Translations under genes and position numbers: made by a program
The notes under the pieces: model-generated
Told to the model about the DNA's origin: nothing
Database searches by the model: none
Seen by the model: only the letters and a program-made list of their open reading frames with translations
IMG/VR virus record: IMGVR_UViG_3300034158_000023
Span: 62,001 to 126,000 of that record
DNA: 64,000 nucleotides
Reading direction: 5' to 3' (one strand)
Shown here: one piece after another, positions 1 through 64,000 of the stretch
Position numbering within the stretch: the first letter of the stretch is position 1
How the letters are laid out: every line of letters begins with the position of its first letter

Positions 1-218
1 GGTTAGCAGGCCTCGAATTTATACCCATCGCGTTTGGTGGTACTAGAGCCGAAGCTTTAACTAAGTTAGAACTTAAATGTGCAAACTTTACCTATGACAC
101 ATATTCACAATTCCATTTCATTTTACAGAATTGGGATGTCTTCACTCGCAAAGTTCTACACAGAACACCTAGTGAAATCAGTGACTACCTAATCCAGTTC
201 CGTCAAGAATTCATGTAA
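1..218 (+). CDS. 3' end of a hypothetical protein (starts before window)
   Basis: Open frame from position 3 (LAGLEFIPIAF...RQEFM) to TAA at 216-218. Confidence 0.65.
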   Translation, partial: LAGLEFIPIAFGGTRAEALTKLELKCANFTYDTYSQFHFILQNWDVFTRKVLHRTPSEISDYLIQFRQEFM

Positions 219-233
219 AAATAAGGAGGACTT

Positions 234-770
234 ATGTCCCAATCGCTACAAGTAAAACTTAATGCTCTTTGTGCAATCCACGTGCACGTACAGCAGTTCC
301 GAACTCAGCGTGGTATTCAACACGCGATGCAAGTGCTAAAGACCATAAGCTCTAGTTCCCCTAACCCAGTGGAAATCCCCCCTACAGGATTAGCACCCAA
401 TGAGTTAGTGCTCTTAGCCTTGGTGGATGGCGGAAGTCTGGCATTTACTGTAGGTGGTATGCAAGCAATTGCTGATCATTGGTTTAACTTCGCGTCGCGT
501 CTGGAATCCCCAGATAACGAATACACCCTACTCTGTGCTACTTTACTGCGTATCTCTGCTGAGTTAGAAGAGCAAGCCCCAGATAAAGATGTGATGCAAG
601 TGTATCAAAAGTTGTCAGGTGATATGTTGCTAAGTGCACTGAACATGAGCGATTTATCTTTAGACTTCATTGATCAGTTATTAAATGCGTATCAACTGAC
701 CTACCCAGATGAAACATATCCTAAAGCTCTAGAGCATCTAGACATTTTAGTAACGGCTTTGCTAAAGTAA
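234..770 (+). CDS. hypothetical protein
   Basis: 178-aa ORF, SD AAGGAGG. Confidence 0.8.
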   Translation: MSQSLQVKLNALCAIHVHVQQFRTQRGIQHAMQVLKTISSSSPNPVEIPPTGLAPNELVLLALVDGGSLAFTVGGMQAIADHWFNFASRLESPDNEYTLLCATLLRISAELEEQAPDKDVMQVYQKLSGDMLLSALNMSDLSLDFIDQLLNAYQLTYPDETYPKALEHLDILVTALLK

Positions 771-842
771 CCGCGCTACAATTATACAACATTGCAAAAG
801 TTTTATTAACTATCCCGCACGTAAAATAAAAGGAAGATTACC

Positions 843-1763
843 ATGATCGACATTATTAAGAACCGTACGTTAGATGCAAACTTTAAGAAACTGAAGTTGA
901 TCACTAACGAAGAGTTAAAAGATTATCGCGTACAACTTAACGGTCCCTCTACATATATTCCGCATGTAGTAAATAAGAACACTGGTGAACCTGTCAGTGA
1001 CACGCATGTGGTTTTGTTAGATACTGTAACTAATGAACTCCGTGTGTTTGAGTGGACATCACCACCACCTGTTAACCCTGGCGTTGCACCAATGTACTAT
1101 GGCGTCGCGCCAATACTAATGGATTATTCTGGGCGTTATGTAGTTCCCCCAGTGGCAATGCATCCATCGTATATGCCTAATGGTCACAACTCGCCGCGCT
1201 ACACGCAAGACGTTATGCCAGATGATACGTATATAACCATGTTTCAACCACATGGTCCAGATACCATCGAACCGATGTTATCCATCGAAGGGCAGGTATT
1301 AAAAGACCAAACCAAGCTGAACACAGTCACGTTCAAACGCGTAACTTTACAAAACCAAATGGATGGCAAAGGGGTAACTTGGCGCTTACTTAACAACTAT
1401 TTATGTATTGTGCAAGAGTCTAGTGTGTGGTATCACTCCAATGCGGGGATGGCTCCATTAACTATTGATCAAGCAATTGAAATCGGTTTAAATCCGATTA
1501 TCGGTTTGTGTGATGCAAATGGGCTGCATGGGTTGGAAAGTAAATGGATAGCTCATGTTCCAACGTATAACCCCCTGATAGCATCGGAGAACGTGGTGAT
1601 TCCCTGTGATGGTAGCGGTGCCAACCAGTATCACTATCCTCAACCAGCACATGCGTTTCAAGAGGTTTTCCCGCAACATTTTCCGCACCCTAATCAAGTA
1701 GTGTTTGGAGAAGGTCAACCAGCAAGACCTATGCCTAAAGGGTACAGACGCGGTAATTACTAA
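843..1763 (+). CDS. hypothetical protein, Pro-rich
   Basis: 306-aa ORF, AAAATAAAAGGAA leader, followed by terminator. Confidence 0.85.
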   Translation: MIDIIKNRTLDANFKKLKLITNEELKDYRVQLNGPSTYIPHVVNKNTGEPVSDTHVVLLDTVTNELRVFEWTSPPPVNPGVAPMYYGVAPILMDYSGRYVVPPVAMHPSYMPNGHNSPRYTQDVMPDDTYITMFQPHGPDTIEPMLSIEGQVLKDQTKLNTVTFKRVTLQNQMDGKGVTWRLLNNYLCIVQESSVWYHSNAGMAPLTIDQAIEIGLNPIIGLCDANGLHGLESKWIAHVPTYNPLIASENVVIPCDGSGANQYHYPQPAHAFQEVFPQHFPHPNQVVFGEGQPARPMPKGYRRGNY

Positions 1764-1769
1764 GATGTT

Positions 1770-1807
1770 AAAATAAGGGGTGGGGAGTTACTCCCCCCTT
1801 ATTTTTT
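1770..1807 (+). terminator. intrinsic terminator
   Basis: AAATAAGGGG-TGGGGAG..CTCCCCCCTTATTTT hairpin plus T tract. Confidence 0.8.
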
Positions 1808-1831
1808 GTATATTCAATTCATATGCAGGTA

Positions 1832-1839
1832 TATATTAC
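1832..1839 (+). promoter_or_regulatory. phiKZ-type early promoter motif TATATTAC
   Basis: Exact TATATTAC after a terminator and before a gene; recurs at 7374 and 23451, with variants at 12981, 18114, 20447, 50648, 56646. Confidence 0.7.
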
Positions 1840-1877
1840 CCTTGTAGTGAAACCTAATAATAAAAGGATTGTAGTAG

Positions 1878-2615
1878 ATGTTAAAGCTAGTTAAATTAAA
1901 TGCTGATTATGGTACAACTTTAAACATGGCTAACAAAGGCGTAAGAAAAGTTGTAAGAATCCCACTGAAGTATTGGGAACTAAGAGCAGCACTATTTCCA
2001 TATTCTTTAGATGGTGAATTTGCAGTAGTTGTAGAATTAGCTAGAGGGGGTAATCGGGATTTCATTAAGTGTAACAAAGAAGGTTTAATAGAACTAGGCC
2101 GTCCTTATGAAAGTCCTACGTTTGTGGTATTGTGGAACTTTAAGTGCGACTTTGATGATAGTCAGGATTTCTCTATGTATCAGTCATCACATAGTACCCT
2201 AGCTTATTTAGTGTTTCCTCATCATTTTAAACTCGATGACAACCCTAACAAACTAGACTTCAAACATGCTTATGGCATCCCTACTTCCGAGTTTGTTAAC
2301 ATGCAGCATATGCGCATAGACACTCTACGTCAAAAACTAGAGCGTTCGGAAACTAGTTGGGCGTATCGTACACAAGAACCCACCTCACCAGAGTGGAGAT
2401 ACTATCCTTTCTTTACTCCTGACGGTATCGTTATGTATAAAGCTATAATCACTCGGGGATTAACTGCTACTGAAGTTAAGAACCATTTACATGGTGGTTA
2501 TCCAGGGATAGTTAAAGTTCCCCTAGTTAAAGACACCATTCCTATGGAAAGCGATTATCTATATTGTTGCGCTACTTTAAACCAGGTTAAGCGCCTGTAT
2601 GCCTCAGCAAATTAA
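1878..2615 (+). CDS. hypothetical protein
   Basis: 245-aa ORF, AATAAAAGGA leader. Confidence 0.85.
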   Translation: MLKLVKLNADYGTTLNMANKGVRKVVRIPLKYWELRAALFPYSLDGEFAVVVELARGGNRDFIKCNKEGLIELGRPYESPTFVVLWNFKCDFDDSQDFSMYQSSHSTLAYLVFPHHFKLDDNPNKLDFKHAYGIPTSEFVNMQHMRIDTLRQKLERSETSWAYRTQEPTSPEWRYYPFFTPDGIVMYKAIITRGLTATEVKNHLHGGYPGIVKVPLVKDTIPMESDYLYCCATLNQVKRLYASAN

Positions 2616-2680
2616 AAAATATCTACACTACTTATGTAATGAGTAGCTGCTTACGATTACAACCACTCAAGTATAACCTC

Positions 2681-2713
2681 AAGCCAGCAGATTGCCCCTG
2701 CTGGCTTTTATGC
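2681..2713 (+). terminator. terminator hairpin followed by TTTTATGCTG
   Basis: AAGCCAGCAG/CTGCTGGCTT stem. Confidence 0.75.
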
Positions 2714-2736
2714 TGGTACAATAAAAGGAAACCGCA

Positions 2737-3501
2737 ATGCAATTACAAAATTTGTTATTTGGCCATTTTGAATACTCGGTATATAACGATCACTTTACCC
2801 CCATTATAGAAGCTAAGCTTAGAAAAATGGAAATGAATGGGTATGTGGTGTTACGTACTACTGTACCTGATTCACATCACGTGATTCGCGTTATGGGTAA
2901 AGAAGGAGTAGACGCAGACTTACTGATCGATTTGTTTTATCCAACCAATATGATACACCACATCCGGTTCGGCGTGTATGTTTTAGGAGGTGCGTTATGT
3001 TGTTGGGGAGGGTATAAACTAATGCAACTTGACAGTTTAGGTAATTGTAGTACTCCTAAGGAATTGAGTGAGTATTTACACAGAACTTTTGATGAGCATA
3101 GCAAATCCGATATAGTGCCACCTCCGTATGTATCGTTGGTCATCAGTGAACTGCGAACTATGACTAATCGTTTCTTGACTACCTTACCTAAAAAGGCAAT
3201 CCCTAGACGTGTCCATTTAGCGGCGTTCTTACGTGAGTTCACCACATGGCACAGATCACTTAATTCAGGATGGGCTTCGCAATACGCTGTTAAGTCAATC
3301 ATAGGCGAAGAACTTAAGCGTGTCTGGTCAAATCCAGCTGTTAAAAGCTTACGCACCGATTTCATTACCGATGTGTACTTCGACAGTAGGATGAATATTG
3401 AATGGCGTTATTTACAAAACTTGCACATTAACTATCTGACTACTCTAGTACGGAGGATAGAAGGTGTGTGGGATCCAGTAGCACAATGTCAGGGGATTTA
3501 G
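2737..3501 (+). CDS. hypothetical protein
   Basis: 254-aa ORF, AATAAAAGGAA leader. Confidence 0.85.
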   Translation: MQLQNLLFGHFEYSVYNDHFTPIIEAKLRKMEMNGYVVLRTTVPDSHHVIRVMGKEGVDADLLIDLFYPTNMIHHIRFGVYVLGGALCCWGGYKLMQLDSLGNCSTPKELSEYLHRTFDEHSKSDIVPPPYVSLVISELRTMTNRFLTTLPKKAIPRRVHLAAFLREFTTWHRSLNSGWASQYAVKSIIGEELKRVWSNPAVKSLRTDFITDVYFDSRMNIEWRYLQNLHINYLTTLVRRIEGVWDPVAQCQGI

Positions 3502-3503
3502 CT

Positions 3504-4142
3504 ATGCGCGAGAATACCATTATTTTCAAAGGTCCAGCGGTACAGCTACTTCCACCCATAACTCGGAAAGTAGTGCCTTTGTATCTAACAGATGTGTTAG
3601 GCGAGCATACTTCAGTGATGTTATCCAAACCAGCAGATGGCACTGTAACTTTTTCTAAGTCTGGTGACACCTTAGAAGGTAAAGTAGAGTTATTCCCTAA
3701 CAACCACATAACTTTACCTGACATGGATGAAGCTGCATTTCATATACGTGGTATCGATGAGACCATTGAGTGTGTGGTGTATCTACCTCATTCAGATATG
3801 GTCACTCTTACTAAGTTAGATGAAACAACCCCTGACCGTGGATGGAGTTCTTATTTTCCATTACTGTTAGCTTTAAAGGTTGCTCAGGCTACGGCTAATA
3901 TACCTATTGTCTTCACGGGTAAACCGTCGTATACAACTGATGGTATTCCTGAAGACGTTATAGTTGGCCGTGCTACTCTGATAGTTGAGGACAAGGCATT
4001 AAAAGCGTTGATCAATTATAAACCAGAACATGCGCACTTAGTAGGGCGTCGGGTTACTATGGGTGGTAGTAGCACCCTAGGTACTATTGACAACAAAAGA
4101 ACATGGGTTTGGGATGACCTGAACTTTTTATCACTAAGTTAA
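3504..4142 (+). CDS. hypothetical protein; C-terminal domain paralogous to the N-terminal extension of the ThyA ORF
   Basis: ORF 3468-4142; ATG 3504 preferred (SD AGGGGA, follows upstream stop). Confidence 0.8.
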   Translation: MRENTIIFKGPAVQLLPPITRKVVPLYLTDVLGEHTSVMLSKPADGTVTFSKSGDTLEGKVELFPNNHITLPDMDEAAFHIRGIDETIECVVYLPHSDMVTLTKLDETTPDRGWSSYFPLLLALKVAQATANIPIVFTGKPSYTTDGIPEDVIVGRATLIVEDKALKALINYKPEHAHLVGRRVTMGGSSTLGTIDNKRTWVWDDLNFLSLS

Positions 4143-4160
4143 TAATAAAAGGAATACGGT

Positions 4161-6080
4161 ATGACTACCACAGTACATAAATATTTATTTGCTCCCATTA
4201 ATGCTGCATACACATACAACGACGGTACGTGGATGTTACCTATGGCACTAGCTGTAAAGCTGGTTGCTGATACAGCCAGCGTGAAAAAACCTATTGCGGT
4301 TAGATGTAAAATGCAATGGGTTCTAGATGGCATTCCAGTTGAAAACATAGTAGGTGAAGTTCAATTCGTTATAGAGGACAACTATCTGTATGGCTTAGTT
4401 ACCTTTATGTCGCACTTTGAACACTCTGCTGAAATGCCCCTCCTGCATATGTGCGGCACAAAGAAAAGCTCTGCATTCTACGGTGAGTTGGGTGGTGCCT
4501 GGGAAGATATTGCATTCCTAGAAGCGTTTGGTGATCAAAAGCACGCTACACCTCGGTTTGAATTAGTTTCTCCAGTTGCTGACGCATCTATCGACCTAAC
4601 TGATAGTGAACGTCGTATTTATTGGAGTGATAAAGTAAGCATATACAACCCCCTACAGGAAAAAGGTACTATGCAACAGTATAAAGATTTAGTAGCTAAC
4701 GTTTACAAAAATGGTCGCGTTAAGAGCGACCGTACTGGGACTGGTACTTTAAGTGTATTCGGTGCACAGATGCGTTTTGATTTAACTAAAGGTTTCCCTT
4801 TAAACACTTTAAAGTCAACTCCTTTATATCTGATTGCCAATGAACTGATTTGGTTTTTAAGCGGTTCTACTGATGATCGTGATCTAGCACGAATGGATCG
4901 CATTCACCGTGAAGCTGTTAAAACTTCTAAGGAGCGTGCTAAAGCTGACGAGGTTGGTCAACTTACATTACTACAATATTTCTTCGGTTGTATGCCGAGA
5001 GATGCCTCCGTTGAAACACAGCAACAAACCCTGGCTTGTTTCTATGTGCTCCATCCTCAGTATAACAAACCCCACGTGGAATTAACTTTACGTGTAATCG
5101 GTGCAGTGATTCGCTACCTAGTTAGTTGTGACCTATACGTTTGGTTGTATGAGTTAGCCGACAAGCCTACGATTTGGGATGAGTGGGCTACTTATAACAC
5201 CAACTACTGTCGTGAGCAATTATGTTGGGTAGTTAACCGCGCCGAAAATGCCCCTGATGTACAAGACGAGGTCGATGCTATATTAACCAAGTTTAAAAAT
5301 TGGGAAGGTACGGTTGCTGATAAAAATAAGTGGTTCTATAATGCTGTAGTCGGCATTTCAGATAAATACGCATTTGATGTAGGGGACCTCGTGCATAGAA
5401 GGTCGATTGGACCTATGTACGGGAAACAATGGCGGTCGTTTAGTGATTATGAAGTAGACCAGATCACTAACGCTATTAAGACTTTACGTAGCAATCCTAC
5501 TAGCCGCCGTATCTGTATTTCTGCTTGGGATCCTACGTTGCTACCTATGGACGGTTTTACCCCACATGAAAACGTGGATCGTGGTGATATGGCATTAGCG
5601 CCGTGCCATGCGTTCTTCCAGTTTAACGCAGAAGAGTTAACACGGGAAGAGTTGATGTCTATGGAAAAGGTGCAGTTAGAAACAGCTTACTGTGCCCCTG
5701 AAGCATTGGGTTCTTTTATTGCGGATAAACAACTGCAAGGTAAAATCCCTAAGTATCGTTTAAGTTGCCAAGTTTATTGTCGTAGTCAAGATTTGTTCTT
5801 GGGTACTCCTTTCAACATCGCTTCTTATGCTTTACTGACTCACATGGTAGCCGCTGAAGTAGGTATGGATGTTGGTGATCTTGTATGGACTGGTGGTGAC
5901 GTACACCTGTACTCTAACCACTTAGAACAAGTGCAAGAAATGTTAAGTCGTGACTGTGTAGCATTACCTACTCTGATTTTACATAAAGGGGATAGCGGGT
6001 ACATGGAACTACAATCGACCGACATGGAGTTGATAGGTTACAATCCACATCCTGCAATCTCTGCACCAGTAGCAATCTAA
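4161..6080 (+). CDS. thyA: thymidylate synthase with N-terminal fused domain and large insertions
   Basis: DRTGTGT, ELIWFLSG, GPMYGKQWR, SRR, MALAPCH (catalytic Cys), RSQDLFLGTPFNIASY, HLYSNH motifs; ThyA domain begins at ATG 4671. Confidence 0.95.
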   Translation: MTTTVHKYLFAPINAAYTYNDGTWMLPMALAVKLVADTASVKKPIAVRCKMQWVLDGIPVENIVGEVQFVIEDNYLYGLVTFMSHFEHSAEMPLLHMCGTKKSSAFYGELGGAWEDIAFLEAFGDQKHATPRFELVSPVADASIDLTDSERRIYWSDKVSIYNPLQEKGTMQQYKDLVANVYKNGRVKSDRTGTGTLSVFGAQMRFDLTKGFPLNTLKSTPLYLIANELIWFLSGSTDDRDLARMDRIHREAVKTSKERAKADEVGQLTLLQYFFGCMPRDASVETQQQTLACFYVLHPQYNKPHVELTLRVIGAVIRYLVSCDLYVWLYELADKPTIWDEWATYNTNYCREQLCWVVNRAENAPDVQDEVDAILTKFKNWEGTVADKNKWFYNAVVGISDKYAFDVGDLVHRRSIGPMYGKQWRSFSDYEVDQITNAIKTLRSNPTSRRICISAWDPTLLPMDGFTPHENVDRGDMALAPCHAFFQFNAEELTREELMSMEKVQLETAYCAPEALGSFIADKQLQGKIPKYRLSCQVYCRSQDLFLGTPFNIASYALLTHMVAAEVGMDVGDLVWTGGDVHLYSNHLEQVQEMLSRDCVALPTLILHKGDSGYMELQSTDMELIGYNPHPAISAPVAI

Positions 6081-6089
6081 ACGGCAAAC

Positions 6090-6118
6090 TAGGTAGAGGC
6101 TTCGGCCTCTACCTATGA
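6090..6118. terminator. terminator hairpin (TTCG loop)
   Basis: TAGGTAGAGGC-TTCG-GCCTCTACCTA then TGACC. Confidence 0.75.
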
Positions 6119-6143
6119 CCACTTAAAATAAAAGGAATAACGA

Positions 6144-7319
6144 ATGACCACGATTTGTTGGGATGGTAAATACTTAGCCTCTGATAGTCACGCTACGTCG
6201 GTAATTACTAATGAAATTAACGAAGCTATCAAAATACATTGCCCTAAGTTTGTTTACATTGGAGAAGATAAAATCTTGGCAGTGGCTTTTGCTGGACGTA
6301 TAGCGGCGATGCGAAAGTTTGCTGAGTTACTTACATCAGCTAATGCCAAAGTACAATTGCAAGATATCATGGACTTATGTGGGGTTATCAGATCAGGGGA
6401 AAAGTTCTCGGCTATTATCTTGACTGAAGGTGATGATTATATCCTAGAATACAGACATCACCGAGTTAAGGGATTCTCCGCAACCTTTAGTAGAATGGTT
6501 GTAACCAAGATCAAAAACAAATTACCTATGGTGATTGGTTCAGGTACTCGCACCCTAGGTAAATATTCTGGCTTGGGATTAACTGCGCCAGCAATGGTTC
6601 TTGTAGCGATTGGACTAGATGGTTTCAGCACAGGAGGAACCGTTAGTTATTTAACTAAAGATGATCTAGATTACAAGAATCGATCACACTTAACCGAAGA
6701 GGAGTACGCAAAAGTTGAGAAACTTTTGCGTACTTTGTTAGTAGGTACTAAACCTCATAAACAGGAACCACGATTAATTATCGAACCTGTGTACGAAGAA
6801 CGTCTAATCGATATAGTGGAAGAGGCTGGGAAGTTTTTTGAGAGAATGCAAGAAGCGACTAAACCAACCGTACTCAAAACGATTATCTCGTGGGGTAATT
6901 TCAACCTTGGGGAGCAGATAGATGGTAACGCAGAACTCGCAAAGTGGCTTAGTGCAAGTCCAGTCTTAGTGAAGCGGATATCTGAAGGACAGCTATATGG
7001 GGAGTGGATTAGTCCAGGTAGTCAGTCGCTCATAGAAATAGAGGAAGGTAAACGTTCCAAATACAACAATGATGAAACAACCGCTGGAATCTACTTCTTA
7101 GACCCTGACAAAATTTGCCTTAGGGTAGTGGAGTTTAGTTGGGTGGTTACCCAACAACCAGATGTGCAAGTTCTGAATATTATTGCTCACCTAACACCGT
7201 ATGGTCCGCATGCTGATAAGTTGACAGAACTAACTGTCGCTAAATGTAGGATGCGAGCATTTCCTAGAGTTGAACGCAACCAGGAACTTACTTACGTTAC
7301 TGTAGATTTAATATGTTAA
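6144..7319 (+). CDS. Ntn-hydrolase (HslV/proteasome-beta-like) domain fused to a degenerate prohead-protease-like domain
   Basis: N-terminal TTICWDGKYLASDS, K, AG, GSG, TGG pattern; C-terminal RISEGQLYGEW..P, LTPYGPHADKL. Confidence 0.65.
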   Translation: MTTICWDGKYLASDSHATSVITNEINEAIKIHCPKFVYIGEDKILAVAFAGRIAAMRKFAELLTSANAKVQLQDIMDLCGVIRSGEKFSAIILTEGDDYILEYRHHRVKGFSATFSRMVVTKIKNKLPMVIGSGTRTLGKYSGLGLTAPAMVLVAIGLDGFSTGGTVSYLTKDDLDYKNRSHLTEEEYAKVEKLLRTLLVGTKPHKQEPRLIIEPVYEERLIDIVEEAGKFFERMQEATKPTVLKTIISWGNFNLGEQIDGNAELAKWLSASPVLVKRISEGQLYGEWISPGSQSLIEIEEGKRSKYNNDETTAGIYFLDPDKICLRVVEFSWVVTQQPDVQVLNIIAHLTPYGPHADKLTELTVAKCRMRAFPRVERNQELTYVTVDLIC

Positions 7320-7323
7320 AACT

Positions 7324-7350
7324 AAGAAGCCTTCGGGCTTCTTTTTTTGT
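7324..7350 (+). terminator. intrinsic terminator
   Basis: AAGAAGCC-TTCG-GGCTTCTT plus T tract. Confidence 0.85.
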
Positions 7351-7373
7351 CCGTTCCCAGCACATTTTAAGTA

Positions 7374-7381
7374 TATATTAC
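7374..7381 (+). promoter_or_regulatory. early promoter motif TATATTAC
   Basis: Exact motif between terminator and gene. Confidence 0.7.
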
Positions 7382-7419
7382 CTTAGTGTTAACCACATTA
7401 ATAATAAAAGGAATACCCA

Positions 7420-7953
7420 ATGTCACCACGTAAATTACAGCATTACCTACCAGGGTTTAAATTAGTTAATTTAATCCAAGGAGTAGCTCCTTACTTTGTA
7501 GTACCTGTAGGAGGCAAGCCTCCAGAAACTATAGAGGAGATGACTAAGTGGCCTATCCACTATCAGTTCACTGTTAAAACCGTATACGCTGCTTACCCAG
7601 AAGTCCCACGTGTTAAAATGGATAAAGCTGTTTATCGAGGGTTGTCCGATTTAGAACTAATTGCTACCTTAAAACAAATGGGCATTCCACTACCTAAGAA
7701 GTTTGCGCAGATATGTGATTGGGATCGTACGTATTTAACTGAACGAGTAAACTACATAGAGTGCGCGTTCACCATTACCCACCGTATGTGTGCAGAGCGC
7801 TTTAGCTTCCAGTTCAGACATACGCTAGCTAGTTACCATAACGCTATGGTAAGTGCATTGAAGGTAAGAACTGTGCTTTCGTATACCTTCCACACTAAAG
7901 GAAAGTTAGACAACTTTGTGTTGGCAGACGATTTGCATACTAAGATCTGGTAA
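7420..7953 (+). CDS. hypothetical protein
   Basis: 177-aa ORF, AATAAAAGGAA leader. Confidence 0.85.
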   Translation: MSPRKLQHYLPGFKLVNLIQGVAPYFVVPVGGKPPETIEEMTKWPIHYQFTVKTVYAAYPEVPRVKMDKAVYRGLSDLELIATLKQMGIPLPKKFAQICDWDRTYLTERVNYIECAFTITHRMCAERFSFQFRHTLASYHNAMVSALKVRTVLSYTFHTKGKLDNFVLADDLHTKIW

Positions 7954-8024
7954 TTTATCTTAAATTATTGTAAGGGTTCATGTATGAACCCAATCTATCG
8001 TCAAACGCCTGTAAGGACTCCTGA

Positions 8025-8228
8025 ATGAAAACCTCTTATACTAAATTAGCCATTTCGTTTTTTCGTAATAACTACCCTAAAACAGAAGATGAATTGTTTT
8101 TTGATTGGACAGCCACTGTAACTCATAACGCCGCTGTTGCTGCTGGCTCTGAGAATATGACTGAAACTGACAAAGCTGAGTACTTAGCAGCACTTGCAGC
8201 ATTTGCCAAGGAGCATCCAAATGCCTGA
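8025..8228 (+). CDS. small hypothetical protein
   Basis: 67-aa ORF, SD AAGGA. Confidence 0.75.
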   Translation: MKTSYTKLAISFFRNNYPKTEDELFFDWTATVTHNAAVAAGSENMTETDKAEYLAALAAFAKEHPNA

Positions 8229-9354
8229 AGATAAAAAAGATGATTTAAACCCTATCCCCAACGAACCACCGTGTTTTAAATATGTGGATCTTGCCAAAAG
8301 AGAACCAGTGGAAGAAATGTTGTCTTTATACGCTGGTAATTGGGTAGACACTCCTAACACTTGGGCAGGTGACATAGATTTACTAAAGACACTAAAATAC
8401 CAGTCGCCCTTCCATAAGAGCGATGTTACTTACAACCCAGCATTTGGTGTAGTGCCAGATATAACCGAGATAGGAAAGCAGGCCCATGCGTCGGTATCTC
8501 AATTACCAGCCACTATACATTTCCCTAAACCTGAATTACGTGACCATATAGTTACTGCGGTAAGAGAAATGGCAGACAGAATGCTTACAGCAAGTAAGTA
8601 TAACCCACAAGACCTTGTGCTAGCTATAGGTCACCAACAACCAGCCATCGGTCAGTACACTCTAAGGATGCCAAAATATAGAGATCCAGTTGGTGTTCCT
8701 ATTTTTAATGTTGAGGAGACTGGAACTATTGCACAGTTTCTCTCTAACTGGATGGCGATGCTTTCTGACTGCGACACAAAGGTAGGAGAGCACATTTTAG
8801 ATGACTTCATTGAGGCACACAGTGAAGTGCTAAAAATAGTTACTACTGCTACGCCATATTTACGTCGGGGCAATTGGTACTTTCGTCAACAGTTTGGTCA
8901 TGGCAGCAGAGTAGAAATACACAATGCCCAATACGCCGGATGTAAGAAAAAGCGACATCATCGAGCTCTAGTCGTACGAGTGGAGTGTCCTAACATTCTG
9001 GAAGTGTGCGGAGATGAATTTGATGCTTGTGAACTTAAACTTGCAAGTCTCTTGAAAGGACTGCCAGCTAAAGTAACAGTATCAGCACACTACGGGGTGC
9101 TTCGTATTAAAATGCGTTGGAACCGCAACGTGCAGAACCTGTTTCTAAAAATGCTCGGTGTTTCGATACTCCCTGAGATCAACGATATGCTGCAAACCGT
9201 ATTACCGCCCCAACAAACCAAAGTCGTAGAGACGCCTAACCCAGAAGCGCTAGTGGGTAGAGGACTATCTGAACACTACATCCACTTAGACCCATGGGAT
9301 GAGATGGACTTTATTCCTAATATCGATAACCAAGAGACTGATGACAATGAATGA
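8221..9354 (+). CDS. hypothetical protein with terminase-like C-terminal peptide
   Basis: ORF 8194-9354; ATG 8221 has SD AAGGAG and overlaps the upstream stop. Confidence 0.8.
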   Translation: MPEDKKDDLNPIPNEPPCFKYVDLAKREPVEEMLSLYAGNWVDTPNTWAGDIDLLKTLKYQSPFHKSDVTYNPAFGVVPDITEIGKQAHASVSQLPATIHFPKPELRDHIVTAVREMADRMLTASKYNPQDLVLAIGHQQPAIGQYTLRMPKYRDPVGVPIFNVEETGTIAQFLSNWMAMLSDCDTKVGEHILDDFIEAHSEVLKIVTTATPYLRRGNWYFRQQFGHGSRVEIHNAQYAGCKKKRHHRALVVRVECPNILEVCGDEFDACELKLASLLKGLPAKVTVSAHYGVLRIKMRWNRNVQNLFLKMLGVSILPEINDMLQTVLPPQQTKVVETPNPEALVGRGLSEHYIHLDPWDEMDFIPNIDNQETDDNE

Positions 9355-10033
9355 TGCCAGATCAGACGTAGTGGTAATAGATCTAGAAACTGGATCAATG
9401 ACACCAGATGCTGTAATCTTTACCATAGGAGCAGTACGCTTTAACCCAGATGCACCGTATGCACCAACAGTTGTACACTTGCGTGAAACTGGTTTGTACA
9501 TGTACGTTAAGGTACCTAAGCAGTTAATTATGGGTCGTGTGACTGATAGCGACACAGTAGATATCTGGTGGCCTAATCAGTCTTCTGCGGCTCAAGCTGA
9601 GAAAGACAAAGCTTATAGCGATGAAGCCGTAGAGTTAAACGTAGCGTTACAAGTGTTATCTGATTACATCAAACCAGATGACCGAGTTTATGCGCGCGGG
9701 CAAGATTTTGAACGCGAGATACTAACTAGTGCATACAAGATGGTAGGTGGACGTTTCTTTAGACGTTACAATAAAATCTTTGATGTACGTAGTTGGATTG
9801 AAGCGTATGCGGGTAATAACTCTGGCATCTACGAGTTGTTAGATCACGTAGGGTTGGTATCTCATGTGTCTATAGATGACTGTATCCGTGATGCACTGGA
9901 AATGTATTTCAGTCGTAAAGAGTTCATGAATGCGGCCGTATCAGATCCAGATAATGTCAGAATGGTGTTGGAGTCATTAGGTGAAGTTATGGATGAGTTA
10001 GAAGAAAAGGAGCTAAGCGATGGAGGAAAGTGA
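9347..10033 (+). CDS. DEDD-family 3'-5' exonuclease/exoribonuclease
   Basis: IDLET, IGAV, ARGQDFE, FDVRS, HVSIDD motifs; start placed at 9347 (9341 also possible). Confidence 0.85.
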   Translation: MNDARSDVVVIDLETGSMTPDAVIFTIGAVRFNPDAPYAPTVVHLRETGLYMYVKVPKQLIMGRVTDSDTVDIWWPNQSSAAQAEKDKAYSDEAVELNVALQVLSDYIKPDDRVYARGQDFEREILTSAYKMVGGRFFRRYNKIFDVRSWIEAYAGNNSGIYELLDHVGLVSHVSIDDCIRDALEMYFSRKEFMNAAVSDPDNVRMVLESLGEVMDELEEKELSDGGK

Positions 10034-10589
10034 ATTAGGTAATGGTGGGTTTCATTGGTTTCCTAATCAAGGGCTGGATAGTCCTATTGATTTAAACCGA
10101 GGGGTTAGCTACGGGTATGCTAAAAATCGTACCTATATTGGTGTGCGTAAGATGCTTCCAGTTACTCATCGAACACACCCTTGGTTAGCTATGGCGTTTG
10201 ACACTATGGTTAACGACTGCGATGTAGTAGTTAACTATGCTGAACTTAAAGAAGGTGACAATAAGCGACACTGTTTAACTATTGGGGTATTGACACCAGT
10301 AGAGTTCAGACCGTTTATGCGAACTATGGCTGCTGATATGTCATCTAAGTTTAGTGAGCGCTTAGCACTAGGAGTTTTCTCGCCTAGAAGTTCTCTACGT
10401 TGTACCTACATAGGGGAAGAGCCGTATGTAGGCACGGTCGATCAATGGCACTTTAAATTCACTGGTAAAGTTAATGCCCAAGACAAAAACTTTCGTGAAT
10501 TAGCTCGGTTATTCCAGCACTCGTTTTACACGTTAGAAGATAAAACTAGAAAAGTAAGTACCAAAATTAATCATACAGGAAAATGGTAA
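10020..10589 (+). CDS. hypothetical protein
   Basis: 189-aa ORF, SD AAGGAG, overlaps upstream gene. Confidence 0.8.
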   Translation: MEESELGNGGFHWFPNQGLDSPIDLNRGVSYGYAKNRTYIGVRKMLPVTHRTHPWLAMAFDTMVNDCDVVVNYAELKEGDNKRHCLTIGVLTPVEFRPFMRTMAADMSSKFSERLALGVFSPRSSLRCTYIGEEPYVGTVDQWHFKFTGKVNAQDKNFRELARLFQHSFYTLEDKTRKVSTKINHTGKW

Positions 10590-10590
10590 A

Positions 10591-11997
10591 ATGGAAAAGA
10601 CTACCACATTCGTAGAAACGTTTATTGAACAACGTTTAGATTTAGCAGTTGCTGCTAATCCAGATATCACAAATTACCCAATGATGTCGTTACCGCAATT
10701 TATTCAAACTGTGGTTTCGCCTACGGCTACAAACATTGAGTTTAACTTGCGTTTCATGTTCGATGAAAAAGCTGAGTTAAACAGTAAGCGTGGCCAACGC
10801 ACCTTAGACTATTTAGCATCATTAGCGCAAGCTATTATGGGCTTTAGTCATGCACGTGGTGATTTAAGATGGGATAGTCTGGCTGTTACTGAGCACATCA
10901 AAAACACGGCTTGTTCTTTAGGGTTAGTCGAGATGGCTGAAGGTGGGTTTACCTTCGTTACTCGTCAGTACACGGAGGTAGCTAATACATATCTCCAAAA
11001 TCGTAATGACGATACTGCTCGCGCTGTGTTGGTTAGCTTTACTGAGTTAACAGTAGCATGTTTTACTCAACTGGTTAGATTTGCACAATATGCGGAAACC
11101 ACTGGCCGTGAAGATACTTTCCCTGCACCAGTGTATTTTGATCTGGCAGTAGGTAAGGCCAAGTTTAAAACTCTGGGTGAAGTTACCCATCATCAAGCGT
11201 ATGTGAAGTTACTTAAATGCGCCATTGCTGAAACTAGTAAGATTAACTCCATCGCTGGTAAACCACCGTTACCCCCAGTTACTGAGTTAACTCCAGAGGT
11301 CTTAGAAGAAATAACTAAGTTGTCTCTGGTGCAAATACCAATAGTGATTTCAGAAATGAATGAAGCTATCGTTTCCTTAAAAGCTGGTAACGTTAGTCCT
11401 TACAACTTTAGTGGGCTTCGTGACGATGTTCAAGACATCCTATTCACGGCTGCTGGCGGTATGGGTTACATTAACATACCAGGGCTAGAACCTAAACTTT
11501 GTTTTGAGAAGATCTGTAATGATGTTATCGATGTAAACTATTTACACGACGTTGAACGCATCATTTTCTTATTTGAAGCAATGTTAATCGACCTCAATGC
11601 GTTATCTGAAGATTTACCGAAGTGGAATGGTCCTAAGGGACTTGAAGTGTTGTACGGTATCTACTACACGCTGTTTATGGTAACTGCTGAGCTAGGGCGC
11701 TTATACGGCTATAGTGTTAACTCTGATTGGGAGGAAGTGTGTTGCTCTAACTACACTAAGTTTGATAGTGAGTTTGAAGACATCGGTCCTTCATGTAAGA
11801 AGTACATAGACAAAGGTATTGTCATAGTACCTACGTTAAGTCCTTGTGGTGAGTACTATGCGTACATCGTGCCTTACGATCAGTGCGTAGATGGTAAGCA
11901 TTATCCACAGGGTAAGTACCTCAAGTCACATAAGTTCCAAGAGCCAGTGTACAGTCGTCCTAAGATGCGTGCGATTCGTTCTACTATGGTTGGTTAA
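10591..11997 (+). CDS. MazG-like/all-alpha NTP pyrophosphohydrolase
   Basis: SEMNE..LRDDVQDILF, EVCCSNYTKF and GKYLKS..FQEP motifs typical of phage NTP-PPases. Confidence 0.7.
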   Translation: MEKTTTFVETFIEQRLDLAVAANPDITNYPMMSLPQFIQTVVSPTATNIEFNLRFMFDEKAELNSKRGQRTLDYLASLAQAIMGFSHARGDLRWDSLAVTEHIKNTACSLGLVEMAEGGFTFVTRQYTEVANTYLQNRNDDTARAVLVSFTELTVACFTQLVRFAQYAETTGREDTFPAPVYFDLAVGKAKFKTLGEVTHHQAYVKLLKCAIAETSKINSIAGKPPLPPVTELTPEVLEEITKLSLVQIPIVISEMNEAIVSLKAGNVSPYNFSGLRDDVQDILFTAAGGMGYINIPGLEPKLCFEKICNDVIDVNYLHDVERIIFLFEAMLIDLNALSEDLPKWNGPKGLEVLYGIYYTLFMVTAELGRLYGYSVNSDWEEVCCSNYTKFDSEFEDIGPSCKKYIDKGIVIVPTLSPCGEYYAYIVPYDQCVDGKHYPQGKYLKSHKFQEPVYSRPKMRAIRSTMVG

Positions 11998-12044
11998 TCT
12001 ATGGAGGGAGGGGTAACGCCCTCCCTGTATACCGGGAGTTTAAA

Positions 12045-12977
12045 ATGGATACAGTACAAGTAAAGATTGTAAAGATTATAGGTTATGCTAATGGAGTTGT
12101 GAAATTATTAGGAGTGAATGTAAATGAAGGGGGCGTTTCCATACAGTTCAGTTGTGTACCCCTAGCTACCCTGTCTATAGGTGATGTACTTACAGTGCCC
12201 AATCCAATGGAACAAGGTGCTGTGTTGCGCAACACCTTGATAGGTAACCCAGTGGCTATATATACGTTAGAACTTGCGCAGTTGGATCTAATGAGTAGAA
12301 GTACCGAGGGGTTTGATTGGGCGACTGCAACTTTAGCTAAGGAACGCGGAGAAGCTGAAAAGGGGATTGTCTCTTTGGTTATGGATGAATGTCCTTATAA
12401 TACCTTTATTTTAGGCTCTTTTAGTGACCCTGGAATGTGTGTGTCAGAACCAGGCATCTCCCTGGCTAACCCACATAAATTAAGTGCAGTAGCGCCTGTC
12501 AGTGAGGTACGACATCCCTATAGTCTTGGGGTACTTCGCGGCGAGGCTATGGTATTTGGTAAGGGTAATGCTGGTAGTGGTTCCATTCTCAATGACAACG
12601 CTAAAGCAGCTGTTATCCCAGAACCACCAGAAGTTGTCCACGGTTTAAAGGCATACATGGAAGCTTTTGGTATAGTTACCGCAAGACTCATTAAGATCAT
12701 TACAGACGACGTTGATCGTAATGTAACAGCTGCTGACCTGTTAACTTATATTAACTGGGGGACTCAGTTAATACAACAACGGTATAAGGTAGTACTTACC
12801 TCTAATACAATCCCATTTGGTTTGAACTTAATAGGACTTGATACGCTAAGACTACGCATACATGTATTTTTAGCCGATCCAAATGATTCTAATCTAGTGA
12901 GCATCGCCGATGAAATTCAAAAATTCATTGAACGTTTACCTCATGCCGAAGTCACTACACTTTCGAAACAAATCTAG
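12045..12977 (+). CDS. hypothetical protein; N-terminus resembles 13643 and 15229 products
   Basis: 310-aa ORF, SD GGGAG. Confidence 0.8.
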   Translation: MDTVQVKIVKIIGYANGVVKLLGVNVNEGGVSIQFSCVPLATLSIGDVLTVPNPMEQGAVLRNTLIGNPVAIYTLELAQLDLMSRSTEGFDWATATLAKERGEAEKGIVSLVMDECPYNTFILGSFSDPGMCVSEPGISLANPHKLSAVAPVSEVRHPYSLGVLRGEAMVFGKGNAGSGSILNDNAKAAVIPEPPEVVHGLKAYMEAFGIVTARLIKIITDDVDRNVTAADLLTYINWGTQLIQQRYKVVLTSNTIPFGLNLIGLDTLRLRIHVFLADPNDSNLVSIADEIQKFIERLPHAEVTTLSKQI

Positions 12978-13050
12978 CTATATATCACCATAGTGGATAA
13001 ACCCATAAGGGCTAACCGTTTTTACCATTATTATAAAAGGAGTTGTGACA

Positions 13051-13572
13051 ATGTTTAACACGTATAACCATATAGGAACAGTAACCAATATGTTCTTATC
13101 GGAAGCTATTAAAACAGCTCCAGTTAAAGGCATTGATGCTGACCCATTGGTACGTGAGTTATGTGAATGGATTTGTTATGAAACTAAAGGAGTTACAGTA
13201 TTTTCGTGTGAGGGACATGACCGACCTTACTCGGAAGGATATGTCATGATATCTTGGCCAACGATGTTGTCGTGTCCCCTTGTAGTAAGTACATTACAAG
13301 CAGCAATCGATACGCACTTAACCCCGTTGAAAAAGAAGAAACAACTATCTGCTTTCGTGGCTATGGCAGTAGACAATCGTATAGGTACGTCATCGGATTT
13401 CACATTCCGCTTTAAATACAAACACAATGACCGCACCTTTTCTATGCGTGCCATTTGTCGTGTATTGAAACAAGTGATGCAGGATATCGACGCGTTAGAT
13501 AACCCCGTGACTCCGGTAGAGTTAGATGAAGAAGTTGATGTCAATGTGTCTATGTATGACCTAGGTGCATAA
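13051..13572 (+). CDS. hypothetical protein with SCEGH motif
   Basis: ATG 13051 best spaced from AAAAGGAG; TVFSCEGH motif; early-type promoter at 12981. Confidence 0.8.
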   Translation: MFNTYNHIGTVTNMFLSEAIKTAPVKGIDADPLVRELCEWICYETKGVTVFSCEGHDRPYSEGYVMISWPTMLSCPLVVSTLQAAIDTHLTPLKKKKQLSAFVAMAVDNRIGTSSDFTFRFKYKHNDRTFSMRAICRVLKQVMQDIDALDNPVTPVELDEEVDVNVSMYDLGA

Positions 13573-13642
13573 AAGTTAAAAAATATTTCAACCATTAATT
13601 AAATGTAAGACCATCGTTCAATTATAAAAGGGAAAGTTTACT

Positions 13643-13945
13643 ATGTCTAAGAAATTCACTGTATTAAAAATCGCTGGTGTTAAAGGCGGTATGTTGTCTG
13701 TTGATTTAATTGCTCATGAGAAAGTCGGCGTTGAGATCAACGTACTGCTTGCTCCAGATGATGCAATCAAAGAAGGTCTGATCATCACTGGTGATTTAGC
13801 AGAAGGTAAAAAATACTCTGTCAAGTTGAAAGACGGCGAAGCTACCGTTACTGCGATCAAAGGTTATACTGCTGGTAAAGTAGTTAACGCTACAGGCGGC
13901 AATGGTTGCTCACAAAGCAAAGTTACCATGATGGATAACATGTAA
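13643..13945 (+). CDS. small beta-rich protein with C-terminal GxGC tail (cassette 1, gene 1)
   Basis: 100-aa ORF, ATAAAAGGGA leader, own terminator. Confidence 0.85.
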   Translation: MSKKFTVLKIAGVKGGMLSVDLIAHEKVGVEINVLLAPDDAIKEGLIITGDLAEGKKYSVKLKDGEATVTAIKGYTAGKVVNATGGNGCSQSKVTMMDNM

Positions 13946-13960
13946 GCACTCACCACATTA

Positions 13961-13985
13961 GAGAGAGGGTTACCTCTCTCTTTTT
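13961..13985 (+). terminator. intrinsic terminator
   Basis: GAGAGAGG-GTTA-CCTCTCTC plus T tract. Confidence 0.8.
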
Positions 13986-14014
13986 GCGCGTATAATAAAA
14001 TAAAAGGATGACGT

Positions 14015-14551
14015 ATGTCTGTAGTCATATTAGAGAACGGTAAGGTAATGTCTGATAACATAACCTACGTTACTGGCAGACGAACCACTGGCACTAAACA
14101 GTGGAAGAACGACCGACTAGTGATTGCAATGGTTGGTATGATACCAGGTAGAATCCTGGCTAAGAAAATGGTTGACTTCGCAGATGAGTTACTCACTAAG
14201 TATTACAGTGGTGAAGAAGTAAACTTTTTAGACCTGGCTTCAATGATGCCACTCCCTGCTCCTGATATAAAGCGCCACAATCTCCTCATCGTGTTAGGTA
14301 CTCACACTGACGTTTGGGTGATTGAGGTAATTAACGAAAAGGGTAAAATGATACCAACTGTATCAGAGTTAGAAATAGAAGCATTCTTTGCTGATGGTGC
14401 TGGATGCATACATGCTAATTTCATGCATCTCAACGGTATAGATATTGAAAAAGAGTTCCACCGTGCTACAGTCTATGAAATAGAAGTAGGTGGTATTACC
14501 CATGTTACTGATCTACGTGGTTTAGTGCCATTTGAGGGGGCGATATGTTAA
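14015..14551 (+). CDS. Ntn-hydrolase-fold protein with N-terminal Ser (cassette 1, gene 2)
   Basis: SVVILENGKVMSD..K..G..DGAG..VGG parallels 6144 and 15819 products. Confidence 0.6.
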   Translation: MSVVILENGKVMSDNITYVTGRRTTGTKQWKNDRLVIAMVGMIPGRILAKKMVDFADELLTKYYSGEEVNFLDLASMMPLPAPDIKRHNLLIVLGTHTDVWVIEVINEKGKMIPTVSELEIEAFFADGAGCIHANFMHLNGIDIEKEFHRATVYEIEVGGITHVTDLRGLVPFEGAIC

Positions 14552-15186
14552 TTTATAATGGGTACCTTATTACTGGTCACGTGTATCGCCAAATAAGTAA
14601 TGGGATAGCGTACGTTAACAAGACGGGATTAAGTCCCTCTAATGATGGCTTAGCGTTAGGGTTTAAAGCTGCTCTTGGGTACGTACATCCCCGCAACGGT
14701 TTTTCAGCCTCCCAACAACTTGGTTTCAGTAACATTGTAAGTCCAGTTTGTATGTTCCGACAGGTAAATGGTGCAGGTCGAACCACCACCGACATAAACC
14801 CCATATTACATGACGTCATATCTTTTGGTGCATCTAGAGGCAGTTTCCAAGATCTCTTTATGTTGGGGATAGAACTTAAGCTAGACATTCTAGATGTAGT
14901 TAAAACAGCGTACCTGGCGGGGGGAGATATGGTACAAGGTGTTAGCGTATTAGATCTTTTTGCCCATTTTGATAAATACCCTTGTGGGGAAATAGAGGCA
15001 GTTGGTGATGCTACATTTATAGCAAAGCACCAAGAGTTCCTAGCGCAAGTTAAAGCTAACCGTAAAACCTTAGGGTTAGATGTAAGTTGGGGTAATCTTG
15101 ACTCGGAAGGATATGTAATTGATCCTGAAGGCAAGAACCCCAAAGTGGCTGAAAGTAAGCCAAGTAAGAAAGCTCCAAAGCAATAA
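14545..15186 (+). CDS. partner protein, paralogue of 16370 (cassette 1, gene 3)
   Basis: Overlaps upstream stop; shared MLIYNGYLI, IVSPV, LDLFAHFDKYP blocks. Confidence 0.8.
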   Translation: MLIYNGYLITGHVYRQISNGIAYVNKTGLSPSNDGLALGFKAALGYVHPRNGFSASQQLGFSNIVSPVCMFRQVNGAGRTTTDINPILHDVISFGASRGSFQDLFMLGIELKLDILDVVKTAYLAGGDMVQGVSVLDLFAHFDKYPCGEIEAVGDATFIAKHQEFLAQVKANRKTLGLDVSWGNLDSEGYVIDPEGKNPKVAESKPSKKAPKQ

Positions 15187-15228
15187 AACAAACCATCCAA
15201 ACCACCATTAAATAAAAGGGACACTACA

Positions 15229-15750
15229 ATGTCTAAAACTACCATTAGCGCAACAATCGTTACAATCCTTGGTTTTTCATCAGGTGCTTTAACGGCACAA
15301 CTTAATGTCCCTGTCGAAGGTAGCGACGACAGGAAATATGTGGAACTTCAAATTAAGGCTGAACAAGAGTTCTCAGTACCTTTAGATGTAGTAATCGAAG
15401 AACACTTACTTAACAGTGAAGAAGTCTTAATACTGTCAGTCAATGAGTTCGGTACTTACCTATTAGAAACTGAAGCAGACATCGAAGCCCAATTTAAAGC
15501 CGATGATATCGCCATCCGAGAAGCAATGGCTTCATCTGGTGAAGCTGGTGCTCCGGCAACTGAGTCTACTGAAAAACCAGGTCTCTTGGGTAAAGCTGCT
15601 GCTGCCGTAGCAAGTGTCGCTACCGCTGTGGGCATTGGTACTAAAACAGCTGAAGCTAAAACTGAATCCCGCTCTGCGGCTGCTTCTACTGCAACTCCAC
15701 GCCGTGGTCAAGGCTGCGCTTATGCAGAAAAAGCTAAGATCAATTTCTAA
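15229..15750 (+). CDS. protein with Ala-rich linker and C-terminal GxGC tail (cassette 2, gene 1)
   Basis: 173-aa ORF, AAATAAAAGGGA leader, own terminator. Confidence 0.85.
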   Translation: MSKTTISATIVTILGFSSGALTAQLNVPVEGSDDRKYVELQIKAEQEFSVPLDVVIEEHLLNSEEVLILSVNEFGTYLLETEADIEAQFKADDIAIREAMASSGEAGAPATESTEKPGLLGKAAAAVASVATAVGIGTKTAEAKTESRSAAASTATPRRGQGCAYAEKAKINF

Positions 15751-15760
15751 GTCATAAACT

Positions 15761-15790
15761 GTGGGAGAGCTACGGCTCTCCCACTATGCC
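15761..15790 (+). terminator. terminator hairpin followed by TATGCC
   Basis: GTGGGAGAGC-TACG-GCTCTCCCAC. Confidence 0.75.
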
Positions 15791-15818
15791 ATTTACCTAA
15801 AATAAAAGGAATACTGTT

Positions 15819-16373
15819 ATGTCAGTCATTGCACTGCATCAAGGGGTTCTCCATGCTGACTCGTTAGCTCTGGTTGATTGCCACCCACATCAGATACAAA
15901 AGTTATACCAGACCAAACGTGTAGCGTTAGCGCACGTTGGGGAACTGTTAACTAAAGCAGAAGCGGATAAAATTTTAGCATTGTTCACTGATCAGATCCA
16001 ATACACTGGTACTATTGATGCTAAAGCACTGATGGAGACTTTAAATCGTAATCATTACATACACACAGATTTTATCTTGGTTACCCGAGATAAAGCCTTC
16101 CGAGTTAGTTTACACCATCCTGGACCACAGCCATCTGCATTTAATGTGGAAGGTGTACCTATTGGTATGGCTACTAACAATTTAGACGTACACTGTATCG
16201 AACTCTCTCCTATGGCTACCTACATGAATGGCAGCTGTGTGAGTTATTTAAAGGTGGCACTAGAGTTAGGGTATCCAGTAGTGGAAGCAGTTGCTAAAAT
16301 GAAACCATTTACCAGTTTAAATGGTCCTATTACTCATAGCGTGAAGTTATCAGAACTGGAGGCTATAGCATGA
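15819..16373 (+). CDS. Ntn-hydrolase-fold protein with N-terminal Ser (cassette 2, gene 2)
   Basis: SVIALHQGVLHADS..K..G..NGS..ALELG pattern. Confidence 0.6.
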   Translation: MSVIALHQGVLHADSLALVDCHPHQIQKLYQTKRVALAHVGELLTKAEADKILALFTDQIQYTGTIDAKALMETLNRNHYIHTDFILVTRDKAFRVSLHHPGPQPSAFNVEGVPIGMATNNLDVHCIELSPMATYMNGSCVSYLKVALELGYPVVEAVAKMKPFTSLNGPITHSVKLSELEAIA

Positions 16374-17035
16374 TTTTATATAAAGGGTTGTTGATCTACC
16401 CCATTAACTTTTTTAATTCTGGGTATGTTAGAACTAGACCTATCGCGCCAGTTGCTATAACTGAGTATGGTTGTGGTATGGGGATTTCCTACGGGGACAT
16501 TAAGAAACGCCTAGAACCTGTGGCACAGAAACCTAAGCCCGTACCAGATTTGTCCAGTCAGCCTGGTGGACCTACGTCATTTCCCCAACCTAACCCAATG
16601 AATGGAAATGGCGTGCCTGGGGTATATACTCCGTATCGGCATAGAACAGACCGACCAAGCGATATGTGGAACATGACCTTAATTACCAGTCCTGTAACTG
16701 TGCTAGCAATTAACAGTATGTCTAGTGATGGAGTTAAGTCTAGAAATCTTTTTTCTACGTTAGCAGACTTCTGGCATGAAACTGGTTATGAAGTTGAGTA
16801 CAGTTTGGCTTTAGGTGCTGATATAATGGATGCTGTTAAAGTTATCTGGCAGACGGACGAAATTGGTATAGTAGATTTAGTGCCCCACTTCGAACGATAT
16901 CCAACAACGAAAGTTTATTCTCCGTTAAGTGACTATGAACTTAAAATAGAACAAACTCTCATTTTAGACTTGCAACATGATGCCGTTCGAAACAAAATCT
17001 TGGAAGACTACAAAGACAGTGTTAAAATATTTTAA
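16370..17035 (+). CDS. partner protein, paralogue of 14545 (cassette 2, gene 3)
   Basis: ATGA overlap; MILYKGLLI, ITSPV, VDLVPHFERYP. Confidence 0.8.
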   Translation: MILYKGLLIYPINFFNSGYVRTRPIAPVAITEYGCGMGISYGDIKKRLEPVAQKPKPVPDLSSQPGGPTSFPQPNPMNGNGVPGVYTPYRHRTDRPSDMWNMTLITSPVTVLAINSMSSDGVKSRNLFSTLADFWHETGYEVEYSLALGADIMDAVKVIWQTDEIGIVDLVPHFERYPTTKVYSPLSDYELKIEQTLILDLQHDAVRNKILEDYKDSVKIF

Positions 17036-17080
17036 CCAGTAATGAAGTGTGGATCTAATAATAAAAGGAAGTTGTGGGAA

Positions 17081-17188
17081 ATGGAAGAAGAGTCGGCTAA
17101 AACGGAATTTGCGTGTTACGTCCACATGAGTGTGGCGTGCACAATCATTTTAGCATCGTGGTTTTTAATACTCACGGTAGCATTTTAA
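17081..17188 (+). CDS. 35-aa single-TM microprotein (not in ORF track)
   Basis: AATAAAAGGAA leader; MEEESAKTEFACYVHMSVACTIILASWFLILTVAF; fills the gap up to the next leader. Confidence 0.6.
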   Translation: MEEESAKTEFACYVHMSVACTIILASWFLILTVAF

Positions 17189-17206
17189 GAATAAAAGGAG
17201 TTCGGT

Positions 17207-17833
17207 ATGGAAAATTTTAACGAGATGCATAAACTGTTTGCTAAGGTAGCTACAGACTTTCTGCGTTTTTATGGACTAGTAGCTAAAGATGCCGTTGCTA
17301 AGAACTGGGATCCTGAGTTAAGTCTGTTACAAAACATCGACAAAGAAATTAACTCGCATGACTGTGGTTTAGCTGCTTTAGCTATGGCAATTAAATTATA
17401 CCACAGTTCCCCTAAGATAGGACATGAATTCCTAGATATCGGCAACAACGAAAATCATTGGTATATCAGTTGGTGGAATGGTATTGCCGCTGACAATACT
17501 CTATATTGGGATACGTCGGTAGCATTGTTGCCACCTACAGAGAATGCGACCTCCTTACGTGGATATCGAGAAGGGTGTGTGTTAGATGAAGACGACATTG
17601 AAGACGCGACTTACGCCATCTTAAATAACGATGGTTATGGTCAGGCTATTCTATACCAATGGCTGCACTTAAGTTGCCCAGACGTGGAATATGAAACCAC
17701 TGGTGATGACACTACAGATCTAATCAATTTGATACGTGCTATCTTTGATAATCCATTTATGTTCGCTGGTGCGTTTCCTAACTCTGAAAATAACGATTGT
17801 ATCTATAGTAACCGGGATAAGGTAAGAGCGTAA
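17207..17833 (+). CDS. hypothetical protein (HDCG and HWY motifs, possibly papain-like fold)
   Basis: 208-aa ORF, AATAAAAGGAG leader. Confidence 0.8.
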   Translation: MENFNEMHKLFAKVATDFLRFYGLVAKDAVAKNWDPELSLLQNIDKEINSHDCGLAALAMAIKLYHSSPKIGHEFLDIGNNENHWYISWWNGIAADNTLYWDTSVALLPPTENATSLRGYREGCVLDEDDIEDATYAILNNDGYGQAILYQWLHLSCPDVEYETTGDDTTDLINLIRAIFDNPFMFAGAFPNSENNDCIYSNRDKVRA

Positions 17834-18057
17834 TGCCATATAACCACTTTTGGTATCACGTTGGTGTATGTACACTTGCAATCATGGCAGTGCTTATAGC
17901 TATTATGGTTAGCATTGAAGTATATCGATATGGTATTTGTAGTGACCCTGATCGTTATGATAAATGTAAACGAATTAACACTAAACTGTACACGATCGCC
18001 TTAATCTTGTTACTAGTTAATGTTGGTGCACTTATGATAAGTCTTAGCTTAACATAG
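17833..18057 (+). CDS. small two-TM membrane protein
   Basis: 74 aa, two hydrophobic stretches, TAATG overlap. Confidence 0.75.
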   Translation: MPYNHFWYHVGVCTLAIMAVLIAIMVSIEVYRYGICSDPDRYDKCKRINTKLYTIALILLLVNVGALMISLSLT

Positions 18058-18158
18058 CTAAGCAGAAAGACCCCTTCTCAGGGTCTTTCTTTTTTTGCAA
18101 ACAAGGCTAAGCATATATTATCAAAGTAGTATAACACTCACAATAAAAGGTAAACCAC

Positions 18159-20395
<2,237 letters not shown>

Positions 20396-20398
20396 ACT

Positions 20399-20422
20399 AG
20401 AGGGCTTCGGCCCTCTTTTTTT
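20399..20422 (+). terminator. intrinsic terminator
   Basis: AGAGGGC-TTCG-GCCCTCT plus T tract; same hairpin at 44839. Confidence 0.85.
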
Positions 20423-20499
20423 GCTGTCTCCAAAAGGATGTAAATATATATCATCTTGGTGAACAATACCTGTTCTATAAATTATAAAAGGAATACCAC

Positions 20500-21489
20500 A
20501 TGTTCGGAATATGCCCAGATAAATTAGCACTAGTTGCTCGCTTGAAATCTTTAGATGTAACTATGTTCAGTAAGCACGAATGTACCACTATCAAATCTGC
20601 CATTACCTTTATTGCAGTTGAGTGTGTGATTCGCCCTCGTTCTGAATTGGCTCCTAGACTTCGTCAGATGCTGCCACTGAGCGACAAAGCTTTAGTTAAA
20701 GCCTTAGCTGGCTTTAACCTCAAAGTCTCCGCTATGGATCGTTTACGCGTTATGCGTGAACATGTAAAACACATGGATGGTTATTATCTTCCTAGCACTA
20801 AAGTGCTAAACGAGATGTATAACGATCTTAACATCCCAGATTACCCATTTGAGGATATCAACCAGATCCCTACAGAAAAGCAACGTGCTATTCTGATTAC
20901 CTCAGGGATTGCTGAGCAAGACATCAATTACGATCCTGCTAACGTAATGGGACCTGATGATTTGCATCCATCTATCAACATCGCTTTAGATGTGATTGAC
21001 AACATCTATTTCGAAAGTAACCCAGAAGACCAGCGCTTACGTAGTGCGTTAAAGAAAGCTAAACACCGCGTGTTGGTGTCTGGCATTCTAAACCCTAACA
21101 AAGCTATCCCAGGCTATTTCTTCCGTAACTTACGTGTTAAGAAAATGACTGAGATGATCAAAGCTGCTGAAGGATATGCTAACCATGCTAATGGCCATGA
21201 TGTTGCTAAAGTAATGGCAATCCATGTGGCTATGGCTGTTGGTTATACTACCCCAACTGCTCGCACTCACTCCACCGCTGCTCTGCAAACCTTGCAGTAC
21301 GATGTTAAGGATTTCGTAGATAACGTTTATCCTCTAACATCGCTATCTAAAATTCCTACTCAGGAACAATTAGATTGGCAAGCCAAGTACGGCTATGCTC
21401 AGAAGATCCAAACCCGCACTCCTAAAGTTTCTACTGGAGTAGAAGACAAGCTTGACAACAACGTACGTAAATTTGTACGTAAAGTGTAA
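20500..21489 (+). CDS. hypothetical early protein with internal repeat
   Basis: 329-aa ORF, promoter variant and ATAAAAGGAA leader. Confidence 0.85.
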   Translation: MFGICPDKLALVARLKSLDVTMFSKHECTTIKSAITFIAVECVIRPRSELAPRLRQMLPLSDKALVKALAGFNLKVSAMDRLRVMREHVKHMDGYYLPSTKVLNEMYNDLNIPDYPFEDINQIPTEKQRAILITSGIAEQDINYDPANVMGPDDLHPSINIALDVIDNIYFESNPEDQRLRSALKKAKHRVLVSGILNPNKAIPGYFFRNLRVKKMTEMIKAAEGYANHANGHDVAKVMAIHVAMAVGYTTPTARTHSTAALQTLQYDVKDFVDNVYPLTSLSKIPTQEQLDWQAKYGYAQKIQTRTPKVSTGVEDKLDNNVRKFVRKV

Positions 21490-21507
21490 TTACTTAAATA
21501 AAAGGAA

Positions 21508-21882
21508 ATGTCTATGCTAGCTACACCTATACTGATTATGGTTACTGTAATCAACCGAGCTGGTTGCCCAGCTTATCACAACGAATTTGGTTTTGGTATC
21601 GATTACACTGATAAAGAACTAGCCACTGCCTCTATCAGCTCAGTAATAAAAACTACTGAAACTTTACCTGTTCGTAACTTAACCTCTGTGCCTAAAGACT
21701 ATGTCGCAGATTTTAAACAGAAGTTTGAAGCATACGACTTTGAAAAAGCTATTGCCGAAGGTTGGGATAGTATTATTGAAAGTCCAGGGGAACATGTTGT
21801 AAAAGTCCAGATTGGTAATCTAGACATTATTCTAGAATACAATTATTCCCCTGTAGATGATTCCAACAAAGCGCTTCATTAA
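21508..21882 (+). CDS. hypothetical protein
   Basis: 124-aa ORF; start may be 21514. Confidence 0.8.
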   Translation: MSMLATPILIMVTVINRAGCPAYHNEFGFGIDYTDKELATASISSVIKTTETLPVRNLTSVPKDYVADFKQKFEAYDFEKAIAEGWDSIIESPGEHVVKVQIGNLDIILEYNYSPVDDSNKALH

Positions 21883-21905
21883 CATAAATGTAAAATGTGT
21901 TTTAT

Positions 21906-21928
21906 TTTACACAGAGTATCTATTATAT
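21906..21928 (+). repeat. 23-bp element identical to 63964-63986, probable promoter
   Basis: TTTACACAGAGTATCTATTATAT at both intergenic sites. Confidence 0.8.
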
Positions 21929-22040
21929 ACATCTTTACCTCTTGTAGCTCTGGCTCTAGGCGCTAGCCCATTTGCCGTAATATATAAAGAGAGATGTTTA
22001 CACTAGTATAATAGGGAGGGGATAAACCCTCCCGTTATGC
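21929..22040 (+). ncRNA. candidate small structured RNA
   Basis: No credible ORF between the putative promoter and the GGGAGGG/CCCTCCC terminator; ACATCT..CTCTT pairs with AAGAGAGATGT. Confidence 0.4.
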
Positions 22041-22073
22041 TGTCTTACTATTAAAATAAAAGGATTAAAGTAG

Positions 22074-23012
22074 ATGGAAAACACAAAAGACATATTGATG
22101 CATTCAATATTAAACCACCTGCCTACTGGTGTACCACTACTGGTATTAAGTGGAGGATTCGATAGTTCACTGATAGCACAGTTACTAGTGGAATCTAACC
22201 ATGTGTTCGATGTGGTGTACGTAGACTACGAGTCTACTGGTGCAAATAAACGAATTCGAGAAAAGAAAGCATACGAAACTATTTTAGCTAAGTATGAACA
22301 CAACATCAGGAATCACATCGTTCAGCCTATTGATGGGGTTTCAGCAAGAGCGGACATTAGGCTAAGGTATCAGCAACCATGGGCACACGCAACAGCTGCT
22401 GCTATAAATACTAAGCTAGATACTAGTTGTGTGTTAACTGGGATCCTCTTAACGGATGAGAACAAGTTCGATGACACTTTTAAGTTAGCGTACCTAGGAG
22501 CGTTACAAACCTTTCATCCGCAATACTGGTCTATGGACAATCATCCGAAGTGTTTATCTCCGCTTCGAAATGTAGAGAAAGCTAATGTCTTAGAAATGGT
22601 AAACCCCGACTTGGCTCAACACTTAACTTTTTGTGAGTCGTTTGGCGTAGATGACAATTGCGGGAAATGTAATTCCTGTAAAGCTTTCTACAGTACGCTT
22701 ATGAGAAAAACGATGCATACTCCCACTAAGGTAGTGTTGCTGCGTCAAGCTAACCGTATGGATGGGTTAATGCGTTATCTATACGCACTTAAACAGCTTG
22801 GGGATAACCTACTAATCGAACTAGGTATAAACCCTAACTGTAAAGCGTGGAAAGATATTGCCGATGAACATCTTAGTCGTCAGTTACCAGAAAAACCTCC
22901 TGAGGTTCACCCTGGGGATATAGGTCTACCAGCCGTAACTGACGTAATATTGGATAGAGCTCCGAAGGACTCTGCACTAGGAGAAGAATCATGCACGCCA
23001 CAATCCGTTTAG
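22074..23012 (+). CDS. QueC-like PP-loop ATPase (7-cyano-7-deazaguanine synthase family)
   Basis: LSGGFDS PP-loop and C-x8-CGKCNSC Zn cluster. Confidence 0.75.
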   Translation: MENTKDILMHSILNHLPTGVPLLVLSGGFDSSLIAQLLVESNHVFDVVYVDYESTGANKRIREKKAYETILAKYEHNIRNHIVQPIDGVSARADIRLRYQQPWAHATAAAINTKLDTSCVLTGILLTDENKFDDTFKLAYLGALQTFHPQYWSMDNHPKCLSPLRNVEKANVLEMVNPDLAQHLTFCESFGVDDNCGKCNSCKAFYSTLMRKTMHTPTKVVLLRQANRMDGLMRYLYALKQLGDNLLIELGINPNCKAWKDIADEHLSRQLPEKPPEVHPGDIGLPAVTDVILDRAPKDSALGEESCTPQSV

Positions 23013-23431
23013 TAGAACATATGCTAATGGCTCGTGTGCAGTATTGTGGTAACGCAATACTGTTAAGGGCATGCACAGACTCTCTGTATCGCCTCAGGAT
23101 GGATAGTATCATCACTCCTAAGCTTGCGGTACCAGATTACTTTTGCGAGGCTATAATCTCTTCTGATGATCAGCTGTTAAAAGAAGCTCATCGATACGTG
23201 TACAATGCAAATAAAGGACACGTAGTAATTTTAGTGAAGCGACATCTTAAATTAGTTGGGGTTCCTCAGCTAGCGCACAATTTAAAGTTGCCGCCCGCTA
23301 AATCCCCAGCCTTTGAAACTGGCTTAGGTATGTGGGGTATGTACCCTTTAACTCAAATGGTTAAAGACGTAGAACCACATCCAACTCAGATGCAGGTAGA
23401 CTTCCTGTATCAACATCGACTCATTGGGTAA
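22991..23431 (+). CDS. hypothetical protein
   Basis: 146-aa ORF, SD AGGAG. Confidence 0.75.
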   Translation: MHATIRLVEHMLMARVQYCGNAILLRACTDSLYRLRMDSIITPKLAVPDYFCEAIISSDDQLLKEAHRYVYNANKGHVVILVKRHLKLVGVPQLAHNLKLPPAKSPAFETGLGMWGMYPLTQMVKDVEPHPTQMQVDFLYQHRLIG

Positions 23432-23450
23432 CTCCAATGAAACGTAGTTA

Positions 23451-23458
23451 TATATTAC
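23451..23458 (+). promoter_or_regulatory. early promoter motif TATATTAC
   Basis: Exact motif in intergenic gap. Confidence 0.7.
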
Positions 23459-23503
23459 CTACGTGTATAAACATAACTAATCATATCTGCTTAGAGGGAC
23501 GCT

Positions 23504-23620
23504 ATGTCAAACCCGATTAGCCTTTATCCCAAGGATGAGATGTTTACATCTAACCTATTTGGAGCTCAGAATTATGCAACCATTACTAGCGACACAAACA
23601 CCCATGAACCACTCGGGTAA
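23504..23620 (+). CDS. 38-aa microprotein (not in ORF track)
   Basis: First ATG after the early promoter, SD AGAGGGA; MSNPISLYPKDEMF...EPLG. Confidence 0.45.
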   Translation: MSNPISLYPKDEMFTSNLFGAQNYATITSDTNTHEPLG

Positions 23621-24065
23621 ATATTTAAATGTATGCCAGGAAGTAGAAACTCTTTTAAAGGGAGTTAGATCAACTCCTAGAGTACCTGGCACCGTAAGTG
23701 TAAAGAAGATATCTACTGATATGCTTTACGCTGCACTAGACAGCTGCGATGCATTAGGCAACGGTGATCTGTATCATCGGGTAATGCAAACGCACAATGT
23801 ATTAGGATTTGAAAACCTAATAGTATACCACGGTATTATCTTAGGTAAAGAAGCTGACCTATCTCAGCTGCATGCGCCTAATGACCCTACGTCAATTCCG
23901 GTAAGGGGTATGATGATACCTAAAGGGTATGTTGTATACGCATTCATTCTGATCAAAGCTTTATTGCAACGATTAGAGTTAGTGAGTAATCGACAAACGT
24001 CAATCGTAGTTAAGATATTTCTGGGTAACACTTTATCCTACTTATCTTACTGCATAACTCAATAA
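23535..24065 (+). CDS. hypothetical protein (start uncertain, possibly 23604)
   Basis: 176-aa ORF. Confidence 0.7.
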   Translation: MRCLHLTYLELRIMQPLLATQTPMNHSGKYLNVCQEVETLLKGVRSTPRVPGTVSVKKISTDMLYAALDSCDALGNGDLYHRVMQTHNVLGFENLIVYHGIILGKEADLSQLHAPNDPTSIPVRGMMIPKGYVVYAFILIKALLQRLELVSNRQTSIVVKIFLGNTLSYLSYCITQ

Positions 24066-24144
24066 ACTGTAAAAAAATACTCACTCTCCTTATTACTTGA
24101 GTGAGTATTACTTTTGATACTCAAAATAAAAGGGAAACCGCAAC

Positions 24145-24618
24145 ATGTCTAAAGAATTAAGTCAAGAAGTAAAACTAGCCGCAGGTATTTTAGCAGAAGG
24201 TGTTACTGTTAATGCTGAAACTGGTGACGTTACATTCGCCAAAGAAGCCGTAGAAAAAGCTATCGAAGGTTTGTGTCTGACTGAAGCCTTAACTGTGTAT
24301 CAAAAGTCAATGCCTCTGCTGGTAGCTGCTGCTAAAGTCGCCACAGCTGAAAGTGCTAAGCCTGCGATGCAGTCTAATCCTGAATTGGCTGTAGCTGTTT
24401 CAAACATCAAAATGGGTACAGACACACTGAACACCAAGCTATATCGTTCACGTGAAAACTTTAACCCAGGCACTGGCACCAAAACAACTGCTCATTGGGG
24501 CACATCGTCATCCATTACCACAGTGGTGACTAAACCTAATGGTCAAAACAAACTCGCCGCAGCACACATCGCTGCAATGTATTCTGACATGGCTGCTGAC
24601 GTAACCATCGAAGCATAA
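24145..24618 (+). CDS. hypothetical protein
   Basis: 157-aa ORF, AAAATAAAAGGGA leader, own terminator at 24641-24671. Confidence 0.85.
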   Translation: MSKELSQEVKLAAGILAEGVTVNAETGDVTFAKEAVEKAIEGLCLTEALTVYQKSMPLLVAAAKVATAESAKPAMQSNPELAVAVSNIKMGTDTLNTKLYRSRENFNPGTGTKTTAHWGTSSSITTVVTKPNGQNKLAAAHIAAMYSDMAADVTIEA

Positions 24619-24682
24619 GTACAGGCGGTAATGTAAACTGAATAAAGGGGCTTCGGCTCCTTTATTTTTTTGGACTATCCCT

Positions 24683-25066
24683 ATGCGTTTATACACTTTA
24701 CAGATGGCAAAATGGCGTAAAGCTAAAGAGCTAGGCATTCCAGTTTTAGATACCACCGTTAAATCTGGAGAACTTACGTTTGCACCTAGTTGGCAAATAG
24801 TCAGAGCAGTTAAAGACGGCATATCGCTTAGTGGTATCCATGTATCACCAGAACAAGACTACATAGATCGGTATAAAGTACTGATGAATGAGAGTTGGCG
24901 TAACAACCAAGCCAGATGGTTAGAGGTTGCTGCGATGCCTGATGTGGCGCTTATGTGTTACTGTAAGGCAGGGGATTTCTGTCACCGTGTATTGCTTATT
25001 AAGTATTTTGAATCCCTGTGTGCCAAGTACGGAATCCCGTTCGAATACATGGGAGAGATACAATAA
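24683..25066 (+). CDS. DUF488-like protein
   Basis: FAPSW and LMCYC...FCHR motifs. Confidence 0.65.
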   Translation: MRLYTLQMAKWRKAKELGIPVLDTTVKSGELTFAPSWQIVRAVKDGISLSGIHVSPEQDYIDRYKVLMNESWRNNQARWLEVAAMPDVALMCYCKAGDFCHRVLLIKYFESLCAKYGIPFEYMGEIQ

Positions 25067-25098
25067 TATGTTAAACTACAACTATACGGGAAATAACC

Positions 25099-25656
25099 AT
25101 GACAAGTGATGAACTAAACTCCAGAATGGAATCACTGATTTCCGCCCTGCACGCTATAGAAAGTTCTAATATTGCAATCCCTTTGCGTCCTGAAGTGGAT
25201 TACGATGATGTAATTTTGATCGTAGCAGATAGCGATAATCGTCAATTACAAAGTTTAACGTTACTGAAAGAACGTTTCAGTAAATGTTATCGTGAGGATG
25301 TATCTATACCTGAAGTTATAGATTTCATTTCCTTGTTCGTGAATGCCTTGGATGTAGCGGCATTTTTAGGTAGTGAACTACTAGTCAATGGGGAACAACG
25401 ATTAGTGGCTTCTGCCGTGAAGAAATTGAAAGCTGCTGGGTTTACCATTGAGTCTCTTAACTGTATATTAGGGGAAGGTAAATCATACGTTGCTATCAGG
25501 ACGTCTAAAGGTTTAATCGTGGTACATTTAAACCATGAACACAACCACTCATACACCTCAGCGTTAGCGTGGAACGATGAACTCAACCAAGAGCGCATCC
25601 AACAACGAACTACGTGTGTAGGTTTCTGGGGTAAACTCCTGAACATGTTTAAATGA
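25099..25656 (+). CDS. hypothetical protein
   Basis: 185-aa ORF. Confidence 0.8.
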   Translation: MTSDELNSRMESLISALHAIESSNIAIPLRPEVDYDDVILIVADSDNRQLQSLTLLKERFSKCYREDVSIPEVIDFISLFVNALDVAAFLGSELLVNGEQRLVASAVKKLKAAGFTIESLNCILGEGKSYVAIRTSKGLIVVHLNHEHNHSYTSALAWNDELNQERIQQRTTCVGFWGKLLNMFK

Positions 25657-25765
25657 TACCTGTCATATCTGTAGGAGGTAGCCCTCCTACATATGCCGTC
25701 TCCAATCATTTGTAAATATATATAGTCATTGTGTTATAGAAACATAAAACAAAAGGAAATATGTA

Positions 25766-26395
25766 ATGAACGAAGCTATTCTTAAATTCGCCGCAACCTT
25801 TAAAGTAGCGGCTACCTCAGTAGATGAAGACGTAGCAGAGGATCGTGCAGCAGCCACGTTCCTAGGGTATGTGTTAGGTGACCCTGGTGCTATCGTAGCT
25901 AAACCGCCAGAGTATACTCCTCTGCAAACTATCCTGCGTGGGCTAAGATCTGCGTTGTTAATGCGTGTTGCACCGTTCTGCTTACACAAAATCGGTGATG
26001 GTCTATATGCTCATGCAACCGATACCAATGATGTACGTTTTTCTGAACTACACCGTTGTTGGGCTGATATGCGACAAGCCCTGTGGTTAAGCGCTCCTAA
26101 TGCCCCAGTGAAAATGTTAGATGCTGTGGCAGTAGAAGATGCGTTCCATCTGCTCTTCGATCTAATCTTTAATGATTATTTCATTGAAGAAGTCGATGAA
26201 GATGTATTGAAAGCGTTCCACAAGTATGCTGATGTAGCTAAAGAAATGGCCTATGACAACATGGGCGATATCGGGTTACAAGGCGATGCAGCAGAAGAGT
26301 TTGTAGAACAGCGTACTCGCGCTTTCAACACTCTGATGTTTATCTGTGAAAAAGAAGCAACCGCAGAACCAGTAAAAATGATGGACGCTAAGTAG
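25766..26395 (+). CDS. hypothetical protein
   Basis: 209-aa ORF, AAAACAAAAGGAA leader. Confidence 0.85.
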   Translation: MNEAILKFAATFKVAATSVDEDVAEDRAAATFLGYVLGDPGAIVAKPPEYTPLQTILRGLRSALLMRVAPFCLHKIGDGLYAHATDTNDVRFSELHRCWADMRQALWLSAPNAPVKMLDAVAVEDAFHLLFDLIFNDYFIEEVDEDVLKAFHKYADVAKEMAYDNMGDIGLQGDAAEEFVEQRTRAFNTLMFICEKEATAEPVKMMDAK

Positions 26396-26458
26396 TTAAA
26401 CTGTAGGGTCTAGGTATTAGACCCTATAACTGTGATTATTATTGAAAAGGAATTTATC

Positions 26459-26656
26459 ATGATTAACGTAACTGATTTTATCCGTCATCGTTTTAACCTG
26501 AGTGACTTCACTCAAATCCGTTTAGTAGAAGACAACATCATTGTACATGGTGTACGTATTGGTCGTATACATAACGCCCAAGATACTACATTGATAACAT
26601 TATCAGGTAGTGCCGAAGTAGTAGACTTAAACAAGTTCAGCAATTTATCCTATTAG
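26459..26656 (+). CDS. small hypothetical protein
   Basis: ATG 26459 after AAAAGGAA. Confidence 0.7.
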   Translation: MINVTDFIRHRFNLSDFTQIRLVEDNIIVHGVRIGRIHNAQDTTLITLSGSAEVVDLNKFSNLSY

Positions 26657-26672
26657 AATAAAAGGAAACTCC

Positions 26673-27251
26673 ATGAAATACCACGTATTAGATTTAAGCT
26701 TTTTAGAAGCACTTCAGTTAGGGATAGAACGTTATCTAACTTGCAAACGTAACATCACTCCAATTAATCTACTATCGCTGGATCCAGAAGTAGTAGAACG
26801 TGAGATGGCATTCACGTTGACGGAGTACCGTTTTAATGAAGATGTAAAAGCACCGTTCAATTACGTACTGTCACAGGTAATGAATAATACCTCTCGCATT
26901 GATGCAGGTAATGCTAATGTGATTGGGCAATTAATGTTAGCAGCGTTAAAAGCAGATGGTTGCTATGAACGCGATATCGAAGATGTGTACATGAGCAGAG
27001 TAGCAACTGCTGCAAGTTCAATGGCACATCTTTTAACTGGTGAGTCTAAGGAGTGCATGCGAGCGTGTATAATCTCCGAGGTTACCATTCGCACGTTATT
27101 TTCCTGTGGACTTAACAACACCCCTAAAACAGAAGACCGCTGCCATAAACACTTGGCGGTGTTTAATTTAAACGCAACACTAGATGCTGAAATCATGACT
27201 TCAGTTATGGATCGCATTGCTAAGATTGAAGCTATGTTTTTAGCCGAGTAA
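26673..27251 (+). CDS. hypothetical protein
   Basis: 192-aa ORF, AATAAAAGGAA leader. Confidence 0.85.
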   Translation: MKYHVLDLSFLEALQLGIERYLTCKRNITPINLLSLDPEVVEREMAFTLTEYRFNEDVKAPFNYVLSQVMNNTSRIDAGNANVIGQLMLAALKADGCYERDIEDVYMSRVATAASSMAHLLTGESKECMRACIISEVTIRTLFSCGLNNTPKTEDRCHKHLAVFNLNATLDAEIMTSVMDRIAKIEAMFLAE

Positions 27252-27260
27252 TATAAGGCG

Positions 27261-27298
27261 GCAAAAAGAGAGAGCTCAGGCTCTCTCTTTATTTTTTT
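27261..27298. terminator. bidirectional terminator between convergent genes
   Basis: AAAGAGAGAGC-TCAG-GCTCTCTCTTT with A tract and T tract flanks. Confidence 0.85.
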
Positions 27299-27303
27299 GC
27301 TTT

Positions 27304-28179
27304 TTATTGACTTACACGTTCATCTGCAATTTCACGTACAGAAGCAGCGTAACCGTTTTGAGCTTTGATATCAGCATCGATCTCACTGATAAAGGCTTCA
27401 CGGTTGTAAGTACTAACACCAGTTAATGAGATTTCATCCCATAGACGTTGTGCTAACAACTTAGGACCCATACCTACCTGCTGAATAGACGTGAATTCAA
27501 TACTGTGTTCAGTAGACTGACCAGCAGCAGTGATATCACGATCACCAATGTACTCACCAGAAGTTTTAGGCATCATGTTTGTAATCAAGAATGCTTTAAC
27601 AACTGTACGGTGCAATGGATCAAACTCAGCGTACAAGCAGCTAGCTGCTGTGTAGTCTGGTAACAAATCTGTAGGGCCACTACCGATATCGTAAAGTGAA
27701 GTAACTTCAGCAACACCAGTTTCAGCAACACCGATTAAATAGCGTACCCAACCATCGAAGAAAGCATGGATAGGCATACCGTATTTTTCGATGAACGTAT
27801 GCACAGGGATAGAACGTTCACGAGTAACTTTCGCGATATCTTCCTGCACTTCACCACCGGGGCCAATTTCGTTAGAAACGTATTCAACGTTCACGGTACC
27901 GTTCAAACCAGTAATCGTGCGTGAACCAGTTTCCATTAGCTTACGGAATGTGCGGTGCCATAAATCTGGATCAGGCAAATCGTTGAAACCACGTGGTGAG
28001 TTCAACACGAAGCACTGAAGCGGACGACGTACGTACGCAGAGTTAGATACATAACCTTTAAGGTCAGCAGCTAAACCCATTTGACCAGCTTTACTTCCGC
28101 CTACATCAACCGCTGGAGTGATCAGGGCACTACCATACCCAGTGCCAGGGGCTAACAGCGTATCTTGTAATCTACTCAT
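27304..28179 (-). CDS. tail tube protein (phiKZ gp30-like)
   Basis: 291 aa directly downstream of sheath; size and synteny fit phiKZ-like tube. Confidence 0.8.
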   Translation of the reverse strand: MSRLQDTLLAPGTGYGSALITPAVDVGGSKAGQMGLAADLKGYVSNSAYVRRPLQCFVLNSPRGFNDLPDPDLWHRTFRKLMETGSRTITGLNGTVNVEYVSNEIGPGGEVQEDIAKVTRERSIPVHTFIEKYGMPIHAFFDGWVRYLIGVAETGVAEVTSLYDIGSGPTDLLPDYTAASCLYAEFDPLHRTVVKAFLITNMMPKTSGEYIGDRDITAAGQSTEHSIEFTSIQQVGMGPKLLAQRLWDEISLTGVSTYNREAFISEIDADIKAQNGYAASVREIADERVSQ

Positions 28180-30230
28180 TATTTCAGATCCTCAAGACGA
28201 TGAGTGACAACTGTAGATGAAGCTACAGTTTTAGAATTGTTGCCATAGAAATGGATGCGGCAACTCCAGCTATAACCACGAGCATCATCAGCTGGCGTGT
28301 AGAATGTTTCAGGTATAAACACACCACGGCCATCAAAACGGAACTGGATGTACTGGTTAAGCAATTCGTTAGAACGCTTGATGAACTGATCGTTGGTTAG
28401 ACGAGCATTACCAGTTAAACGTTTCCACACTTGGAATGCAACAGTGTTAAGCTCACAGACGATCTGCATGTTGATGTCGTTGTTCAGGATAGAACTGTCA
28501 TCATCATAAACAGTTTGAACCGCAGGACAGAAAGCATCACGCGTATCAAAGTCTTCAAACCAAACAATACCGTTGTCCCAATCACGGTTACGTACGTTGG
28601 TAGGTTTATCTAAGTTCGTTAGATCCACCATGTACTTAACGCGGTTACCTGGATCCCCGTCATAAGCGTAGGCAGACTTCATCTTACCATCGCCAGCACC
28701 TAAGTACTTAGCACGCCAAATCGCAATCTCAAACACACCTGGCAAGAACTCTTCATAAGCTGAGTTAGCCAAACGACCTGCATGCGCAACTACGATACCA
28801 CGACAAGCGCTAGTACCGAAATAAGACGATTCAGGTTGAGAACGAATAGCCGCACGTAAACCGATACCTACAGAGGAGTCATCAGCAATACTGTTTAAAG
28901 GTGCGCCGAATGTCTGACAGGCTAAAGCAATGTGAGCGTTAGGACGCACAGCTAAGATCTTAGGGATCATAAGCTTAGTATCCATACCGAAGCCAGTGTC
29001 ATAGAACGCACTGAATGGGTAACGCGCTTTGTTGCCATACAGGTATTCACCTGAACCGAAGTTGCTTAACTTAGCAGCTACAGCAGCATCGAATGCTTCT
29101 AATGTAAGATCACCATCATTACCACCAGAGCAGTAATGGATTGATTCAGCATTCATGCTCACGCCACCATCTAACACGCCTTTAAGCACGAATGAGTGGT
29201 AAGCATAACCGCCAAGTGTACGACCTTGGAAAATGTCAGCTAAGAAAACATCTTCAGGAGCAGTGCTACCTAAATCAGATAATTCTTTTTCTGCATTGTA
29301 GATCAGACCAGAAACCATAGCTACGTTAGCATGGTAAGTGTAGATCGTTGAGAATGGACCAAACGCTGGAACACCAGTTGAACGATCTTTAAGATCACGG
29401 TAAGCTTTAAGCGCAACTTTATCAATAAACATTTCGCGATTAACACGAGCGTTTAATGTTTTAGGCTTAAGCATGAAATCTACAGAAGGAGCACCAGTTA
29501 AAGTGCGAACAACTACTGGTGAGGTACGTGGGTTAACACGTTCTACGATTTCCATGCGAACCAGCAAAGACTTCTCACTGATTACTAACTCTTCATCCAC
29601 AGGGCTAGTGCCAGTGTTATAAAGAGGATACATTTTAATACCGTAGTTGTCACCGAATTTACCGAATGAAGAAACTTCATATTCGAATAAAGGGATCAAA
29701 CGTGACTGTACTGCGCCATCAACTAAAGAACCAACAGTCTCTTGAGCAGTACCTAACGCGCCAGTTACTGGACGGATTACGTATTTGCCGACAAAACCTG
29801 GAACTGTAGTCCCAGTTGGAATTTTTGCTTTATCTGCATCTAACTCAAACGCACCAGATGGTAAACGTTGATAAGTTGGAACTTCAGTGGCTAACAGATC
29901 GATACACACTTGTAGTGTAGCTGTCTTAGCACCGTTGGGTTTGATGCGTTCAATCATACACGCGTTAGCGTTTTGATTCATTACATCTAACAAAGCTGTA
30001 GCGTGATTGTAGTAAGGGCTACTAGGATCAAATGTTTTTGCGCCTAGCATCACTTTCAAACCATCGCCATGTCCAATGAAAGGCGTTGTTTCACCACGTT
30101 CAGCGAGGGTGAAAATAAAAGGGGTGTGGATTGCGCGCGGTTCATCTACTGTTACAGGAGCGCGAGCAGAAACATCCTGCGTGCCTGTATAGTAGATGAA
30201 CGGCATTGCATTTTTAATATTGTCAGTCAT
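28179..30230 (-). CDS. contractile tail sheath protein (phiKZ gp29-like)
   Basis: 683 aa; YPFSAFYDTGF, TVYDDDSSIL, RGYSW motifs typical of phiKZ-type sheath. Confidence 0.88.
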   Translation of the reverse strand: MTDNIKNAMPFIYYTGTQDVSARAPVTVDEPRAIHTPFIFTLAERGETTPFIGHGDGLKVMLGAKTFDPSSPYYNHATALLDVMNQNANACMIERIKPNGAKTATLQVCIDLLATEVPTYQRLPSGAFELDADKAKIPTGTTVPGFVGKYVIRPVTGALGTAQETVGSLVDGAVQSRLIPLFEYEVSSFGKFGDNYGIKMYPLYNTGTSPVDEELVISEKSLLVRMEIVERVNPRTSPVVVRTLTGAPSVDFMLKPKTLNARVNREMFIDKVALKAYRDLKDRSTGVPAFGPFSTIYTYHANVAMVSGLIYNAEKELSDLGSTAPEDVFLADIFQGRTLGGYAYHSFVLKGVLDGGVSMNAESIHYCSGGNDGDLTLEAFDAAVAAKLSNFGSGEYLYGNKARYPFSAFYDTGFGMDTKLMIPKILAVRPNAHIALACQTFGAPLNSIADDSSVGIGLRAAIRSQPESSYFGTSACRGIVVAHAGRLANSAYEEFLPGVFEIAIWRAKYLGAGDGKMKSAYAYDGDPGNRVKYMVDLTNLDKPTNVRNRDWDNGIVWFEDFDTRDAFCPAVQTVYDDDSSILNNDINMQIVCELNTVAFQVWKRLTGNARLTNDQFIKRSNELLNQYIQFRFDGRGVFIPETFYTPADDARGYSWSCRIHFYGNNSKTVASSTVVTHRLEDLK

Positions 30231-30255
30231 CTGTTGAACTCCAGTGAAACTGCGG

Positions 30256-30290
30256 GTTATGGTATGGCCGTGCTAACACGTCATAGTATC
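30256..30290. promoter_or_regulatory. divergent late promoters (TATG type)
   Basis: TATGGTATG on + and GATACTATG on - between divergent structural genes. Confidence 0.45.
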
Positions 30291-30327
30291 TCTATACTAG
30301 TGGCACATTAATGGAGCGTAAAGAATT

Positions 30328-31245
30328 ATGTATTTAACCCCACAGAAAACCACTGCACTGAAAAACATGCAGTATGGGAAAGTAACACATGCATTAGAAC
30401 TGGCTAAAATCGGAGGTTCTTTAGAACCCCTTCCGCCGGGAGTTGCCCATGCAGATTTTAAGATTTTAGCTGTGTTTAACAAGACCGCTGCTACTAATCA
30501 AATCCCTCCATTTACGCAACCATTCGTGCTACATTCTGGTGAAGTCGTAATAGATCTAAGACCTTACTGGTCTCAAATCTCCAATTCGATTGAGTTAGGT
30601 AAAGCTATAACAAGTGGCCCAGCCAAAACTCTTATTGACTACACTAAATTGATGACACTCTGGTTAGAAAGTGAAAGTACACGCAACAGGTTACTCACCT
30701 TAGGTGATTTACCTATTCATACTTATTCTTACTGGCTCGGAGAATCTATCTCAAGAACTATCTCGGCTGACCCTATAACTCAAAGAGAGATAGTGGAGCT
30801 AGCGGCGTGGTTTTATCATTGTTTATTCCAAGATGAGAACGCTTCGTTATCTGAAGATTACGTTTATCGGATGGCTGGTAAAATCACCAGAATCTCTTGG
30901 GGTAACATAGAATCTGTAGTATCGATGATTAATACCGTCGGAGTACTGAAAGATTTGCATGCATTTAGCAACGCTGTGGTTGGTTTACAGAGCTTACGTA
31001 CTGACAAAGTTAACGTGGGTTTAATAGTGACAGCCATGATAGGTAGCTGGTTTGGTTCCAGTAGCGCTAAAGAAATCGCTGCGGTAGCAATTGAGTATCC
31101 ACCTGCTTTCTTAGCGATGTTGCATAGTGCATGTACCGATTCATTCTTCCGTAAGTCACCTTTGTTTGAAATTGCTAAACGTGCCGATAAAAATGGTAAG
31201 TTCTCAGAGTTTAGCCGAGTGTATTCGAATGTCTTACATAGATAA
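30328..31245 (+). CDS. virion/baseplate structural protein (phiKZ gp28-like)
   Basis: Divergent from sheath; VIDLRPY, AIEYPPAF; synteny. Confidence 0.7.
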   Translation: MYLTPQKTTALKNMQYGKVTHALELAKIGGSLEPLPPGVAHADFKILAVFNKTAATNQIPPFTQPFVLHSGEVVIDLRPYWSQISNSIELGKAITSGPAKTLIDYTKLMTLWLESESTRNRLLTLGDLPIHTYSYWLGESISRTISADPITQREIVELAAWFYHCLFQDENASLSEDYVYRMAGKITRISWGNIESVVSMINTVGVLKDLHAFSNAVVGLQSLRTDKVNVGLIVTAMIGSWFGSSSAKEIAAVAIEYPPAFLAMLHSACTDSFFRKSPLFEIAKRADKNGKFSEFSRVYSNVLHR

Positions 31246-31256
31246 GGAATTGACAC

Positions 31257-33971
31257 ATGCTCAAGTACCTCTTAAAGCACGCAATCGCTAACGTTTGGTG
31301 TAGCCCATTCCAAGACGATCAAGCGTTACTGTTGCTTTCTAGAGTCAGTCCTATAGAACGCTATCGTGATTACTATTACGATAGATGGGAAAGGGTGGCT
31401 CTTCCAACTTTGAAAGAAGATTACCACGTTTATCAGATTGGGCAGAACAACCAAACCCGACTGAACTTATCTACTAAGTTTAACGTTTGGGTAAATGCAG
31501 CTGAAATCTGTGCCACCAACTCAATGACAATTGAATTCTATTTGGGTACTGGGATACAGTTATGTCGTAGCAGAGTATGGATAATGCTGGGTGAGGATTA
31601 CAACTACACCGTGGCTATCCAGATGCAGGATACTATTGCAAACATAGACTATGTCGAAGTATTCATGCGTGTTTATAAGAACGCATACTTCGGTAGTGAT
31701 ATGGATACAGTGGGTGCTGTAAAGATTGCCTGTAATGGTGGATTAATTACCTCTAATGCGCAAGCCCTAGCGTTACAACAAGAATACCTAGGGTTTAAAG
31801 CCAAGCCTAAAGGTTTTGCCTATGCCTTTAATAATGGTTTCTACGTAGATAACTTCTTACCTGATCAAGTTAAGGTAGGGGATCACGTTGAGTACCTGTA
31901 CGATGCTAGTGTAGACGAGGTAGTGGATTTTAAAATCGATGACTTGTTAACATTCACATCTGAACTAGATGGGCAGTTAAAGTTCTTGCTACATCCACCT
32001 AAGAAATTAGACAGCATTGATTATCGCGATGATATCGATTTATGGATTATCAAGAAATCTAGTGGTGGTCGCTTTAAAGGTCGTTACTACAACCGTAATG
32101 CTGAGGTCAGCGTTAGGATGGTAACTCATCGTGATTGGTCTGTACCTACTAGCTTTGTGCAAGCAGTGATAGACAGTGAGCCAGAATGGTTAAATACAAC
32201 TGGTTTATATTTACGAGTAGTTATCCGTAAGGCAGGTTACAATCGTCCTCTAGTGGATGAGCATCACCGCATTAAAGAACTCTATAAGCTTACAGATGCT
32301 GCTATCATTAGAGCAATGATTGGTTTAGATTCTACTGTGGTAGAATGGACTGCGGCAACTTTAGAGAAATCGGCATATACTCGCATCATGCGGAGTTTCT
32401 TTAAAGACTTGTCTGCTGTGGAAGTGTTGTACGCTTATGGTTATAATGCTACAGCCAAACTGGTAGGTGATACCCCAGTGATGGTCAAGTATGGTTCTTT
32501 CAAAGTACCTATTGGTTATCAGTGGAAATCTACGGTTTATGAATACGATGAACAAGGTTTACTAACTGGATGGAGATATCACAGTAATGGTGATACTTAC
32601 TACCCAATGGTTAGCACTACTAAAATGGTAGAGTTTGTGGATGGTGAAGGTGGGCGCTTAGCTGACTTCCAATTATCCAAATCTATTTGTGTGGTGGATA
32701 AGCTAAGTTCGTATCGGTTCTATGTGAGTCCTATCAACGTTGCAGGTGTACCCTTTAACGACTGGAAAGACGTTACTGATGACCCTGACTACTACACGGT
32801 TGGCTCTAGTGGGATTGTGTCGTGGAAGATTGACCCTAGTGGTCAGTTAGGTGTGGTTAAAGGGAACTCTAAGTTTATTTCTTACGACTTAGATATTGCT
32901 GAGTACAACCACGTTTATAAGTTTACTCTGAACCACTCTAGTCAACAAGCGCAAGTGCTACACATTCCACCTGGTCGTTTAGACATTTGGATGAACGGCC
33001 GTGCTTTGGTAGAGAACATTGACTACTTCGTTAATTACCCAGAAGTTGTTGTATGTAACAAAGAGTATTTGAAAACTGGTAAACAGTCATTTACTATTCG
33101 TGGTTATCACTTCTGTAAAGAAGACATGACTAGAGAGCTTTCGTCTCAACGTGGTTACATCAAACACGGTTTCATGTCAGTGAATAACATCTACGACTTA
33201 CGTGATGACAAAGTGGTTCGTGTTGTAGCGGCAGGTAGAACTTTCCATAGAGATCAAGTTTCCTTTGCAGAAGATCAGCGCTTAGTGACAGCTAATGGAC
33301 TTACTAATGGTAGACCATATTTAATCCAAGATGTCATTGTTCCAGTTCGCGGGGTTATAGATTACGATACTTATCCATTAAGAGCGTCGTCAATAGACCT
33401 AGATGAACGTGTAAGCGATTATCTCACGTCAAAGCTACCTGAGCTTAACACAGATGGTGAATCCGGTATTATCAATCACTACGAGCTTTATAGCCCTACT
33501 ATGGGTAGATTGATATACGACATGGGTATGGGTTTAGTGTTACCTTTAATAGGGACAGCACCTGAATCTGAAGTTGCTAAACTGATGTTGCCTTATTTAC
33601 ATCTTTTAATAGCTGACCCTTGTCGTCAAGATATGGATTTCAGATATTTGTCTATACATCCACACCCATCTAAGTTTGTTCTGACAGTAACTCAAATGAC
33701 TTATGTGTTCTTACAGCGTATCAACATGCTGTATCTATACAACCGAGTTAATCTGAGTCACTTCTTAGCAATCGAAGGTGAAGGTGAGACAGTCCCTGAA
33801 GTACCACCACCACCAGTGATCCCTGATCCAGACCCTATTCCTGTCCCTCCTGCTAGAACCTTAATAGCAGATGAGACAGGGGTAGTACCTATAAGTGAAA
33901 TAGCTAACGTAAAAGTTTCTGTTACTGATACAAAAGTTTACGGGGCATTGGTGTCACTCACGCCATATTAA
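31257..33971 (+). CDS. baseplate structural protein (phiKZ gp27-like) with Pro-rich C-terminal extension
   Basis: NVWCSP.QD start, ~900 aa, synteny. Confidence 0.75.
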   Translation: MLKYLLKHAIANVWCSPFQDDQALLLLSRVSPIERYRDYYYDRWERVALPTLKEDYHVYQIGQNNQTRLNLSTKFNVWVNAAEICATNSMTIEFYLGTGIQLCRSRVWIMLGEDYNYTVAIQMQDTIANIDYVEVFMRVYKNAYFGSDMDTVGAVKIACNGGLITSNAQALALQQEYLGFKAKPKGFAYAFNNGFYVDNFLPDQVKVGDHVEYLYDASVDEVVDFKIDDLLTFTSELDGQLKFLLHPPKKLDSIDYRDDIDLWIIKKSSGGRFKGRYYNRNAEVSVRMVTHRDWSVPTSFVQAVIDSEPEWLNTTGLYLRVVIRKAGYNRPLVDEHHRIKELYKLTDAAIIRAMIGLDSTVVEWTAATLEKSAYTRIMRSFFKDLSAVEVLYAYGYNATAKLVGDTPVMVKYGSFKVPIGYQWKSTVYEYDEQGLLTGWRYHSNGDTYYPMVSTTKMVEFVDGEGGRLADFQLSKSICVVDKLSSYRFYVSPINVAGVPFNDWKDVTDDPDYYTVGSSGIVSWKIDPSGQLGVVKGNSKFISYDLDIAEYNHVYKFTLNHSSQQAQVLHIPPGRLDIWMNGRALVENIDYFVNYPEVVVCNKEYLKTGKQSFTIRGYHFCKEDMTRELSSQRGYIKHGFMSVNNIYDLRDDKVVRVVAAGRTFHRDQVSFAEDQRLVTANGLTNGRPYLIQDVIVPVRGVIDYDTYPLRASSIDLDERVSDYLTSKLPELNTDGESGIINHYELYSPTMGRLIYDMGMGLVLPLIGTAPESEVAKLMLPYLHLLIADPCRQDMDFRYLSIHPHPSKFVLTVTQMTYVFLQRINMLYLYNRVNLSHFLAIEGEGETVPEVPPPPVIPDPDPIPVPPARTLIADETGVVPISEIANVKVSVTDTKVYGALVSLTPY

Positions 33972-33985
33972 AAAAAGGATTAATT

Positions 33986-36925
33986 ATGCACAACCTAAGA
34001 CTCGAGGGTAGTGGTAAATTAATCGTTAAACGTAATGGAGTCGTCCGCGCTGAGAAGGCGGACGACAATATGCTGTTAAACGGTTTTTACACTAAGTTAA
34101 TTTTACAGCAACCTCATTTAGAATTAAAAGCTGCGGCTAAAGTAGGCATGGGTTACGATGCAGGTGTAGGTAGCATGACTGCTCTACAAACTGGACTACA
34201 ACCTACGTCAGGGTTATGGCCTACTGCATTTCTTACTCCAGATGGAGTCGCTCAGTTAATAGATGGTAAGTTGGTAGTTAAAGGGTTCTTTAACTTTACT
34301 TTTGAACCTGGGCAGATTGTAGGACCATTAGTAGAATACGGTATAGACTTGTCTGGCAATACCAGACCAGATATGTTTGACGTGGACACTCGTCTAGTCA
34401 TAATGTCTGGTGCTGACTTACCTCTACCTATGCAAATTACTGCACAAGACCAGGTCTTGATCTCGTACAAAATTACCCTGACTATAGATCTAGTTCAACC
34501 ATCAAAAACTATTTCCGTGGATTATGATGGGACACCAGTACAACATCAAGTAAAACTGAATATTAGTAAAGTCGGTGATATCATTGACTATATTAATATC
34601 TTAGGGTCGAAACCATCTAATGTAACTCCAAAGATTATGGTATCTCCTGAGACACCAACTGACCCATTAGTTGAGTTTAATCCAACTGAACAAGCTCTGG
34701 TAGGTGAGGCGATACTGACTAAAACTGCAACGGGTGCTTATGTGCCTGTCACGTTAGGAGACAACGTAACATTTGATGCAGGTGTGAACGTCGTCACGTT
34801 TACTGACAGCTGGTATCAACTAGTGTTTATCCCTCCGATAATGAAAACGGCTCAACAGAACGTTAGCTTCACTATTGGTCAAGGCATTTATGAAATTGAA
34901 GAACCTCCAGTGGTGGTTAACCAATCAATTAGTAAATGGAAGTTAGCTGGCAGTTCTCCATATATATCACTAGTGTATTTAATTGGTCACGATAGTACTC
35001 CAGCTTTAGATAACGGTGAAATGCAGATTGCACTTACCCATAGTCAAAACTCTAAATCTCCTGGGGGTACGACAATACCTCTATTGGAAACCGGGTTCTT
35101 TACTGCATGTAACTATGCCGACGACTATTTAGAGGATTTCTCAGTAGGGTTCGCATTTGCCAGCTTTGCTGGCAAACATGCAAGTTTTCTAGAGATAGCT
35201 GCTGAATACGACATTACTTCATATGTGCGGTATGGTGGGGGTGAATTGAAGTTAATTTATCTATGGGACAATGACTACGAAAGTCCAAGAGCATATATCG
35301 TCAATGCTGATGGGTCTGTAGGTGTACCGTATGAGAACTTAAACCATCAAAAATTATATAGGTTAGTGGGCTGGAACAGAGAATATGGAGGTGAGGCATT
35401 CCAGTTGGAAATTGCAAGTTTCGGAGAATCGCAACTTACAGAAAAACTACCATTGCTGAAAATATCAGAATTCCACGAGGGGGTTGCTCCAGAAATTGGA
35501 TACAAAACAACCTTTGGCTTCGGTACTTGGGGTTTAAATCTAACTCACAAAACTGACCCAGCTAAAAGTTTGAGCATGGAACACAACTTTTACATCACTG
35601 GTAACGTGAGTAGCTCGGGAATATGGAAACATAGCCAAGGCATTGGTAAGTTCATTGACACTCGTCCATTTGATAACAGTAACGTGGAGGTAGCAGAACT
35701 AAATGGAGTTCAATTGGCACTGGGCGTATATTTAGAATCAGTGTCAAACCCTACTTTAACCACTAGTTTATCTTTAGATAAAATGCACGTGGACACTATC
35801 CAAATGTTACTAACAGAAGGAGACGATGTTTATTTAGCATTTGGGGTAGGTGGCGAGACAACCGAAGATTTCGATAAATATGATTATTATATTTATGTTG
35901 GGATCGCAGACTCGCCAAACTTAGGAATAACATTAAAATGTGTAAAGAACACTAGCGGAGAGCTTAACTGGCACGCCATATATGGTTTTGGCGAAATGGT
36001 AAAATCACCAGAATCTATCGATAGCTTCACGCATGTTCAACATAGGGCAGGTGTGTGTGGTTTTAAAGTATCTGAGTGGTTAGCCGATACCATTGGGAAT
36101 TTTACTGATATACCCAAAGGTTTTGCAGGTAAACGACTAATTGAAACTTATGACATTAGAATATTTGCCAAGCCCAAAGTAACTACTACGAACCCCATGG
36201 TGATTGCCACTAAATTAAAACTAGTAGGTTCTCCTTATAGACATAATCCAAATGGTTGGATATTCGCGGAGGAGTATGGTCTTTATTGGTTTGGAACTGA
36301 CACCGATGTAGTTATGAATTCTAACGACTCGGCAGAAGTAGGTGTTTTGGTATTTCCGTATGACGATTATTCAGACGGAACTATGGTGCCGGATACTAGC
36401 CGTGAACGTGCGACTAGGATCGGCAATAAGTACGTCGTTCCTGGGCACAGGGCATATATTGCCGTTGCAGCGGACGTTTTTAGTTATTCTAAATACCCAG
36501 AAAAGAACATTCTAGAGTTGTGTGACGTGTTTTTAGAATTAACTTTATCAGATGGAGTGGTAAGAAAGTCTAAGTTTATAGCTACTAACAATAATTGGTA
36601 TTCTTTTGTTCCTGAATCCTCTACAAACCCTGGTACCTACCCTGAGCGAGATACATTTTACGAAGTTCCATTCCACGACCAAGGTGCTAATTCTGGTTAT
36701 GCCGCGGGTGGCCCAGTGTCCCTTCTAAACCAGATGGCGCTAGCTGAAACCCCATATCGTGAATTAGACTCTACTAGAACTTGGTTAGATAGCGCCTTTA
36801 TGGAATCTGGCAATTTACCAATTTCTCTAACTAGTGAGGTCATGACACTGACCGTTAAACTAATTTCCAAAGTTTACGATGTAGCAGACGTAGAGGTTAC
36901 TTCTGTCATTGAATTAACCGCATAA
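33986..36925 (+). CDS. tail-fibre-associated protein (gp131-like N-domain plus repeated C-terminal domains)
   Basis: N-terminal ~300 aa paralogous to 38065-42433 products. Confidence 0.65.
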   Translation: MHNLRLEGSGKLIVKRNGVVRAEKADDNMLLNGFYTKLILQQPHLELKAAAKVGMGYDAGVGSMTALQTGLQPTSGLWPTAFLTPDGVAQLIDGKLVVKGFFNFTFEPGQIVGPLVEYGIDLSGNTRPDMFDVDTRLVIMSGADLPLPMQITAQDQVLISYKITLTIDLVQPSKTISVDYDGTPVQHQVKLNISKVGDIIDYINILGSKPSNVTPKIMVSPETPTDPLVEFNPTEQALVGEAILTKTATGAYVPVTLGDNVTFDAGVNVVTFTDSWYQLVFIPPIMKTAQQNVSFTIGQGIYEIEEPPVVVNQSISKWKLAGSSPYISLVYLIGHDSTPALDNGEMQIALTHSQNSKSPGGTTIPLLETGFFTACNYADDYLEDFSVGFAFASFAGKHASFLEIAAEYDITSYVRYGGGELKLIYLWDNDYESPRAYIVNADGSVGVPYENLNHQKLYRLVGWNREYGGEAFQLEIASFGESQLTEKLPLLKISEFHEGVAPEIGYKTTFGFGTWGLNLTHKTDPAKSLSMEHNFYITGNVSSSGIWKHSQGIGKFIDTRPFDNSNVEVAELNGVQLALGVYLESVSNPTLTTSLSLDKMHVDTIQMLLTEGDDVYLAFGVGGETTEDFDKYDYYIYVGIADSPNLGITLKCVKNTSGELNWHAIYGFGEMVKSPESIDSFTHVQHRAGVCGFKVSEWLADTIGNFTDIPKGFAGKRLIETYDIRIFAKPKVTTTNPMVIATKLKLVGSPYRHNPNGWIFAEEYGLYWFGTDTDVVMNSNDSAEVGVLVFPYDDYSDGTMVPDTSRERATRIGNKYVVPGHRAYIAVAADVFSYSKYPEKNILELCDVFLELTLSDGVVRKSKFIATNNNWYSFVPESSTNPGTYPERDTFYEVPFHDQGANSGYAAGGPVSLLNQMALAETPYRELDSTRTWLDSAFMESGNLPISLTSEVMTLTVKLISKVYDVADVEVTSVIELTA

Positions 36926-36935
36926 GGACATTACA

Positions 36936-38054
36936 ATGATACCATTATTACCTAGCTGGGATGAAAATGATAACATGAGTGCTCCATATGTGGGGCCAAT
37001 AAAACGACCTGCCCCTAAGGGAGAATGGGAGAATGCGACATTCTCCCTAGGGCCCTTAAATTATGGAGCACCTGAACAACATTTAGCGCAAAGATGGTGG
37101 GCTATCTATTCTGAGATCCATGAAGGGGTAACCTACCTTTATATAGTTCCAGCTAACCTTGACGGTAGTGGATGGGGAAGACCTAGACGGATTCTTGATT
37201 TCTACTACGCTAGAATTATTATAGGTATTACCTTTGGATTTAATCACCGTGGCCTTGCCATAATTGGGTTACACCACAACGATAACTACGGTCCACCTAA
37301 TGCAACTTCAGTTTTCTATCCCGTTAAGGATAGTGCAGGAGCATATGCGGTAAGGATTATGTATTTAATGGATGCCAAAGGAGTAGTAATAGCGTGCGAA
37401 AAACCAGAGTATGTTGAAGGGGTAGAAAGAGTAACCTACCTTTTTTACAAGGATCCAAATAACGTATTAACTTACCTTACTGACAATGGTACTGAAAATT
37501 GGAGTAATACTAATGCAGTTAAAAGTAGAGAACTGGGCCCGTCTTGGGAAATTCTGCATGGGGGTTATCGCATAGACGGTAAGTTTCAATTAGCTTATCG
37601 ACATGATGCAAACGACCCATTACCACCAGATGTTCTACCTCCGGAAAGTTATACTTACGGGGAGTTGCTATCATCTCCTTATCCATATAAGGCTCCAGTA
37701 GAAATTAACCCTATCCCTAAAGCTAGTGTCTCTACTGCTACTGTGACAACAGTTACACCTACAGTGGAAACCGCAAACGTGGCTAGACCGATGGGTACGA
37801 TAACTGGCATTTTAATCACGGAACCGTTGATTAATTTACCTATAGTAGAACAGATACCAGTTGCTAAAGCTAAGATTGACTCGATGTCAGTAGAGAATAC
37901 GATTCTAGTTACTCCAGTGACTGAAACGTTACCTACTACATTACCATTGGCTATGGGAGTCAAGTTAACAACCACTAGGGTGGGCGATGAAGCAGTTAGT
38001 ACTACCACCATTGGCGTACCAACCATCAGTAACATAACCGTTACTAATCTCTAA
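36936..38054 (+). CDS. tail-associated protein, paralogue of 41793, with repetitive C-terminal tail
   Basis: LGP..L.QRWW, ITFGFNHRG.. blocks shared with 41793 product. Confidence 0.65.
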   Translation: MIPLLPSWDENDNMSAPYVGPIKRPAPKGEWENATFSLGPLNYGAPEQHLAQRWWAIYSEIHEGVTYLYIVPANLDGSGWGRPRRILDFYYARIIIGITFGFNHRGLAIIGLHHNDNYGPPNATSVFYPVKDSAGAYAVRIMYLMDAKGVVIACEKPEYVEGVERVTYLFYKDPNNVLTYLTDNGTENWSNTNAVKSRELGPSWEILHGGYRIDGKFQLAYRHDANDPLPPDVLPPESYTYGELLSSPYPYKAPVEINPIPKASVSTATVTTVTPTVETANVARPMGTITGILITEPLINLPIVEQIPVAKAKIDSMSVENTILVTPVTETLPTTLPLAMGVKLTTTRVGDEAVSTTTIGVPTISNITVTNL

Positions 38055-38064
38055 GGAGGTCAGG

Positions 38065-38973
38065 ATGTTTAACAATTTGAAAGCTACTGGTGCTGGTGTG
38101 TTAACCGTTAAAGGTCCCACCAAAGAAGTTAGCGTAAAGAGTGGTAATCACATCTTACAAAACTTCTGGACATTAATGGCTGATAATACCATGCGCTCTA
38201 CAGTGGTTGCTATGTGTAAAATTGGCACTGGTACCACAGCTACTACCTCTGCTACAGTAGGGTTAGCCAACAAGGTAACATTACTTAATGGTGCCCAACC
38301 AACCAGAAGCACTGAAGGGGAAACTGCTAAAACTTTAAACAGCGGTGCGCAGATAGAAGCTAAATTGATATTTAAGTTCACTTTCTCTGCTGGTAGTTAT
38401 CAGGGTAGCTTAACTGAGTACGGTTTAGACTTTACATCTAGTGCTAATAGCTCACTGACGCATACCCGTGTATTGATTGGTGAAACTGGCCCTATTGAGC
38501 AATTGGTAATTGGGCTAGAAGACAGTATGGAATTAGAGTACACGATTACTCTAGTTGCTGACACTGTTAGCGCTCCTATTGAGTTTCAGTTGATGATTGA
38601 TGGCACTCCTGTAACACATACTGCGGAATGGATTTGGAGTACGCTGAAGAAGTCTACTGCTTATTTGGAGTTGTTTGGTGGGAAGGATGGGTGTTCGTTA
38701 TACAAGTTACCAGCTAAACCTACCGCATTAGTTGATCCAGTACCTAGCGCTACTGCCTATGTTAGTTGTCCTTTTTCTAGGGCATACGACGGACAGGCTA
38801 AGAAATCGTCATTGACCTTTAAGCTTACACCTTTTGCAGGTAATGAACCAGGCGGGTATAACTATTTGCGTTGCTATAGTTCTAGTGTATCTACTGGTGG
38901 ATGGTATATCAATCCGCCAATCGCTAAAACTGGTCTACAGGAATTAGTAGTAACCCTAGAGGAGTTATCATGA
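38065..38973 (+). CDS. tail-fibre-associated paralogue
   Basis: N.IL..F, KIGTGT, LTEYGLD, HTR, PPIAKT motifs. Confidence 0.65.
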   Translation: MFNNLKATGAGVLTVKGPTKEVSVKSGNHILQNFWTLMADNTMRSTVVAMCKIGTGTTATTSATVGLANKVTLLNGAQPTRSTEGETAKTLNSGAQIEAKLIFKFTFSAGSYQGSLTEYGLDFTSSANSSLTHTRVLIGETGPIEQLVIGLEDSMELEYTITLVADTVSAPIEFQLMIDGTPVTHTAEWIWSTLKKSTAYLELFGGKDGCSLYKLPAKPTALVDPVPSATAYVSCPFSRAYDGQAKKSSLTFKLTPFAGNEPGGYNYLRCYSSSVSTGGWYINPPIAKTGLQELVVTLEELS

Positions 38974-39911
38974 ATTTACCGCAATGGGAAATCCTAGGTA
39001 CAACTAAGGCTAAGGTCATCCATGAAGATGGTAGCGTGGATGTAAATGTTTATAACAATAAAATATTAAATAGTTTTTATAATTGGATCGTATCTAAACA
39101 AAACGTATACCAATTAAATCCTACATTGAAGTTAGGTACTGGCACCAGTGAAACAGACTTAGGGATGAGTGGGTTAGAAAGTCTTATCACTTTGACTAGT
39201 GGTAGTTGGCCAGCTATCCCTGTAACTGCTGGTACCACGGTGGGAGATTTTATTGAGAATGATACCGTGGTTTCTATAAAGACCACGTTTGTATTCATTT
39301 TCAAGAAAGGTCAGGTGGTAGATACGCTATCTGAATATGGGATGTCTATGGCTGCCGCTGGTGGTTCTCTAGTAGACACTCGTGTTAAGGTAACTGACAG
39401 TCAAGGTAATCCAGCGACAATAACCGTGTTGGGTACAGACCAGTTAGTAATTGAGTACACGTTAGAATTACGTGCTCCAAAAGTCGTACCTCCATTTGTA
39501 GTGCCAGTAGTTACTAACGGCGTATCAGTTGACCACACCTTCCAATTCGTGTGGGGTCCTTGGAGGAACTTTGCTGCTTACCTGAATATGGTAGGTGGTT
39601 ACATGAATGGTGGTTCCTCAGCGGCCTCTATGTTGACGGCCAACGTAAGCAGTTTTGCAGCAGACTTTGCATCACAAACTGCTTATGGTACTACCGCAGG
39701 ATTGGTATCAGTTGTGCAACAGAACGCAACTGAATTGTTTATCGACTATACCTTTGGTAGTACTAAAGGTAATCAGGCGTCTGGAATTAACTACCTTTCC
39801 GCAAATGCGTACAGTGGTGAATGGTGGAGATACAACATTACGCCACCTATAGCTAAAGCTGAAGGACAAGAGTTAAAATTCAGACTATCTATGGCTAAAA
39901 GGGGAAGTTGA
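38970..39911 (+). CDS. tail-fibre-associated paralogue
   Basis: NKILNSF, KLGTGT, LSEYG, DTR, PPIAK motifs. Confidence 0.65.
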   Translation: MNLPQWEILGTTKAKVIHEDGSVDVNVYNNKILNSFYNWIVSKQNVYQLNPTLKLGTGTSETDLGMSGLESLITLTSGSWPAIPVTAGTTVGDFIENDTVVSIKTTFVFIFKKGQVVDTLSEYGMSMAAAGGSLVDTRVKVTDSQGNPATITVLGTDQLVIEYTLELRAPKVVPPFVVPVVTNGVSVDHTFQFVWGPWRNFAAYLNMVGGYMNGGSSAASMLTANVSSFAADFASQTAYGTTAGLVSVVQQNATELFIDYTFGSTKGNQASGINYLSANAYSGEWWRYNITPPIAKAEGQELKFRLSMAKRGS

Positions 39912-40864
39912 TTATGTTTAGTACCCCAAAAGTAATACAAATGGGAGGAGTGTTCTCTGTCGGTAAAATCGCCGACGGGGAATGTTTACCACCGTGCGAA
40001 GTTGCTCATAACGCACTACTTAGTAACTTCTTAAATTACTTGATCACTAGCGATCTTTTTACTGGCGATCAACATTGCATTAAAATAGGCTACAGTGATT
40101 ACCCTAACGACGCTACTACGGTAAGTATTGTAGATGGGGTTCACTCTGCTAACGACTATGAAAACACTGGGGTAGAGGAATTACTATCTAGGAATGTTAC
40201 GTTTGACGGACTGACTCGGGTGATTACTATCCGTGAAATCTACCGCAGACGCTTTAATGAGGGTTTAATAACTAAACCCATCAAAGAAATAGGGGTAGAT
40301 CTATTTAGACCTAATGCTGGCTCCAGAGTGTGCGCCAGAACAGTTTTAGCTACCCCTGTGATTGTTGAACCAGGAGAAGGGATATACGTTGATTACGACA
40401 TTACCTGTCTATTACAATTACCTCCTGAGTCTTCTACGGTAGTAGTTACCCAAGGCGAGACCACTACAGAACACACAGTTCTTTTCAGAGTAGAGGATAT
40501 CCCAACTCTGTCTATCTTTAAGGCACTAGTGTCTGCTGGATCTAGTAATAGTGAAGATGCCGCTATGGGATGGAATGACTACGAGACATTTAATCTGAAT
40601 TTTGTTAAATGGATTTTCCCTGGTTACTTTAACTACCCATTGGAAAAGCCAACATTAACTAAAACCGTAGTCAATAAAGTAGTTACCTCCAAATGGGCAT
40701 TCTCCCCAAGTCAAGCTAATGGCGCTCCTGCTAAGGGCTACATTTCAGTTGTGCAGACTAACAAGAGGTTTACTTACATCTTCCAGCCAGGCATCCCTAA
40801 GAACTCTAACATTAAGGTAGAGTTTACTTTTGTGGATGACTACAGTGGTATCCAAACACTCTAA
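39908..40864 (+). CDS. tail-fibre-associated paralogue (start may be 39914)
   Basis: NALLSNF, IKIG, IKEIGVD, PGIPK motifs. Confidence 0.65.
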   Translation: MIMFSTPKVIQMGGVFSVGKIADGECLPPCEVAHNALLSNFLNYLITSDLFTGDQHCIKIGYSDYPNDATTVSIVDGVHSANDYENTGVEELLSRNVTFDGLTRVITIREIYRRRFNEGLITKPIKEIGVDLFRPNAGSRVCARTVLATPVIVEPGEGIYVDYDITCLLQLPPESSTVVVTQGETTTEHTVLFRVEDIPTLSIFKALVSAGSSNSEDAAMGWNDYETFNLNFVKWIFPGYFNYPLEKPTLTKTVVNKVVTSKWAFSPSQANGAPAKGYISVVQTNKRFTYIFQPGIPKNSNIKVEFTFVDDYSGIQTL

Positions 40865-40873
40865 GGAATAAGT

Positions 40874-41782
40874 ATGTTATTAAAAGCCCCCAAAGTGGAA
40901 ATGGTTGCGTATGCAGACGTATCTATCTTGGGGTCACCCGACCCCAAGATACGTGTTCACAATAGTCTTCTGCCAGCTGGTCTAGCTTACCTAATGTCTG
41001 ATGCAATTTCGGTATCTAGTACCCCGTATATTAAGTTTGGCACCAACAACACCCCTAACGCTCCAGGAATGACTGGATTGCAGGCAATTATCTCAGCTAA
41101 TAACTACGCTCAAGATGGGCGTGCCACGTATGTGGAAGTTAAGTCGTATGTCGATAATGGAAATGGTACTTCCACTTCTAAAATCACATATAACGTAGTA
41201 ACTGGCATGGGTAAGGTTTTAGGTGAGGTTGGTGAACTAGGTATAGATTTTGCTAGAACCGATGATGCAGTAGTACACACTCGTTTAGCTCTAGCAACTA
41301 AACTAAACGTTACTGCTGAAAATCAAATTCGTGTAGAGTACACATTTGAGATGACCTACCCTAATACGCCATTAGTGGAAACTATCGATATGGATATTGA
41401 CGGAGTGATCACTCAGATTACTGCTACCCATACGTTAGTTAACCTTAGTATCATGGAACCAGTATTCTTAATGTGTCACTGCCTTATAGCTGGCAATAAC
41501 TGGCGTGTAACTGGGTCTGTACCTACTGATAAAACTGCGTATCAGACGATGGTAACTACTACACCAGTGAAAACTACTGAAGTGGCAGGGAAACTAAGTA
41601 TAGTGAAGGTTACCTTTCACTTACAAGACTGTAACTACGTTGGAGGTATTAAGCACGTGCAATATGGGTATAATTCTAAACCCTTTGCAAGTGTCCAGTT
41701 CTCTACCCCTATTCCAAAAGACAACACTAAAGAACTAGAATTAAAATTCATTAAAGACTTTAGTGGATTCCCTGTTCTATAA
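40874..41782 (+). CDS. tail-fibre-associated paralogue
   Basis: NSLL, IKFGT, VGELGID, HTR, TPIPKD motifs. Confidence 0.65.
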   Translation: MLLKAPKVEMVAYADVSILGSPDPKIRVHNSLLPAGLAYLMSDAISVSSTPYIKFGTNNTPNAPGMTGLQAIISANNYAQDGRATYVEVKSYVDNGNGTSTSKITYNVVTGMGKVLGEVGELGIDFARTDDAVVHTRLALATKLNVTAENQIRVEYTFEMTYPNTPLVETIDMDIDGVITQITATHTLVNLSIMEPVFLMCHCLIAGNNWRVTGSVPTDKTAYQTMVTTTPVKTTEVAGKLSIVKVTFHLQDCNYVGGIKHVQYGYNSKPFASVQFSTPIPKDNTKELELKFIKDFSGFPVL

Positions 41783-41792
41783 AGGAGCGAAT

Positions 41793-42413
41793 ATGTTACC
41801 TTCACCTGGCACATGGACATCTAACCCGACCAAGTTACCTATGGTTGGAGGAAATACAGATTTGCCGATTTTAGTAAATCGTACGTTAGCTAACACTTGC
41901 TTAGGACCAGTTGACGTCAATGTGAGTGATGGCGATCTAACGAAAAGAGTTTGGGGGATTAAAATTGATGATGGTGAATTCATCGCGATATTAAGAACCG
42001 CAGATGAAACTGGATGGGAAAAAGAAGTGTCGTTATTTACAACGACTGGGGACTGTTTGTACCCTAGCTTAACCTTTGACCAACTAGGGAAACCTTTAGT
42101 TACATTCATGCGTGGTGGTCATGGGTGGCTGTGGTGGTTTAACCCAATTACTGCTACTAACGAAGTTAGAGATATGGGAGCCGTGGATTCCATTACTATT
42201 GCTATCGATTACCCATATGCAAACTTATCAGCGGAAACTGATGTCACTATTTTCACTTTAAGTGCTGGAGCTTTAAGTTACCGCATTCAACGTGATCGTT
42301 ATGACGTTATATACGACGGTAATGCAGACCTACCAGGAGCCATACTGTTTGGTGGTGGTTTACGGTCTGATAACACCTTCCGGTTACTCTACGGTGTACC
42401 TGTTGTGAGCTAA
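41793..42413 (+). CDS. tail-associated protein, paralogue of 36936
   Basis: ATG 41793 after AAAGGAG; LGP, LTFDQLG, QRDRY. Confidence 0.65.
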   Translation: MLPSPGTWTSNPTKLPMVGGNTDLPILVNRTLANTCLGPVDVNVSDGDLTKRVWGIKIDDGEFIAILRTADETGWEKEVSLFTTTGDCLYPSLTFDQLGKPLVTFMRGGHGWLWWFNPITATNEVRDMGAVDSITIAIDYPYANLSAETDVTIFTLSAGALSYRIQRDRYDVIYDGNADLPGAILFGGGLRSDNTFRLLYGVPVVS

Positions 42414-42432
42414 TGCCTATTCGGAGATAAAG

Positions 42433-44817
42433 ATGAACATAGAAGCACCTGTAGGTAAATTCGTTGGTCGTCCTACGTTAATTGTAACCCACGCTGATGG
42501 AAGCGAAGAATCCAGAACGGTTACCAATGCACCACTTAAGAAAATCTTTGATGCTATCTTAGCTGGTACAAGTTTTTTAAGTATCTACCCAATCATTAAA
42601 GTGGGCGTAGGTACTACTCCAACCACAGCGTCAACCTCGTTTATGGAATTACCCATAAAACCAGCTGGCGCTAACTATAACCTTAACTCTACAAAATCGG
42701 CGAATGTTAGTCCTAAGGTGTATTCCCCTGATGGTAAGACACTATCATACACGTATACATACGTTCAAACATTTAACCTTGGTGCTATCGTTGGTCTTAT
42801 CACTGAAGTAGGGTTAGATACCAGAAGTAAAAACAACACCGGAGAAGTAGATTTTAGAGCAGTGTTAGACAGCGGTGTTAACGTGTATGCGGACAGTCAG
42901 TTAAAAGTATTCTACGCATTTGACATTAGTGTCACCATAGGTGCACCTTTTGTAATGCCTATCAGTGTTGGCGGCGTGTCCACTGATTTCACCATCACTC
43001 CCACTTTTATGCAAGGCACCACGTTAGACATTAATCAAATACTAACACCGCCGTCATCAGTGTGGGTGGAAGACCTAGATACAATTGCATCAGGAGCTCT
43101 GTGGAGATCTGCTCAGTCCATGAATGTGTCCTCTGGACATGGGGTTTATGAATTTATTCCAGACTCTTCTAAGATAGCAGTTAAGTTTAACTCTACTGGT
43201 AGCAAGTGTAACACCACGTCTGCAACAATTAAATGGATCGCATTTAATGACCAACGCCCATTAGTTGGGTATAAAATAGAACCGCCGTTACCCAAGTCTA
43301 CCCTTCAAGCCTTGAAGTTGAAAGTGACCTTTGACTACGACGCAGTTAACCCATGGTACGATTCACCGTTACCTCCAGATCCAGTAGATCCTCCTGAGGA
43401 CACCCCAGATGTAATCCCTATGGATTTAGTGGATACTGCTGATACTGGACACACTCTGGAATCACTCGGACAGTACGGCTTAGATTATCCTAATCAGATA
43501 GTTAGAGCCAACGATGAGTTAGAGATAATGTTCTATGCAGGGGCTCCCTCATTTAAGGACAACTCTCATGTGGCAATGGAAGGAAAAGAAGCATGGGTAA
43601 GTAGTACCCTATCGTCAATTGGTTTTGGTTTCGGTATGTGGGGACTTGATCCAGCCACGGATAACATGTTAGCTCGTTATAACTGTTACGTGGAATTAAC
43701 TGATGGGGCAACCACTAAGCGCGCCAAGTTAGTAATTAATGAAGACCCTACTGATCCAGCATTTAAGTGGTATACGTACGCTAAAGAAACTTCCCCTGGG
43801 ATGTTTTCTAAAACTGACTACCTCACTCCTGAGTACTCAGATTTTTACAATGAGTACATCAATGATGGGGGTGGTTTGCAATACGCATTTGGTAGCGGTT
43901 TACCAGCTGTGGATGATACCTACTATGGTACTAATCCTGATGCCCTATGGTTAATATCTATTTTCTATCCTAATGCAGCAGAGTGGCCTGTAGCTATCAG
44001 TGGAAGAACTCTAGCCTTCCGCATGAAAGCTATACCTAAGAATGTAGCTAAAACTCCAGTGCAGTTAACTATGGATGTACACTTCGATATCCCTAAACCT
44101 GTAGAACCTGAAGTTCCAGCAGAAGGGGTGGATACCGTTGATACCAATCGTATATGGGGGGCATCTAATTTTGTAGACGCCGCGCACATGGAAGTTCGGA
44201 ATAACGACGAATTGGAATTGATGTTTGCTTTAAACCGTGGAGCAACTGGAGACAACGGTTCAGAACCGTTTGCACCTACGGTTAAGAATGGTAACACTTG
44301 GACAGCTAATGGTTCTGCTTCAGAAATGTATTTAGGTTTCAACATGTATCAGAACTTTGATATCACAACCCAAGACATCACTGATCGCTACGACCTATAT
44401 GTTGATTTGCTACATTCCACTGGCAACAAAACTGCTAAGTATGTGCGCATAGTAGAAGAAACCTACCCAGGTCTGTATCTACAATGTCCAGATGGGCAAG
44501 GTGGGTACTCCAACGATTCATTAAATGCAGCCGAACAAGGTTTTTACGATACCCACGAGGTTAACCCCACTACAATTAACTTTGCTGGCTTCCAAGAAAA
44601 CATCATGTTTATATACCCACCAAATGTTGGAGAACCAGACCCCGAATTAAATCCTGTGGAATTTATGGCAAGGGTAGTTCGAACGTTCTATAGATCTACT
44701 GGAGTAGTTCCGTTTGACCTTTCCAACGCAACTATACAAATTAGATTGCGAGCTGTTCCTAAGGATACCGCTAAGGCAACTGTGCAGTTTACGGCAACGG
44801 TTAATCTGACGGCTTGA
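42433..44817 (+). CDS. tail-fibre-associated protein (gp131-like N-domain plus two C-terminal repeats)
   Basis: N-domain as in paralogues; repeats RANDELEIMF / RNNDELELMF. Confidence 0.65.
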   Translation: MNIEAPVGKFVGRPTLIVTHADGSEESRTVTNAPLKKIFDAILAGTSFLSIYPIIKVGVGTTPTTASTSFMELPIKPAGANYNLNSTKSANVSPKVYSPDGKTLSYTYTYVQTFNLGAIVGLITEVGLDTRSKNNTGEVDFRAVLDSGVNVYADSQLKVFYAFDISVTIGAPFVMPISVGGVSTDFTITPTFMQGTTLDINQILTPPSSVWVEDLDTIASGALWRSAQSMNVSSGHGVYEFIPDSSKIAVKFNSTGSKCNTTSATIKWIAFNDQRPLVGYKIEPPLPKSTLQALKLKVTFDYDAVNPWYDSPLPPDPVDPPEDTPDVIPMDLVDTADTGHTLESLGQYGLDYPNQIVRANDELEIMFYAGAPSFKDNSHVAMEGKEAWVSSTLSSIGFGFGMWGLDPATDNMLARYNCYVELTDGATTKRAKLVINEDPTDPAFKWYTYAKETSPGMFSKTDYLTPEYSDFYNEYINDGGGLQYAFGSGLPAVDDTYYGTNPDALWLISIFYPNAAEWPVAISGRTLAFRMKAIPKNVAKTPVQLTMDVHFDIPKPVEPEVPAEGVDTVDTNRIWGASNFVDAAHMEVRNNDELELMFALNRGATGDNGSEPFAPTVKNGNTWTANGSASEMYLGFNMYQNFDITTQDITDRYDLYVDLLHSTGNKTAKYVRIVEETYPGLYLQCPDGQGGYSNDSLNAAEQGFYDTHEVNPTTINFAGFQENIMFIYPPNVGEPDPELNPVEFMARVVRTFYRSTGVVPFDLSNATIQIRLRAVPKDTAKATVQFTATVNLTA

Positions 44818-44876
44818 TAATAGTTTGAATAGCACACAGAGGGCTTCGGCCCTCTTCTTAATTTCAGGAGCATGGC

Positions 44877-46553
44877 ATGGCCGAAATAATGCAAGGCACT
44901 GTTCCAGTATTTTCGCCTAACCAAGGTTATAGACAGTGGTTAATGAGTGAGATCTTTACTGGTCCAAATGGCAAAGGTAATATGGTTCCAAACGTAGATG
45001 ATACTATCATGGATTATACCCGTGGTATCCTACGTGTTATAACCTCTGATCCTACAACTGGTTTATCTACTTGGGTAGACTGGAAAGTTCCTACCTCAGG
45101 TGAGTATGACCAAGAAGATGTTCTGTTAGGCATTGGCCCCGGTCCAGATTATGAGTTGGCCAGATGTTACATTAACCAATCTGTTACACCGCATACGTTG
45201 GCGGTTAATACCCATCTACACACTTACGGTAGCCGTACCAAGTATTGTAAGATTTTCTTAGGTACTGATATTACGTCTGGCAATGCCCGTGTGATCTCAG
45301 CGATGTATAATCAATCTGGTCAGTACGTCAGTGAAAACATCCCAATGGTGTTAGCTGAACATAACGAAGTCACTAACTACACTAAGCAGGCTCCTGCTGT
45401 AGGTTATACCAACGATAAGCTGAAAGATGGTGAAACGGTAACGATCGTGTTCTATAACGATCTAGCTGGTGTGGTTGGTTACAATAAACTGATCGTAGCT
45501 AATACCCAGTTTATCCGTAAAGCAGAAGCCAGTCAGTTGTACATCACTGACATCAGTTTAGAAAGTCCATTCTTAGCTGATAGTGAAGCCAACACTTTGT
45601 ATGCGCCATTGAACTTACCTGTAGAAGCACTAACCTTAACAGGTCGTGTACATTACAGTAACGGTTCTATCATGGACGTACCTATCAACAAAGGTAAGAT
45701 GCAGCTGTATGGTTTAGAAAACTACATAGCTACGATCATCGGACAACCTGCGCCATTAAGTTTAATCTACAACCTAGATGCCAATGAAGCATCTTTAAAT
45801 GTGTTAGGTGATACTACTAAACACATAGAGAAGAAATACACTATTCGTACCACAGATGTTGTAGGTGCTTACAGTGTTAAACTTTTTGTTGTGCCTAAGT
45901 GGGTGAATCCAGCGAGTGGTTGGCGTTTAGAGTATATCCTGTATAACTTAGACCGTGGTGATTTCTACTACGCTACTCCATTCGTGGAAGCTGGTATTAA
46001 CTCTGCTGTTTATGATCCATTGTTATACGGTGTATCTCAGAACTTAGTAGTGGCTGTAGACCTTAACAAGGTAGACCCTCGACTAAAACCGTTCCGCCAT
46101 GTGCAGAGCTTTAAGATTGCATTGATGAACAATGGTATAGCAGACGCTACGCCGTATCTGTTAGCCTATGACCCTGGTCAAACCCCAGAATATGGTGCTA
46201 ACTTAAGTGCGCGTTTAAAACTTATAGCCATCTCACAATGGCAAATGGACATTTCTCAAGGTAAGTTATCTTTAGCAGAATGGTTGAGTGTTGTGTATAA
46301 CCCAATCAAACCGCTATATGACCCAACGACAGAAAGTGGTCCATTAGTTCCCACTCACTTCGTGACCAGCATTAACGGTATTAGAACTGAATATCCTATC
46401 GGCGATTGGAACAAACAACTCCCATCACAAACAGGTGGTGTGATTGGTGCTCCGGTAATCATTGAGTGGGTTAGAAAGACAGCAGGTGCTACATTGCAGT
46501 TAGGATGTAGTGGTCTTAAGATTTTCCAAATCCTTAATGCGGGACCGCAATAA
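44877..46553 (+). CDS. virion/baseplate structural protein (phiKZ gp26-like)
   Basis: 558 aa directly upstream of terminase; synteny. Confidence 0.7.
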   Translation: MAEIMQGTVPVFSPNQGYRQWLMSEIFTGPNGKGNMVPNVDDTIMDYTRGILRVITSDPTTGLSTWVDWKVPTSGEYDQEDVLLGIGPGPDYELARCYINQSVTPHTLAVNTHLHTYGSRTKYCKIFLGTDITSGNARVISAMYNQSGQYVSENIPMVLAEHNEVTNYTKQAPAVGYTNDKLKDGETVTIVFYNDLAGVVGYNKLIVANTQFIRKAEASQLYITDISLESPFLADSEANTLYAPLNLPVEALTLTGRVHYSNGSIMDVPINKGKMQLYGLENYIATIIGQPAPLSLIYNLDANEASLNVLGDTTKHIEKKYTIRTTDVVGAYSVKLFVVPKWVNPASGWRLEYILYNLDRGDFYYATPFVEAGINSAVYDPLLYGVSQNLVVAVDLNKVDPRLKPFRHVQSFKIALMNNGIADATPYLLAYDPGQTPEYGANLSARLKLIAISQWQMDISQGKLSLAEWLSVVYNPIKPLYDPTTESGPLVPTHFVTSINGIRTEYPIGDWNKQLPSQTGGVIGAPVIIEWVRKTAGATLQLGCSGLKIFQILNAGPQ

Positions 46554-46572
46554 CTATTAAGCCGAGGTACTC

Positions 46573-48771
46573 ATGATTCTTTTCAAAGAAGATTGGGCTA
46601 GATTCCCCTCGGCTGTTGTAGACTATGGTACTACTAACAAATCGTTTTTAGAGTTTGCTGCACTCCTAGATAAAATGGGAGTGCAGAATAGTACTTTTGC
46701 CCTTAGTCTCATGCAGCCGGAATTGTCAGGGGTTGACATCTACAATCCCAACATTACCACCGAACAAAAAATGATGGTCATTAGAGAAGTACCCTACAAC
46801 GTATGGTATTTTCTAAGGGAAGTAGCTAGAGTACCTCCTATTGCTGGTATTGATCCTGTACAGTTCAGAGCCAACCGTGCGAACATTTCCATGGTCTGGT
46901 CTTTCTTTAACCAAGTGGATTATGTATTAATCCAACCACGACAAACCGGTAAGTCTGTATCTACAGACTGTTTATCCACTTACTTGTATTTGTTCAAAAT
47001 GTATAACTCGCGTATGATGTTGTTGACTAAAGACGACACCCTACGTAGCGATAACGTTGCGCGTTTACGTAAGATGCGTGGGTATTTCCCACCATGGTTA
47101 GTACTGGATGATAAGAGCGATGCTGCCAACACTACGACTGTAACCTACAACTTAAGGAAGAACGTTTACAGAACAGCAGTTGGGCAGAACAGTGAAGATG
47201 GCGCACTTAAAGTTGGTCGTGGTGCTTCTGTACCTTATTACCACGATGACGAAGGCCCATTCCGTCCATTTACAGATATCACAGTACCAGCAGCAGCATC
47301 AGCGATGGATGCCGCGATAGATGAAGCAAGACGTAACGGTATCCCTAATGGTAAGATCTTTACAACTACTGCTGGTAAGATTAACAGCCGTAGCGGTAAT
47401 TACTATTACAACAAAATCTTCAGACCTGCTGCGAAGTGGGATGAAATGTATTATGATTTACAAAACCGTGATGAGCTACATCGTGTAATTAAGTCTGCTT
47501 CTAAAAGACGTCAGATGGAAGATGGTGTTAACGAGAAAGATGTGTACCCTACATTGACTATCGCTGGCGTGTTTTCACATAGGCAGTTAGGTTATACAGA
47601 TGCTTGGCTATACGAGAAAATCGTTGCAGCTAGATCTGATGGCGACGCAGCCGACCGTGACTACTTCAACCGCTGGACATACGGTGGTTTGACTTCACCC
47701 TTTACAGCAGACGTTACACAGAACATTCTGCACTCAGAACGTCCTCATGACTGGGTAGAGATTACTGACTCAGGGTTTGTCATCAGGTGGTATAAACCTA
47801 AAGAAGGGTTTGAACAATATCTAGCCAACACTCACTTAGCCCTAGGTTTAGATACCTCAGATGCTATCGGTCGAGATGGTGTTTCATTAGTGTATGTAGA
47901 TCAACAAGACTTAGCGGTAGTAGGTGTGGCTAGTATCAACAATGCTAGTATCCCTAAGATTGCTACGTTTGTGGCTAAACTGTTATTGAAGTATCTTAAC
48001 ACCACTCTAGTGATTGAGAAAAAGTCTTCTGCTCAAACGTTTATCGATACCTGTATTAGTTTACTAGCTTCTGCTGGTATAGATCCACTTACACGTATTT
48101 ATAACCGAGTAGTAGATGAGAAATCGGTTCGTTTAAACGATTGGGACTTACTGAAGAAAACTCCTAACGCTAGACGTAATGATAGCTTCTATGACAAATG
48201 GCGTTCATCTTTTGGTTTTAATACCACAGGTGCATCACGTGATTTATTATACTCAACTGTATTGGTTAGTGCTGCTAAACACTCAGCGTCATTGATTGCT
48301 GACTCTACGTTATCTGAAGAACTACGTTCTCTAGAGATTCGTAATGGTCGTATCGATCACGCTAGCGGCGGTCACGACGATACTGTAATCGCATGGTTAT
48401 TGTGTCACTGGTTCTTTATGTATGGTAAGAATCTAAGTCACTACGGTATTGATACTCGTAAAATGTTACTCAAAGTTGGACGTAACGGTGAAGTAGCAAC
48501 TCCTGAAGTAATCAAAGCTCGTGAGAGACAAGAATATCTAAGGGAAGAGCTCGACAGAGTGTCAGAAGAGTTAAAAAATACTACAAGTCCTTATTTATTA
48601 GTAGGACTTGAGCTGAAAGTTGCTAAAATACTTTCAGAGCTAGACACCGAAGGATCAGATATCACATTGGATGGTATCTTAGCCAAAGCTAAAAATGAAA
48701 GGGCGCTACGTCGTAATACTACACGTAAGTCGTCTATACAAAGAAACCACAGGAGTTCCCCATGGAATTAG
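46573..48771 (+). CDS. terL: terminase large subunit
   Basis: Walker A QPRQTGKS, Walker B YHDDEG, TTT coupling motif, nuclease GLDTS and GHDD. Confidence 0.93.
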   Translation: MILFKEDWARFPSAVVDYGTTNKSFLEFAALLDKMGVQNSTFALSLMQPELSGVDIYNPNITTEQKMMVIREVPYNVWYFLREVARVPPIAGIDPVQFRANRANISMVWSFFNQVDYVLIQPRQTGKSVSTDCLSTYLYLFKMYNSRMMLLTKDDTLRSDNVARLRKMRGYFPPWLVLDDKSDAANTTTVTYNLRKNVYRTAVGQNSEDGALKVGRGASVPYYHDDEGPFRPFTDITVPAAASAMDAAIDEARRNGIPNGKIFTTTAGKINSRSGNYYYNKIFRPAAKWDEMYYDLQNRDELHRVIKSASKRRQMEDGVNEKDVYPTLTIAGVFSHRQLGYTDAWLYEKIVAARSDGDAADRDYFNRWTYGGLTSPFTADVTQNILHSERPHDWVEITDSGFVIRWYKPKEGFEQYLANTHLALGLDTSDAIGRDGVSLVYVDQQDLAVVGVASINNASIPKIATFVAKLLLKYLNTTLVIEKKSSAQTFIDTCISLLASAGIDPLTRIYNRVVDEKSVRLNDWDLLKKTPNARRNDSFYDKWRSSFGFNTTGASRDLLYSTVLVSAAKHSASLIADSTLSEELRSLEIRNGRIDHASGGHDDTVIAWLLCHWFFMYGKNLSHYGIDTRKMLLKVGRNGEVATPEVIKARERQEYLREELDRVSEELKNTTSPYLLVGLELKVAKILSELDTEGSDITLDGILAKAKNERALRRNTTRKSSIQRNHRSSPWN

Positions 48772-49304
48772 TACAAGTAACGTTTGACGATGTTAAAGCA
48801 CAGGCAGAAGCGGAAAAGAATTTCATTGCTAACATCATTGCAGCAAATGAAATCCAAATTGACTGGATGAAACATAGTCCCTCTTTTGATATGGAAACCT
48901 TCCCACTTGGTTTTGACATAGAAGGTTGGTTAGCTGAAGTAGAGGCCAAAACTCCTGAAGGTCAGGCGTTACCAGGCAGTGAAGAGTTTGAACTGTTTGC
49001 TCGTGCTTTAACTCTAACTGCTATTACTACCCGTTTAACAATTCCAGAAAAATACGTATTGTTAGATCACTACGTATCTGCTGCTGCTAGAGCATTGGTG
49101 GTAACACACGAAGCTGTAGAAAAAGCTAAGGCTGAATTGGTGGCAACTAAAGTCGCACAACAAGGCCAAGGTTTTAACGTGATGACAAGTCCTATAGTGG
49201 ATGATACAACACAGTTAATCCGTGAGTGTCATGAAGCTACGATGGCTAAGCTCAATGCAATGCCAGCTACGGTTGATATTCCAGTATCGGCACAAGTAGA
49301 ATAA
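48762..49304 (+). CDS. hypothetical protein
   Basis: 180-aa ORF, SD AGGAG, overlaps terminase end. Confidence 0.8.
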   Translation: MELVQVTFDDVKAQAEAEKNFIANIIAANEIQIDWMKHSPSFDMETFPLGFDIEGWLAEVEAKTPEGQALPGSEEFELFARALTLTAITTRLTIPEKYVLLDHYVSAAARALVVTHEAVEKAKAELVATKVAQQGQGFNVMTSPIVDDTTQLIRECHEATMAKLNAMPATVDIPVSAQVE

Positions 49305-49318
49305 AAACCAGCATAAAC

Positions 49319-49340
49319 GAGGAGCTCCTAGGAGCTCCTC
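49319..49340. terminator. bidirectional palindromic terminator
   Basis: GAGGAGCTCCTAGGAGCTCCTC between convergent genes. Confidence 0.75.
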
Positions 49341-49347
49341 TATGCCG

Positions 49348-50589
49348 TCATCTATAGTGGGACATAGTAAGTGTCCTAAGTACTATGTAAAGTATCACAG
49401 CGGTGCGCTCAGGACGTGTGGGTACTGAACTCTTACGACCACTCCCTTCCTTAACTACTTTATCCCCCAGTTTCCTTAATAAAAGAACCTTAGACTCGTT
49501 TACTCGAGAACCTACTAGCATGGCTTTTAACTTCTCGATCACCAAACCTAAATCTTTAGTAGAGATTTTATTTTTAGTTAAGAAATCAAACGCATACAGA
49601 ATAGTTTCAGATAGTAACTGATCGATGTACGCTTTACGTTTATCGCGGATGTTATTACAAATCCATTCTAACGTAGACTTAACAGCTCTTGGATCAGCAG
49701 AGTTAATACCATTACAGATGATATCAATCAACTCTTGTTTGATGAATGAACTAGGTTCTTCAGTTAAGTCGTACAAGTACCGATGATACTGAGTGAAAGA
49801 ACGAGAGATGTCTTTAATAACAATCCCATCTTCAATCTGCATAATCTGTGAAGTGGTAATAGTTTTACCGTTAGCATCCCTAACTAAATAGAATACTTTG
49901 GTTTGTGCTTTCACTACGTTACGGATACGAGTTTGTACGTCAGATAAGAAATAAGCCTGAGCATCAAAAGGTAATGTAAGTAAACCTTTTCTGTGTACGC
50001 TTGTATGACCTACAGCATCCACTGAGCGAGCATGTATCAATGCGCCCCATGTACCTAACTGCTTAATCATGAACTGCATGCTAAGAGTGTTATAGGTGGC
50101 TTTAGCGATAGCTTCATTAGCAGGATACGCAAAGTAGTTAGACAGCAAAGAACTTAAGAACTTGTAATGCAACAACTTACAAATAACTACAGCACCTTCT
50201 TCACGCTGACTTTGTGATAATGATTTCTCAGTTAAGAATCTGTGGATCAAATACGACATAGCTAAGTTAATCGTACTAGATACAACTTTGTGGTCAGGGT
50301 TAATAACTGGCACTAGTAGACCTTTTTCATCAGGTATCTTAAGACTAGCTAAGTCACTCTGTAAGGCCACATCGTCAATCTCCATGATGTCATCAAACCA
50401 CTCATCACGGTCAGCATCTAACCACTTGATTGGGTACACACCTAACAGCCCAGAACCAAAGAAACTAATGTGGTCTGAGTTCTTAGTTACAAATTGTAGA
50501 TCTTTAGCTTTAATAGCCTTAAGTAATTTTGCGTCAATTTTCAACTTAACGCAGTGTGCATCAAACACCTCTTTAACTGCGAATGTCAT
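49348..50589 (-). CDS. conserved virion structural protein (phiKZ gp32-like)
   Basis: HISFFGSGLLGV, LYIVLR; late-type promoter upstream. Confidence 0.7.
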   Translation of the reverse strand: MTFAVKEVFDAHCVKLKIDAKLLKAIKAKDLQFVTKNSDHISFFGSGLLGVYPIKWLDADRDEWFDDIMEIDDVALQSDLASLKIPDEKGLLVPVINPDHKVVSSTINLAMSYLIHRFLTEKSLSQSQREEGAVVICKLLHYKFLSSLLSNYFAYPANEAIAKATYNTLSMQFMIKQLGTWGALIHARSVDAVGHTSVHRKGLLTLPFDAQAYFLSDVQTRIRNVVKAQTKVFYLVRDANGKTITTSQIMQIEDGIVIKDISRSFTQYHRYLYDLTEEPSSFIKQELIDIICNGINSADPRAVKSTLEWICNNIRDKRKAYIDQLLSETILYAFDFLTKNKISTKDLGLVIEKLKAMLVGSRVNESKVLLLRKLGDKVVKEGSGRKSSVPTRPERTAVILYIVLRTLTMSHYR

Positions 50590-50613
50590 TATAGGTACCC
50601 CAATTCAGTAAGT

Positions 50614-50624
50614 TACATACGATA
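50614..50624 (-). promoter_or_regulatory. late promoter TATCGTATGTA
   Basis: Identical 11-mer upstream of the - strand gene at 63936-63946; contains phiKZ late TATG core. Confidence 0.65.
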
Positions 50625-50712
50625 CTAACTGGAAAAGATTGTAGATATATATTGTTTTAGTAGTAAGAAAGCATAAAGCTTTCTAAATTTAAAACTATAA
50701 AAGGATTACATC

Positions 50713-51237
50713 ATGAACTTCAAAACAGATATGAACGTTGCTAGCTTACGTGTAAAAGCTCAAGCAGTAAATGAGTACACCGTTAGCATACGCAGCAAAG
50801 CGGTAGATTTGATCTCTGCGCTTTACAACAAAGATCCGGTTGCTGATCTACTCCCATCTCCTGATGATATCCTAGGATTCGTCATAGGCATGGAGCAACG
50901 CGCAATGTGCGTGTATACGGTTCGTGCTGACCTGGAATCAACAGTTGCTTCTGTGCCATTCCTAGTAATATCTGACCAGAAAGTATTAGAGAAAGGTATT
51001 GCAGTAATACAGAGCTATTGCGACATGTTGGAAGGGGAAGCTCATCCCAATCCAATGTTAGATCAAGCGATAGGCGGGTTAGCCTCAACGTTTTTCAAGA
51101 CACTACTTGAAGATGAAAATCTTAGCGTAGCTGACTTGAAAGAAGGGCTGGAGTCACAAGGTCTCCCACAGCACTTCATCACTGCTGTAATGCACAGACT
51201 AAACGTCGTGGTTGCATATTTAGCGGCTAACGCTTAA
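50713..51237 (+). CDS. hypothetical protein
   Basis: 174-aa ORF, ATAAAAGGA leader. Confidence 0.8.
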   Translation: MNFKTDMNVASLRVKAQAVNEYTVSIRSKAVDLISALYNKDPVADLLPSPDDILGFVIGMEQRAMCVYTVRADLESTVASVPFLVISDQKVLEKGIAVIQSYCDMLEGEAHPNPMLDQAIGGLASTFFKTLLEDENLSVADLKEGLESQGLPQHFITAVMHRLNVVVAYLAANA

Positions 51238-51299
51238 TATCTCACATTAGGATGGGGACGTCCCCATCCTTCCTTATTCAGTTCACAGGAGGTTCGGCC

Positions 51300-51833
51300 A
51301 TGGATAAATCTATCCAAGTACTACAACACAATCTTGGCGTTGTAGCTAGACGGTTAGGCGTTAAAGTGCAATTGACTGATGAGTCAGTGGCTAGAGCTGA
51401 CAAGCTCGCTATTGGACATGGTCTCTTTAGTGGTAACCGGAGCACTGCATTTGCTCTGGTAGCACTAAAGGTACTGCAACATAAGTTCGGTGCTAAGTTA
51501 GGCTTCGCTGAGCTTAACATTGTACTGAAGAGCCTCGCAGCTGCGCACGATAAGTGTGTGCTGGGCGATGAAGCTTTCCGCACGGTGGTTATAACTCACA
51601 CCGTCAGCTTAAGTAAGATGCACAGTTTACCCCCTCTAGGGTTGACTGAAGCCATCATGCGAGCTGAGGATATCATTGAGGTGTGTAAGGTTTATCATGT
51701 TGCACGTGCAACAGAAAAGACCCCACCACATAAAGTTGGTGTAAGTTTAGCGCAAGCTATTCTAGCCACCATGCGTCCTAAAGTCCTGGGGTTACAGCCA
51801 GGACGCGTCGATGACGAGTTAGGGTACATGTAA
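51300..51833 (+). CDS. hypothetical protein
   Basis: ATG 51300 after AGGAGG; upstream hairpin 51249-51270. Confidence 0.75.
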   Translation: MDKSIQVLQHNLGVVARRLGVKVQLTDESVARADKLAIGHGLFSGNRSTAFALVALKVLQHKFGAKLGFAELNIVLKSLAAAHDKCVLGDEAFRTVVITHTVSLSKMHSLPPLGLTEAIMRAEDIIEVCKVYHVARATEKTPPHKVGVSLAQAILATMRPKVLGLQPGRVDDELGYM

Positions 51834-51863
51834 AATAACCCCCTCTCAAGGGGTTATTTTTTT
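51834..51863 (+). terminator. intrinsic terminator
   Basis: AATAACCCC..GGGGTTATT plus T tract. Confidence 0.85.
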
Positions 51864-51884
51864 GTGTCTTTTTACAGAGACGGC

Positions 51885-52054
51885 ATAAAAAGCAGACCGA
51901 AGTCTGCTCGTTACGCCAGAGCTCATTCTGGTAAGGCAGTCGTATGACTTAGCGCGATAGTTACGTTATTGGTTTATGCCACTATGGACTACCGACGTAT
52001 CCGCGAATTGTTGCCTCTTAAGGAGCGTGTACTGATACTTACGGAGTAATGTAC
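51885..52054 (-). ncRNA. candidate ~170-nt structured RNA
   Basis: Late-type promoter TAATAGTATG|TAC, consecutive hairpins, own TTCG terminator, no ORF. Confidence 0.65.
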
Positions 52055-52125
52055 ATACTATTATATTAATTTACTCGTGTGCCTAATAGGTTGAGGTATT
52101 GTTTGATTACTTATAGGAGTTAACC

Positions 52126-52440
52126 ATGCATGAGCAAATTGAGTTAGGTCTAGATAGTCAGGCTAGTCAAAACACTACAGACCATTTTATATGTAGTACA
52201 AGCAATGCCCCAGAAGAGATTTATGTTACTACCGAGTACAACGGTAAAGACCCTATCATTGTACATGGCCCCTTAGAGTACCACATGGAAAACGGTAAGG
52301 TAATCGTTAGAATAGGAGAGTGTGTCATAGCTTCTATATATCGAATGCAAACTGTTATTAACTTTAAATTGTTCGGGGGACATAGTGCAGTGTCATTGTT
52401 AAATTTTTTAAGTGAGATAAGGAAAGATAATGATTTATGA
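52126..52440 (+). CDS. hypothetical protein
   Basis: 104-aa ORF, SD AGGAG. Confidence 0.75.
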   Translation: MHEQIELGLDSQASQNTTDHFICSTSNAPEEIYVTTEYNGKDPIIVHGPLEYHMENGKVIVRIGECVIASIYRMQTVINFKLFGGHSAVSLLNFLSEIRKDNDL

Positions 52441-52975
52441 CAGTATGTCAGTAAACCCACAAGGTGACGTATCATTTCATTTAGGTTCTCAGTTAGTAGC
52501 TGTAGCTGGCAGTGCGTATAACCTAAATGACTACGTGATTATCTGTAAGGTGAATGGTAAACTGGAACATCTATATATTCGAGTAGGTGCTGCTACGCAC
52601 AGTGTAGATGAAAAAACAGAAATAGCTAGAGCTATCCTTACTGCGTATCTAACCTATCTAGTGGGCAATGATAAGTTTACCTGTGAGTTTATAACGCAAG
52701 GATTTATTAAGTTAAATGAAGATCCTTTCTCACTGAATCAGCACATTACAATCAATTCTAAATTAATCGCATTAGTTATTAAATCGGATTATAGTAAAGT
52801 CCTTATAACCCCAACCACGGTTGCATTACAATCTACTATCGGTAGTGTCTATATGTTAGACATTATGGATGGTGAGTTAATAAATGCTTTAGGTGTAGAA
52901 CCCCTAGCATTAATAGCTACCGCGTCGTGGTTATGTATGGCTTACGAACAATGGAGAAACTCGTTATGCATTTAA
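52430..52975 (+). CDS. hypothetical protein
   Basis: 181-aa ORF, SD AAGGA, overlaps upstream. Confidence 0.75.
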   Translation: MIYDSMSVNPQGDVSFHLGSQLVAVAGSAYNLNDYVIICKVNGKLEHLYIRVGAATHSVDEKTEIARAILTAYLTYLVGNDKFTCEFITQGFIKLNEDPFSLNQHITINSKLIALVIKSDYSKVLITPTTVALQSTIGSVYMLDIMDGELINALGVEPLALIATASWLCMAYEQWRNSLCI

Positions 52976-54072
52976 AGAAACTAGGGCGGTTGTTAGTATT
53001 AGAACTGCTAAACCGTGAGAATGAAACTGAACTAACATTTGACGACGTGGTGTTTAAAACTCCCACTCCGTTAGTAGTTAATGAAGGTATTCGTAATACC
53101 TCGCTCACTGTAAGCCACGTGGTAGGTAGTAACTACCGTGAAGAACAAACCGTTAAATACTGGCGTTTAGACATAGGTAAAATAGTTACAGAACCATTTC
53201 GTGTTATTCCAGGTATTGGTGTAACTAGTACTAAAGATATCGTGAATCTTTTAAATGATTTCTATGATCTAGCGTTAGACCAAGAAGACATCATTTATGA
53301 AACTATCGATACTACCACTTTACCTGTGCAGTATAAGTTAAAGACTAACAGTCTCTCTTATGCGTATATAGGCACAGTTGATTTAGAGTTGTCTAATGAG
53401 TTAATTCCACTGCGAACTGTAGTGAGAACAAACGTACTGGATGACTATCTAACTGCCGTATTAGACGATACGCTAAAAGGTAATGTGATTGGTGCAATTA
53501 ATGGCGAGTTGCTAGATTTCAACTCAGTGCAAGATGTTAATTTCTCAGTTGCGGAGAATGGGGAAATCCAAACCGCTTTAGCTGTAGCTACTGGCACCGA
53601 CGTTAACGTAGGACCTAATGTTCTAAGTATTGCTCCAGTGATGAATATCCAAGTTGCAGAAACTGGTAACTGGGTATTACTATTCTGTACGTCGTTGCTC
53701 ACGACGAACCGCTTAGCAGACGATAGTAAGTTCACCGAGTTTGTTGATACTACTATCAAGATTACTCACCCGCAATCGACGCTAAGTTACGTGTACTCTT
53801 TGCAATACGATATCTTAAGCGGTAACTATGCATGGCTAAGTGATAAAGTTAATACTGCTTTAGTGCCTCAGGTAGTTAAGCGAGTAACTAATGCAACGTT
53901 GCACCATTTCTTAGACATGGAAGTTCTATTAACTAATCTGTTTGGTCCTTATGTAACCAGTACGGATTGGTCAGTGTTAGGCACCTTTGAGATAGAAGTT
54001 AAATGTGCCCCTAGGCTTGCTGGGTACATCAAACCGATTATTTATAACTTTACGGTAAACGCTACAGTTTAA
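52966..54072 (+). CDS. virion structural protein (phiKZ-type RNT/YxRLD domain plus C-terminal domain)
   Basis: LLNREN..LTFDDV..RNT..YWRLD pattern; ATG 52966 after GGAG. Confidence 0.65.
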   Translation: MHLKKLGRLLVLELLNRENETELTFDDVVFKTPTPLVVNEGIRNTSLTVSHVVGSNYREEQTVKYWRLDIGKIVTEPFRVIPGIGVTSTKDIVNLLNDFYDLALDQEDIIYETIDTTTLPVQYKLKTNSLSYAYIGTVDLELSNELIPLRTVVRTNVLDDYLTAVLDDTLKGNVIGAINGELLDFNSVQDVNFSVAENGEIQTALAVATGTDVNVGPNVLSIAPVMNIQVAETGNWVLLFCTSLLTTNRLADDSKFTEFVDTTIKITHPQSTLSYVYSLQYDILSGNYAWLSDKVNTALVPQVVKRVTNATLHHFLDMEVLLTNLFGPYVTSTDWSVLGTFEIEVKCAPRLAGYIKPIIYNFTVNATV

Positions 54073-54106
54073 ACGGCATAGAGAGGGAGCCTTAGCTCCC
54101 TCTCCT

Positions 54107-54943
54107 TTATCCGCCAAATGCTCCCACACGTAATCGAATATCTCTTTGCATTCTGCGAGTGTCTGCTAAGAATACTTGTTTACGCCACTTGGTAGTGTAG
54201 TACTCTTGGAATAACTCTTCTGCATCTCGGTATTCTTCAATGATTTCTTTGAACTTACCTAGTTCACGTCCACCATGTAAAACGCCCATATCCATTTCGA
54301 TTATGTAGAAGTTGTAGATGAATGCTTTTACAGCACGAATACACAACTGTGAAAAACTAGGCCAGTAAGGTTCAGGCACCATTGTAAAGTTAGCGTCATT
54401 CGACACATAACAGCGTAGGAAGCCGTTAATTACTCTGGGTAACCAACCCTCTATACAGATTACGTTCTCGTCTATAATCGACGTATAGGGGTTCTCAGTT
54501 TCAGCGATAGGTGACATACTGTTCATAGCTCGTTGAGCCATACCTAGCATAGGAGACATACCGTTTTGTAAGTTCTGGTTAGACATACCAAAACCTAACT
54601 GAGACAATGGACCGTTAGCATGACCATAGATCAATGACTCAACTGAAGTAATCCGTCTACCGTTGGTGTACGACTTAGGAATACGATAGATAGCGTTCCT
54701 AGGAGGCACCAGTTCAGGCTGTAACCCCATTAAGGATATCTCTACCAGGTTAGGGCCTGCTGCATCACACAGAGGTCTAACACGATCGTTAATAACTAAC
54801 GCTAAGATAGCTTCTCTGATGGCAACATCAGTTAAATAGAAACCTCTGGTGTTAGGTTCATAAACGGTAGAAAATACACGTTTTAAAATTTCAGGCGGGA
54901 TGGAGTGTCTGATTTCCCGCAATGCTGTTTCTATAGCACTCAT
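54107..54943 (-). CDS. conserved virion structural protein
   Basis: 278 aa, IPPEIL, AVKAFIYN, LHGG motifs; divergent from tubulin. Confidence 0.65.
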   Translation of the reverse strand: MSAIETALREIRHSIPPEILKRVFSTVYEPNTRGFYLTDVAIREAILALVINDRVRPLCDAAGPNLVEISLMGLQPELVPPRNAIYRIPKSYTNGRRITSVESLIYGHANGPLSQLGFGMSNQNLQNGMSPMLGMAQRAMNSMSPIAETENPYTSIIDENVICIEGWLPRVINGFLRCYVSNDANFTMVPEPYWPSFSQLCIRAVKAFIYNFYIIEMDMGVLHGGRELGKFKEIIEEYRDAEELFQEYYTTKWRKQVFLADTRRMQRDIRLRVGAFGG

Positions 54944-55026
54944 AATCTACCCTCGATCAAAAATTATTGGGGTTGGTTAATATATGTAAGAATATCTTTT
55001 TTCATAAAACACTAAAGGAAAATATC

Positions 55027-55998
55027 ATGACCCTAGAAAAAGCAGTAGGTACTTTACGCATTTATGGCTGTGGCGGCACTGGTGTAAAACGTGCTCATCC
55101 ATTTCAGAGACAGCCACATAACGAAGGCTTAGCAGACGTCTCCGTTACTTATGTTGATACCAGTATGTCCGACTTTGCAAAGGACATCGATTTAGAGGAC
55201 TGTTTCCTCACTGAAGATACTGACGGTAGCGGTTCTAAACGAAGCGCAAACCCACACATCATTAGCAGCGTGATCCGTCAGGTTCCTGTAAAGTTTGCTC
55301 CAGGTGACGTTAACGTGGTAATTATGTCAGGTAGTGGTGGTAGTGGTTCAGTGATCGGTCCTTTACTTTGTAAAGAGTTGTTGATGCGTGATGCGCCAAC
55401 TATTGCCATCGTGGTGCTCAGTACTGTTAGTCAGTTAGCAATCACGAACTGCTTAGATACCATCAAAACTTTAGCAGGCCAATCACGGTTAGCTAACAAG
55501 CCACTGATTGCTATTTTCCACAACAATGGTGCCAACACCGATATAGACGCTGTAGATGAAGCAATCTACAATCAAATCACAGCGTTGCAAATCCTAGCAA
55601 GTCGATCACATAGGGGTTTAGATACCGCTGACGTAGCTAACGTGTTGAACTACACCAATGTAATTGACTTAGAACCACAGTTGTCTACTATGGACATCGT
55701 TACATCAGTGGAAGAACTCGCTGAAGTGTCATACCCAGTAACTGTATGTACAGTAGCTAAGAAAGCTCCAGACTTGTCGTCTATCGGTATAGAGCACTGC
55801 TGTGATGGTATTATGCAACACACTTACAGCGATGTAGATGAGCTACACTTCGCAACTAGTATCACTGAACTACCTAATGTAGTCAAGATGCTAGAATCGG
55901 CATTACTTAGAGTCAAAGAGCGTACTGGTTCAAGACCTACCACTGTTAAACTGGTAGATGCCAATACACTCCCAGATGACGGTTTGTTTTTCAGCTAG
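55027..55998 (+). CDS. phuZ: PhuZ phage tubulin
   Basis: GCGGTG, VDTS, GSGSKR, SGSGGSGS tubulin signature, acidic DDGLFF tail; ATG 55027 after AAAGGAA. Confidence 0.92.
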   Translation: MTLEKAVGTLRIYGCGGTGVKRAHPFQRQPHNEGLADVSVTYVDTSMSDFAKDIDLEDCFLTEDTDGSGSKRSANPHIISSVIRQVPVKFAPGDVNVVIMSGSGGSGSVIGPLLCKELLMRDAPTIAIVVLSTVSQLAITNCLDTIKTLAGQSRLANKPLIAIFHNNGANTDIDAVDEAIYNQITALQILASRSHRGLDTADVANVLNYTNVIDLEPQLSTMDIVTSVEELAEVSYPVTVCTVAKKAPDLSSIGIEHCCDGIMQHTYSDVDELHFATSITELPNVVKMLESALLRVKERTGSRPTTVKLVDANTLPDDGLFFS

Positions 55999-56007
55999 GA
56001 GGCAACA

Positions 56008-56421
56008 ATGGCTAAAAGAGCAGCAAAGATCTTTTTGGGTGGTACCTGCAAAGGCGTCGATTGGCGCGCTGCGGTAATGCCAAAGATGATGAATGGTTAT
56101 TTCAATCCACATGTTACTGATCGTGAGTATCAAGAGTCTGACCGCGAAGAAGAGTTATTGCAACGCCGTTACGATTGTACCCACATGTGTTATGTTATCA
56201 CTAGTGGATCAGTTGGTTTCTACAGCGTAGCAGAAGCTACTGAAGATGTGGTATTACGACCTCACATCACGTACGTTTGTTTCTATGAAGATCCTGAAAA
56301 TCCATGGTCAGAGGAACAAAAGGTGTCTGTAGCCGCTACTAAAGCTATGTACGCTCAGTACACTAATAAAGTGTACGACGACCTAGAAGATCTAGTGGAT
56401 GCATTAAACCAAGTGCATTAG
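56008..56421 (+). CDS. nucleoside 2-deoxyribosyltransferase-like protein
   Basis: KIFLGGTC, WR, YFNP.V, YSVAE motifs. Confidence 0.7.
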   Translation: MAKRAAKIFLGGTCKGVDWRAAVMPKMMNGYFNPHVTDREYQESDREEELLQRRYDCTHMCYVITSGSVGFYSVAEATEDVVLRPHITYVCFYEDPENPWSEEQKVSVAATKAMYAQYTNKVYDDLEDLVDALNQVH

Positions 56422-56433
56422 TAGTAATGGTAT

Positions 56434-56511
56434 GTACTGACATGTGGTAGTCGGCACATTCCTTTTATTTAATCTAGCAATTTGCTTAGCCACCTTAGGG
56501 TGGCTTTTTTT
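56434..56511 (+). ncRNA. candidate trans-acting sRNA complementary to the early-gene leader/SD
   Basis: TATG late-type start, 5' hairpin, unpaired ATTCCTTTTATTTAA, terminator. Confidence 0.6.
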
Positions 56512-56686
56512 GCTCTTATTTAACCAGAAGCATTTTAAGCCACTTTTTATAGTTTTGGCTACCTATCTACTAGGTTTCCAATAAAGTTGCTTATGGTGTG
56601 TTATATTTTATTTAAACACCACATATATGAAAGACTATGCACACATATATTATCCTATTGATGGTACTATAATAAAAGGATTATCT

Positions 56687-57031
56687 ATGACTCCAAAAGT
56701 TGCATTAGACGCCCACTACTTTAATTTAGCAGAACCTTTATCTGAGTACGTTAAAGAACAGGGCTGCCAAGGTGTCACTAAAGAAATACTACAAAGTGCG
56801 CTATGCGAATCGTTAGATAGAACTAATCTAGTAGCTATTTATAACGACATTGTTTTATCTCCTGATGAAAATCGCATTGCCACTAGATTATCGCGGTACT
56901 TGGATAAGTTCTCCTACGGATTCCTGGAAGCCAATATACCTGCTGGCCAAAATGGATTAATTGATGTACACACGGTTAAGATGACAAGTGCGTACGGAGT
57001 TGTTTTAATACAGAGAATGGACAATGTCTAA
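56687..57031 (+). CDS. hypothetical protein
   Basis: Start moved to 56687: AATAAAAGGA at 56671 and promoter variant at 56646. Confidence 0.75.
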   Translation: MTPKVALDAHYFNLAEPLSEYVKEQGCQGVTKEILQSALCESLDRTNLVAIYNDIVLSPDENRIATRLSRYLDKFSYGFLEANIPAGQNGLIDVHTVKMTSAYGVVLIQRMDNV

Positions 57032-57545
57032 AATCGTCATATCCCACTGGGAATCAACTAGCATGATGATGCATGCTACTGGCTCATTTCTAAAGAAATA
57101 TGAAATACCTATTCTGGCTGTACCTAGATCTAAGGAGATTCTTGGCTTATTTGCAGTAGAGTTTGTGGATGGTATCCTACGCGAGATATCCAATTGGTTA
57201 CCTAGTCCAAAGGTTGATCCTGGGTTGTTAAGTTTGATGCGGCTGATGCCAGAGCTTAGACCGATTAGTGATCACCCGCTGTTCCATGATTACTCGTGCG
57301 ATGTGTTAGAAGCCTATCGTCAACAACTGCATGACGCTTTCATAGCTACTAATATTGATTGGGCTTGGGCGGAGTACAAAATCGTTAAGTTTGATGAACG
57401 TTCTATAACAGTTGAATATTTAGGGGATAGACGTATCCTGGAATGGGAACGTTCTAATAAAATAAAAGAAATTGCTCACGTGAGAGCTAATTATGCAGCA
57501 GGTAAAACAACAATATGTTATCCCAATGGATTTTTACGAGATTAA
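57024..57545 (+). CDS. hypothetical protein (PhuZ-DNA pol cluster)
   Basis: 173-aa ORF overlapping neighbours. Confidence 0.8.
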   Translation: MSKIVISHWESTSMMMHATGSFLKKYEIPILAVPRSKEILGLFAVEFVDGILREISNWLPSPKVDPGLLSLMRLMPELRPISDHPLFHDYSCDVLEAYRQQLHDAFIATNIDWAWAEYKIVKFDERSITVEYLGDRRILEWERSNKIKEIAHVRANYAAGKTTICYPNGFLRD

Positions 57546-57891
57546 ATTTACTGAGGTGATACACCAACACAGCAGAAGATTAAACTCCGTAATAGATTTC
57601 ACTACACACATAGGTGAAATACTTCGAGGGGTGTTTGGCTTAGAACCAAGAGAAGGGTTACGAGATGGAGACTTTAAATACGATTTAGTCGCTATGGGAG
57701 TCCCTCCAGTAACAGCTGATTTAATCATCATCAGCCTGCTCAGGTTCTTAGAACATGCCCTAGTAGATCTACTGGAAGAAAAAGCCCACTATGATAATTA
57801 TAGTTGGGAATATCATAAAAGTGGAATTTTAGTTATTACGAGCGTGGAATATGAAAACAGCAGTGATAAACCTCAGAGAGCACTTAGTTAG
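57493..57891 (+). CDS. hypothetical protein
   Basis: 132-aa ORF in coupled cluster. Confidence 0.75.
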   Translation: MQQVKQQYVIPMDFYEIKFTEVIHQHSRRLNSVIDFTTHIGEILRGVFGLEPREGLRDGDFKYDLVAMGVPPVTADLIIISLLRFLEHALVDLLEEKAHYDNYSWEYHKSGILVITSVEYENSSDKPQRALS

Positions 57892-58255
57892 GTGCGTAGG
57901 TTTACCGCTGGTTAGTGAGGTACCACTAGCTTTATTACTTAAATACGTTTGCACTTATCACAGTTACTTAAACTTAAGTGCCGATGTAGAAATGGCGTTA
58001 GATCAGTTCCACAACTACTTAGAAGTAGAACTGTCTGCACCTGTTAGTAATAAAGTTAGTGCTCTATCCACCTATGCCGTCGGTAAGCCTGATAGCTTCG
58101 TCAGAGATGTCAGAGTCTCCGTGCAAGTGTTAGCCAATAGGTTATATCCTGCACTGGAACAACTGTGTGTAGCTTCAGAAACCCCTAACTGGATGATGAT
58201 AGATTTTGTAGATTTTAACGTAACCAGTTGTAGTTTAGTCGTGAGGGTGAACTAA
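57851..58255 (+). CDS. hypothetical protein
   Basis: 134-aa ORF in coupled cluster. Confidence 0.75.
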   Translation: MKTAVINLREHLVRCVGLPLVSEVPLALLLKYVCTYHSYLNLSADVEMALDQFHNYLEVELSAPVSNKVSALSTYAVGKPDSFVRDVRVSVQVLANRLYPALEQLCVASETPNWMMIDFVDFNVTSCSLVVRVN

Positions 58256-58707
58256 TGTATGAACATCCTATTTTTATCTTCCAGATACCTATACAAGATA
58301 AAACACCACGAATAGATATGCTTCTAAGCAGTCCGTATATAGACAGAGAGTATATGTTATTCTATGTTTGTTACCTGCACATGACAGTGTATCAACGACA
58401 ACAACCCCTCCATCCAACATTAGTGGACATCAGTGCTAATCTATGTGATGAGTTGATTCAACATGCTCCTCCACCTAATTTGTTTAACAGTACCTACGCA
58501 GATGAATATACTGTTGAGGTAGAATGTTATCAATTTTGGTTTAAGGTAGCGGAAAGGTTAACTGAAACTATCGAGGATGTTAGAGAACTAATAGCACACG
58601 AACTTGGTAGCATCCCTTTAGGAATAGACGAGACTCATGTAGTCGATAGAGCGTATATAACTAGAGGTATACTAAACGTGGTGTTTAAGATGGGAGCAGT
58701 TATGTGA
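58255..58707 (+). CDS. hypothetical protein
   Basis: 150-aa ORF, TAATG overlap. Confidence 0.75.
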   Translation: MYEHPIFIFQIPIQDKTPRIDMLLSSPYIDREYMLFYVCYLHMTVYQRQQPLHPTLVDISANLCDELIQHAPPPNLFNSTYADEYTVEVECYQFWFKVAERLTETIEDVRELIAHELGSIPLGIDETHVVDRAYITRGILNVVFKMGAVM

Positions 58708-59105
58708 GAACAGTCTTAACGTTTTCAGCTTTAGATTTATTCCTTGAGGTAGAGTGTCATCTACATTCAATGAACTACGTCAGGTACTCGGCGGATGATT
58801 TTATCCACCTAACTTTGATGTCATATGAACACGACACCATAAGAGAACTTGAAGACGGTGACGTGGAGACGTTAGTGGATAGTTTGTTTTTGAATGCTGA
58901 GGATTGTCGGAATCAGTATTCAGGGGAAGTGCCACTGTACGAAGATATATTCTTAACGTCCGTGTTGTTCTGTAAAGTTAGGGAAAGACTTAATTTTGAG
59001 TTACAGGCACTGAATGATCTTAATTACATTGAGTTCTATCAGGTGTTTGTAGGCAGAGCTCAAATCACAATTGTATATGAAGCTCCACGAGGTTTATATA
59101 GATGA
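58704..59105 (+). CDS. hypothetical protein
   Basis: 133-aa ORF, GTGA overlap, SD GGGAG. Confidence 0.75.
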   Translation: MRTVLTFSALDLFLEVECHLHSMNYVRYSADDFIHLTLMSYEHDTIRELEDGDVETLVDSLFLNAEDCRNQYSGEVPLYEDIFLTSVLFCKVRERLNFELQALNDLNYIEFYQVFVGRAQITIVYEAPRGLYR

Positions 59106-59539
59106 CAGATCAAGTAAAGGTGCATATCACTTATGTTAGACCAGTGAAAGAACCAGTGTATTATAATCATAACAGGAAAGACCGTTTTATTAACGCCCTC
59201 CCTACGAACATACAAGAAGTTCGTGTGATAGATAGGGACTATAGTCGTGAACTGTTCATGCGATTAGTCTACGTTATGCGGTATCAAAATGATCACGTGT
59301 ATACGGAGTTTATGGCACAGGCAGTTTGCGACTTGTTAAACCATTCTAGGGGGCTCAGTCCATATCAACTACAACGAGCTTTAGAAATTGATGACACCAC
59401 AACCCTAGAACTATTGGAAATCTTATACCAGTTTGAACGCGACGTAGTGTCTACATTTGCTCCTAACGTACCTTTACGTGATGTGATGTATTATATAGAT
59501 CCTACGACTAAAACCCTGTTAATTATTGTAAGGCGGTAA
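59102..59539 (+). CDS. hypothetical protein
   Basis: 145-aa ORF, ATGA overlap. Confidence 0.75.
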   Translation: MTDQVKVHITYVRPVKEPVYYNHNRKDRFINALPTNIQEVRVIDRDYSRELFMRLVYVMRYQNDHVYTEFMAQAVCDLLNHSRGLSPYQLQRALEIDDTTTLELLEILYQFERDVVSTFAPNVPLRDVMYYIDPTTKTLLIIVRR

Positions 59540-59542
59540 CAG

Positions 59543-59953
59543 ATGAGCGAATTATTAAAATTGGGCGACGTAGTAAACTTTGAAGTTTACCCTACAGCCG
59601 TATTGGGTAACGATTTCAAAAACATGACAGTAGCAGCTATCTTAGATGCTGAGACTGCTCGTACTGCAATGCCTGGGGGCTTTGATGCTCAAGCTATGCA
59701 TGCTAACGTCTACAACACGTTACCTGAAGGCACCCCTAACAACTACACTCGTTACAACTACGTTAAACTGAAGTACCCTAACGGTTCGATTCGTATTTTA
59801 GGTATCCCTTGGATTAAACCTGAGTCGATCGTATCTAAAGTGGTAAGTCGTGGCGTGTTTACGATTGATGCGATAGGAGCTGCTGATGTAGCTATCATCC
59901 AACAAGCGATTGCTGGTGCAGGCTACAAAGTCAAAGAGTACGTGCTCGAATAA
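59543..59953 (+). CDS. conserved phiKZ-like core protein (gp49-like)
   Basis: VNFEVYP..LG..F, GIPWI; position just upstream of DNA polymerase. Confidence 0.7.
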   Translation: MSELLKLGDVVNFEVYPTAVLGNDFKNMTVAAILDAETARTAMPGGFDAQAMHANVYNTLPEGTPNNYTRYNYVKLKYPNGSIRILGIPWIKPESIVSKVVSRGVFTIDAIGAADVAIIQQAIAGAGYKVKEYVLE

Positions 59954-60002
59954 TAAAATATTTGAAGTATGTATATTATAGGACGATGCAGGGAGGTTAC
60001 AA

Positions 60003-60344
60003 ATGTCATTACGAAGAGCGTTAGTTATTTGTAGTGTAGGCCTTGCTCTTATGGGCGGCTCTAGTTACAGTAAAGCTGAAATGGTCTCCTTATTACCTGA
60101 ATTAAAATGTTATGACCATCCAACGTTGTTAGGTCGTAAGAGTTCAGATACGTTTAAAGACATTGTGTTACCTAAAGTGACTTTGAATGTTAGACTAATA
60201 AGAAAGCCAGGGAATGAACGTAGTGCACCCCCTACATCTAAAGAGCTCACCGAAGAAACCCTTGATATAACTCAGCGATTCGCCTTAGCCGACAGTTTTG
60301 GGCTGTCTAAGCTGCGATGCATCCAGAGCTATCAAGACAGATGA
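60003..60344 (+). CDS. possible signal-peptide-bearing protein; may be spurious or dual-function within the structured RNA
   Basis: SD GGGAGG and hydrophobic N-terminus, but SD/ATG are buried in a predicted stem. Confidence 0.35.
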   Translation: MSLRRALVICSVGLALMGGSSYSKAEMVSLLPELKCYDHPTLLGRKSSDTFKDIVLPKVTLNVRLIRKPGNERSAPPTSKELTEETLDITQRFALADSFGLSKLRCIQSYQDR

Positions 60345-60485
60345 CTCATGGTGAGAGGGTGCTGTATAGACACTTGTCAGAGAGCTTTGTGTTCATAGCG
60401 AGCACAAAGACGGTACGAGTGTCTATATAGGATTTATTTCGTCCACGGTTGTTCTTCTCGTATATCGTAGGGTATGTACGAATAT

Positions 60486-60516
60486 AAGCAACAGGGTTTT
60501 CCTGTTGCTTTTTTTT
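60486..60516 (+). terminator. intrinsic terminator
   Basis: AAGCAACAGG-GTTTT-CCTGTTGCTT plus T tract. Confidence 0.85.
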
Positions 60517-60581
60517 GCCCGTTTTGAATTATAATTTACTATAACCCAGTATAAGTTGTAGGAACATTTGCGGAGTTACAG

Positions 60582-62819
60582 ATGACCAGTTACGACGATA
60601 CGATACCCAGTTACGATGAACTGCCAACAGTATGGCAGATTATGGGGACTGACCCTGTAATAGAAACAGTTAATCCATTTATAATGCCTGACAGCTACTA
60701 TGTGCGTGATCTTAACATGGTTGGTAGCGCAGTAGCACAGGCGGCTTTATATCTCTCTAAACGGACTGGAGACCCTATAGAGAAGTGTTTAACTTTCATT
60801 AAAGAGGAGATGAAACCTGGCGGTAAGTTTCCTTATAAAGATCCACGCATCCAGTATCTGGATTCTACTAATGAAGGTAACCGTACTTTAAAAGAAGGTA
60901 CGATGAGTGAGTTCTTATTAGAGGTCACTGAAAAGAAATACACCTTAGCTGCTAACTTAACAGCATATAACCATCCTGATGATAAAGAATCATTTACTGC
61001 TATGTATGCAGTAGGTGAGTATGCTAACCGTAAAGCCAACAAAGATAAACAACATCACTACGACCTGCTAGGCGACTCAGTGATGAAAGGTATCTACAAC
61101 AATCGCCAGAACCGTAACAAAATAAAACTAAACAGTATCTCTGGTGCCCACAACACAACCTCTAGCGCGTTATTCTGTCGTTCTACTCACAGTACTTTAA
61201 CTAGTACTACTCGTTGTGGTACTTCTAACACTAACGCTATGTTAGAACGTTTATTAGCAGGTAACAGACATTATTACGACTTAAATGCCGTACTGAATAA
61301 CATCACCAGTATTATCCACCTAGTGGACTTAGAGTTAGTTCAGAAAGCTATGGACGAGTATGGATTAGTTTATCCTACTACTGATGATTGTTTTAATGTA
61401 ATCAAACGTTCTACTGATTTATACTGGCAATGTAAAGATACCTCAGCAGAAACTGAGATTCGTGCCTTGTTAGATGCATTGACTCCAGTAGAAAGAGCAG
61501 CGTATCTTTATAACTGCGACATGCATTCACTGCGTACTTTAAACGATACGTTTGTACGCAGACTGTTTAAATCGTTATTAACCATTCCAGACAAAACTAG
61601 AATTCCATTTAAAGGGGATTGGATCAAACGTTTATCTGGTGATGATAAAGCTTTCATCAGTGTTAACGCATTCAACGTGTTAACTACAAGTAACCTGAAA
61701 GAAAGTACAGACGATGATAAAGAGATTGTAGACGCTAGCGGTTATGGTATCTATGCTACCTTTACTTACTTCGCTACGTTCTTCCAGGCGTTCTGGGTTA
61801 CTAAAGCTATGCCGTTTGAGATAGCTAGCTTCCCTGATTCTATACGACGTGTAAGTATCGCTTCTGATACTGACTCAGCTATCTTCACTAACCAAGATTG
61901 GGTAGAGTGGTACTTCGGTAAGATGAACTTTGGTCATGAAGGTTTGTGTATGGCTGCTGCGACTACTTATCTGTGTTCTCAAGTAGCTCAGCATGTGTTG
62001 GTACAGATGACTAGAAACTTTGGTTGTGCTGATAGACACATACGCGAATTCCAAATGAAGAACGAATTCTTGTTTAAGTTCTTCTCGTTGACCACGATGG
62101 CTAAACATTATTTTGCGGCTAAGCACACCTGTGAAGGTATCGTGTATGACGTACCAGACTGGGAGATTAAAGGTTCTAACTTAAAGAACACGAAAGCTAC
62201 AGCTGAGTTAATGGAAAGGTCTGATGGTCTCATTAAAGAAATAGCCCACAAAGTTATGGCTGGTGAGAAGATTCAACTGATTCCTATCCTTAAGGAGATT
62301 GCAGATAAAGAAACTGAGATCATCAACAGTATCAGGTCAGGTAGTACAGAGTTCTTTGCTACAGGACAGATTAAAGACTTTAACAGTTATAAGCAGAAAG
62401 AGAATGCTCCAGCTTGGCATAATTACTTACTGTGGTTAGAAGTCTTTGCTCCTAAGTATGGACAGACTCCTCCTCCAGCTTATACTGCTATTAAGGTTAA
62501 CATCGAGTGTGATACTGGCGGTAAGATGAGAGCGTGGTTTGATGACATGCCTGATCAAGAGTTAGCTACTCGTTTCCGTGAGTTTATGCTTAGGTATAAG
62601 AAAACTGCAATGACTGCGATTTGGTTACCTTCTGATCACGTTGGTGCTCACGGTATGCCAGATGAAATCATGATGGTTGTAAACGTACGTAAGATGATTA
62701 TCGGAATGATGAAGAGCTACTACTTGATCTTAGAGTCTCTAGGGTTCCATATCCTTAACTCTAACGATACAAGATTGATCTCTGATGACTTAGCTGGGTT
62801 TACTAAGAAAGCGGCATAA
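60582..62819 (+). CDS. DNA polymerase, family-B-like polymerase subunit (phiKZ gp50-like)
   Basis: KIKLNSISG, HSTLTS, SDTDS catalytic motif, KHY, EIKG. Confidence 0.88.
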   Translation: MTSYDDTIPSYDELPTVWQIMGTDPVIETVNPFIMPDSYYVRDLNMVGSAVAQAALYLSKRTGDPIEKCLTFIKEEMKPGGKFPYKDPRIQYLDSTNEGNRTLKEGTMSEFLLEVTEKKYTLAANLTAYNHPDDKESFTAMYAVGEYANRKANKDKQHHYDLLGDSVMKGIYNNRQNRNKIKLNSISGAHNTTSSALFCRSTHSTLTSTTRCGTSNTNAMLERLLAGNRHYYDLNAVLNNITSIIHLVDLELVQKAMDEYGLVYPTTDDCFNVIKRSTDLYWQCKDTSAETEIRALLDALTPVERAAYLYNCDMHSLRTLNDTFVRRLFKSLLTIPDKTRIPFKGDWIKRLSGDDKAFISVNAFNVLTTSNLKESTDDDKEIVDASGYGIYATFTYFATFFQAFWVTKAMPFEIASFPDSIRRVSIASDTDSAIFTNQDWVEWYFGKMNFGHEGLCMAAATTYLCSQVAQHVLVQMTRNFGCADRHIREFQMKNEFLFKFFSLTTMAKHYFAAKHTCEGIVYDVPDWEIKGSNLKNTKATAELMERSDGLIKEIAHKVMAGEKIQLIPILKEIADKETEIINSIRSGSTEFFATGQIKDFNSYKQKENAPAWHNYLLWLEVFAPKYGQTPPPAYTAIKVNIECDTGGKMRAWFDDMPDQELATRFREFMLRYKKTAMTAIWLPSDHVGAHGMPDEIMMVVNVRKMIIGMMKSYYLILESLGFHILNSNDTRLISDDLAGFTKKAA

Positions 62820-62841
62820 AAGGAGCTCCTAGGAGCTCCTT
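62820..62841. terminator. bidirectional palindromic terminator
   Basis: AAGGAGCTCCTAGGAGCTCCTT between convergent genes. Confidence 0.75.
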
Positions 62842-62843
62842 GT

Positions 62844-63908
62844 TTATGAAAACAATCTGTTGTAGATGAAGTCCATCTTCATGTTTACTAATGTAGATAG
62901 GACAGAATCACTATACCAGTTCTCATTGTTTAGTCGTTTAAAGACACGCTCAAATTCTACTAAGTGTTTGGAGTTCTCTGGGTTAGGTTTACATGTCCCT
63001 AACAGAATCAGATAATCCATAGTAGTTAAGCAGGCCATTGCTTTACCTAACCTAGTCGGTGCAAAGTATGGAGTTTGTGCGTAAGCCAATCCAGTCGTGC
63101 CACTAGGTAAAGGTACAGAACTCAATACGTCTGCCCACTCGTAACTTTGCTCAGTGAACCTGTCTCGCATAGCTGTGAGAACGTCATGAGTAAAGGTCTC
63201 AGATGAGGATAAAGAAAATGGAATACGTTTTAAAGTATCAGCTGGTTTGGGATATGTACCTTCCAGTATTCTTGACAACCTGTTCAACCACGCTACGTCA
63301 TTGTGACTACGTATCATGTTTGGCAATACCCAGTTAGCTATAAACTGTCCAGTTGTTTGTGGGTTATCAGGATAAACTTTAAGTTGATACTGACGCCAGC
63401 AAATAAACATGTACATTAACATTGCTGCATCTATACCGATTACGGAGAAGCTCTCTTCGTTGGTATTAGGAACACCGTTCAACAAAGTGTAAGTGATGTC
63501 AGTTCTACCATGAGAGAAAACTTTTAATGGTTCTAACTCATACCAAGGTTTATTGCTAGTACGATCTAACTCTACGGAAAGTAATACTTCCTCGTAGCCA
63601 TAAAACCATCCTTTGCGAGCAAGTTTAGCGGAATGGATGGCTCCACCAATCTTAAGTGCGTTACATACGCTAGGAGATACGGAATCACAAATATCGAAGA
63701 ACCTTTCTTTATCACCTGACCATACCACGTTCATGGTGTTAATTAAAGTAACAAGAGGATGGTTAGATCGAACAGTCTCTCCACTAGCCCTATAATAGTC
63801 AATGGCTCGAATGGTGTTCTCGTTAATCCGTTTTTGCACATAAGACATTTTAGGAAACACTAGCGAGCGACGATTGGCATCTAGCTTAGTTTTAAATAGT
63901 TTAATCAC
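62844..63908 (-). CDS. conserved virion protein (phiKZ gp52-like)
   Basis: HPLV, VLPNM..SH.D..WLNR; convergent with DNA pol; late promoter upstream. Confidence 0.65.
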   Translation of the reverse strand: MIKLFKTKLDANRRSLVFPKMSYVQKRINENTIRAIDYYRASGETVRSNHPLVTLINTMNVVWSGDKERFFDICDSVSPSVCNALKIGGAIHSAKLARKGWFYGYEEVLLSVELDRTSNKPWYELEPLKVFSHGRTDITYTLLNGVPNTNEESFSVIGIDAAMLMYMFICWRQYQLKVYPDNPQTTGQFIANWVLPNMIRSHNDVAWLNRLSRILEGTYPKPADTLKRIPFSLSSSETFTHDVLTAMRDRFTEQSYEWADVLSSVPLPSGTTGLAYAQTPYFAPTRLGKAMACLTTMDYLILLGTCKPNPENSKHLVEFERVFKRLNNENWYSDSVLSTLVNMKMDFIYNRLFS

Positions 63909-63935
63909 GCTAATGTCCTCGAGGTTTAATGAATC

Positions 63936-63946
63936 TACATACGATA
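63936..63946 (-). promoter_or_regulatory. late promoter TATCGTATGTA
   Basis: Identical to 50614-50624. Confidence 0.65.
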
Positions 63947-63963
63947 GCTTTAACCTGTAATAA

Positions 63964-63986
63964 TTTACACAGAGTATCTATTATAT
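63964..63986 (+). repeat. 23-bp element identical to 21906-21928, probable promoter of the next gene beyond the window
   Basis: Exact sequence identity. Confidence 0.8.
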
Positions 63987-64000
63987 GTAACTAAACGAAT

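Follow-up and report, generated by a model that had tools for sequence, protein, structure and literature searches.

An extended A-rich leader precedes a discrete class of non-structural genes in an uncultivated phiKZ-like phage

The window analyzed here is a 64,000-nt stretch (positions 62,001 to 126,000 of IMG/VR record IMGVR_UViG_3300034158_000023) from the 215-kb genome of an uncultivated, nucleus-forming, phiKZ-like phage, which encodes PhuZ, chimallin, and a non-virion RNA polymerase (nvRNAP). A common sequence, WATAAAAGGR, lies just before the start codons of many of its genes and is referred to below as the leader. Its copies are given in Table 1 together with predicted promoter elements, one repeated cassette, and a candidate small RNA. 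The leader class comprises about 50 of the approximately 208 phage genes, all of them on the plus strand (49 of 169 plus-strand genes versus 0 of 25 minus-strand genes). These include the genes for chimallin, a homologue of the nvRNAP beta subunit, and thymidylate synthase. Most remaining carriers have no Pfam family, which is usual for early genes of jumbo phages.

Table 1. Leader copies and associated elements in the window (promoter-like elements, hairpins, and the small RNA are predicted)
Feature	Position	Strand	Context
Leader motif	825..834	+	before gene 843-1763
Leader motif	1859..1868	+	before gene 1878-2615; early promoter-like TATATATTAC at 1830-1839
Leader motif	2720..2729	+	before ORF 2737-3501; hairpin-TATGCTGG at 2709-2716
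Leader motif	4144..4153	+	before thymidylate synthase gene 4161-6080
Leader motif	6127..6136	+	before gene 6144-7319; hairpin-TATGACCA at 6114-6121
Leader motif	7403..7412	+	before gene 7420-7953; early promoter-like site 7372-7381
Leader, T variant	13032..13041	+	before gene 13051-13572; early promoter-like site 12979-12988
Leader motif (TATAAAAGGG)	13623..13632	+	before gene 13643-13945
Leader motif	13999..14008	+	before gene 14015-14551
Leader, GGG variant	15211..15220	+	before gene 15229-15750
Leader motif	15801..15810	+	before gene 15819-16373; hairpin-TATGCCAT at 15785-15792
Leader motif	17060..17069	+	before 35-codon ORF 17081-17188
Leader motif	17190..17199	+	before gene 17207-17833
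Leader variant AATAAAAGGT	18142..18151	+	before gene 18159-18440; early promoter-like site 18112-18121
Leader, T variant	20483..20492	+	before gene 20500-21489; early promoter-like site 20445-20454
Leader motif	21497..21506	+	before gene 21514-21882
Leader motif	22055..22064	+	before QueC-like PP-loop gene 22074-23012; hairpin-TATGCTGT at 22036-22043
Leader, GGG variant	24125..24134	+	before gene 24145-24618
Near-variant AACAAAAGGA	25748..25757	+	before gene 25766-26395; hairpin-TATGCCGT at 25692-25699
Leader motif	26657..26666	+	before gene 26673-27251
Leader, T variant	50696..50705	+	before gene 50713-51237; within 65-nt cassette
65-nt cassette (promoter, hairpin, leader)	50646-50705	+	also precedes two unrelated genes at other genomic sites
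Leader motif	56671..56680	+	before gene 56687-57031; early promoter-like site 56644-56653
Candidate anti-leader small RNA	56434..56511	+	~78 nt; TATG at 56431-56434 at 5' end; order of parts: 5' hairpin, single-stranded seed, small hairpin, terminator
Seed UUCCUUUUAUU of candidate small RNA	56459-56469	+	
Intrinsic terminator of candidate small RNA	56488-56505	+	followed by run of T

The pattern WATAAAAGGR was matched 22 times in the window, 21 of them on the plus strand, versus 0.83 matches expected (mean of dinucleotide shuffles, among which the maximum was 3). The whole genome contains 42 copies on the plus strand and one on the minus strand. The core AATAAAAGGA occurs 29 times in the genome versus 0.25-0.32 times expected from order-2 and order-3 Markov models. 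The shared leader reported in an earlier note on this DNA is real: 20 of the 21 positions listed there agree within 2 nt with pattern matches, and the site at 18142 is present as the variant given in Table 1. Two further matches were found. One, at 30114 (+), lies within the tail sheath gene in antisense orientation and is not followed by an ORF; the other, at 56460-56469 (-), is the anti-motif in the candidate small RNA. The leader also proved to be conserved beyond AGGA, as had been claimed. Namely, when genes were anchored on the GG of the Shine-Dalgarno (SD) sequence, a perfect AATAAA occupied positions -7 to -2, just 5' of GG, in 33 genes versus 2.8 expected from independent columns. A-rich composition plus AGGA is therefore insufficient to account for the motif, and its carriers form a discrete, bimodal class with no gradient.

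The full motif reads T-A-N-(A/T)ATAAAAGGA-a-t-a-c and is followed by the start codon, mostly about 7-8 nt past GGA. The logo of this extended motif has T at -3 and A at -2 (the latter in 88%), is poor in G upstream, and displays A-T-A-C downstream. Of the class genes, 25 have A after GGA, 15 have T, and 9 have G. Fifty of 58 relaxed sites ([AT]ATAAA[AG]GG) precede a start codon (45 ATG, 5 GTG) located 4-12 nt after GG and opening an ORF of at least 30 codons; distances of 8-9 nt were the commonest (30 of 50). Such spacing is that of an SD sequence, for which about 5-10 nt to the start codon of a real ORF is expected. The 30 nt upstream of 51 sites were mutually unrelated, with a mean identity of 0.277 versus 0.279 in a coding control. 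Upstream sequence was shared only by one three-copy cassette; the other 48 sites have the motif alone in common. Thus, the leader is not a copied cassette.

The predicted early promoter-like element gTATATATTACC is present in about 23 intergenic copies on the plus strand. In common with early promoters of the phiKZ type (PMC7598289), it is a conserved AT-rich stretch of about 10 nt that precedes presumed early operons in one orientation, and it is kept in the relatives L002, L007, L008, and L009. The leader was found behind TATATATTAC-type predicted virion-RNAP early promoters in 17 of 20 genes (odds ratio 25, p = 4e-9), the 17 copies being located 16-50 nt downstream of the promoter, within a predicted 5'UTR of about 30-35 nt. 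These promoter-to-ATG distances are consistent with the early 5'UTRs of phiKZ, which are mostly 31-40 nt long (PMC8244752). Carriers are mainly the first genes behind predicted early promoters. The earlier assignment of the class to early/middle genes agrees with these promoter motifs and with gene content, which suggest that the class may be temporally early, but the leader is also present behind 9 of 10 hairpin-TATG elements, which look like phiKZ late promoters. A safer name for the class is therefore 'non-structural and promoter-proximal'.

Structural genes mostly use ordinary SDs, as the earlier note had it. The leader was detected in 17-20 of the 35 genes in 217-27300 versus 1 of 16 in the structural block. 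When only those genes of the window were counted that are preceded by 15 nt or more of intergenic sequence, it was present at 16 of 27 versus 0 of 6 in that block. The A-rich variants claimed at 33986 and 41793 are both there, and the rest of the region 27304-49304 has plain AGGAG-type SDs. No virion gene of the phage carries the leader.

Orthologues identified in Logan and NCBI contigs retain the leader even though their proteins are only 32-66% identical, and the leader was never present at structural orthologues. The variant AATAAAGGAA precedes the thymidylate synthase gene of L002, leader variants are kept at the orthologues of gene 24145-24618 in L002 and L007, and TATAAAAGGAATAC is kept at the L009 orthologue of gene 56687-57031 (32% protein identity). 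The motif was not found in relatives at 38-42% PhuZ identity, so it is clade-specific. In phiKZ, GTAAAAAGGAA precedes the early genes gp6, gp10, gp10.1, gp14, and gp15 at the same distance from ATG as here. The two phages belong to one group and share the layout of an AT-rich early promoter (in phiKZ TATATTAC-like; PMC8244752, PMC7598289) followed by a short UTR, but the leader sequences differ: GUAAAAAGGAA in phiKZ versus AAUAAAAGGAA in this phage. Our literature search revealed no description of the phiKZ version as a motif. Since a similar leader precedes these five genes, its role can be tested in a cultured phage by comparing phiKZ genes with and without TAAAAAGGA.

The leader is probably an autonomous ribosome-loading signal in the 5'UTR of non-structural genes, built from S1-recognized AAUAAAA and GGA. 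The motif would represent the 3' part of a short untranslated leader common to a discrete gene class. AAGGA would serve as an ordinary SD site with ordinary spacing, and the fixed AAUAAAA 5' of it, together with the preferred A-U-A-C 3' of it, would keep the initiation region single-stranded and bring the A-rich tract and GGA within one 10-12-nt footprint. The likely role would be strong, autonomous loading of ribosomes on early and other non-structural transcripts, foremost at the first gene behind each early promoter. Since the leader is nearly identical across the class, the latter could be addressed as a group by one trans-acting factor. The canonical 16S rRNA 3' tail contains UCCUU, with which AAGGA would pair, although this textbook tail may not be that of the host; the AAUA part would pair with no canonical 16S tail. 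Leaders with the motif are predicted to be less structured (MFE of -4.6 versus -7.0 kcal/mol without it), and their SD has a higher predicted probability of being unpaired (0.66 versus 0.53). Together with the logo, these values indicate that the tract immediately 5' of the SD is A/U-rich and unstructured. The earlier proposal of a class-specific translation signal is partly supported by class specificity, SD spacing, predicted 5'UTR position, the link to promoters, and retention at orthologues, with the enhancement of translation itself being predicted. Of the three mechanisms then envisaged, an A-rich enhancer is the best supported, by the lower predicted structure and by likeness to phage T4.

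Both A-rich tracts and GGA are targets of ribosomal protein S1, and the RegB/S1 site in early initiation regions of T4 consists of GGA and AAUAAAA (consensus GGAGAAUAAAA; PMC1702504). Both this site and the leader are extended SD motifs specific to one class of phage mRNAs (early in T4, predicted to be early here), and their two parts fit into about 11 nt of single-stranded RNA, as much as a single S1 molecule covers (PMC1702504). By this analogy, the leader may bind S1 and raise translation. The order of the elements is reversed, however: the A-rich tract is 5' of GGA here and 3' of it in T4, and GGA is followed by A or U here but by G in T4. The T7 gene 10 leader, the rpsA leader, and ribosome standby sites are known S1-binding A/U-rich enhancers upstream of the SD. 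These resemble the leader in their location directly 5' of the SD, A/U-richness, low predicted structure, and link to genes for which strong, independent initiation is required. Known enhancers of this kind are degenerate in sequence, in contrast to the bimodal class described here. An S1-type or low-structure enhancer should tolerate degenerate A/U sequence, so the 29 copies that are letter-identical over 10 nt are left unexplained.

In the Chimalliviridae (the phiKZ group), transcription takes place within a protein shell, from which mRNA has to be exported to reach host ribosomes. To our knowledge, little is understood about what keeps their temporal classes apart in translation. AAUAAAA plus GGA offers a testable element for ribosome or S1 recruitment, and the leader provides a sequence-only means of calling early/non-structural genes in uncultivated relatives.

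That 10-13 nt are conserved exactly points to a reader with sequence specificity, and the motif might be an operator or cleavage site for a phage RNA-binding protein or nuclease. The RegA repressor and the RegB/S1 endonuclease of T4 inactivate early mRNAs at their initiation regions, where GGAG and AAUAAAA are the shared RegB/S1 target (PMC1702504), and the majority of genes in the present phage have no known function. We nevertheless regard such an operator as unlikely, since a search of the genome for the RegA (PF01818), RegB (PF10715; no match at E <= 1), and CsrA (PF02599) families gave no match and since RegB cuts GGAA poorly (PMC1702504) while the class favors A or T after GGA. No protein of the phage emerged as a candidate reader. 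The T4 RegA operator was rejected as a candidate for want of a RegA match. The T4 RegB/S1 cleavage site proper, GGAG (rarely GGAU) with an A-rich heptamer 3' (PMC1702504), was rejected given the reversed order, the bases following GGA, and the lack of RegB.

A portable junction kept through cassette exchange by recombination at leaders, with no special translational property, is very unlikely. T4 promoter-stem-loop repeats of the PeSL type are the model for it. In its favor, the 65-nt cassette stands in front of three unrelated genes. In run X4, moreover, the leader at 18130 is followed in a relative by another gene, and a 493-nt deletion begins 7 nt past the leader at 13032-13041. However, a stretch of 10-18 nt offers little length for homologous exchange, nothing else is common to 48 of 51 sites, orthologues retain the motif over deep divergence, phiKZ has its own version, and exchange leaves the absence of the leader from structural genes unexplained. 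It is extremely improbable that the motif is a DNA-level promoter element (of the middle class, for instance, or resembling the late TATAAATA box of T4) that adjoins start codons by chance. The motif is A/T-rich, its T variant TATAAAAGG is similar to TATA-type boxes, and middle promoters are ill defined in phiKZ-like phages (PMC7598289). Yet transcription would start 0-8 nt from ATG or within the gene, and phiKZ has no leaderless early mRNAs (PMC8244752); its middle motif is centered at -24 and its late motif is TATG at the start site (PMC7598289). Moreover, GGA takes the SD position of other genes, 17 copies already follow a strong early promoter, and some lie inside operons, 6-18 nt past the stop codon of the preceding gene.

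The ribosome-loading reading is compatible with an additional regulator, which would account for the letter-exact conservation. The RNA of ~78 nt at 56434-56511 might pair via its seed with AAUAAAAGGAA of the ~50 leaders, a possibility that we put forward tentatively. It is similarly doubtful, but conceivable, that such pairing would occlude the SD and so silence or otherwise tune the whole class at once. The shut-off could come late in infection if TATG at the 5' end of the RNA is a phiKZ-type late promoter. The 10-mer complement of the leader occurs once on the plus strand versus 0.25 times expected genome-wide, and this sole copy falls in intergenic DNA, which makes up ~5% of the genome; CCTTTTAT is found once on the plus strand and 52 times on the minus strand. 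The complement is predicted to lie in an unpaired stretch between the 5' hairpin and the small hairpin with the intrinsic terminator. Such an unpaired, target-complementary seed in a conserved, structured RNA with a terminator is characteristic of sRNAs, and was seen here in three sequences only. All this is predicted from sequence, two of the three sequences are close, and a single chance complement in 215 kb is unremarkable. Position -2 of the leader, a strongly conserved A, has no match in the seed, and the duplex is A/U-rich. The element may be just the 3'UTR and terminator of gene 56008-56421, or it may act in cis on the motif at 56671.

The candidate RNA was not found in IMG/VR and JGI contigs, and an Rfam search assigned it to no family (best hit MicA, 22 bits versus a gathering threshold of 41). 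The first 50 kb of phiKZ revealed no anti-motif RNA. Multi-target RNAs that base-pair with ribosome-binding sites and occlude them include RsaE/RoxS with their C-rich seeds and the c4 antisense RNA of P1/P7. GcvB is a multi-target sRNA that occludes ribosome-binding sites by base pairing (PMC3879156). The candidate resembles multi-target sRNAs in its size, its single-stranded seed directed against many SD regions, and its Rho-independent terminator, but unlike GcvB-type sRNAs it would be phage-encoded and aimed at the phage's own leaders, and it has no Rfam family. Base pairing would then play the part that RegA and RegB have in T4. The phage possibly marks its non-structural mRNAs, early ones included, with one leader so that one complementary RNA could control translation of ~50 genes, and the pair is a concrete candidate for a post-transcriptional early-to-late switch.

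The earlier suggestion that the leaders are targets of this RNA gains real but thin support from the exact complement, conservation, and one covarying position. The element is kept in L008 (PhuZ 81% identical) and L009 (51%), where UUCCUUUUA is invariant, both main hairpins show compensatory changes, and TATG is retained. When eight intergenic regions of the window were compared with their L009 counterparts, this one was the best conserved (0.64-0.66 versus 0.59-0.62 in the flanking genes). All three L009 leaders found and the complement of the L009 seed read TATAAAAGGA; in the window and in L008 both read AATAAAAGGA. The calculated duplex energy averages -13.1 kcal/mol for leaders with the motif versus -8.8 kcal/mol for other genes, and shuffled seeds gave -7.6 +/- 1.0 kcal/mol.

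The motif WATAAAAGGR, an A-rich tract fused to the Shine-Dalgarno (SD) site just 5' of the start codon, was found at 22 sites in the window, where 0.83 would be expected by chance (at most 3 in shuffled sequences), which confirms the shared leader described for early/middle-type genes in the earlier note. Twenty-one of these 22 copies lie on the plus strand; genome-wide, 42 copies are on the plus and one on the minus strand. The form AATAAAAGGA was seen 29 times, with approximately 0.3 expected under order-2 and order-3 Markov models. Twenty of 21 previously listed sites were recovered within 2 nt; the site at 18142 does possess a leader, but as the variant AATAAAAGGT rather than WATAAAAGGR. 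The gene set comprised 208 genes called by a simple coding-potential and SD model, 194 of which had upstream regions that could be anchored on the SD GG. AATAAA at positions -7 to -2 from this GG was matched at all six positions in 33 of the 194 genes (2.8 expected for independent columns) and at five positions in 16 genes, a bimodal distribution. The motif therefore marks a discrete class; its conservation extends beyond AGGA, as had been proposed, and AT composition plus AGGA does not account for it.

The class logo contains more than was originally described, namely T at -3 and A at -2 (88%), followed by the core (A/T)ATAAAAGGA and a preference for A-T-A-C; positions -6 to -1 are nearly free of G. 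The base after GGA is A or T in the leader class and mostly G in other genes. The start codon is ATG in 45 genes and GTG in five, located 4-12 nt, most commonly 8-9 nt, downstream of the GG. At 17060-17199, a 35-codon ORF (17081-17188) is flanked by two perfect copies of the leader spaced 130 nt apart; this ORF may represent a genuine small gene. The copy AATAAAAGGG at 30114-30123 (+) is antisense within the tail sheath gene, has no ORF behind it and is probably a chance match.

Genes with the leader are distributed unevenly. In the window, they constitute 17-20 of the 35 genes in 217-27300, but only one of the 16 genes of the structural block (27300-49400; p = 0.004). As far as this block is concerned, the motif is not equally frequent before late genes, and the earlier statement that structural genes mostly lack it holds. 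Tight gene packing is only part of the reason, because, when the comparison is limited to genes preceded by 15 nt or more of intergenic DNA, the numbers are 16 of 27 and 0 of 6, respectively (p = 0.018). Throughout the genome, plain AGGAG is used by structural-type genes that follow hairpins and have 37-105 nt of free space. The leader was found in 49 of 169 plus-strand genes versus none of 25 on the minus strand (p = 8e-4). Its carriers include genes for thymidylate synthase, a QueC-like PP-loop protein, chimallin, and a homolog of the nvRNAP beta subunit; a Pfam search assigned no family to most of the others. The thymidylate synthase gene (4161-6080) encodes 639 aa with the domain match starting from residue ~340, while the ortholog in a related contig (L002) has 450 aa, so the enzyme of this phage carries a long N-terminal extension.

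Two kinds of signals precede the leader (see table). The element gTATATATTACC is present in ~23 intergenic copies genome-wide, nearly all on the plus strand, and is kept in relatives. The early promoters that virion RNAP uses in jumbo phages have been described as sharing an AT-rich, conserved stretch of ~10 nt with its centre near -10 (PMC7598289); gTATATATTACC, here a predicted early promoter-like element, fits this description. Genes with this element in the upstream intergenic DNA carried the leader in 17 of 20 cases versus 32 of 174 other genes (p = 4e-9, odds ratio 25). One of the few copies with no leader downstream is that at 23449. The second signal is TATGCYGT directly following GC-rich hairpins, often in palindromic arrangement (ACGGCATA, hairpin, TATGCCGT), at gene 3' ends on both strands. 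Nine of the ten genes behind such elements carried the leader (p = 2e-5). These elements look like the terminator signature of the phage. Since they contain TATG, the core of phiKZ late promoters (T-3 A T G+1; PMC7598289, PMC12809450), they may be combined terminator and re-initiation sites. The earlier reading as a class-specific translation signal stands with regard to class specificity and SD position. For its label 'early/middle', the safer substitute is 'non-structural, promoter-proximal or independently initiated', since the leader follows hairpin-TATG elements as well.

Coordinates of signals accompanying the leader motif (window positions unless marked genome)
Feature	Position	Strand	Remarks
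Predicted early promoter-like element gTATATATTACC	1830-1839, 7372-7381, 12979-12988, 18112-18121, 20445-20454, 23449-23458, 50646-50655, 56644-56653		
Hairpin-TATG elements	2709, 6114, 15785, 22036, 25692, 49341		many more genome-wide
65-nt cassette	50646-50705; genome 177462-177526, 214455-214502		before ORFs of 174, 29 and 146 codons
Candidate RNA, TATG	56431-56434	+	
Candidate RNA, terminator	56488-56505 and T-run	+	intrinsic terminator 3' of seed

From the early promoter-like element to the leader downstream of it the distance is 16-50 nt, and from TATG to the leader 11-25 nt. These distances predict 5'UTRs of ~25-40 nt, most of which would be filled by the leader motif. Early mRNAs of phiKZ have 5'UTRs of 31-40 nt, and none is leaderless (PMC8244752).

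The source contig is a single sequence of 215,386 bp with direct terminal repeats. The window encodes a phiKZ-type tail sheath (PF20961), a tail tube and phiKZ-family virion proteins, the tubulin PhuZ (55027-55998), and a divergent DNA polymerase; genes for chimallin and the nvRNAP beta homolog are located just outside. Together with a sheath protein identity of at most 35% to deposited phages, this gene content indicates an uncultivated, nucleus-forming, phiKZ-like jumbo phage. Genetic code table 11 was used throughout. Near-identical DNA was detected in metagenomes from peat, biofilm, freshwater, sediment, and groundwater; none of the runs holding it is on record as RNA. Contigs of relatives were found via sheath and PhuZ homologs, while scanning IMG/VR for relatives with single proteins gave no match. 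One ENA contig (L001), with 98-100% identity, is too close to the window to inform on selection. It matches both flanks and the first half of gene 6144-7319 at this level; identity falls to 53-88% in the C-terminal half of this gene (6800-7330), and this confinement identifies a mosaic patch inside one gene.

The data suggest that the motif is maintained by selection, not by copying. The 30 nt upstream of 51 sites share a mutual identity of 0.277, versus 0.279 for coding controls. The sole exception is a 65-nt cassette, made up of a predicted early promoter, a hairpin, and a leader, before three unrelated genes; its 5'UTR hairpin (AAGAAAGC..GCTTTCTT) also occurs in the related contigs L005, L008, and L009. 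The motif is kept at orthologs of thymidylate synthase, chimallin, and genes 24145, 50713, and 56687, the proteins being 32-66% identical, and was never found at structural-gene orthologs in relatives. The L002/L003 lineage often has AATAAAGGA, with one A fewer, alongside the four-A form, so there is no lineage-wide switch to exploit for covariation. Relatives with 38-42% PhuZ identity lack the motif. In phiKZ itself, the early genes gp6, gp10, gp10.1, gp14, and gp15 display GTAAAAAGGAA at the same distance upstream, and TAAAAAGGR occurs seven times on the plus and never on the minus strand of the first 50 kb. In a read-based comparison restricted to short contigs, neither the motif at 17060 nor that at 17190 contained any of the differences listed, the nearby ones being 4-16 nt away; with ~1 expected, this zero shows nothing. 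Contigs from a sequencing run containing a relative (X4) lack 493 nt (13048-13542) beginning 7 nt 3' of the 13032 leader, and with them gene 13051-13572; at 18130 they run into a different gene, preceded by a TACAATAAAAGGAAC leader of its own. It seems that cassettes of genes are gained and lost at the leaders.

The motif probably serves as a translation-initiation leader specific to a class of non-structural genes, most of which are predicted to be early. Predicted folding energies are -4.6 kcal/mol for leaders with the motif versus -7.0 kcal/mol for others, and the predicted probability of an unpaired SD is 0.66 versus 0.53 (p ~1e-9). The closest documented analog is the target of T4 RegB and ribosomal protein S1 in early initiation regions, an 11-nt single-stranded RNA with GGAG followed by AAUAAAA (PMC1702504). 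It has been argued that S1 recognises both GGA and the A-rich tract, the two signals falling in a single S1 footprint; the same elements were noted in translational enhancers (PMC1702504). The AAUAAAA heptamer and GGA are common to both systems, but their order is reversed in the phage leader. With this T4 parallel and the phiKZ counterpart, the leader is, by analogy, a variant of the A-rich/S1-type extended ribosome-binding sites. Because of the low predicted structure and the likeness to the T4 S1 element, it could act as an S1-friendly, structure-free loading platform which, combined with a moderate SD, would give strong autonomous initiation. Such a platform, however, leaves the letter-exact conservation unexplained. 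Searches of the phage genome for the RegA, RegB, and CsrA families gave no matches. The position of the motif speaks against taking its T variant for a TATA box or a T4-late-like -10 element, and both readings were rejected.

The earlier note also listed, among three possible mechanisms, that an sRNA at 56434 targets the leaders. The only minus-strand motif match corresponds to TCCTTTTATT on the plus strand (56460-56469), within the 265-nt gap after gene 56008-56421; 0.25 copies of the 10-mer complement are expected genome-wide. CCTTTTAT occurs once on the plus and 52 times on the minus strand. On the sense strand, the anti-motif was not significantly depleted (1 observed versus 3.8 expected), and 23 of 168 word permutations were equally rare. 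In the predicted fold of the ~78-nt candidate RNA (56434-56511), TCCTTTTATT remains unpaired, with a 5' hairpin on one side and a small hairpin on the other. L008 and L009, whose PhuZ proteins are 81% and 51% identical to that of the phage, both contain the element; UUCCUUUUA is invariant, TATG is retained, and the 5' hairpin and terminator show compensatory changes. This region is the best conserved of eight intergenic regions compared with L009. Leaders and seed complement are both AATAAAAGGA in L008 and the window; the seed complement of L009 is TATAAAAGGA, as are all three leaders located there. Predicted seed-leader duplexes average -13.1 kcal/mol for motif leaders; the values are -8.8 for genes outside the class and -7.6 ± 1.0 when the seed is shuffled. 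Complement, conservation, and covariation favour the proposed sRNA, but the comparison covers three sequences and one covarying position, the L003-lineage contig ending before phuZ; this evidence is suggestive, not proof. The element may be merely a 3'UTR of the gene that it follows, or a cis-acting element for the 56671 leader. Control of the whole leader class by a phage-encoded anti-leader sRNA is a tentative and rather doubtful reading. Pattern scans of IMG/VR and JGI metagenomes for the candidate RNA gave no match, and Rfam assigned no family at gathering score across the window; at the candidate RNA itself, only sub-threshold, terminator-like matches to Hfq-type sRNAs appeared.

A minus-strand micro-ORF at the inverted motif (56469) was rejected because its ATG abuts GGA (spacing 0-2 nt), its peptides of 13 codons (window, L008) and 11 codons (L009) are not conserved, with two non-synonymous and one synonymous change between window and L008, and the terminator is on the plus strand only. 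The rest of the 265-nt gap (56513-56643) contains blocks, such as TTTTAAGCCAC and ATATATGAAAGA, which are invariant in the relative with 51% PhuZ identity.

What the first reader, a model, noticed from the sequence alone, without database searches (positions are those of the whole stretch)
13643..17035. Tandemly duplicated three-gene cassette: GxGC-tailed protein plus an Ntn-fold pair
Seen: two copies of the layout [gene 1]-terminator-[gene 2 overlapping gene 3]. Gene 1 products share an N-terminal beta pattern (FTVLKIAGVKGG / ATIVTILGFSSG, also VKIVKIIGYANG in 12045) and end in GNGC+11 aa or GQGC+10 aa after a flexible linker. Gene 2 products begin with Ser and keep the D, K, G and GxG/GS positions of proteasome-beta/HslV. 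Gene 3 products are clear paralogues (MLIYNGYLI/MILYKGLLI, IVSPV/ITSPV, LDILDVVK/ADIMDAVK, DLFAHFDKYP/DLVPHFERYP). They echo the same fold without an N-terminal nucleophile, like an alpha/beta subunit pair. Established: Ser1 proteasome-beta homologues can act as sequence-specific protein ligases (archaeal Connectase). Inference: an undescribed phage protein-processing or conjugation system, each heterodimer acting on its cognate, more abundant GxGC substrate.
Basis: partly seen in the sequence, partly recalled or inferred. Interest (0 to 1): 0.8.

Follow-up and report, generated by a model that had tools for sequence, protein, structure and literature searches.

The report
Phage proteasome-like enzyme with tailed partner
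An uncultured giant phage carries two side-by-side copies of a rare three-gene module: a small protein ending in a conserved Asn/Gln-Gly-Cys motif plus about 11 residues, a probable proteasome-type enzyme with a serine at its start, and a partner protein. This is the first gene-neighbourhood clue to what a phage proteasome relative may act on, but no activity has been shown.

Summary
It is strengthened by a third, very divergent cassette found on another contig (L005).

**Layout.** All three cassettes share the order gene 1, strong hairpin, gene 2, then gene 3 overlapping or abutting gene 2.

**Gene 1.** The products share no detectable sequence similarity. Each ends in [N/Q]-G-C plus 10-11 residues, with a chance probability of about 1e-8. 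In the b lineage this tail is invariant across four genomes while the linker before it gains and loses segments.

**Gene 2.** The products are true paralogues (hhalign E 5e-6). Met-Ser, D14, K28, G41 and G128 are invariant. ESM Atlas models resemble viral proteasome-subunit clusters (TM 0.6-0.76). No sequence method links them to Pfam Proteasome or HslV, and AlphaFold2 failed.

**Gene 3.** The a and b copies are paralogues (E 5.6e-5). Their fold is unresolved, so the "alpha-like subunit" idea is only weakly hinted.

**Tandem origin.** "Tandem duplication" is only partly shown. Cassette a is an accessory unit, lost in two relatives and present in several independent metagenomes.

**Best reading (about 0.45).** A Ser1 N-terminal-nucleophile enzyme, probably paired with gene 3, acts on the gene 1 tail at or near G|C. 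Whether it cleaves or ligates is open.

**Rarity.** About 6 contigs among 15 billion proteins, and no cultured phage.

The parts
13643..13945 (+). g1a: 100-aa small beta-rich protein. It has a single Cys (C89) and ends ...TGGNGC + SQSKVTMMDNM.
   Evidence: ORF. It is covered in independent metagenomes X2, X3 and X6, and all four listed substitutions are synonymous.
13901..13942 (+). Tail motif of g1a: N87-G88-C89 plus 11 residues.
13960..13985 (+). Hairpin plus U-run after g1a (intrinsic-terminator-like).
   Evidence: One search gives -16.9 kcal/mol, z -4.7.
14015..14551 (+). g2a: 178-aa putative Ser1 N-terminal-nucleophile (proteasome-like) enzyme.
   Evidence: The ESM Atlas model has pTM 0.84 and TM 0.61-0.76 to viral proteasome-like clusters. 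Invariant M1 S2 D14 K28 G41 G128. Paralogy to g2b/g2c at E 5e-6.
14545..15186 (+). g3a: 213-aa partner protein of unresolved fold, translationally coupled to g2a (7-nt overlap).
   Evidence: hhalign against the g3b family gives E 5.6e-5. AlphaFold2 failed. Its 3' end survives as a remnant in L002.
15229..15750 (+). g1b: 173-aa protein with an N-terminal domain (about residues 1-106), an indel-prone Ala/Ser/Thr-rich linker and an invariant tail ...ATPRRGQGC + AYAEKAKINF.
   Evidence: Alignment A3 of four genomes. The last 24 residues have dN about 0 with dS 0.26-0.43.
15709..15747 (+). Tail motif of g1b: Q161-G162-C163 plus 10 residues.
15761..15784 (+). Hairpin after g1b (10-bp GC-rich stem), followed by UAUGCC and no U-run.
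   Evidence: One search gives -21.7 kcal/mol, z -5.8. A compensatory base-pair change occurs in L004.
15819..16373 (+). g2b: 184-aa putative Ser1 Ntn (proteasome-like) enzyme.
   Evidence: ESM Atlas pTM 0.77, TM 0.61-0.73 to viral proteasome-like clusters. dN/dS 0.09-0.23 across four genomes.
16370..17035 (+). g3b: 221-aa partner protein with a variable Pro/Gly-rich insert. It overlaps g2b by ATGA.
   Evidence: Homologues P0002, P0003 and P0004 at 91%, 71% and 65% identity. dN/dS 0.2-0.27.

Best explanation
Each cassette is a self-contained enzyme-plus-client module of a phiKZ-like jumbo phage. Gene 2 encodes a very divergent proteasome/HslV-type N-terminal-nucleophile enzyme. Its catalytic Ser becomes residue 1 once host methionine aminopeptidase removes the initiator Met. 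It is co-translated with gene 3 and probably works as a complex with it. Gene 1 is made in excess, because it has its own start signal and a hairpin after it. It presents a conserved C-terminal tail on a flexible linker, and the enzyme acts on that tail at or next to the Gly-Cys bond. The enzyme either clips off the last 11-12 residues (maturation) or, less likely, uses them as a leaving group to transfer the gene 1 body to another amine, as Connectase does. Shown: the layout, the conservation, the purifying selection, the tail motif, and the invariant Ser/Asp/Lys/Gly pattern with a predicted Ntn-like fold. Inferred: the g2-g3 complex, the excess of gene 1, the tail being the site of action, and the position of the scissile bond.
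For: The linkage g1-hairpin-g2-g3 recurs in three cassette types whose g2 proteins share only 21-25% identity. An exhaustive HMMER search of 1.84 billion representatives found only these g2 proteins, so the association is complete across the known family. [N/Q]-G-C plus 10-11 residues occurs in all three g1 types and in no other real ORF of the window. The g1b tail is invariant (dN about 0, dS up to 0.43), while the linker carries independent 17- and 27-residue deletions. Cassette a is gained or lost as exactly one unit in L003. g2 has invariant M-S start, D14, K28, G41 and G128, and an SGG-like motif near G159. ESM Atlas structure matches go to viral 'proteasome subunit' clusters and other Ntn folds such as IMP cyclohydrolase and TANGO2. 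The secondary-structure order of the low-confidence AlphaFold2 model is four strands, two helices, four strands, two helices, two strands, as in proteasome beta. Connectase shows that a Ser1/Thr1 proteasome homologue can be specific for one motif and needs about 10-13 residues C-terminal of the scissile bond (PMC7980362). Gly at P1 matches the conserved Gly-1 of proteasome propeptide cleavage (own knowledge).
Against: No biochemical data exist. No sequence method links g2 to Proteasome, HslV or any PDB chain (hhalign against an HslV alignment gives E 0.23). AlphaFold2 gave pLDDT 44.7 and the PDB fold search was meaningless. The fold therefore rests on one language-model predictor plus motif positions. 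The g3 fold is unknown. Nothing shows that the tail is cleaved rather than merely bound. Hairpins b and c lack a U-run, so 'terminator' and 'gene 1 in excess' are inference.
Confidence: 0.45

Rival explanations
1. Gene 1 is not a substrate but a cap, adaptor or regulator. It docks onto a g2/g3 proteasome-like particle through its flexible C-terminal tail, by analogy with the HbYX or GQYL tails of proteasome activators. The real substrates are other phage or host proteins.
For: The tail sits on a flexible linker of variable length. The tail length after Cys is constant (10-11 residues), and all three tails end in a polar residue followed by a hydrophobic one (NM, NF, TF). The three-way linkage fits a complex as well as it fits an enzyme-substrate pair.
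Against: The most conserved element, [N/Q]GC, lies 11-12 residues from the C-terminus, whereas known docking motifs use the terminal carboxylate (own knowledge). A hairpin after gene 1 implies unequal dosage, which is typical of precursor-enzyme operons. The g1 N-domains are unrelated in sequence, which is odd for a conserved cap.
Confidence: 0.2
2. The tail of gene 1 is handled by something other than gene 2. Candidates are the downstream papain-like or C39-like candidate ORF 17207-17833 (cleavage of the double-glycine-leader type) or a host enzyme acting on the Cys. In this reading g2/g3 have another, unrelated role.
For: ORF 17207 carries HDCGLAALAMAIKLY and a later NHWYI...YWDTS. These weakly match the Cys and His regions of C39 peptidases in two libraries (Pfam E 0.07; TIGR01193 E 0.31).
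Against: The matches are below any threshold, and no PDB relative was found. The L002 homologue lacks the Cys and His, yet L002 keeps an intact b cassette with an identical tail. L005 has an unrelated gene downstream of g3c. P2 is Asn/Gln, not the Gly/Ala/Ser of double-glycine sites (own knowledge). The g1-g2-g3 linkage is strict, whereas linkage to ORF 17207 is not.
Confidence: 0.1
3. Gene 2 is not a catalytically active Ntn hydrolase. It may have another alpha-beta-beta-alpha sandwich fold (for example PP2C-like) or be a non-enzymatic scaffold. The module would then be a set of co-inherited proteins of unknown, non-proteolytic function.
For: There is no significant sequence link to any Ntn family. 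The g2b Atlas list also contains PP2C phosphatases at TM 0.51-0.60. AlphaFold2 gave no confident model.
Against: The best structural neighbours of both g2a and g2b are small viral proteasome-like clusters (TM up to 0.76/0.81). The residues invariant across three cassette types are exactly those expected of the proteasome family, starting with Ser directly after Met. g2 is 40-100 residues shorter than PP2C domains and lacks their Asp-rich metal motifs, as seen directly in the sequence.
Confidence: 0.15

Closest known systems
Phage and bacterial proteasome homologues PPH / AAH / CPH (Fuchs, Alva, Lupas 2021, PMC8665760)
   Same: Small, propeptide-free proteasome-like proteins encoded by tailed phages, with the Thr1/Ser1, Asp17, Lys33 and Gly47 pattern. 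ESM Atlas places g2a and g2b next to viral clusters named proteasome subunit, 141-162 aa.
   Different: g2 is 178-184 aa. It is not linked to those families by any sequence search run here. That paper reports no informative genomic context for its families, whereas g2 is strictly linked to a tailed gene 1 and a coupled gene 3.
HslV / 20S proteasome beta subunit (peptidase family T1)
   Same: The inferred N-terminal nucleophile, the Asp/Lys/Gly positions, the GSG-like and SGG-like motifs, and the secondary-structure order.
   Different: Ser replaces Thr as nucleophile. There is no AAA+ partner gene nearby. No significant sequence match was found. Ring assembly is unknown.
Archaeal Connectase (PMC7980362)
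   Same: A proteasome homologue with Ser1 (M. jannaschii) or Thr1 that acts on one specific motif in a dedicated protein. It requires about 10-13 residues C-terminal of the scissile bond. The g1 tail would leave 11-12 residues after a G|C cut.
   Different: There is no sequence similarity (PDB profile search). The motif is [N/Q]GC, not KDPGA. Connectase is monomeric and lacks helices H1/H2, whereas g2 has a coupled partner gene and predicted helices at that position. Ligation is purely hypothetical here.
20S proteasome alpha/beta pairing
   Same: An active subunit gene is followed by a co-translated, similar-sized protein that starts M-[IL]-[LI]-Y and so has no small residue to expose as nucleophile. 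There is weak local similarity of g3 to the GSG/H3-H4 region of g2.
   Different: Homology of g3 to g2 is not established (E 0.002-0.03, with an ambiguous register in BLASTP). The g3 fold is unresolved.
Precursor-plus-protease operons of ribosomal peptides (long Nif11/NHLP-type leaders with Gly-Gly sites)
   Same: The precursor gene comes first and is followed by a hairpin, the processing genes lie downstream, and a Gly-containing site precedes a short C-terminal peptide.
   Different: The enzyme class is different (Ntn-like, not C39). P2 is Asn/Gln. The 'leader' is a folded 75-105-aa domain. No modification or export genes are present.

Membership tests
Proteasome-like Ntn hydrolases (T1: proteasome beta, HslV, PPH etc.) | Thr or Ser nucleophile at the mature N-terminus | tested here: met
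   All six g2 sequences, covering three cassette types, start Met-Ser. Ser at P1' allows Met removal (established MetAP rule, own knowledge). The upstream ATGs in L002 and L004 lie before the conserved AATAAAAGG start signal and are absent from the window and L003.
Proteasome-like Ntn hydrolases (T1: proteasome beta, HslV, PPH etc.) | Asp17, Lys33 and Gly47 equivalents and a GSG-type loop at conserved spacing | tested here: met
   D14, K28, G41 and G128 are invariant across 21-25%-identical sequences. hhalign against an HslV alignment is not significant (E 0.23), but it places K28 on K33, G41 on G45 and G128 on the GSG loop.
Proteasome-like Ntn hydrolases (T1: proteasome beta, HslV, PPH etc.) | Four-layer alpha-beta-beta-alpha Ntn fold | tested here: inconclusive
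   ESM Atlas models (pTM 0.84 and 0.77) match viral proteasome-subunit clusters, IMP cyclohydrolase and TANGO2 at TM 0.6-0.76. AlphaFold2 with six sequences gave pLDDT 44.7, and Foldseek against PDB gave nothing meaningful.
Proteasome-like Ntn hydrolases (T1: proteasome beta, HslV, PPH etc.) | Significant sequence match to family models (Pfam PF00227) or solved members | tested here: not met
   No hit in Pfam, PHROGs or NCBIfam, in PDB by phmmer or hmmsearch, or by hhalign to HslV.
Proteasome-like Ntn hydrolases (T1: proteasome beta, HslV, PPH etc.) | Peptide-bond hydrolysis dependent on residue 1 | not testable with these tools
   This needs expression and a Ser2Ala mutant.
Connectase-type protein ligase | Sequence or structure membership in the Connectase (DUF2121) family, monomeric and lacking helices H1/H2 | tested here: not met
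   The PDB profile search finds no Connectase chain, and there is no Pfam hit. g2 has a predicted long helix pair at residues 46-87 (low confidence) and a coupled partner gene.
Connectase-type protein ligase | KDPGA recognition motif in the client protein | tested here: not met
   The g1 tails carry [N/Q]GC, with no KDPGA.
Connectase-type protein ligase | Reversible transpeptidation via an N-terminal amide intermediate | not testable with these tools
   A biochemical assay is required.
Proteasome alpha-like inactive partner (gene 3) | Same Ntn fold as the active subunit, without an N-terminal nucleophile | tested here: inconclusive
   There is no small residue after Met. hhalign of g2 family against g3 family gives E 0.012, g2 family against g3c gives E 0.0021, and HMMER gives E 0.033, all local only. 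AlphaFold2 gave pLDDT 36.6, and the Atlas had no model.
Double-glycine leader / C39 peptidase processing | C39 peptidase domain with catalytic Cys and His, and a Gly-Gly/Ala/Ser site at P2-P1 | tested here: not met
   ORF 17207 matches only the Cys motif, below threshold, and is degenerate in L002. P2 of the g1 site is Asn or Gln.

The most novel reading that the evidence does not exclude
The module is a phage-encoded, ATP-independent protein-tagging system. The Ser1 Ntn enzyme, with its gene 3 partner, uses the last 11-12 residues of gene 1 as a leaving group and ligates the gene 1 body through its new C-terminal Gly to phage or host proteins. This would be a Connectase- or sortase-like functional analogue of ubiquitin-type conjugation, with two orthogonal enzyme-tag pairs in one genome.
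Probability: 0.12. Interest if true: 0.9.

Novelty: new variant of a known kind. Interest (0 to 1): 0.62.

Why it matters
Phage proteasome homologues have been catalogued, but their describers found no genomic context that suggested a function (PMC8665760).

This module gives one branch of that superfamily a concrete, testable client: a co-inherited protein with a short, sharply conserved C-terminal motif. The genome also offers two naturally diverged enzyme-client pairs, with a third on another contig, for cognate-versus-swapped tests.

If the enzyme cleaves, it is a new type of dedicated maturation protease in jumbo phages. If it ligates, it would be a second natural Ntn-type protein ligase and a possible source of orthogonal ligation tools.

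The family is very rare and is known only from metagenomes, which limits its general biological weight.

Tried and rejected
**Searches that found no relatives**
- Megablast and tblastn of the region and of g2a, g3a, g2b, g2c and ORF 12045 against GenBank phages gave no match.
- Pfam, PHROGs, NCBIfam and PADLOC on all cassette proteins gave nothing.
- The word-indexed search of 5.8 billion proteins with g2a, and later with the g2 alignment, returned only the sequences themselves.
- IMG/VR, JGI metagenome and GTDB genome scans returned only the source contig.

**Structure prediction**
- AlphaFold2 of g3a (pLDDT 36.6) and g2a (pLDDT 44.7) failed for lack of alignment depth.
- The Foldseek PDB search of the g2a model was meaningless, so no PDB-level closest structure can be named.

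**Homology tests**
- hhalign of the g2 family against E. coli HslV alone mis-registered. Against a five-sequence HslV alignment it was non-significant, though correctly registered.
- Gene 1 homology was tested by BLASTP and hhalign in all combinations, including ORF 12045. None was found.

**Ideas considered and set aside**
- A split-intein or Hint reading of the G|C junction, with the 11-12-residue tail as a short N-intein piece. g3 shows no TxxH or terminal HN[CST] blocks, and g2 looks Ntn-like.
- A lipobox or CAAX reading of the Cys. The position in the protein is wrong for either.
- A third cassette elsewhere in the window. HMM scans of all ORFs found none.


Full report
**What the window is.** The window lies on IMG/VR contig IMGVR_UViG_3300034158_000023, which is 215 kb. 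It encodes phiKZ gp29PR, DUF7193 and the divergent family-B DNA polymerase typical of phiKZ-like jumbo phages. The polymerase is under 40% identical to those of Erwinia and Burkholderia jumbo phages. No GenBank phage shares DNA with the region. The cassettes sit among nucleotide-metabolism and replication genes: thyA, a MazG-like gene and an NAD-dependent ligase.

**Check of the observation.**
- The six ORFs are exactly as described.
- g2 and g3 overlap by 7 nt in cassette a and by ATGA in cassette b.
- Each gene 1 is followed by a strong hairpin: -16.9 kcal/mol (z -4.7) and -21.7 kcal/mol (z -5.8).
- Only hairpin a has a U-run. Hairpin b keeps its pairing through a U-A to C-G change in L004.
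- g1a, g2a, g1b and g2b each have an (A)ATAAAAGG element about 10 nt before the ATG. g3a and g3b do not. This fits translational coupling of g3 to g2.

**Paralogy.**
- g2a against a profile of the g2b family plus g2c gives hhalign Prob 86%, E 5e-6 over 159 columns. HMMER gives E 7.5e-5, the top non-member hit among all ORFs.
- g3a against the g3b family gives Prob 66%, E 5.6e-5 over 80 columns, and HMMER E 3.8e-4.
- g1a against g1b shows no similarity by BLASTP or hhalign. The likeness to the ORF 12045 N-terminus is not significant (E 0.3).
- The duplicated unit is therefore demonstrable for genes 2 and 3. For gene 1 only the architecture is shared.

**Relatives elsewhere.**
- g3b has close homologues on three contigs: L002 at 91%, L004 at 71% and L003 at 65% identity. 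All three carry g1b-g2b-g3b in the same order.
- An exhaustive HMMER search of 1.84 billion representatives with g2a+g2b found only g2a, g2b and one further protein, P0006 (E 1.6e-4, full length).
- P0006 lies on a 3.8-kb contig, L005, inside a third cassette. Its parts are g1c (94 aa, ending ...KTGTQGC+ADGKRSTIETF), a hairpin of -20.4 kcal/mol (z -6.0), g2c (178 aa), and g3c (183 aa) starting 2 nt after the g2c stop.
- Every known member of the g2 family therefore sits in the same three-gene layout.

**The gene 1 tail.**
- Aligned on the Cys, the tails read GGNGC-SQSKVTMMDNM, RGQGC-AYAEKAKINF and GTQGC-ADGKRSTIETF.
- The shared core is [N/Q]-G-C, followed by a small residue, then 10-11 residues ending in polar-then-hydrophobic.
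- Among + strand ORFs of at least 90 aa in the window, [NQ]GC occurs three times, two of them in these tails. The chance of two further proteins having it at 10-11 residues from the end is about 1.3e-8.
- In the b lineage the last 24 residues have dN about 0 at dS 0.26-0.43. The linker shows independent 17- and 27-residue deletions.
- The Cys is the only one in g1a, in g1c and in the window's g1b.

**Selection and population data.**
- dN/dS is 0.09-0.23 for g2b, 0.20-0.27 for g3b and 0.32-0.38 for g1b.
- Cassette a is absent from L002 and L003. L002 keeps the last 76 nt of g3a, which shows a deletion. L003 lacks exactly window positions ~13651-15211, with breakpoints in the similar start regions of g1a and g1b.
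- Cassette a is no assembly artefact. Contigs from independent biofilm, freshwater and other metagenomes cover g1a and g2a, and one contig spans g2a, g3a and g1b. The four listed substitutions in g1a are all synonymous.
- g2a, g2b and g2c are about equally distant at 21-25% identity. An old in-situ duplication and stacking of separately acquired cassettes therefore cannot be told apart.

**What gene 2 is.**
- No profile library or PDB sequence search gives a hit.
- The ESM Atlas holds both sequences with confident models (pTM 0.84 and 0.77). Their nearest neighbours by features and by structure are small, mostly viral clusters named proteasome subunit or carrying PF00227 in part of their members (TM 0.61-0.76). 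IMP cyclohydrolase and TANGO2, both Ntn folds, follow. g2b also lists PP2C at lower TM.
- Across the three cassette types the invariant residues are M1, S2, D14, K28, A38, G41, D73, T96, G128, G141, G159 and H163.
- With spacings 12/14/13 against 16/16/12 in HslV, these correspond to Thr1, Asp17, Lys33 and Gly45/47, plus the GSG loop. g2c also has TSGG where proteasomes have S169-G170 (read directly from the sequence, plus own knowledge of the family).
- hhalign against a five-sequence HslV alignment is not significant (E 0.23). Its register still puts K28 on K33, G41 on G45 and G128 on GSG.
- AlphaFold2 with six sequences failed (pLDDT 44.7). Its secondary-structure order matches proteasome beta. 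The PDB fold search was uninformative.
- I put the probability that g2 is a proteasome-type Ntn protein at about 0.8.

**What gene 3 is.**
- It is unresolved. AlphaFold2 gave pLDDT 36.6, and the Atlas has no model.
- Local similarity to g2 around the GSG/H3-H4 region is suggestive: E 0.012 profile against profile, E 0.0021 for g3c, and HMMER E 0.033 as the best non-g2 hit.
- BLASTP of g2c against g3c picks a different register.
- g3c is not detectably similar to g3a or g3b. It is a positional analogue only.

**Mechanism.**
- The strict three-way linkage, the loss of a whole cassette as one unit, the invariant tail on an indel-tolerant linker, and a hairpin after gene 1 together point to an enzyme-client module.
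- In this reading the Ser1 enzyme, probably with gene 3, acts on the gene 1 tail.
- Gly at P1 matches the Gly-1 requirement of proteasome propeptide cleavage (own knowledge).
- The 11-12 residues after the putative cut match the primed-side length that Connectase needs (PMC7980362).
- Hydrolysis versus transfer cannot be decided. I give hydrolysis about twice the weight of ligation.
- Rivals are: a docking-tail cap model, processing by another enzyme (the C39-like ORF 17207), and a non-catalytic g2.

**Comparison with the literature.**
- Fuchs, Alva and Lupas (PMC8665760) described phage-borne proteasome homologues: PPH (about 140 aa), AAH and CPH. They state that they found no genomic context or co-occurrence suggestive of function.
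- Full-text searches found no later work on these proteins, and no paper linking a phage Ntn protein to a tailed partner.
- g2 is a new, very divergent branch of a known superfamily. The module around it appears undescribed.

**Verdict.**
- Observation: confirmed.
- Interpretation: partly supported.
- Novelty: new variant of a known kind.
- Interest: 0.62.

Noticed in passing
window, 19 sites, e.g. 13999-14007, 15211-15219, 15801-15809, 17060-17068, 17190-17198; also L005:1839-1848: AATAAAAGG occurs 19 times against 0.86 expected, 18 of them on the + strand, about 8-12 nt before start codons. It looks like a shared start signal or promoter-proximal signal for one class of genes. The same element precedes g1c in the distant contig L005.
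   Followed up: partly
window 17207-17833 (+); L003:8800-9435; L002:9310-9843: This 208-aa ORF has HDCGLAALAMAIKLY and NHWYI...YWDTS, resembling the Cys and His/Asp regions of C39-type papain-like peptidases. The matches are sub-threshold (Pfam E 0.07, TIGR01193 E 0.31, phrog_6870 E 2e-5). The L002 homologue has lost the Cys and His.
   Followed up: partly
window 15761-15784 and L005:2157-2184: The hairpins after g1b and g1c have no U-run and are followed by UAUGC. This may be a phage-specific terminator, or a terminator-promoter junction of the phiKZ-type transcription system (TATG late-promoter motif, from memory).
   Followed up: no
window 4161-6080 (+); L005:244-1355: The thymidylate synthase ORF is 639 aa, with the ThyA domain only in residues 338-639 and matched in two stretches. 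In L005 a thyA 3' fragment directly follows a GIY-YIG/NUMOD3 homing-endonuclease gene, which suggests an intron- or endonuclease-interrupted thyA.
   Followed up: no
window 12045-13572 compared with L002:6576-6911 and L003:4843-6882: This is a region of frequent rearrangement. L002 has precise deletions of window 12092-12919 and 13045-15110. L003 has the 468-aa MazG-like gene (window 10591-11997) shortened to 198 aa. L002 and L003 carry a GNAT acetyltransferase gene that the window lacks at about 18150.
   Followed up: partly
window 17082-17188 (+): This is a small ORF (35 aa from the ATG after the AATAAAAGG element) with a hydrophobic C-terminal half. A 35-aa gene is also called at the corresponding position in L002 (8711-8818), so it may be a small membrane protein.
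   Followed up: no
window 14577-15245 (-): A 222-aa antisense ORF covers g3a. It has no support and is probably spurious. Its N-terminal part persists in L002 only because the 3' end of g3a is retained there.
   Followed up: no

What the first reader, a model, noticed from the sequence alone, without database searches (positions are those of the whole stretch)
51885..52054. Stand-alone ~170-nt structured late RNA on the minus strand
Seen (minus strand): TAATAGTATG|TAC, nearly identical to the context at 56425-56437. Starting at that G, the RNA opens exactly at a hairpin base (GUAC..GUAC). It continues with a CUC/GAG hairpin, a long CGCG..UACGU / ACGUA..CGCG arm with an inner CCA-UAG-UGG loop, AGUC-AUAC-GACU, UUAC-CAGA..UCUGG-CGUAA, and the terminator AGCAGAC-UUCG-GUCUGCU-UUUU-AUGCCG. 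The ATG at the promoter gives only 5 codons. A separate + terminator insulates it. Inference: an undescribed phage ncRNA (virion- or packaging-associated, protein sponge or anti-defence decoy).
Basis: partly seen in the sequence, partly recalled or inferred. Interest (0 to 1): 0.8.

Follow-up and report, generated by a model that had tools for sequence, protein, structure and literature searches.

The report
Conserved structured small RNA gene in jumbo phage
The largest gene-free gap of this phiKZ-like jumbo-phage fragment very probably holds a stand-alone gene for a folded RNA of about 168 nt, with its own phage-type promoter and terminator. The fold is kept by compensating mutations in related phages, but what the RNA does is unknown and no transcript has been seen.

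Summary
The described features are all present on the minus strand at 52054-51887. The window comes from an uncultivated phiKZ-like (PhuZ-encoding) jumbo phage.

- **Promoter:** the start matches the phiKZ non-virion RNA polymerase promoter core TATG, with G as +1. Its local extension GTATGTA is enriched in intergenic DNA.
- **Terminator:** the 3' end matches the published phiKZ terminator motif, a hairpin followed by YTTATKYYGT.
- **Conservation:** five lineages of related phages from public assemblies keep a 292-299-nt gap at this spot. All hold a 164-170-nt RNA gene in the same orientation.
- **Structure:** on eight distinct sequences, 95.7% of pair cells are paired. 18 of 46 pairs carry changes on both sides, against 5.4 ± 1.6 in shuffles and 1-2 in slid controls.

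Folding energy alone is not significant (z -1.0 to -2.0). No strand-specific reads were available, so transcription is inferred.

Rfam and tRNA scans found nothing. The central arm is swapped like a cassette between otherwise identical phages.

Verdict: a real, probably functional, undescribed ncRNA family, of the kind already reported as candidates in phiKZ. "Late", "virion-associated", "sponge" and "decoy" all remain untested.

The parts
52051..52075 (-). Promoter. Core TATG at 52057-52054 with G52054 as the predicted +1. Extended local consensus GTATGTAC, with an AT-rich upstream stretch.
   Evidence: Matches the phiKZ nvRNAP promoter, 5'-TATG-3' with G as +1 (PMC4666361). GTATGTA is enriched in intergenic DNA. 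Bases 52055-52075 are 100% identical in the near relatives L005, L006 and L014, and 86% identical in L002. TATGT is kept in L015 and L017.
51887..52054 (-). Predicted RNA, 168 nt, from +1 to the end of the U run.
   Evidence: The covariance model finds exactly one hit per locus and none elsewhere in the 64-kb window. Homologues are 164-170 nt long.
52029..52054 (-). P1, a two-tier 5'-terminal hairpin that starts at +1 (GUAC/GUAC enclosing UACU/AGUA).
   Evidence: There is a compensatory A-U to U-A change in L002. L015 has a different two-tier hairpin, also starting at +1.
52018..52028 (-). Single-stranded linker ACGCUCCUUAA, containing CUCCUUA, which resembles an anti-Shine-Dalgarno sequence.
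   Evidence: Nearly invariant in the window-type, T-type and L002 sequences (one change in L002). Replaced by an A-run in L015. More complementary to the window's translation start regions than shuffled versions in 200 of 200 trials, but no specific target stands out.
51933..52017 (-). P2, a long-range helix (GAGGC 52017-52013 with GCCUU 51937-51933) that closes a multiloop.
   Evidence: Predicted by MFE folding of L005, L006 and L015 and by RNAalifold. One compensatory change, C-G to U-A, in L015. Weakened in L014 and L002.
51953..52005 (-). Central arm P3-P6: 52005-52001/51957-51953, 51999-51995/51966-51962, 51993-51991/51973-51971 and 51989-51987/51980-51978.
   Evidence: 8 pairs show changes on both sides across the arm types. 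The arm is exchanged as a cassette between L010 and L011, which have identical flanking genes.
51938..51949 (-). P7 hairpin, AGUC-loop-GACU.
   Evidence: The stem is invariant while the loop varies. One compensatory change in L017.
51916..51931 (-). P8 hairpin, CCAGA-AUGAGC-UCUGG, followed by the conserved linker CGUAAC.
   Evidence: One of the best-conserved segments across all five lineages. A compensatory A-U to G-C change in L017.
51879..51909 (-). Terminator: 8-bp stem, UUCG loop, then UUUAUGCCGUC.
   Evidence: Matches the phiKZ terminator motif, a hairpin followed by YTTATKYYGT (PMC10914365). Three compensatory pairs. The same motif type occurs at five other gene ends in the window.
51832..51860 (+). 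Terminator of the upstream plus-strand gene. It is bidirectional, so it can also back up termination of the RNA.
   Evidence: 11-bp stem followed by a T run. The hairpin is kept with different stem sequences in L002, L006, L015 and L017.

Best explanation
This is an independent gene for a non-coding RNA of about 168 nt on the minus strand.

**Proposed mechanism**
- The phage's own phiKZ-type (non-virion) RNA polymerase starts at G52054 of a TATG promoter.
- It stops at a phiKZ-type terminator (hairpin followed by UUUAUGCCGU) at about 51887.
- The product has a hairpin at its very 5' end and a terminator hairpin at its 3' end. From general knowledge of RNase E- and exonuclease-mediated decay, that should make it a stable RNA.
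- Between the two ends lies a multiloop with a long, four-helix central arm and two short hairpins.

**Proposed function**
- Selection acts on the fold, so the RNA most likely works in trans as a structured RNA that binds a partner. A protein is the most probable partner.
- The invariant 3' module (P7, P8, the CGUAAC linker and the terminator) would be the common core.
- The exchangeable central arm would act as a specificity module.

**Shown versus inferred**
- Shown: the signals, their conservation and the covariation.
- Inferred: transcription itself, its timing, trans action, and the partner.
For: **Phage type and locus**
- PhuZ tubulin, DUF7484, DUF7941 and phiKZ-family PHROGs mark a phiKZ-like phage.
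- The element fills the largest intergenic gap of the window: 292 nt in a window that is only 5.9% intergenic.

**Signals**
- The promoter core TATG with G as +1 is as in phiKZ (PMC4666361).
- GTATGTA falls in intergenic DNA 6 times out of 17, against 1.0 expected.
- It lies upstream of real genes in the correct orientation.
- The terminator fits the published phiKZ motif (PMC10914365), which recurs at gene ends in this window.

**Conservation**
- Five lineages keep the gap, the orientation and an RNA of 164-170 nt: the window type, L014, L002, L015 and L017. Their adjacent 104-aa protein is 43-89% identical to the window's.
- The RNA is retained even though the flanking 174-, 193- and 181-aa genes are hypervariable.

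**Structure**
- A covariance model built only from window-type sequences aligned the divergent types with their pairs preserved.
- On 8 sequences, 95.7% of cells are paired and 18 of 46 pairs show changes on both sides. Shuffles give 5.4 ± 1.6 and slid controls give 1-2.
- The structure conservation index is 0.87-0.97 at 66-75% mean identity.
- The MFE fold of L015 alone reproduces the same architecture.

**Strand and coding**
- There are 21 G·U cells against 5 A·C cells. The T-run and the TATGCCGT tail exist only on the minus strand.
- No ORF is conserved. The ATG of the 26-aa minus-strand ORF is lost in L015.
Against: - **No expression data.** The public runs that hold this DNA are unstranded contigs flagged as probably DNA.
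- **Weak thermodynamics.** MFE is not significantly below dinucleotide shuffles (z -1.0 to -2.0).
- **Few independent lineages.** There are only about five, and the alignments used for pair counts were fitted to the model, which inflates pair statistics.
- **Exceptions.** L014 carries two G-to-A changes that break pairs on the minus strand but would be G·U on the plus strand. L017 shares only the 3' third plus P2, P3 and P7.
- **No partner identified.** The divergently transcribed 104-aa protein has no recognisable RNA-binding fold or family.
- **Polymerase genes not seen.** The phage RNA polymerase genes were not identified among the window ORFs I scanned.
Confidence: 0.55

Rival explanations
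1. It is a base-pairing regulatory sRNA. The exposed pyrimidine linker (CUCCUUA, identical to the anti-Shine-Dalgarno core of 16S rRNA) and the CUCC in the 5' hairpin loop would pair with ribosome-binding sites of phage or host mRNAs and block translation.
For: - The linker is single-stranded in the consensus fold and nearly invariant in the window-type, T-type and L002 sequences.
- It binds the window's 70 translation start regions better than 200 of 200 shuffled versions, by median duplex energy.
- CCUCCU is present in L017, and UCUCCUU and CACCUC occur in unpaired parts of the L020 analogue.
Against: - L015 replaces the linker with an A-run and has no CUCC at all.
- No individual target stands out: the best duplex is -18.4 kcal/mol, and 23.5% of shuffled seeds do as well.
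- The most conserved parts are helices and the 3' module, not a seed.
- Two CUCC copies in 168 nt is not unusual: about 0.64 are expected, and by my arithmetic P(two or more) is roughly 0.13.
Confidence: 0.15
2. It is a cis-acting antisense or insulator unit. Transcription running against the flanking plus-strand operons, or pairing of the RNA with plus-strand read-through transcripts, would separate or tune expression of the downstream 104-aa and structural operon. The fold would be secondary.
For: - The unit sits between two plus-strand genes and is bracketed by terminators for both directions.
- No conserved TATG promoter for the 104-aa gene lies in the 70 nt upstream of it. The plus-strand TATGs at 51943, 51975 and 51983 are lost in T-type arms. 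The operon may therefore depend on read-through across the element.
Against: - Compensatory changes in about 18 pairs, and an arm that changes sequence while keeping its helices, indicate selection on RNA structure and not merely on being antisense.
- The upstream plus-strand terminator is strong: an 11-bp stem followed by a T7 run.
Confidence: 0.12
3. The structure belongs to the plus strand. It would be a long structured 5' leader (riboregulator) of the 104-aa gene.
For: - Watson-Crick covariation is strand-neutral, and the plus strand folds to -47.9 kcal/mol.
- The two pair-breaking changes in L014 would be G·U on the plus strand.
- The leader at 52076-52125 is well conserved.
Against: - There are 21 G·U cells against 5 A·C cells, so 95.7% of cells pair on the minus strand against 91.1% on the plus strand.
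- The plus-strand z-score is only -1.13.
- A plus-strand terminator lies immediately upstream, and no conserved plus-strand promoter lies between it and the element.
- The terminator tail and the promoter are readable only on the minus strand.
Confidence: 0.05
4. It is a virion- or packaging-associated RNA, like the phi29 pRNA. This is one of the reader's suggestions.
For: - Its size (168 nt) is similar to that of phi29 pRNA (174 nt, from my own knowledge).
- The gene lies about 3 kb from the large terminase gene and among virion protein genes.
Against: - There is no match to any Rfam family at E-values up to 10.
- phiKZ-like phages have a terminase and portal system with no known RNA component (general knowledge).
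- Nothing in the sequence speaks to packaging.
Confidence: 0.03
5. It is not an RNA gene at all. It would be a conserved DNA-level element, or leftover terminators and promoters with chance hairpins.
For: - MFE is not significantly better than shuffles.
- No transcript evidence exists.
- TATG is frequent: 594 copies in the window.
Against: - Covariation far exceeds the shuffled and slid controls.
- Length and orientation are constant across lineages whose flanking genes are replaced.
- The promoter and terminator match experimentally defined phiKZ signals.
Confidence: 0.07

Closest known systems
phiKZ short intergenic and 5'UTR-derived ncRNA candidates (ONT-cappable-seq: 141-nt RNA of TU237, 71-nt RNA at T102, 17 candidates; Grad-seq: 5'UTR_gp40 and 3'UTR_PHIKZ298). 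Sources: PMC10914365, PMC8545117.
   Same: - The phage family is the same.
- Both are short structured RNAs of 70-200 nt, delimited by a phage-polymerase start site and the conserved hairpin+TTATKYYGT terminator.
- Both are conserved among close relatives.
- Function is unknown in both cases.
   Different: - There is no sequence or covariance-model similarity. The model finds nothing in the phiKZ PhuZ region.
- Most of the phiKZ candidates (17) lie upstream of, and co-directional with, a gene, as premature-termination products.
- This one points away from the adjacent gene and into the 3' end of a convergent gene, so it is truly stand-alone.
- Here the support is covariation. In phiKZ the support is transcript mapping.
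phi29-family prohead/packaging RNA (pRNA)
   Same: It is a phage-encoded, structured, non-coding RNA of about 170 nt with modular helices.
   Different: - The phage group is unrelated.
- No Rfam match was found.
- There is no evidence of virion association.
- phiKZ-like packaging is not known to use an RNA.
Bacterial trans-acting sRNAs with C/U-rich seeds that pair with ribosome-binding sites (for example the RsaE and RNAIII types; my own knowledge)
   Same: - An exposed CUCC(UU) stretch in a loop and in a linker.
- A Rho-independent-type terminator at the 3' end.
- An own promoter.
   Different: - The seed is not conserved in L015.
- The RNA is much more structured than typical sRNAs.
- No target was found.
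Stable small RNAs of unknown function in phage T4 (species 1 and 2, also called RNA C and D; my own knowledge)
   Same: They are phage-encoded stable structured RNAs of about 140 nt with no assigned function.
   Different: - The T4 RNAs are processed from the tRNA cluster transcript.
- Here there are no tRNAs in the window, and the RNA has its own promoter and terminator.

Membership tests
phiKZ-type nvRNAP (TATG) promoter | 5'-TATG-3' with the G as the transcription start | tested here: met
   TATG lies at 52057-52054 on the minus strand. TATG is kept in all five lineages. The motif definition comes from PMC4666361.
phiKZ-type nvRNAP (TATG) promoter | Experimentally mapped start site or dependence on nvRNAP | not testable with these tools
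   Only unstranded contigs were available.
phiKZ-type nvRNAP (TATG) promoter | Late temporal class | tested here: inconclusive
   GTATGTA-type sites also precede the DNA ligase and DNA polymerase genes, as well as a structural-like gene. No time-course data exist.
phiKZ-type intrinsic terminator | GC-rich hairpin followed by YTTATKYYGT (PMC10914365) | tested here: met
   An 8-bp stem followed by TTTTATGCCGTC. The same type occurs at 15785, 22036, 25692, 49341 and 54080.
Any Rfam 15 family (including pRNA, 6S, Y-RNA-like, tmRNA, riboswitches) | Covariance-model match | tested here: not met
   There were 0 hits at gathering score in the whole window. At E-values up to 10, the only hits overlap the terminators, not the body of the RNA.
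tRNA / tmRNA | ARAGORN detection | tested here: not met
   0 genes were found in the window.
5'UTR-derived ncRNA by premature termination (phiKZ class) | A co-directional gene directly downstream that shares the start site | tested here: not met
   Downstream on the minus strand lie the 3' ends of two plus-strand genes. The next minus-strand gene (413 aa) is 1.3 kb away and has its own TATG promoter. The feature is met only by the non-homologous positional analogue in L020.
Structured ncRNA in general | Base pairs maintained by compensatory substitutions beyond controls | tested here: met
   18 of 46 pairs show changes on both sides, against 5.4 ± 1.6 in shuffles and 1-2 in slid controls. Caveat: only about five lineages, and the alignment was fitted to the model.
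Structured ncRNA in general | Folding energy below dinucleotide shuffles | tested here: inconclusive
   z ranges from -1.0 to -2.0. Between 4% and 16% of shuffles fold as well.
Small protein gene | A conserved ORF | tested here: not met
   Only ORFs of 23-27 aa are present. Their starts or frames are lost in the T-type arms and in L015.

The most novel reading that the evidence does not exclude
This is a new class of modular, structured RNA in nucleus-forming jumbo phages. The conserved 3' core would dock on a phage or host protein. The cassette-like, recombining central arm would be a rapidly evolving specificity determinant, for example a decoy or inhibitor aimed at variable host defences, or the RNA subunit of a phage ribonucleoprotein.
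Probability: 0.15. Interest if true: 0.8.

Novelty: new member of a known kind. Interest (0 to 1): 0.5.

Why it matters
Nucleus-forming jumbo phages separate transcription from translation. They are known to make short non-coding RNAs, but none has an assigned function.

This locus offers a candidate RNA gene with several useful properties:
- It has clear boundaries.
- Its fold is supported by covariation.
- It shows a natural arm-swap polymorphism between otherwise identical phages.

Together these make a ready-made genetic handle for asking what such RNAs do. It also shows that the phiKZ promoter core (TATG) and terminator motif (hairpin + TTATGCCGT) hold in a very distant, uncultivated relative. 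That helps annotate transcription units in metagenomic jumbo phages.

Tried and rejected
- **DNA similarity to isolates.** megablast and blastn of the locus against 50,697 phage records found no match.
- **Known RNA families.** The Rfam gathering and E-value scans and ARAGORN found nothing on the element.
- **Public collections.** Exact-pattern scans of the viral, metagenome (two scans) and genome collections found only the window's own contig.
- **Read evidence.** The look-up of sequencing runs and read laying returned many near-identical relatives, but only as unstranded contigs with the RNA-labelled runs flagged as probably DNA. This gave no transcript evidence.
- **Distant relatives.** The covariance model found no hit in the phiKZ and Xanthomonas phage RTH11 PhuZ regions, or in the distant relative L020.
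- **The 104-aa neighbour as a possible RNA-binding partner.** Nothing informative came from Pfam, PHROGs, ESM Atlas, or an AlphaFold model (pLDDT 73.5) searched against PDB and BFVD. The best E-values were 0.65 and 0.06.
- **Target search for the anti-SD-like linker.** It showed a general bias towards ribosome-binding sites but no specific target.
- **Small-protein reading.** Rejected.
Rejected in favour of P2 and P5/P6.

Full report
**What the window is.** The 64-kb window is part of a 215-kb IMG/VR contig from a peat metagenome.
- It encodes a PhuZ tubulin (54967-55998), a tail sheath and a large terminase. It also carries several protein families typical of phiKZ-like phages (phrog_2921, DUF7484, DUF7941).
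- It is therefore a nucleus-forming-type (Chimalliviridae-like) jumbo phage.
- It is far from any isolate. PhuZ is under 35% identical to the best phage record, and the locus has no blastn match among 50,697 phage genomes.

**The locus.** The finding fills the gap between two plus-strand genes, 51252-51833 and 52126-52440 (104 aa, preceded by AGGAG).
- At 292 nt this is the largest intergenic gap in a window that is only 5.9% intergenic.
- No ORF longer than 27 codons lies in it.

**Signals.**
- The minus strand reads TAATAGTATG|TAC, with the G at 52054.
- In phiKZ, the non-virion RNA polymerase recognises 5'-TATG-3' and starts at the G (PMC4666361, PMC12809450).
- In this window the extended form GTATGTA occurs 17 times. 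Six copies are intergenic, against 1.0 expected.
- It lies upstream of genes in the correct orientation: the DNA ligase operon, the DNA polymerase gene, the 413-aa gene and a 354-aa gene.
- The promoter type is therefore credible, but the label "late" is not secured.
- The 3' end is an 8-bp hairpin with a UUCG loop followed by UUUAUGCCGUC.
- This fits the terminator motif found at 61 phiKZ termination sites, a hairpin followed by YTTATKYYGT (PMC10914365).
- The same hairpin+TATGCCGT type closes five other transcription units in the window.
- The separate plus-strand terminator at 51832-51860 is real and bidirectional.

**Relatives.** Public runs from wastewater, biofilm, food, freshwater and other samples hold 97-99% identical DNA. 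Through the neighbouring proteins I fetched the following loci:

| Locus | How it relates to the window |
|---|---|
| L004-L012 | Near-identical |
| L014 | 104-aa protein 89% identical |
| L002 | 104-aa protein 67% identical |
| L015 / L016 | 104-aa protein about 50% identical |
| L017 / L023 | 104-aa protein 43% identical |

- All five lineages keep a gap of 291-299 nt in front of the 104-aa gene.
- All have a TATG promoter, an RNA of 164-170 nt and the same terminator type on the opposite strand.
- The flanking 174-, 193- and 181-aa genes are replaced by alleles only 18-69% identical, even between phages that are otherwise 96-99% identical.
- The RNA gene is thus a stable element in a highly mosaic neighbourhood.

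**Structure.**
- The comparative evidence is much stronger. I built a covariance model from the three window-type sequences only, using the MFE fold of L005 as the structure.
- It aligned the divergent sequences with their pairs preserved.
- With eight distinct sequences, 95.7% of pair cells are standard pairs. 18 of 46 pairs carry changes on both sides, against 5.4 ± 1.6 in column shuffles and 1-2 when partners are slid.
- The structure conservation index is 0.87-0.97 at 66-75% identity.
- L015, folded on its own, gives the same architecture.
- The fold consists of:
  - a two-tier hairpin starting at +1;
  - an 11-nt linker;
  - a long-range helix (GAGGC/GCCUU) closing a multiloop;
  - inside that multiloop, a four-helix central arm and a small hairpin;
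  - then a five-pair hairpin, the linker CGUAAC and the terminator.
The outer UUAC/GUAA has no covariation and competes with the long-range helix.
- Caveats: there are only about five independent lineages, the alignments were fitted to the model, L014 has two uncompensated G-to-A changes, and L017 has a different central region.

**Strand.** Covariation is strand-neutral, but several observations favour the minus strand.
- The minus-strand fold contains 21 G·U cells, which would be A·C mismatches on the plus strand. Only 5 cells go the other way.
- The promoter, the T-run and the TATGCCGT tail are all minus-strand features.
- The plus-strand TATGs inside the element are lost in the alternative arm type.

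**Arm exchange.** The central arm exists in at least three versions: window-type, T-type (L002, L011, L014) and the L017 type.
- L010 and L011 have identical flanking genes but different arms.
- So a tract of about 65 nt inside the RNA has been exchanged by recombination with its helices preserved.
- This suggests a modular, fast-evolving part attached to a constant 3' core.

**Function.** Nothing identifies the function directly.
- The linker CUCCUUA equals the anti-Shine-Dalgarno core and is, as a class, complementary to the phage's ribosome-binding sites. However, it is absent from L015 and no specific target emerged.
- The divergently transcribed 104-aa protein co-occurs with the RNA, but it has no recognisable fold or family.
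- A more distant relative, L020 (DUF7484 41% identical), lacks both the 104-aa gene and a model hit.
- It does have, at the corresponding place, an unrelated 123-nt unit: TATG, a long hairpin and a phiKZ-type terminator.
- That unit lies directly upstream of, and co-directional with, the homologue of the window's 413-aa gene.
- This hints that the window's two small plus-strand genes were inserted between an ancestral RNA unit and that gene.
- My preferred reading is a stable, trans-acting structured RNA with a protein partner. The rivals are a base-pairing sRNA, a cis antisense or insulator unit, and a plus-strand leader.

**What is known.** phiKZ itself makes short intergenic and 5'UTR-derived RNAs bounded by the same kinds of signals, and none has an assigned function (PMC10914365, PMC8545117, PMC13282480).
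- The present RNA matches none of them, nor any Rfam family.
- It is a new family within a known kind of element.
- It differs by being truly stand-alone and by having covariation support plus a natural arm polymorphism.

**Limits.** No transcript has been shown. The single read-laying run returned only unstranded assembler contigs, and the RNA-labelled runs were flagged as probably DNA. Those contigs did show two things:
- The element carries fewer differences than the neighbouring gene: 2 substitutions in 292 nt against 20 in 657 nt in run X4.
- Homology to some relatives breaks exactly at the plus-strand terminator.

Noticed in passing
window 56425-56512 (+): A second GTATGTAC promoter-like site sits just after the stop of the 137-aa gene. 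About 55 nt further on is a terminator hairpin (56488-56505) with a T7 run, upstream of the 134-aa gene at 56627. This predicts a short leader RNA of about 80 nt, like the phiKZ 5'UTR-derived RNAs. The intergenic region is 91% identical in L014.
   Followed up: partly
window 60473-60518 (+): A GTATGTAC promoter-like site is followed within 13 nt by an 11-bp terminator hairpin and a T8 run, about 70 nt upstream of the DNA polymerase gene (60582). This looks like a promoter-proximal terminator or attenuator arrangement.
   Followed up: no
window 15785, 22036, 25692, 49341 (+); 54080, 51887 (-): The phiKZ-type terminator tail (hairpin followed by TATGCCGT) itself contains the promoter core TATG. 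At 15785, 22036 and 25692 it lies 31-71 nt upstream of the next gene. Terminators may therefore double as re-initiation sites. The hairpin at about 49320-49340 carries TATG on both strands, making it a bidirectional unit between convergent genes.
   Followed up: partly
window 50713-51833 and 52430-52975; loci L002, L005, L006, L014: The 174-, 193- and 181-aa genes next to the RNA exist as very divergent alleles (18-69% amino-acid identity) in phages that are otherwise 96-99% identical. This is a local hypervariable region among virion-protein genes. None of the three has a family assignment.
   Followed up: partly
window about 50600-50710; L004, L005, L006, L014 contig ends: Four independent assemblies (contigs of 25-65 kb) end within a few dozen bases of the same point, in the divergent intergenic region between the 413-aa and 174-aa genes. 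Run X4 also shows loose ends there. The cause is probably strain variation breaking the assemblies, but a genome end was not excluded.
   Followed up: no
L020 6347-6490 (+): A distant relative has, at the corresponding position, an unrelated unit of 123-144 nt: TATG, a 19-pair interrupted hairpin and a phiKZ-type terminator. It lies directly upstream of the homologue of the window's 413-aa gene. Its unpaired stretches contain UCUCCUU and CACCUC.
   Followed up: partly
window 17866-18095 (+): A GTATGTAC promoter-like site is followed by a hydrophobic ORF of about 58 codons (start 17884) and a terminator (about 18068-18095). This is a compact stand-alone unit for a small membrane-like protein.
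   Followed up: no
L019 (Xanthomonas phage RTH11) 2900-2985: The 249-nt gap between two plus-strand genes holds a bidirectional phiKZ-type terminator. On the opposite strand there is a GTATGTA site about 45 nt before it. This arrangement is similar but much shorter, and it is not homologous.
   Followed up: no

What the first reader, a model, noticed from the sequence alone, without database searches (positions are those of the whole stretch)
56434..56511. Putative late sRNA that is the exact antisense of the early-gene leader: a global translational switch
Seen: ATTCCTTTTATTTAA (56458-56472) is the reverse complement of the shared leader. It matches 13/13 to AAATAAAAGGAAT at 6126 and 15800, 14/14 to TTAAATAAAAGGAA at 21494, and 9-12 nt to most other leaders. 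It lies unpaired between a 5' hairpin (GTACTGAC 56434-41 / GTCGGCAC 56450-57) and a terminator (AGCCACC/GGTGGCT + T tract). Established: phiKZ late promoters have TATG with G as +1. Here TAATGGTATG puts +1 at 56434, the exact hairpin base. In read-through RNA from phuZ, the extra GGUAU can pair with AUUCC and mask the anti-SD core, so only the late-initiated form would be active. Inference: one ~78-nt RNA could shut off translation of dozens of early/middle mRNAs at the late transition, or titrate a leader-binding factor. I know of no description of such a system.
Basis: partly seen in the sequence, partly recalled or inferred. Interest (0 to 1): 0.92.

Follow-up and report, generated by a model that had tools for sequence, protein, structure and literature searches.

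The report
Conserved anti-ribosome-site small RNA candidate
Just after the tubulin (phuZ) operon of an uncultivated jumbo phage lies a conserved, terminator-ended ~78-nt RNA module whose exposed stretch is the exact complement of the ribosome-binding leader shared by about twenty early and middle genes. It is a credible but unproven candidate for an RNA that switches those genes off.

Summary
ATTCCTTTTATTTAA (56458-56472, + strand) is the exact reverse complement of the stereotyped leader AAATAAAAGGAAT. It is the only exact copy on the 'wrong' strand, and it lies unpaired between a 5' hairpin and an intrinsic terminator.

New evidence from five related lineages in public assemblies:
- The hairpin co-varies: 3 of 8 pairs carry compensatory changes.
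- The core ATTCCTT(TT) is kept in four of the five lineages while the flanks diverge.
- Against the nearest lineage, the non-coding module is more conserved (90% nt identity) than its flanking genes (79-84%).
- The TATG sits inside GTATGTA, which is 9-fold enriched in intergenic DNA and precedes virion-protein genes.
- This terminator lies 66 nt from the preceding stop codon, against 23 nt or less for eight others.
- The seed is predicted to pair (dG <= -10 kcal/mol) with 19 of 68 start regions; 18 of them are in the 1-27 kb metabolism block. None of 500 permuted seeds does as well.

Not shown: that the RNA exists, where it starts, when it is made, or that it represses anything. One lineage lacks both the TATG and the seed. 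A cis role on the next gene's leader, or a sequence-specific 3'-UTR element with another function, remains possible.

Verdict: a real, conserved RNA element; the global-switch reading is plausible but untested.

The parts
55027..55998 (+). phuZ (tubulin-like), first gene of the upstream operon. TATGTA lies 41 nt upstream, at 54983.
   Evidence: tblastn to phage PhuZ/tubulin, about 30-35% identity; Pfam Tubulin/TubZ_C on orthologues; AATATATG conserved upstream in 4 lineages
56008..56421 (+). Nucleoside 2-deoxyribosyltransferase-like gene (137 aa). Its stop is followed by two further in-frame stops.
   Evidence: PF15891 (weak) on orthologues; tblastn hits annotated as nucleoside 2-deoxyribosyltransferase
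56429..56437 (+). GGTATGTAC: phiKZ-type TATG promoter-like motif. TATG is 56431-56434; the putative +1 is G56434.
   Evidence: GTATGTA has 7 intergenic copies against 0.81 expected, 0 of 2000 shuffles. It precedes structural genes at 27-30 nt. GTATGTA is kept in lineages A, E and C, and TATG in D. TATG with G as +1 is established for phiKZ nvRNAP (PMC4666361).
56432..56459 (+). 5' hairpin: arms 56432-41 and 50-59, loop AUGUGGUA.
   Evidence: Folds. Covariation across 4 lineages: 96.9% of cells paired, 3 of 8 pairs with changes on both sides, slid controls 19-44% paired.
56456..56472 (+). Single-stranded seed ACAUUCCUUUUAUUUAA, the anti-leader / anti-Shine-Dalgarno stretch.
   Evidence: Exact complement of the leader; P(unpaired) about 0.99; 11-mer ACATTCCTTTT shared with lineage C and ATTCCTT with D; invariant between A and E
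56476..56486 (+). Small spacer hairpin AGCAAUUUGCU
   Evidence: Folds; an equivalent hairpin is present in lineages E and B
56488..56511 (+). Intrinsic terminator: 7-bp G+C-rich stem, tetraloop, T run
   Evidence: Terminator scan. Structure kept with different sequences in all lineages. It starts 66 nt after the stop codon, against -1 to 23 nt for 8 other intergenic + strand terminators.
6126..6138 (+). Example target leader AAATAAAAGGAAT, 5 nt before the ATG at 6144. Others with 0-2 mismatches end at 836, 1870, 2731, 4155, 7414, 14010, 15812, 17201, 20494, 21508, 22066 and 26668.
   Evidence: RNAduplex dG -10 to -15 kcal/mol
56600..56655 (+). Promoter-like blocks for the downstream operon. 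GTTATATTTTATTTAA...TATATG (G at 56629) resembles a phiKZ middle promoter. ACATATATTATCC (56643-55) resembles the early TATATTAC type.
   Evidence: Blocks conserved in lineages A, E, B and C; the same TATATTAyC motif lies upstream of many genes; middle motif AAanTTACc with TATG in phiKZ (PMC4666361)
56671..56689 (+). Leader AATAAAAGGATT plus the ATG of the downstream gene (real start 56687). This is a possible cis target of the seed.
   Evidence: Protein alignment fixes the start. The seed pairs with this leader in the MFE of the read-through RNA in lineages A, E and C.

Best explanation
The 90 nt between the stop of the ndt-like gene and the T run form a conserved regulatory RNA module. Its parts, in order, are a 5' hairpin, an exposed pyrimidine seed (ACAUUCCUUUUAUUU), a small hairpin and an intrinsic terminator.

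The module is probably released in two ways: as a ~78-nt RNA from its own TATG-type promoter (+1 = G56434), and/or as the 3' end of the phuZ-ndt mRNA.

Its seed base-pairs with the stereotyped leader AAUAAAAGGAAU, covering the Shine-Dalgarno sequence. This would block 30S binding on the mRNAs of the early/middle gene block: thymidylate synthase, NAD ligase, a QueC-like gene and many small ORFs. Late genes with GGAG-type ribosome sites would be spared.

Shown here: the anatomy; the complementarity and its specificity; conservation and covariation of the module; promoter-motif enrichment; the atypical position of the terminator.

Inferred: that the RNA accumulates, where it starts, its timing, that pairing happens in vivo, and that it represses.
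For: Complementarity:
- The 13-mer is an exact complement; no match in 100 shuffles.
- It is the only exact - strand copy of a motif that otherwise sits before start codons.
- 19 of 68 start regions pair at dG <= -10 kcal/mol against a mean of 3.7 (maximum 16) for 500 permuted seeds. 18 of the 19 lie in the 1-27 kb block.

Structure:
- The seed is unpaired.
- The hairpin is supported by covariation.

Conservation:
- A and C share only three motifs of 7 nt or longer in this 3' region: GTATGTA, ACATTCCTTTT and TGTGGTA.
- The chance of a shared 11-mer is about 0.002, and of a 7-mer shared by A, C and D about 0.0065.
- A against E: the module is 90% identical, against 79-84% for flanking genes. 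There is no change in the seed or loop, and the two stem changes are structure-compatible.
- Lineage B lost the TATG and the TCC core together.

Promoter and position:
- GTATGTA is enriched in intergenic DNA, and TATG is conserved upstream of orthologous genes.
- The terminator is displaced 66 nt from the stop.

Literature: jumbo phages are known to make small RNAs of unknown function (PMC11512511).
Against: - There are no expression data of any kind; the phage is known only from assemblies.
- Only five lineages are available, A and E are close, and one (B) lacks the seed.
- The conserved core in C and D is just ATTCCTT(TT), a generic anti-SD rather than the full anti-leader.
- The two outermost stem pairs lie upstream of the proposed +1, so the hairpin fits a read-through 3' UTR equally well.
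- TATG alone is necessary but not sufficient in phiKZ (PMC4666361). The same GGTATGTAC before the DNA polymerase gene is not kept in B or C.
- One RNA titrating about 20 or more mRNA species needs very high abundance.
- The duplexes are A/U-rich (-10 to -15 kcal/mol).
Confidence: 0.4

Rival explanations
1. Cis-acting translational insulator. In RNA that reads through the terminator from the phuZ-ndt operon, the seed pairs with the leader of the next gene (56671-56682) and hides its ribosome site. Only transcripts started at the promoters lying between seed and leader are then translated. This is the logic of T4 gene e early transcripts, or of P1 c4 RNA acting on a downstream RBS.
For: - In the MFE of the read-through RNA, the seed-leader helix forms in lineages A, E and C (8.1, 9.3 and 7.7 expected pairs) and not in B (0.15).
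- One compensatory change exists between A (leader AAUAAAAGG / seed CCUUUUAUU) and C (AACAAAAGG / CCUUUUGUG).
- Promoter-like blocks lie between the two partners.
- The downstream genes overlap, which suggests translational coupling.
Against: - A strong terminator lies between the partners, which are about 215 nt apart.
- The seed matches the general consensus (GGAAU, 13-15 nt) better than the adjacent leader (GGAUU, 10 nt).
- In C the conserved AUU of the seed has no partner in the adjacent leader (GGUUU).
- The C at that leader position also occurs in the phuZ leader of lineage C, so the 'compensation' may track the general consensus.
Confidence: 0.12
2. Passive 3'-UTR architecture. A stabilising hairpin plus a U-rich tract acts as a weak first terminator ahead of the main one. 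The complementarity to A-rich, purine-rich leaders is then a by-product.
For: - Every lineage has a hairpin followed by a U-rich tract, including B (long hairpin + CUUUUUAAAU), which has no anti-SD.
- No transcript evidence exists.
- Rfam gives only insignificant sRNA-like hits.
Against: - The permutation test shows the match is not compositional.
- CC inside a U tract is unfavourable for termination, yet it is the conserved part.
- The seed is as conserved as the promoter blocks and more conserved than the terminator's own sequence.
- The first hairpin did not pass the terminator scan.
- Other terminators in the window need no such 66-nt preamble.
Confidence: 0.22
3. A sequence-specific site for a protein or another RNA. 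The hairpin plus CAUUCCUUUU would bind, for example, an Hfq-like chaperone, an RNase or a phage RNA-binding protein, to control stability or export of the phuZ-ndt mRNA. Leaders would not be the target.
For: The sequence is conserved beyond what structure requires. A/U-rich single strands beside stem-loops are typical chaperone and RNase E sites (my own knowledge).
Against: This does not explain why the sequence is the exact complement of the most stereotyped motif in the genome. No candidate binding protein was identified.
Confidence: 0.12
4. The motif is the ribosome-binding site of a small - strand gene.
For: On the - strand, AAAAGGAAT is followed by an ATG with no spacer (13 codons), a GTG 1 nt further on (17 codons) and an ATG 15 nt after AAGGAA (26 codons).
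Against: - Spacings of -1 and +1 nt (from the end of AAGGAA) are too short, and +15 nt too long, compared with 5-7 nt at real leaders.
- The ORFs are 26 aa, at least 32 aa, 9 aa, 1 aa and none in lineages A, E, C, B and D.
- A 2-nt indel in E shifts the frame of the 29-aa - strand ORF (56404-56493), and also of the 46-aa + strand ORF (56444-56584).
- No promoter-like motif was seen on the - strand when I read 56512-56580; the only scan hit there is one of 13 sigma-70-type matches, no more than the 11.5 expected by chance.
Confidence: 0.03

Closest known systems
3'-UTR-embedded base-pairing sRNAs of bacteria that have their own promoter inside or after the upstream gene (for example MicL and DapZ; review PMC9438474 listed; details from my own knowledge)
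   Same: Located at the 3' end of an operon and shares the mRNA's intrinsic terminator. It has a 5' stem-loop, a conserved single-stranded seed and a U tail. The predicted action is occlusion of the ribosome-binding site.
   Different: It is encoded by a virulent jumbo phage. The seed is aimed at a leader shared by a whole temporal class of the phage's own genes rather than at a few specific mRNAs. Chaperone and transcript are both unverified.
c4 antisense RNA of phages P1 and P7 (PMC12197685)
   Same: A phage-encoded RNA of about 77 nt whose exposed complementary stretches bind around a ribosome-binding site downstream and block translation.
   Different: No sequence or Rfam similarity. c4 controls one antirepressor operon in a temperate phage. 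Here a terminator and promoters separate the RNA from the nearest leader, and many distant leaders match better.
T4 shut-off of early mRNAs by RegB (endonuclease cutting GGAG in Shine-Dalgarno sites) and RegA (translational repressor), from my own knowledge
   Same: The same proposed logic: class-wide inactivation of early translation-initiation regions through a shared sequence feature.
   Different: Those effectors are proteins; this one would be an RNA acting by pairing.
C/U-rich anti-SD seed sRNAs such as RsaE/RoxS of Firmicutes, from my own knowledge
   Same: An unpaired pyrimidine motif pairs with the SD core of many mRNAs.
   Different: Different motif (UCCC repeats in loops), cellular origin and metabolic regulon. 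No homology.
Small RNAs mapped in jumbo phages 201phi2-1 and phiKZ by ONT-cappable-seq (PMC11512511)
   Same: Short transcription units in which a terminator closely follows a start site, some of them intergenic, in nucleus-forming jumbo phages. Functions are unknown.
   Different: None has been described with an anti-leader seed. The conserved one lies in the 5' UTR of a tail gene. There is no homology to this locus.

Membership tests
Any curated RNA family (Rfam 15) | Covariance-model score at or above the family's gathering threshold | tested here: not met
   No hit at gathering threshold in the whole window. The best permissive hits were MicA at 22.1 bits against 41 needed, and RyhB, isrD and STnc480, all with E > 1.
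Intrinsic (Rho-independent) terminator | G+C-rich stem-loop immediately followed by a T run | tested here: met
   56488-56505 has 7 pairs (5 G-C) and a loop of 4, then TTTTTT. The structure is conserved in all lineages.
phiKZ-type nvRNAP (late) promoter | TATG on the non-template strand, with G as the start site | tested here: inconclusive
   TATG is present at 56431-34 inside GTATGTA, which is enriched in intergenic DNA and conserved upstream of orthologous genes. However, TATG is necessary and not sufficient (PMC4666361), and no 5'-end data exist.
Trans-acting base-pairing sRNA | Accessible conserved seed complementary to target translation-initiation regions | tested here: met
   P(unpaired) is about 0.99. 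19 of 68 start regions pair at dG <= -10 kcal/mol, and 0 of 500 permuted seeds equal that. The core is conserved in 4 of 5 lineages.
Trans-acting base-pairing sRNA | A discrete, stable transcript with defined ends | not testable with these tools
   No transcriptome is available for this uncultivated phage.
Trans-acting base-pairing sRNA | Seed-dependent regulation of targets, shown by compensatory mutations | not testable with these tools
   This requires reporter assays.
P1/P7 c4-type antisense RNA | Complementarity to the RBS region of a gene downstream in the same transcription unit | tested here: inconclusive
   There are 10 bp (A, E) or 8 bp (C) with the next gene's leader, and the helix appears in read-through folds. 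However, a terminator and promoters intervene, and there is no similarity to the c4 family.
Protein-coding small gene on the - strand | Conserved ORF at proper spacing from the SD | tested here: not met
   Spacings are -1, +1 and +15 nt from the end of AAGGAA. ORF lengths are 26 aa, at least 32 aa, 9 aa, 1 aa and none across the lineages.

The most novel reading that the evidence does not exclude
A nucleus-forming jumbo phage uses one small RNA, made from a late-type TATG promoter at the end of the phuZ operon, as a class-wide translational off-switch. Its seed is the complement of the leader shared by the early and middle genes, so its accumulation silences them all while sparing late genes that use GGAG-type ribosome sites. 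It would be an RNA counterpart of T4 RegA/RegB. Read-through RNA from phuZ would carry the seed in a masked form.
Probability: 0.25. Interest if true: 0.85.

Novelty: new variant of a known kind. Interest (0 to 1): 0.62.

Why it matters
How jumbo phages time gene expression after transcription is largely unknown. Their small RNAs have been mapped, but none has an assigned function (PMC11512511, PMC8244752).

A single RNA aimed at a leader shared by a whole temporal gene class would be a new regulatory design for viruses. It would also explain why that leader is so stereotyped.

The hypothesis is directly testable with seed and compensatory mutants.

Even if the global reading fails, the locus is a clean example of a conserved, co-varying non-coding element in an uncultivated phage clade. 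It also gives usable promoter-motif definitions for that clade.

Tried and rejected
1. megablast of the locus against GenBank phages found no match. The window is IMG/VR contig UViG_3300034158_000023, and only itself was found in IMG/VR.
2. JGI metagenome scans found nothing, either with the ndt protein alignment or with the conserved promoter pattern.
3. The genome-contig scan with the promoter pattern gave two hits, both inside unrelated bacterial coding sequence, so chance.
4. The IMG/VR scan for CATTCCTTTTATTT returned more than 100 unrelated contigs, which I judged from contig names alone to be generic matches. It was uninformative.
5. An orthologue of the 6144 gene (L020) was fetched to obtain leaders from another lineage. 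Its intergenic regions are 98-100% identical to the window, so it adds nothing on covariation.
6. The nearest cultured relative by PhuZ (Xanthomonas phage RTH11) is G+C-rich and has no comparable element after phuZ.
7. + strand ORF 56444-56584 (46 aa, hydrophobic) and - strand ORFs were rejected because indels and stops break them in relatives.
8. The idea that the seed autoregulates phuZ through its own 5' leader: 10 nt match in lineage C but only 5-7 in A and D. It is not favoured.
9. The GGTATGTAC + terminator unit before the DNA polymerase gene was examined as a possible paralogue. It has no exposed anti-SD and is conserved only in A and E.

Full report
**What the window is.** The 64-kb window is part of IMG/VR contig UViG_3300034158_000023, 215 kb long.

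- It encodes a PhuZ-type tubulin (55027-55998; about 30-35% identity to PhuZ of cultured jumbo phages).
- It also encodes a tail sheath, virion proteins and a terminase, and a divergent DNA polymerase.
- A relative carries chimallin just beyond the window's end.

It is therefore an uncultivated nucleus-forming jumbo phage. It has no close relative in GenBank.

- ATTCCTTTTATTTAA lies at 56458-72. The hairpin arms are at 56434-41 and 56450-57, with one A.C mismatch and one G.U.
- The terminator stem is 56488-56505, followed by a T run.
- The 13-mer is an exact complement of the leaders at 6126 and 15800. No dinucleotide shuffle of the window produced any exact copy.
- With one mismatch allowed there are eight + strand copies, all ahead of start codons, and this single - strand copy; 0.24 are expected.

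The leader itself is real and striking. AATAAAAGGA(A/T) sits 5-7 nt before the start codon of most of the 34 genes at 1-27 kb (18 copies of the 12-mer within two mismatches). It also precedes two small unannotated ORFs. That block encodes a thymidylate synthase fusion, an NAD ligase and a QueC-like protein. The structural block at 27-54 kb mostly uses GGAG-type sites.

**Anatomy.**

- *78-nt form.* Starting at G56434, the RNA folds into a 5' hairpin, 18 unpaired nt that hold the seed, a small hairpin and the terminator. The MFE is -21.4 kcal/mol with z = -3.07. Seed P(unpaired) is about 0.99.
- *Read-through form.* With 40 upstream nt added, the hairpin extends through AUGU/ACAU and GG/CC, and seed P(unpaired) falls to 0.38. 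It holds in lineage E too (0.40) but only weakly in C and D.
- *Terminator position.* Eight other intergenic + strand terminators begin -1 to 23 nt after the preceding stop codon; this one begins 66 nt after it. The hairpin-seed segment is thus an extra insert, not ordinary 3'-UTR spacing.

**Specificity of the complementarity.** I ran RNAduplex with the seed (56456-76) against the -30..+6 region of 68 genes. It gives dG <= -10 kcal/mol for 19 of them. Eighteen of the 19 lie in the 1-27 kb block, and the other is the gene just downstream. Five hundred permutations of the seed gave a mean of 3.7 and a maximum of 16. The match is therefore to the leader sequence, not to its base composition, and late genes are spared.

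**Relatives.** The flanking proteins led to syntenic contigs in Logan, NCBI and ENA assemblies. They fall into five lineages:

| Lineage | Loci | Relation to the window |
|---|---|---|
| A | window plus L003, L014-L019 | same lineage |
| E | L013 | ndt gene 84% nt identity |
| B | L004, L005 | Ndt protein 71% aa identity |
| C | L006-L008 | 61% aa |
| D | L009-L011 | 60% aa |

*Within A.* The whole 265-nt intergenic region is identical in five contigs, while phuZ and ndt differ by up to 5%. This is suggestive only. The contigs are not independent, and the next gene is also less diverged.

*A against E.* The module is 90% identical, against 79% (phuZ), 84% (ndt) and 82% (downstream gene). There is no change in the seed or the hairpin loop. 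The two stem changes turn A.C into A-U and C-G into U-G. The remaining changes cluster in the linker after the seed.

*C and D.* The hairpin sequence is entirely different but still pairs. On a hand-built alignment of the eight outer pairs, 96.9% of cells pair, and three pairs carry changes on both sides. Slid controls pair at 19-44%. This rests on four sequences, with the loops replaced by a fixed linker.

*The seed after the hairpin.* Immediately 3' of the hairpin, C keeps ACATTCCTTTT and D keeps ATTCCTT. A and C share only three motifs of 7 nt or longer in this region: GTATGTA, the seed 11-mer and TGTGGTA. Under independence, the chance of a shared 11-mer is about 0.002, and of a 7-mer shared by A, C and D about 0.0065. 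Because the sequences are homologous these are upper-bound arguments. The rest of the region, however, has diverged beyond recognition.

*Lineage B is the exception.* It has TATAG instead of TATG, a longer hairpin that swallows that position, and CUUUUUAAAU instead of the TCC seed. The joint loss fits a promoter-plus-seed unit that decayed, but it is a single event.

**Is there a promoter?**

- In phiKZ the non-virion RNA polymerase starts at the G of TATG. [quoted passage not shown]
- Here the TATG lies inside GTATGTA. That motif has seven fully intergenic copies against 0.81 expected (0 of 2000 shuffles).
- Four of the seven sit 15-32 nt before a start codon. The genes include a virion structural protein gene (62844-63908, - strand), the phrog_2921 gene (49348-50589, - strand) and a 57-aa membrane-like ORF.
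- TATG is conserved upstream of orthologous genes while the flanks diverge. AATATATG precedes phuZ in four lineages, and TATGTAAC precedes the phrog_2921 gene in A and C.
- GTATGTA is kept at the candidate in A, E and C, and TATG in D.

This raises the odds of a start at 56434 but does not prove it. Three cautions apply:

- The same GGTATGTAC before the polymerase gene is not conserved in B or C.
- The two outermost hairpin pairs lie upstream of the proposed +1.
- TATGTA also precedes phuZ, and in relative L013 a TATG lies upstream of chimallin, so 'late-specific' is not established.

**Cis or trans?** In folds of the read-through RNA up to the next start codon, the seed pairs with that gene's leader in A, E and C but not in B. 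One U-A to C-G double change separates A from C. This supports real pairing with a leader.

Three points favour many targets over the adjacent one:

- The seed matches the general GGAAU consensus over 13-15 nt, against 10 nt for the adjacent GGAUU leader.
- In C the conserved AUU has no partner in the adjacent GGUUU leader.
- A strong terminator lies between the partners.

I therefore rank the trans, multi-target model first and the cis insulator second.

**Rejected readings.**

- *A - strand gene.* The possible starts lie -1, +1 and +15 nt from the end of AAGGAA. The resulting ORFs are 26 aa, at least 32 aa, 9 aa, 1 aa and none across the lineages.
- *Longer ORFs on either strand.* The + strand 46-aa ORF and the - strand 29-aa ORF are both broken by a 2-nt indel in E.
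- *A known RNA family.* No Rfam family matches, and there are no tRNAs.

**Comparison with what is known.** The module works like a 3'-UTR-embedded base-pairing sRNA, and like the c4 RNA of P1/P7 (PMC12197685). The proposed logic matches the protein-based early shut-off of T4 by RegB and RegA (my own knowledge). Small RNAs have been mapped in 201phi2-1 and phiKZ without assigned function, and none has an anti-leader seed (PMC11512511; PMC8244752). RBS occlusion by an sRNA is a known kind. Aiming one seed at a leader shared by a temporal gene class would be a new variant.

**Verdict.** The element is real, conserved and very likely functional as RNA. That it acts by pairing with AAAAGGAAU-type leaders is the best explanation (about 0.4 for the trans form, plus about 0.12 for cis). 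The full 'global late switch' has a probability of about 0.25. No expression evidence exists, and all mechanistic steps are inferred.

Noticed in passing
window 51885-52058 (- strand), in the intergenic region 51834-52125: GTATGTA on the - strand (52052-58) is followed by about 165 nt without an ORF and then by a - strand terminator (51892-51907). This could be a second non-coding RNA unit. It is identical but for three substitutions in lineage E, and TATGTA is kept at the aligned place in C. The fold is not unusually stable (z = -1.37).
   Followed up: partly
window 60345-60520: The terminator before the DNA polymerase gene lies 141 nt after the preceding stop. It is preceded at 10 nt by the same 9-mer, GGTATGTAC, as at the candidate. 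The intervening region contains blocks conserved in all four lineages (for example TAYGAGWG...ATATAG), so it may be another structured RNA or leader.
   Followed up: partly
window approx. 6094-6119, 15771-15794, 22027-22048, 25678-25699 and 2697-2716: A recurrent cassette lies upstream of leader-bearing genes: a G+C-rich hairpin without a T run, followed immediately by TATG, then 7-13 nt, then AATAAAAGGA. It may be a promoter placed against a processing or stability hairpin. Its function is unknown.
   Followed up: no
window 17885-18058 (+): An unannotated 57-aa ORF with two hydrophobic segments lies 15 nt after a GTATGTA motif and just before a terminator. It may be a small membrane protein expressed from a TATG-type promoter.
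   Followed up: partly
window 17060-17188 and 26445-26656 (+): Two further copies of the leader in 'intergenic' DNA each precede a small ORF (about 36 aa and 65 aa). All + strand leader copies are therefore attached to ORFs.
   Followed up: partly
window, many intergenic regions (for example 1840-1855, 7380-7392, 18108-18120, 56643-56655, 56600-56629, 60533-60546): Three promoter-like classes parallel those of phiKZ: TATATTAyC (early-like), ATAATTTAC followed about 13 nt later by TATG (middle-like), and TATG(TA) alone. The 56600-56655 blocks are conserved in lineages A, B, C and E.
   Followed up: partly
window 56442-56449 (hairpin loop AUGUGGUA); L006 just after the seed: The 7-mer UGUGGUA is invariant in the hairpin loop of A and E, and it reappears 3' of the seed in C. 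It is complementary to (U)ACCACA(UG), found at the start codons of 20500 and 18159 and upstream of the leaders of 7420 and 6144. It may be a second contact, or it may be chance.
   Followed up: no
window 56422-56686 against L003, L014-L016 and L019: The whole 265-nt intergenic region is identical in five lineage-A contigs from different samples, while the flanking phuZ and ndt genes differ by up to 5%. The cause is either strong constraint or a recent recombination tract.
   Followed up: partly
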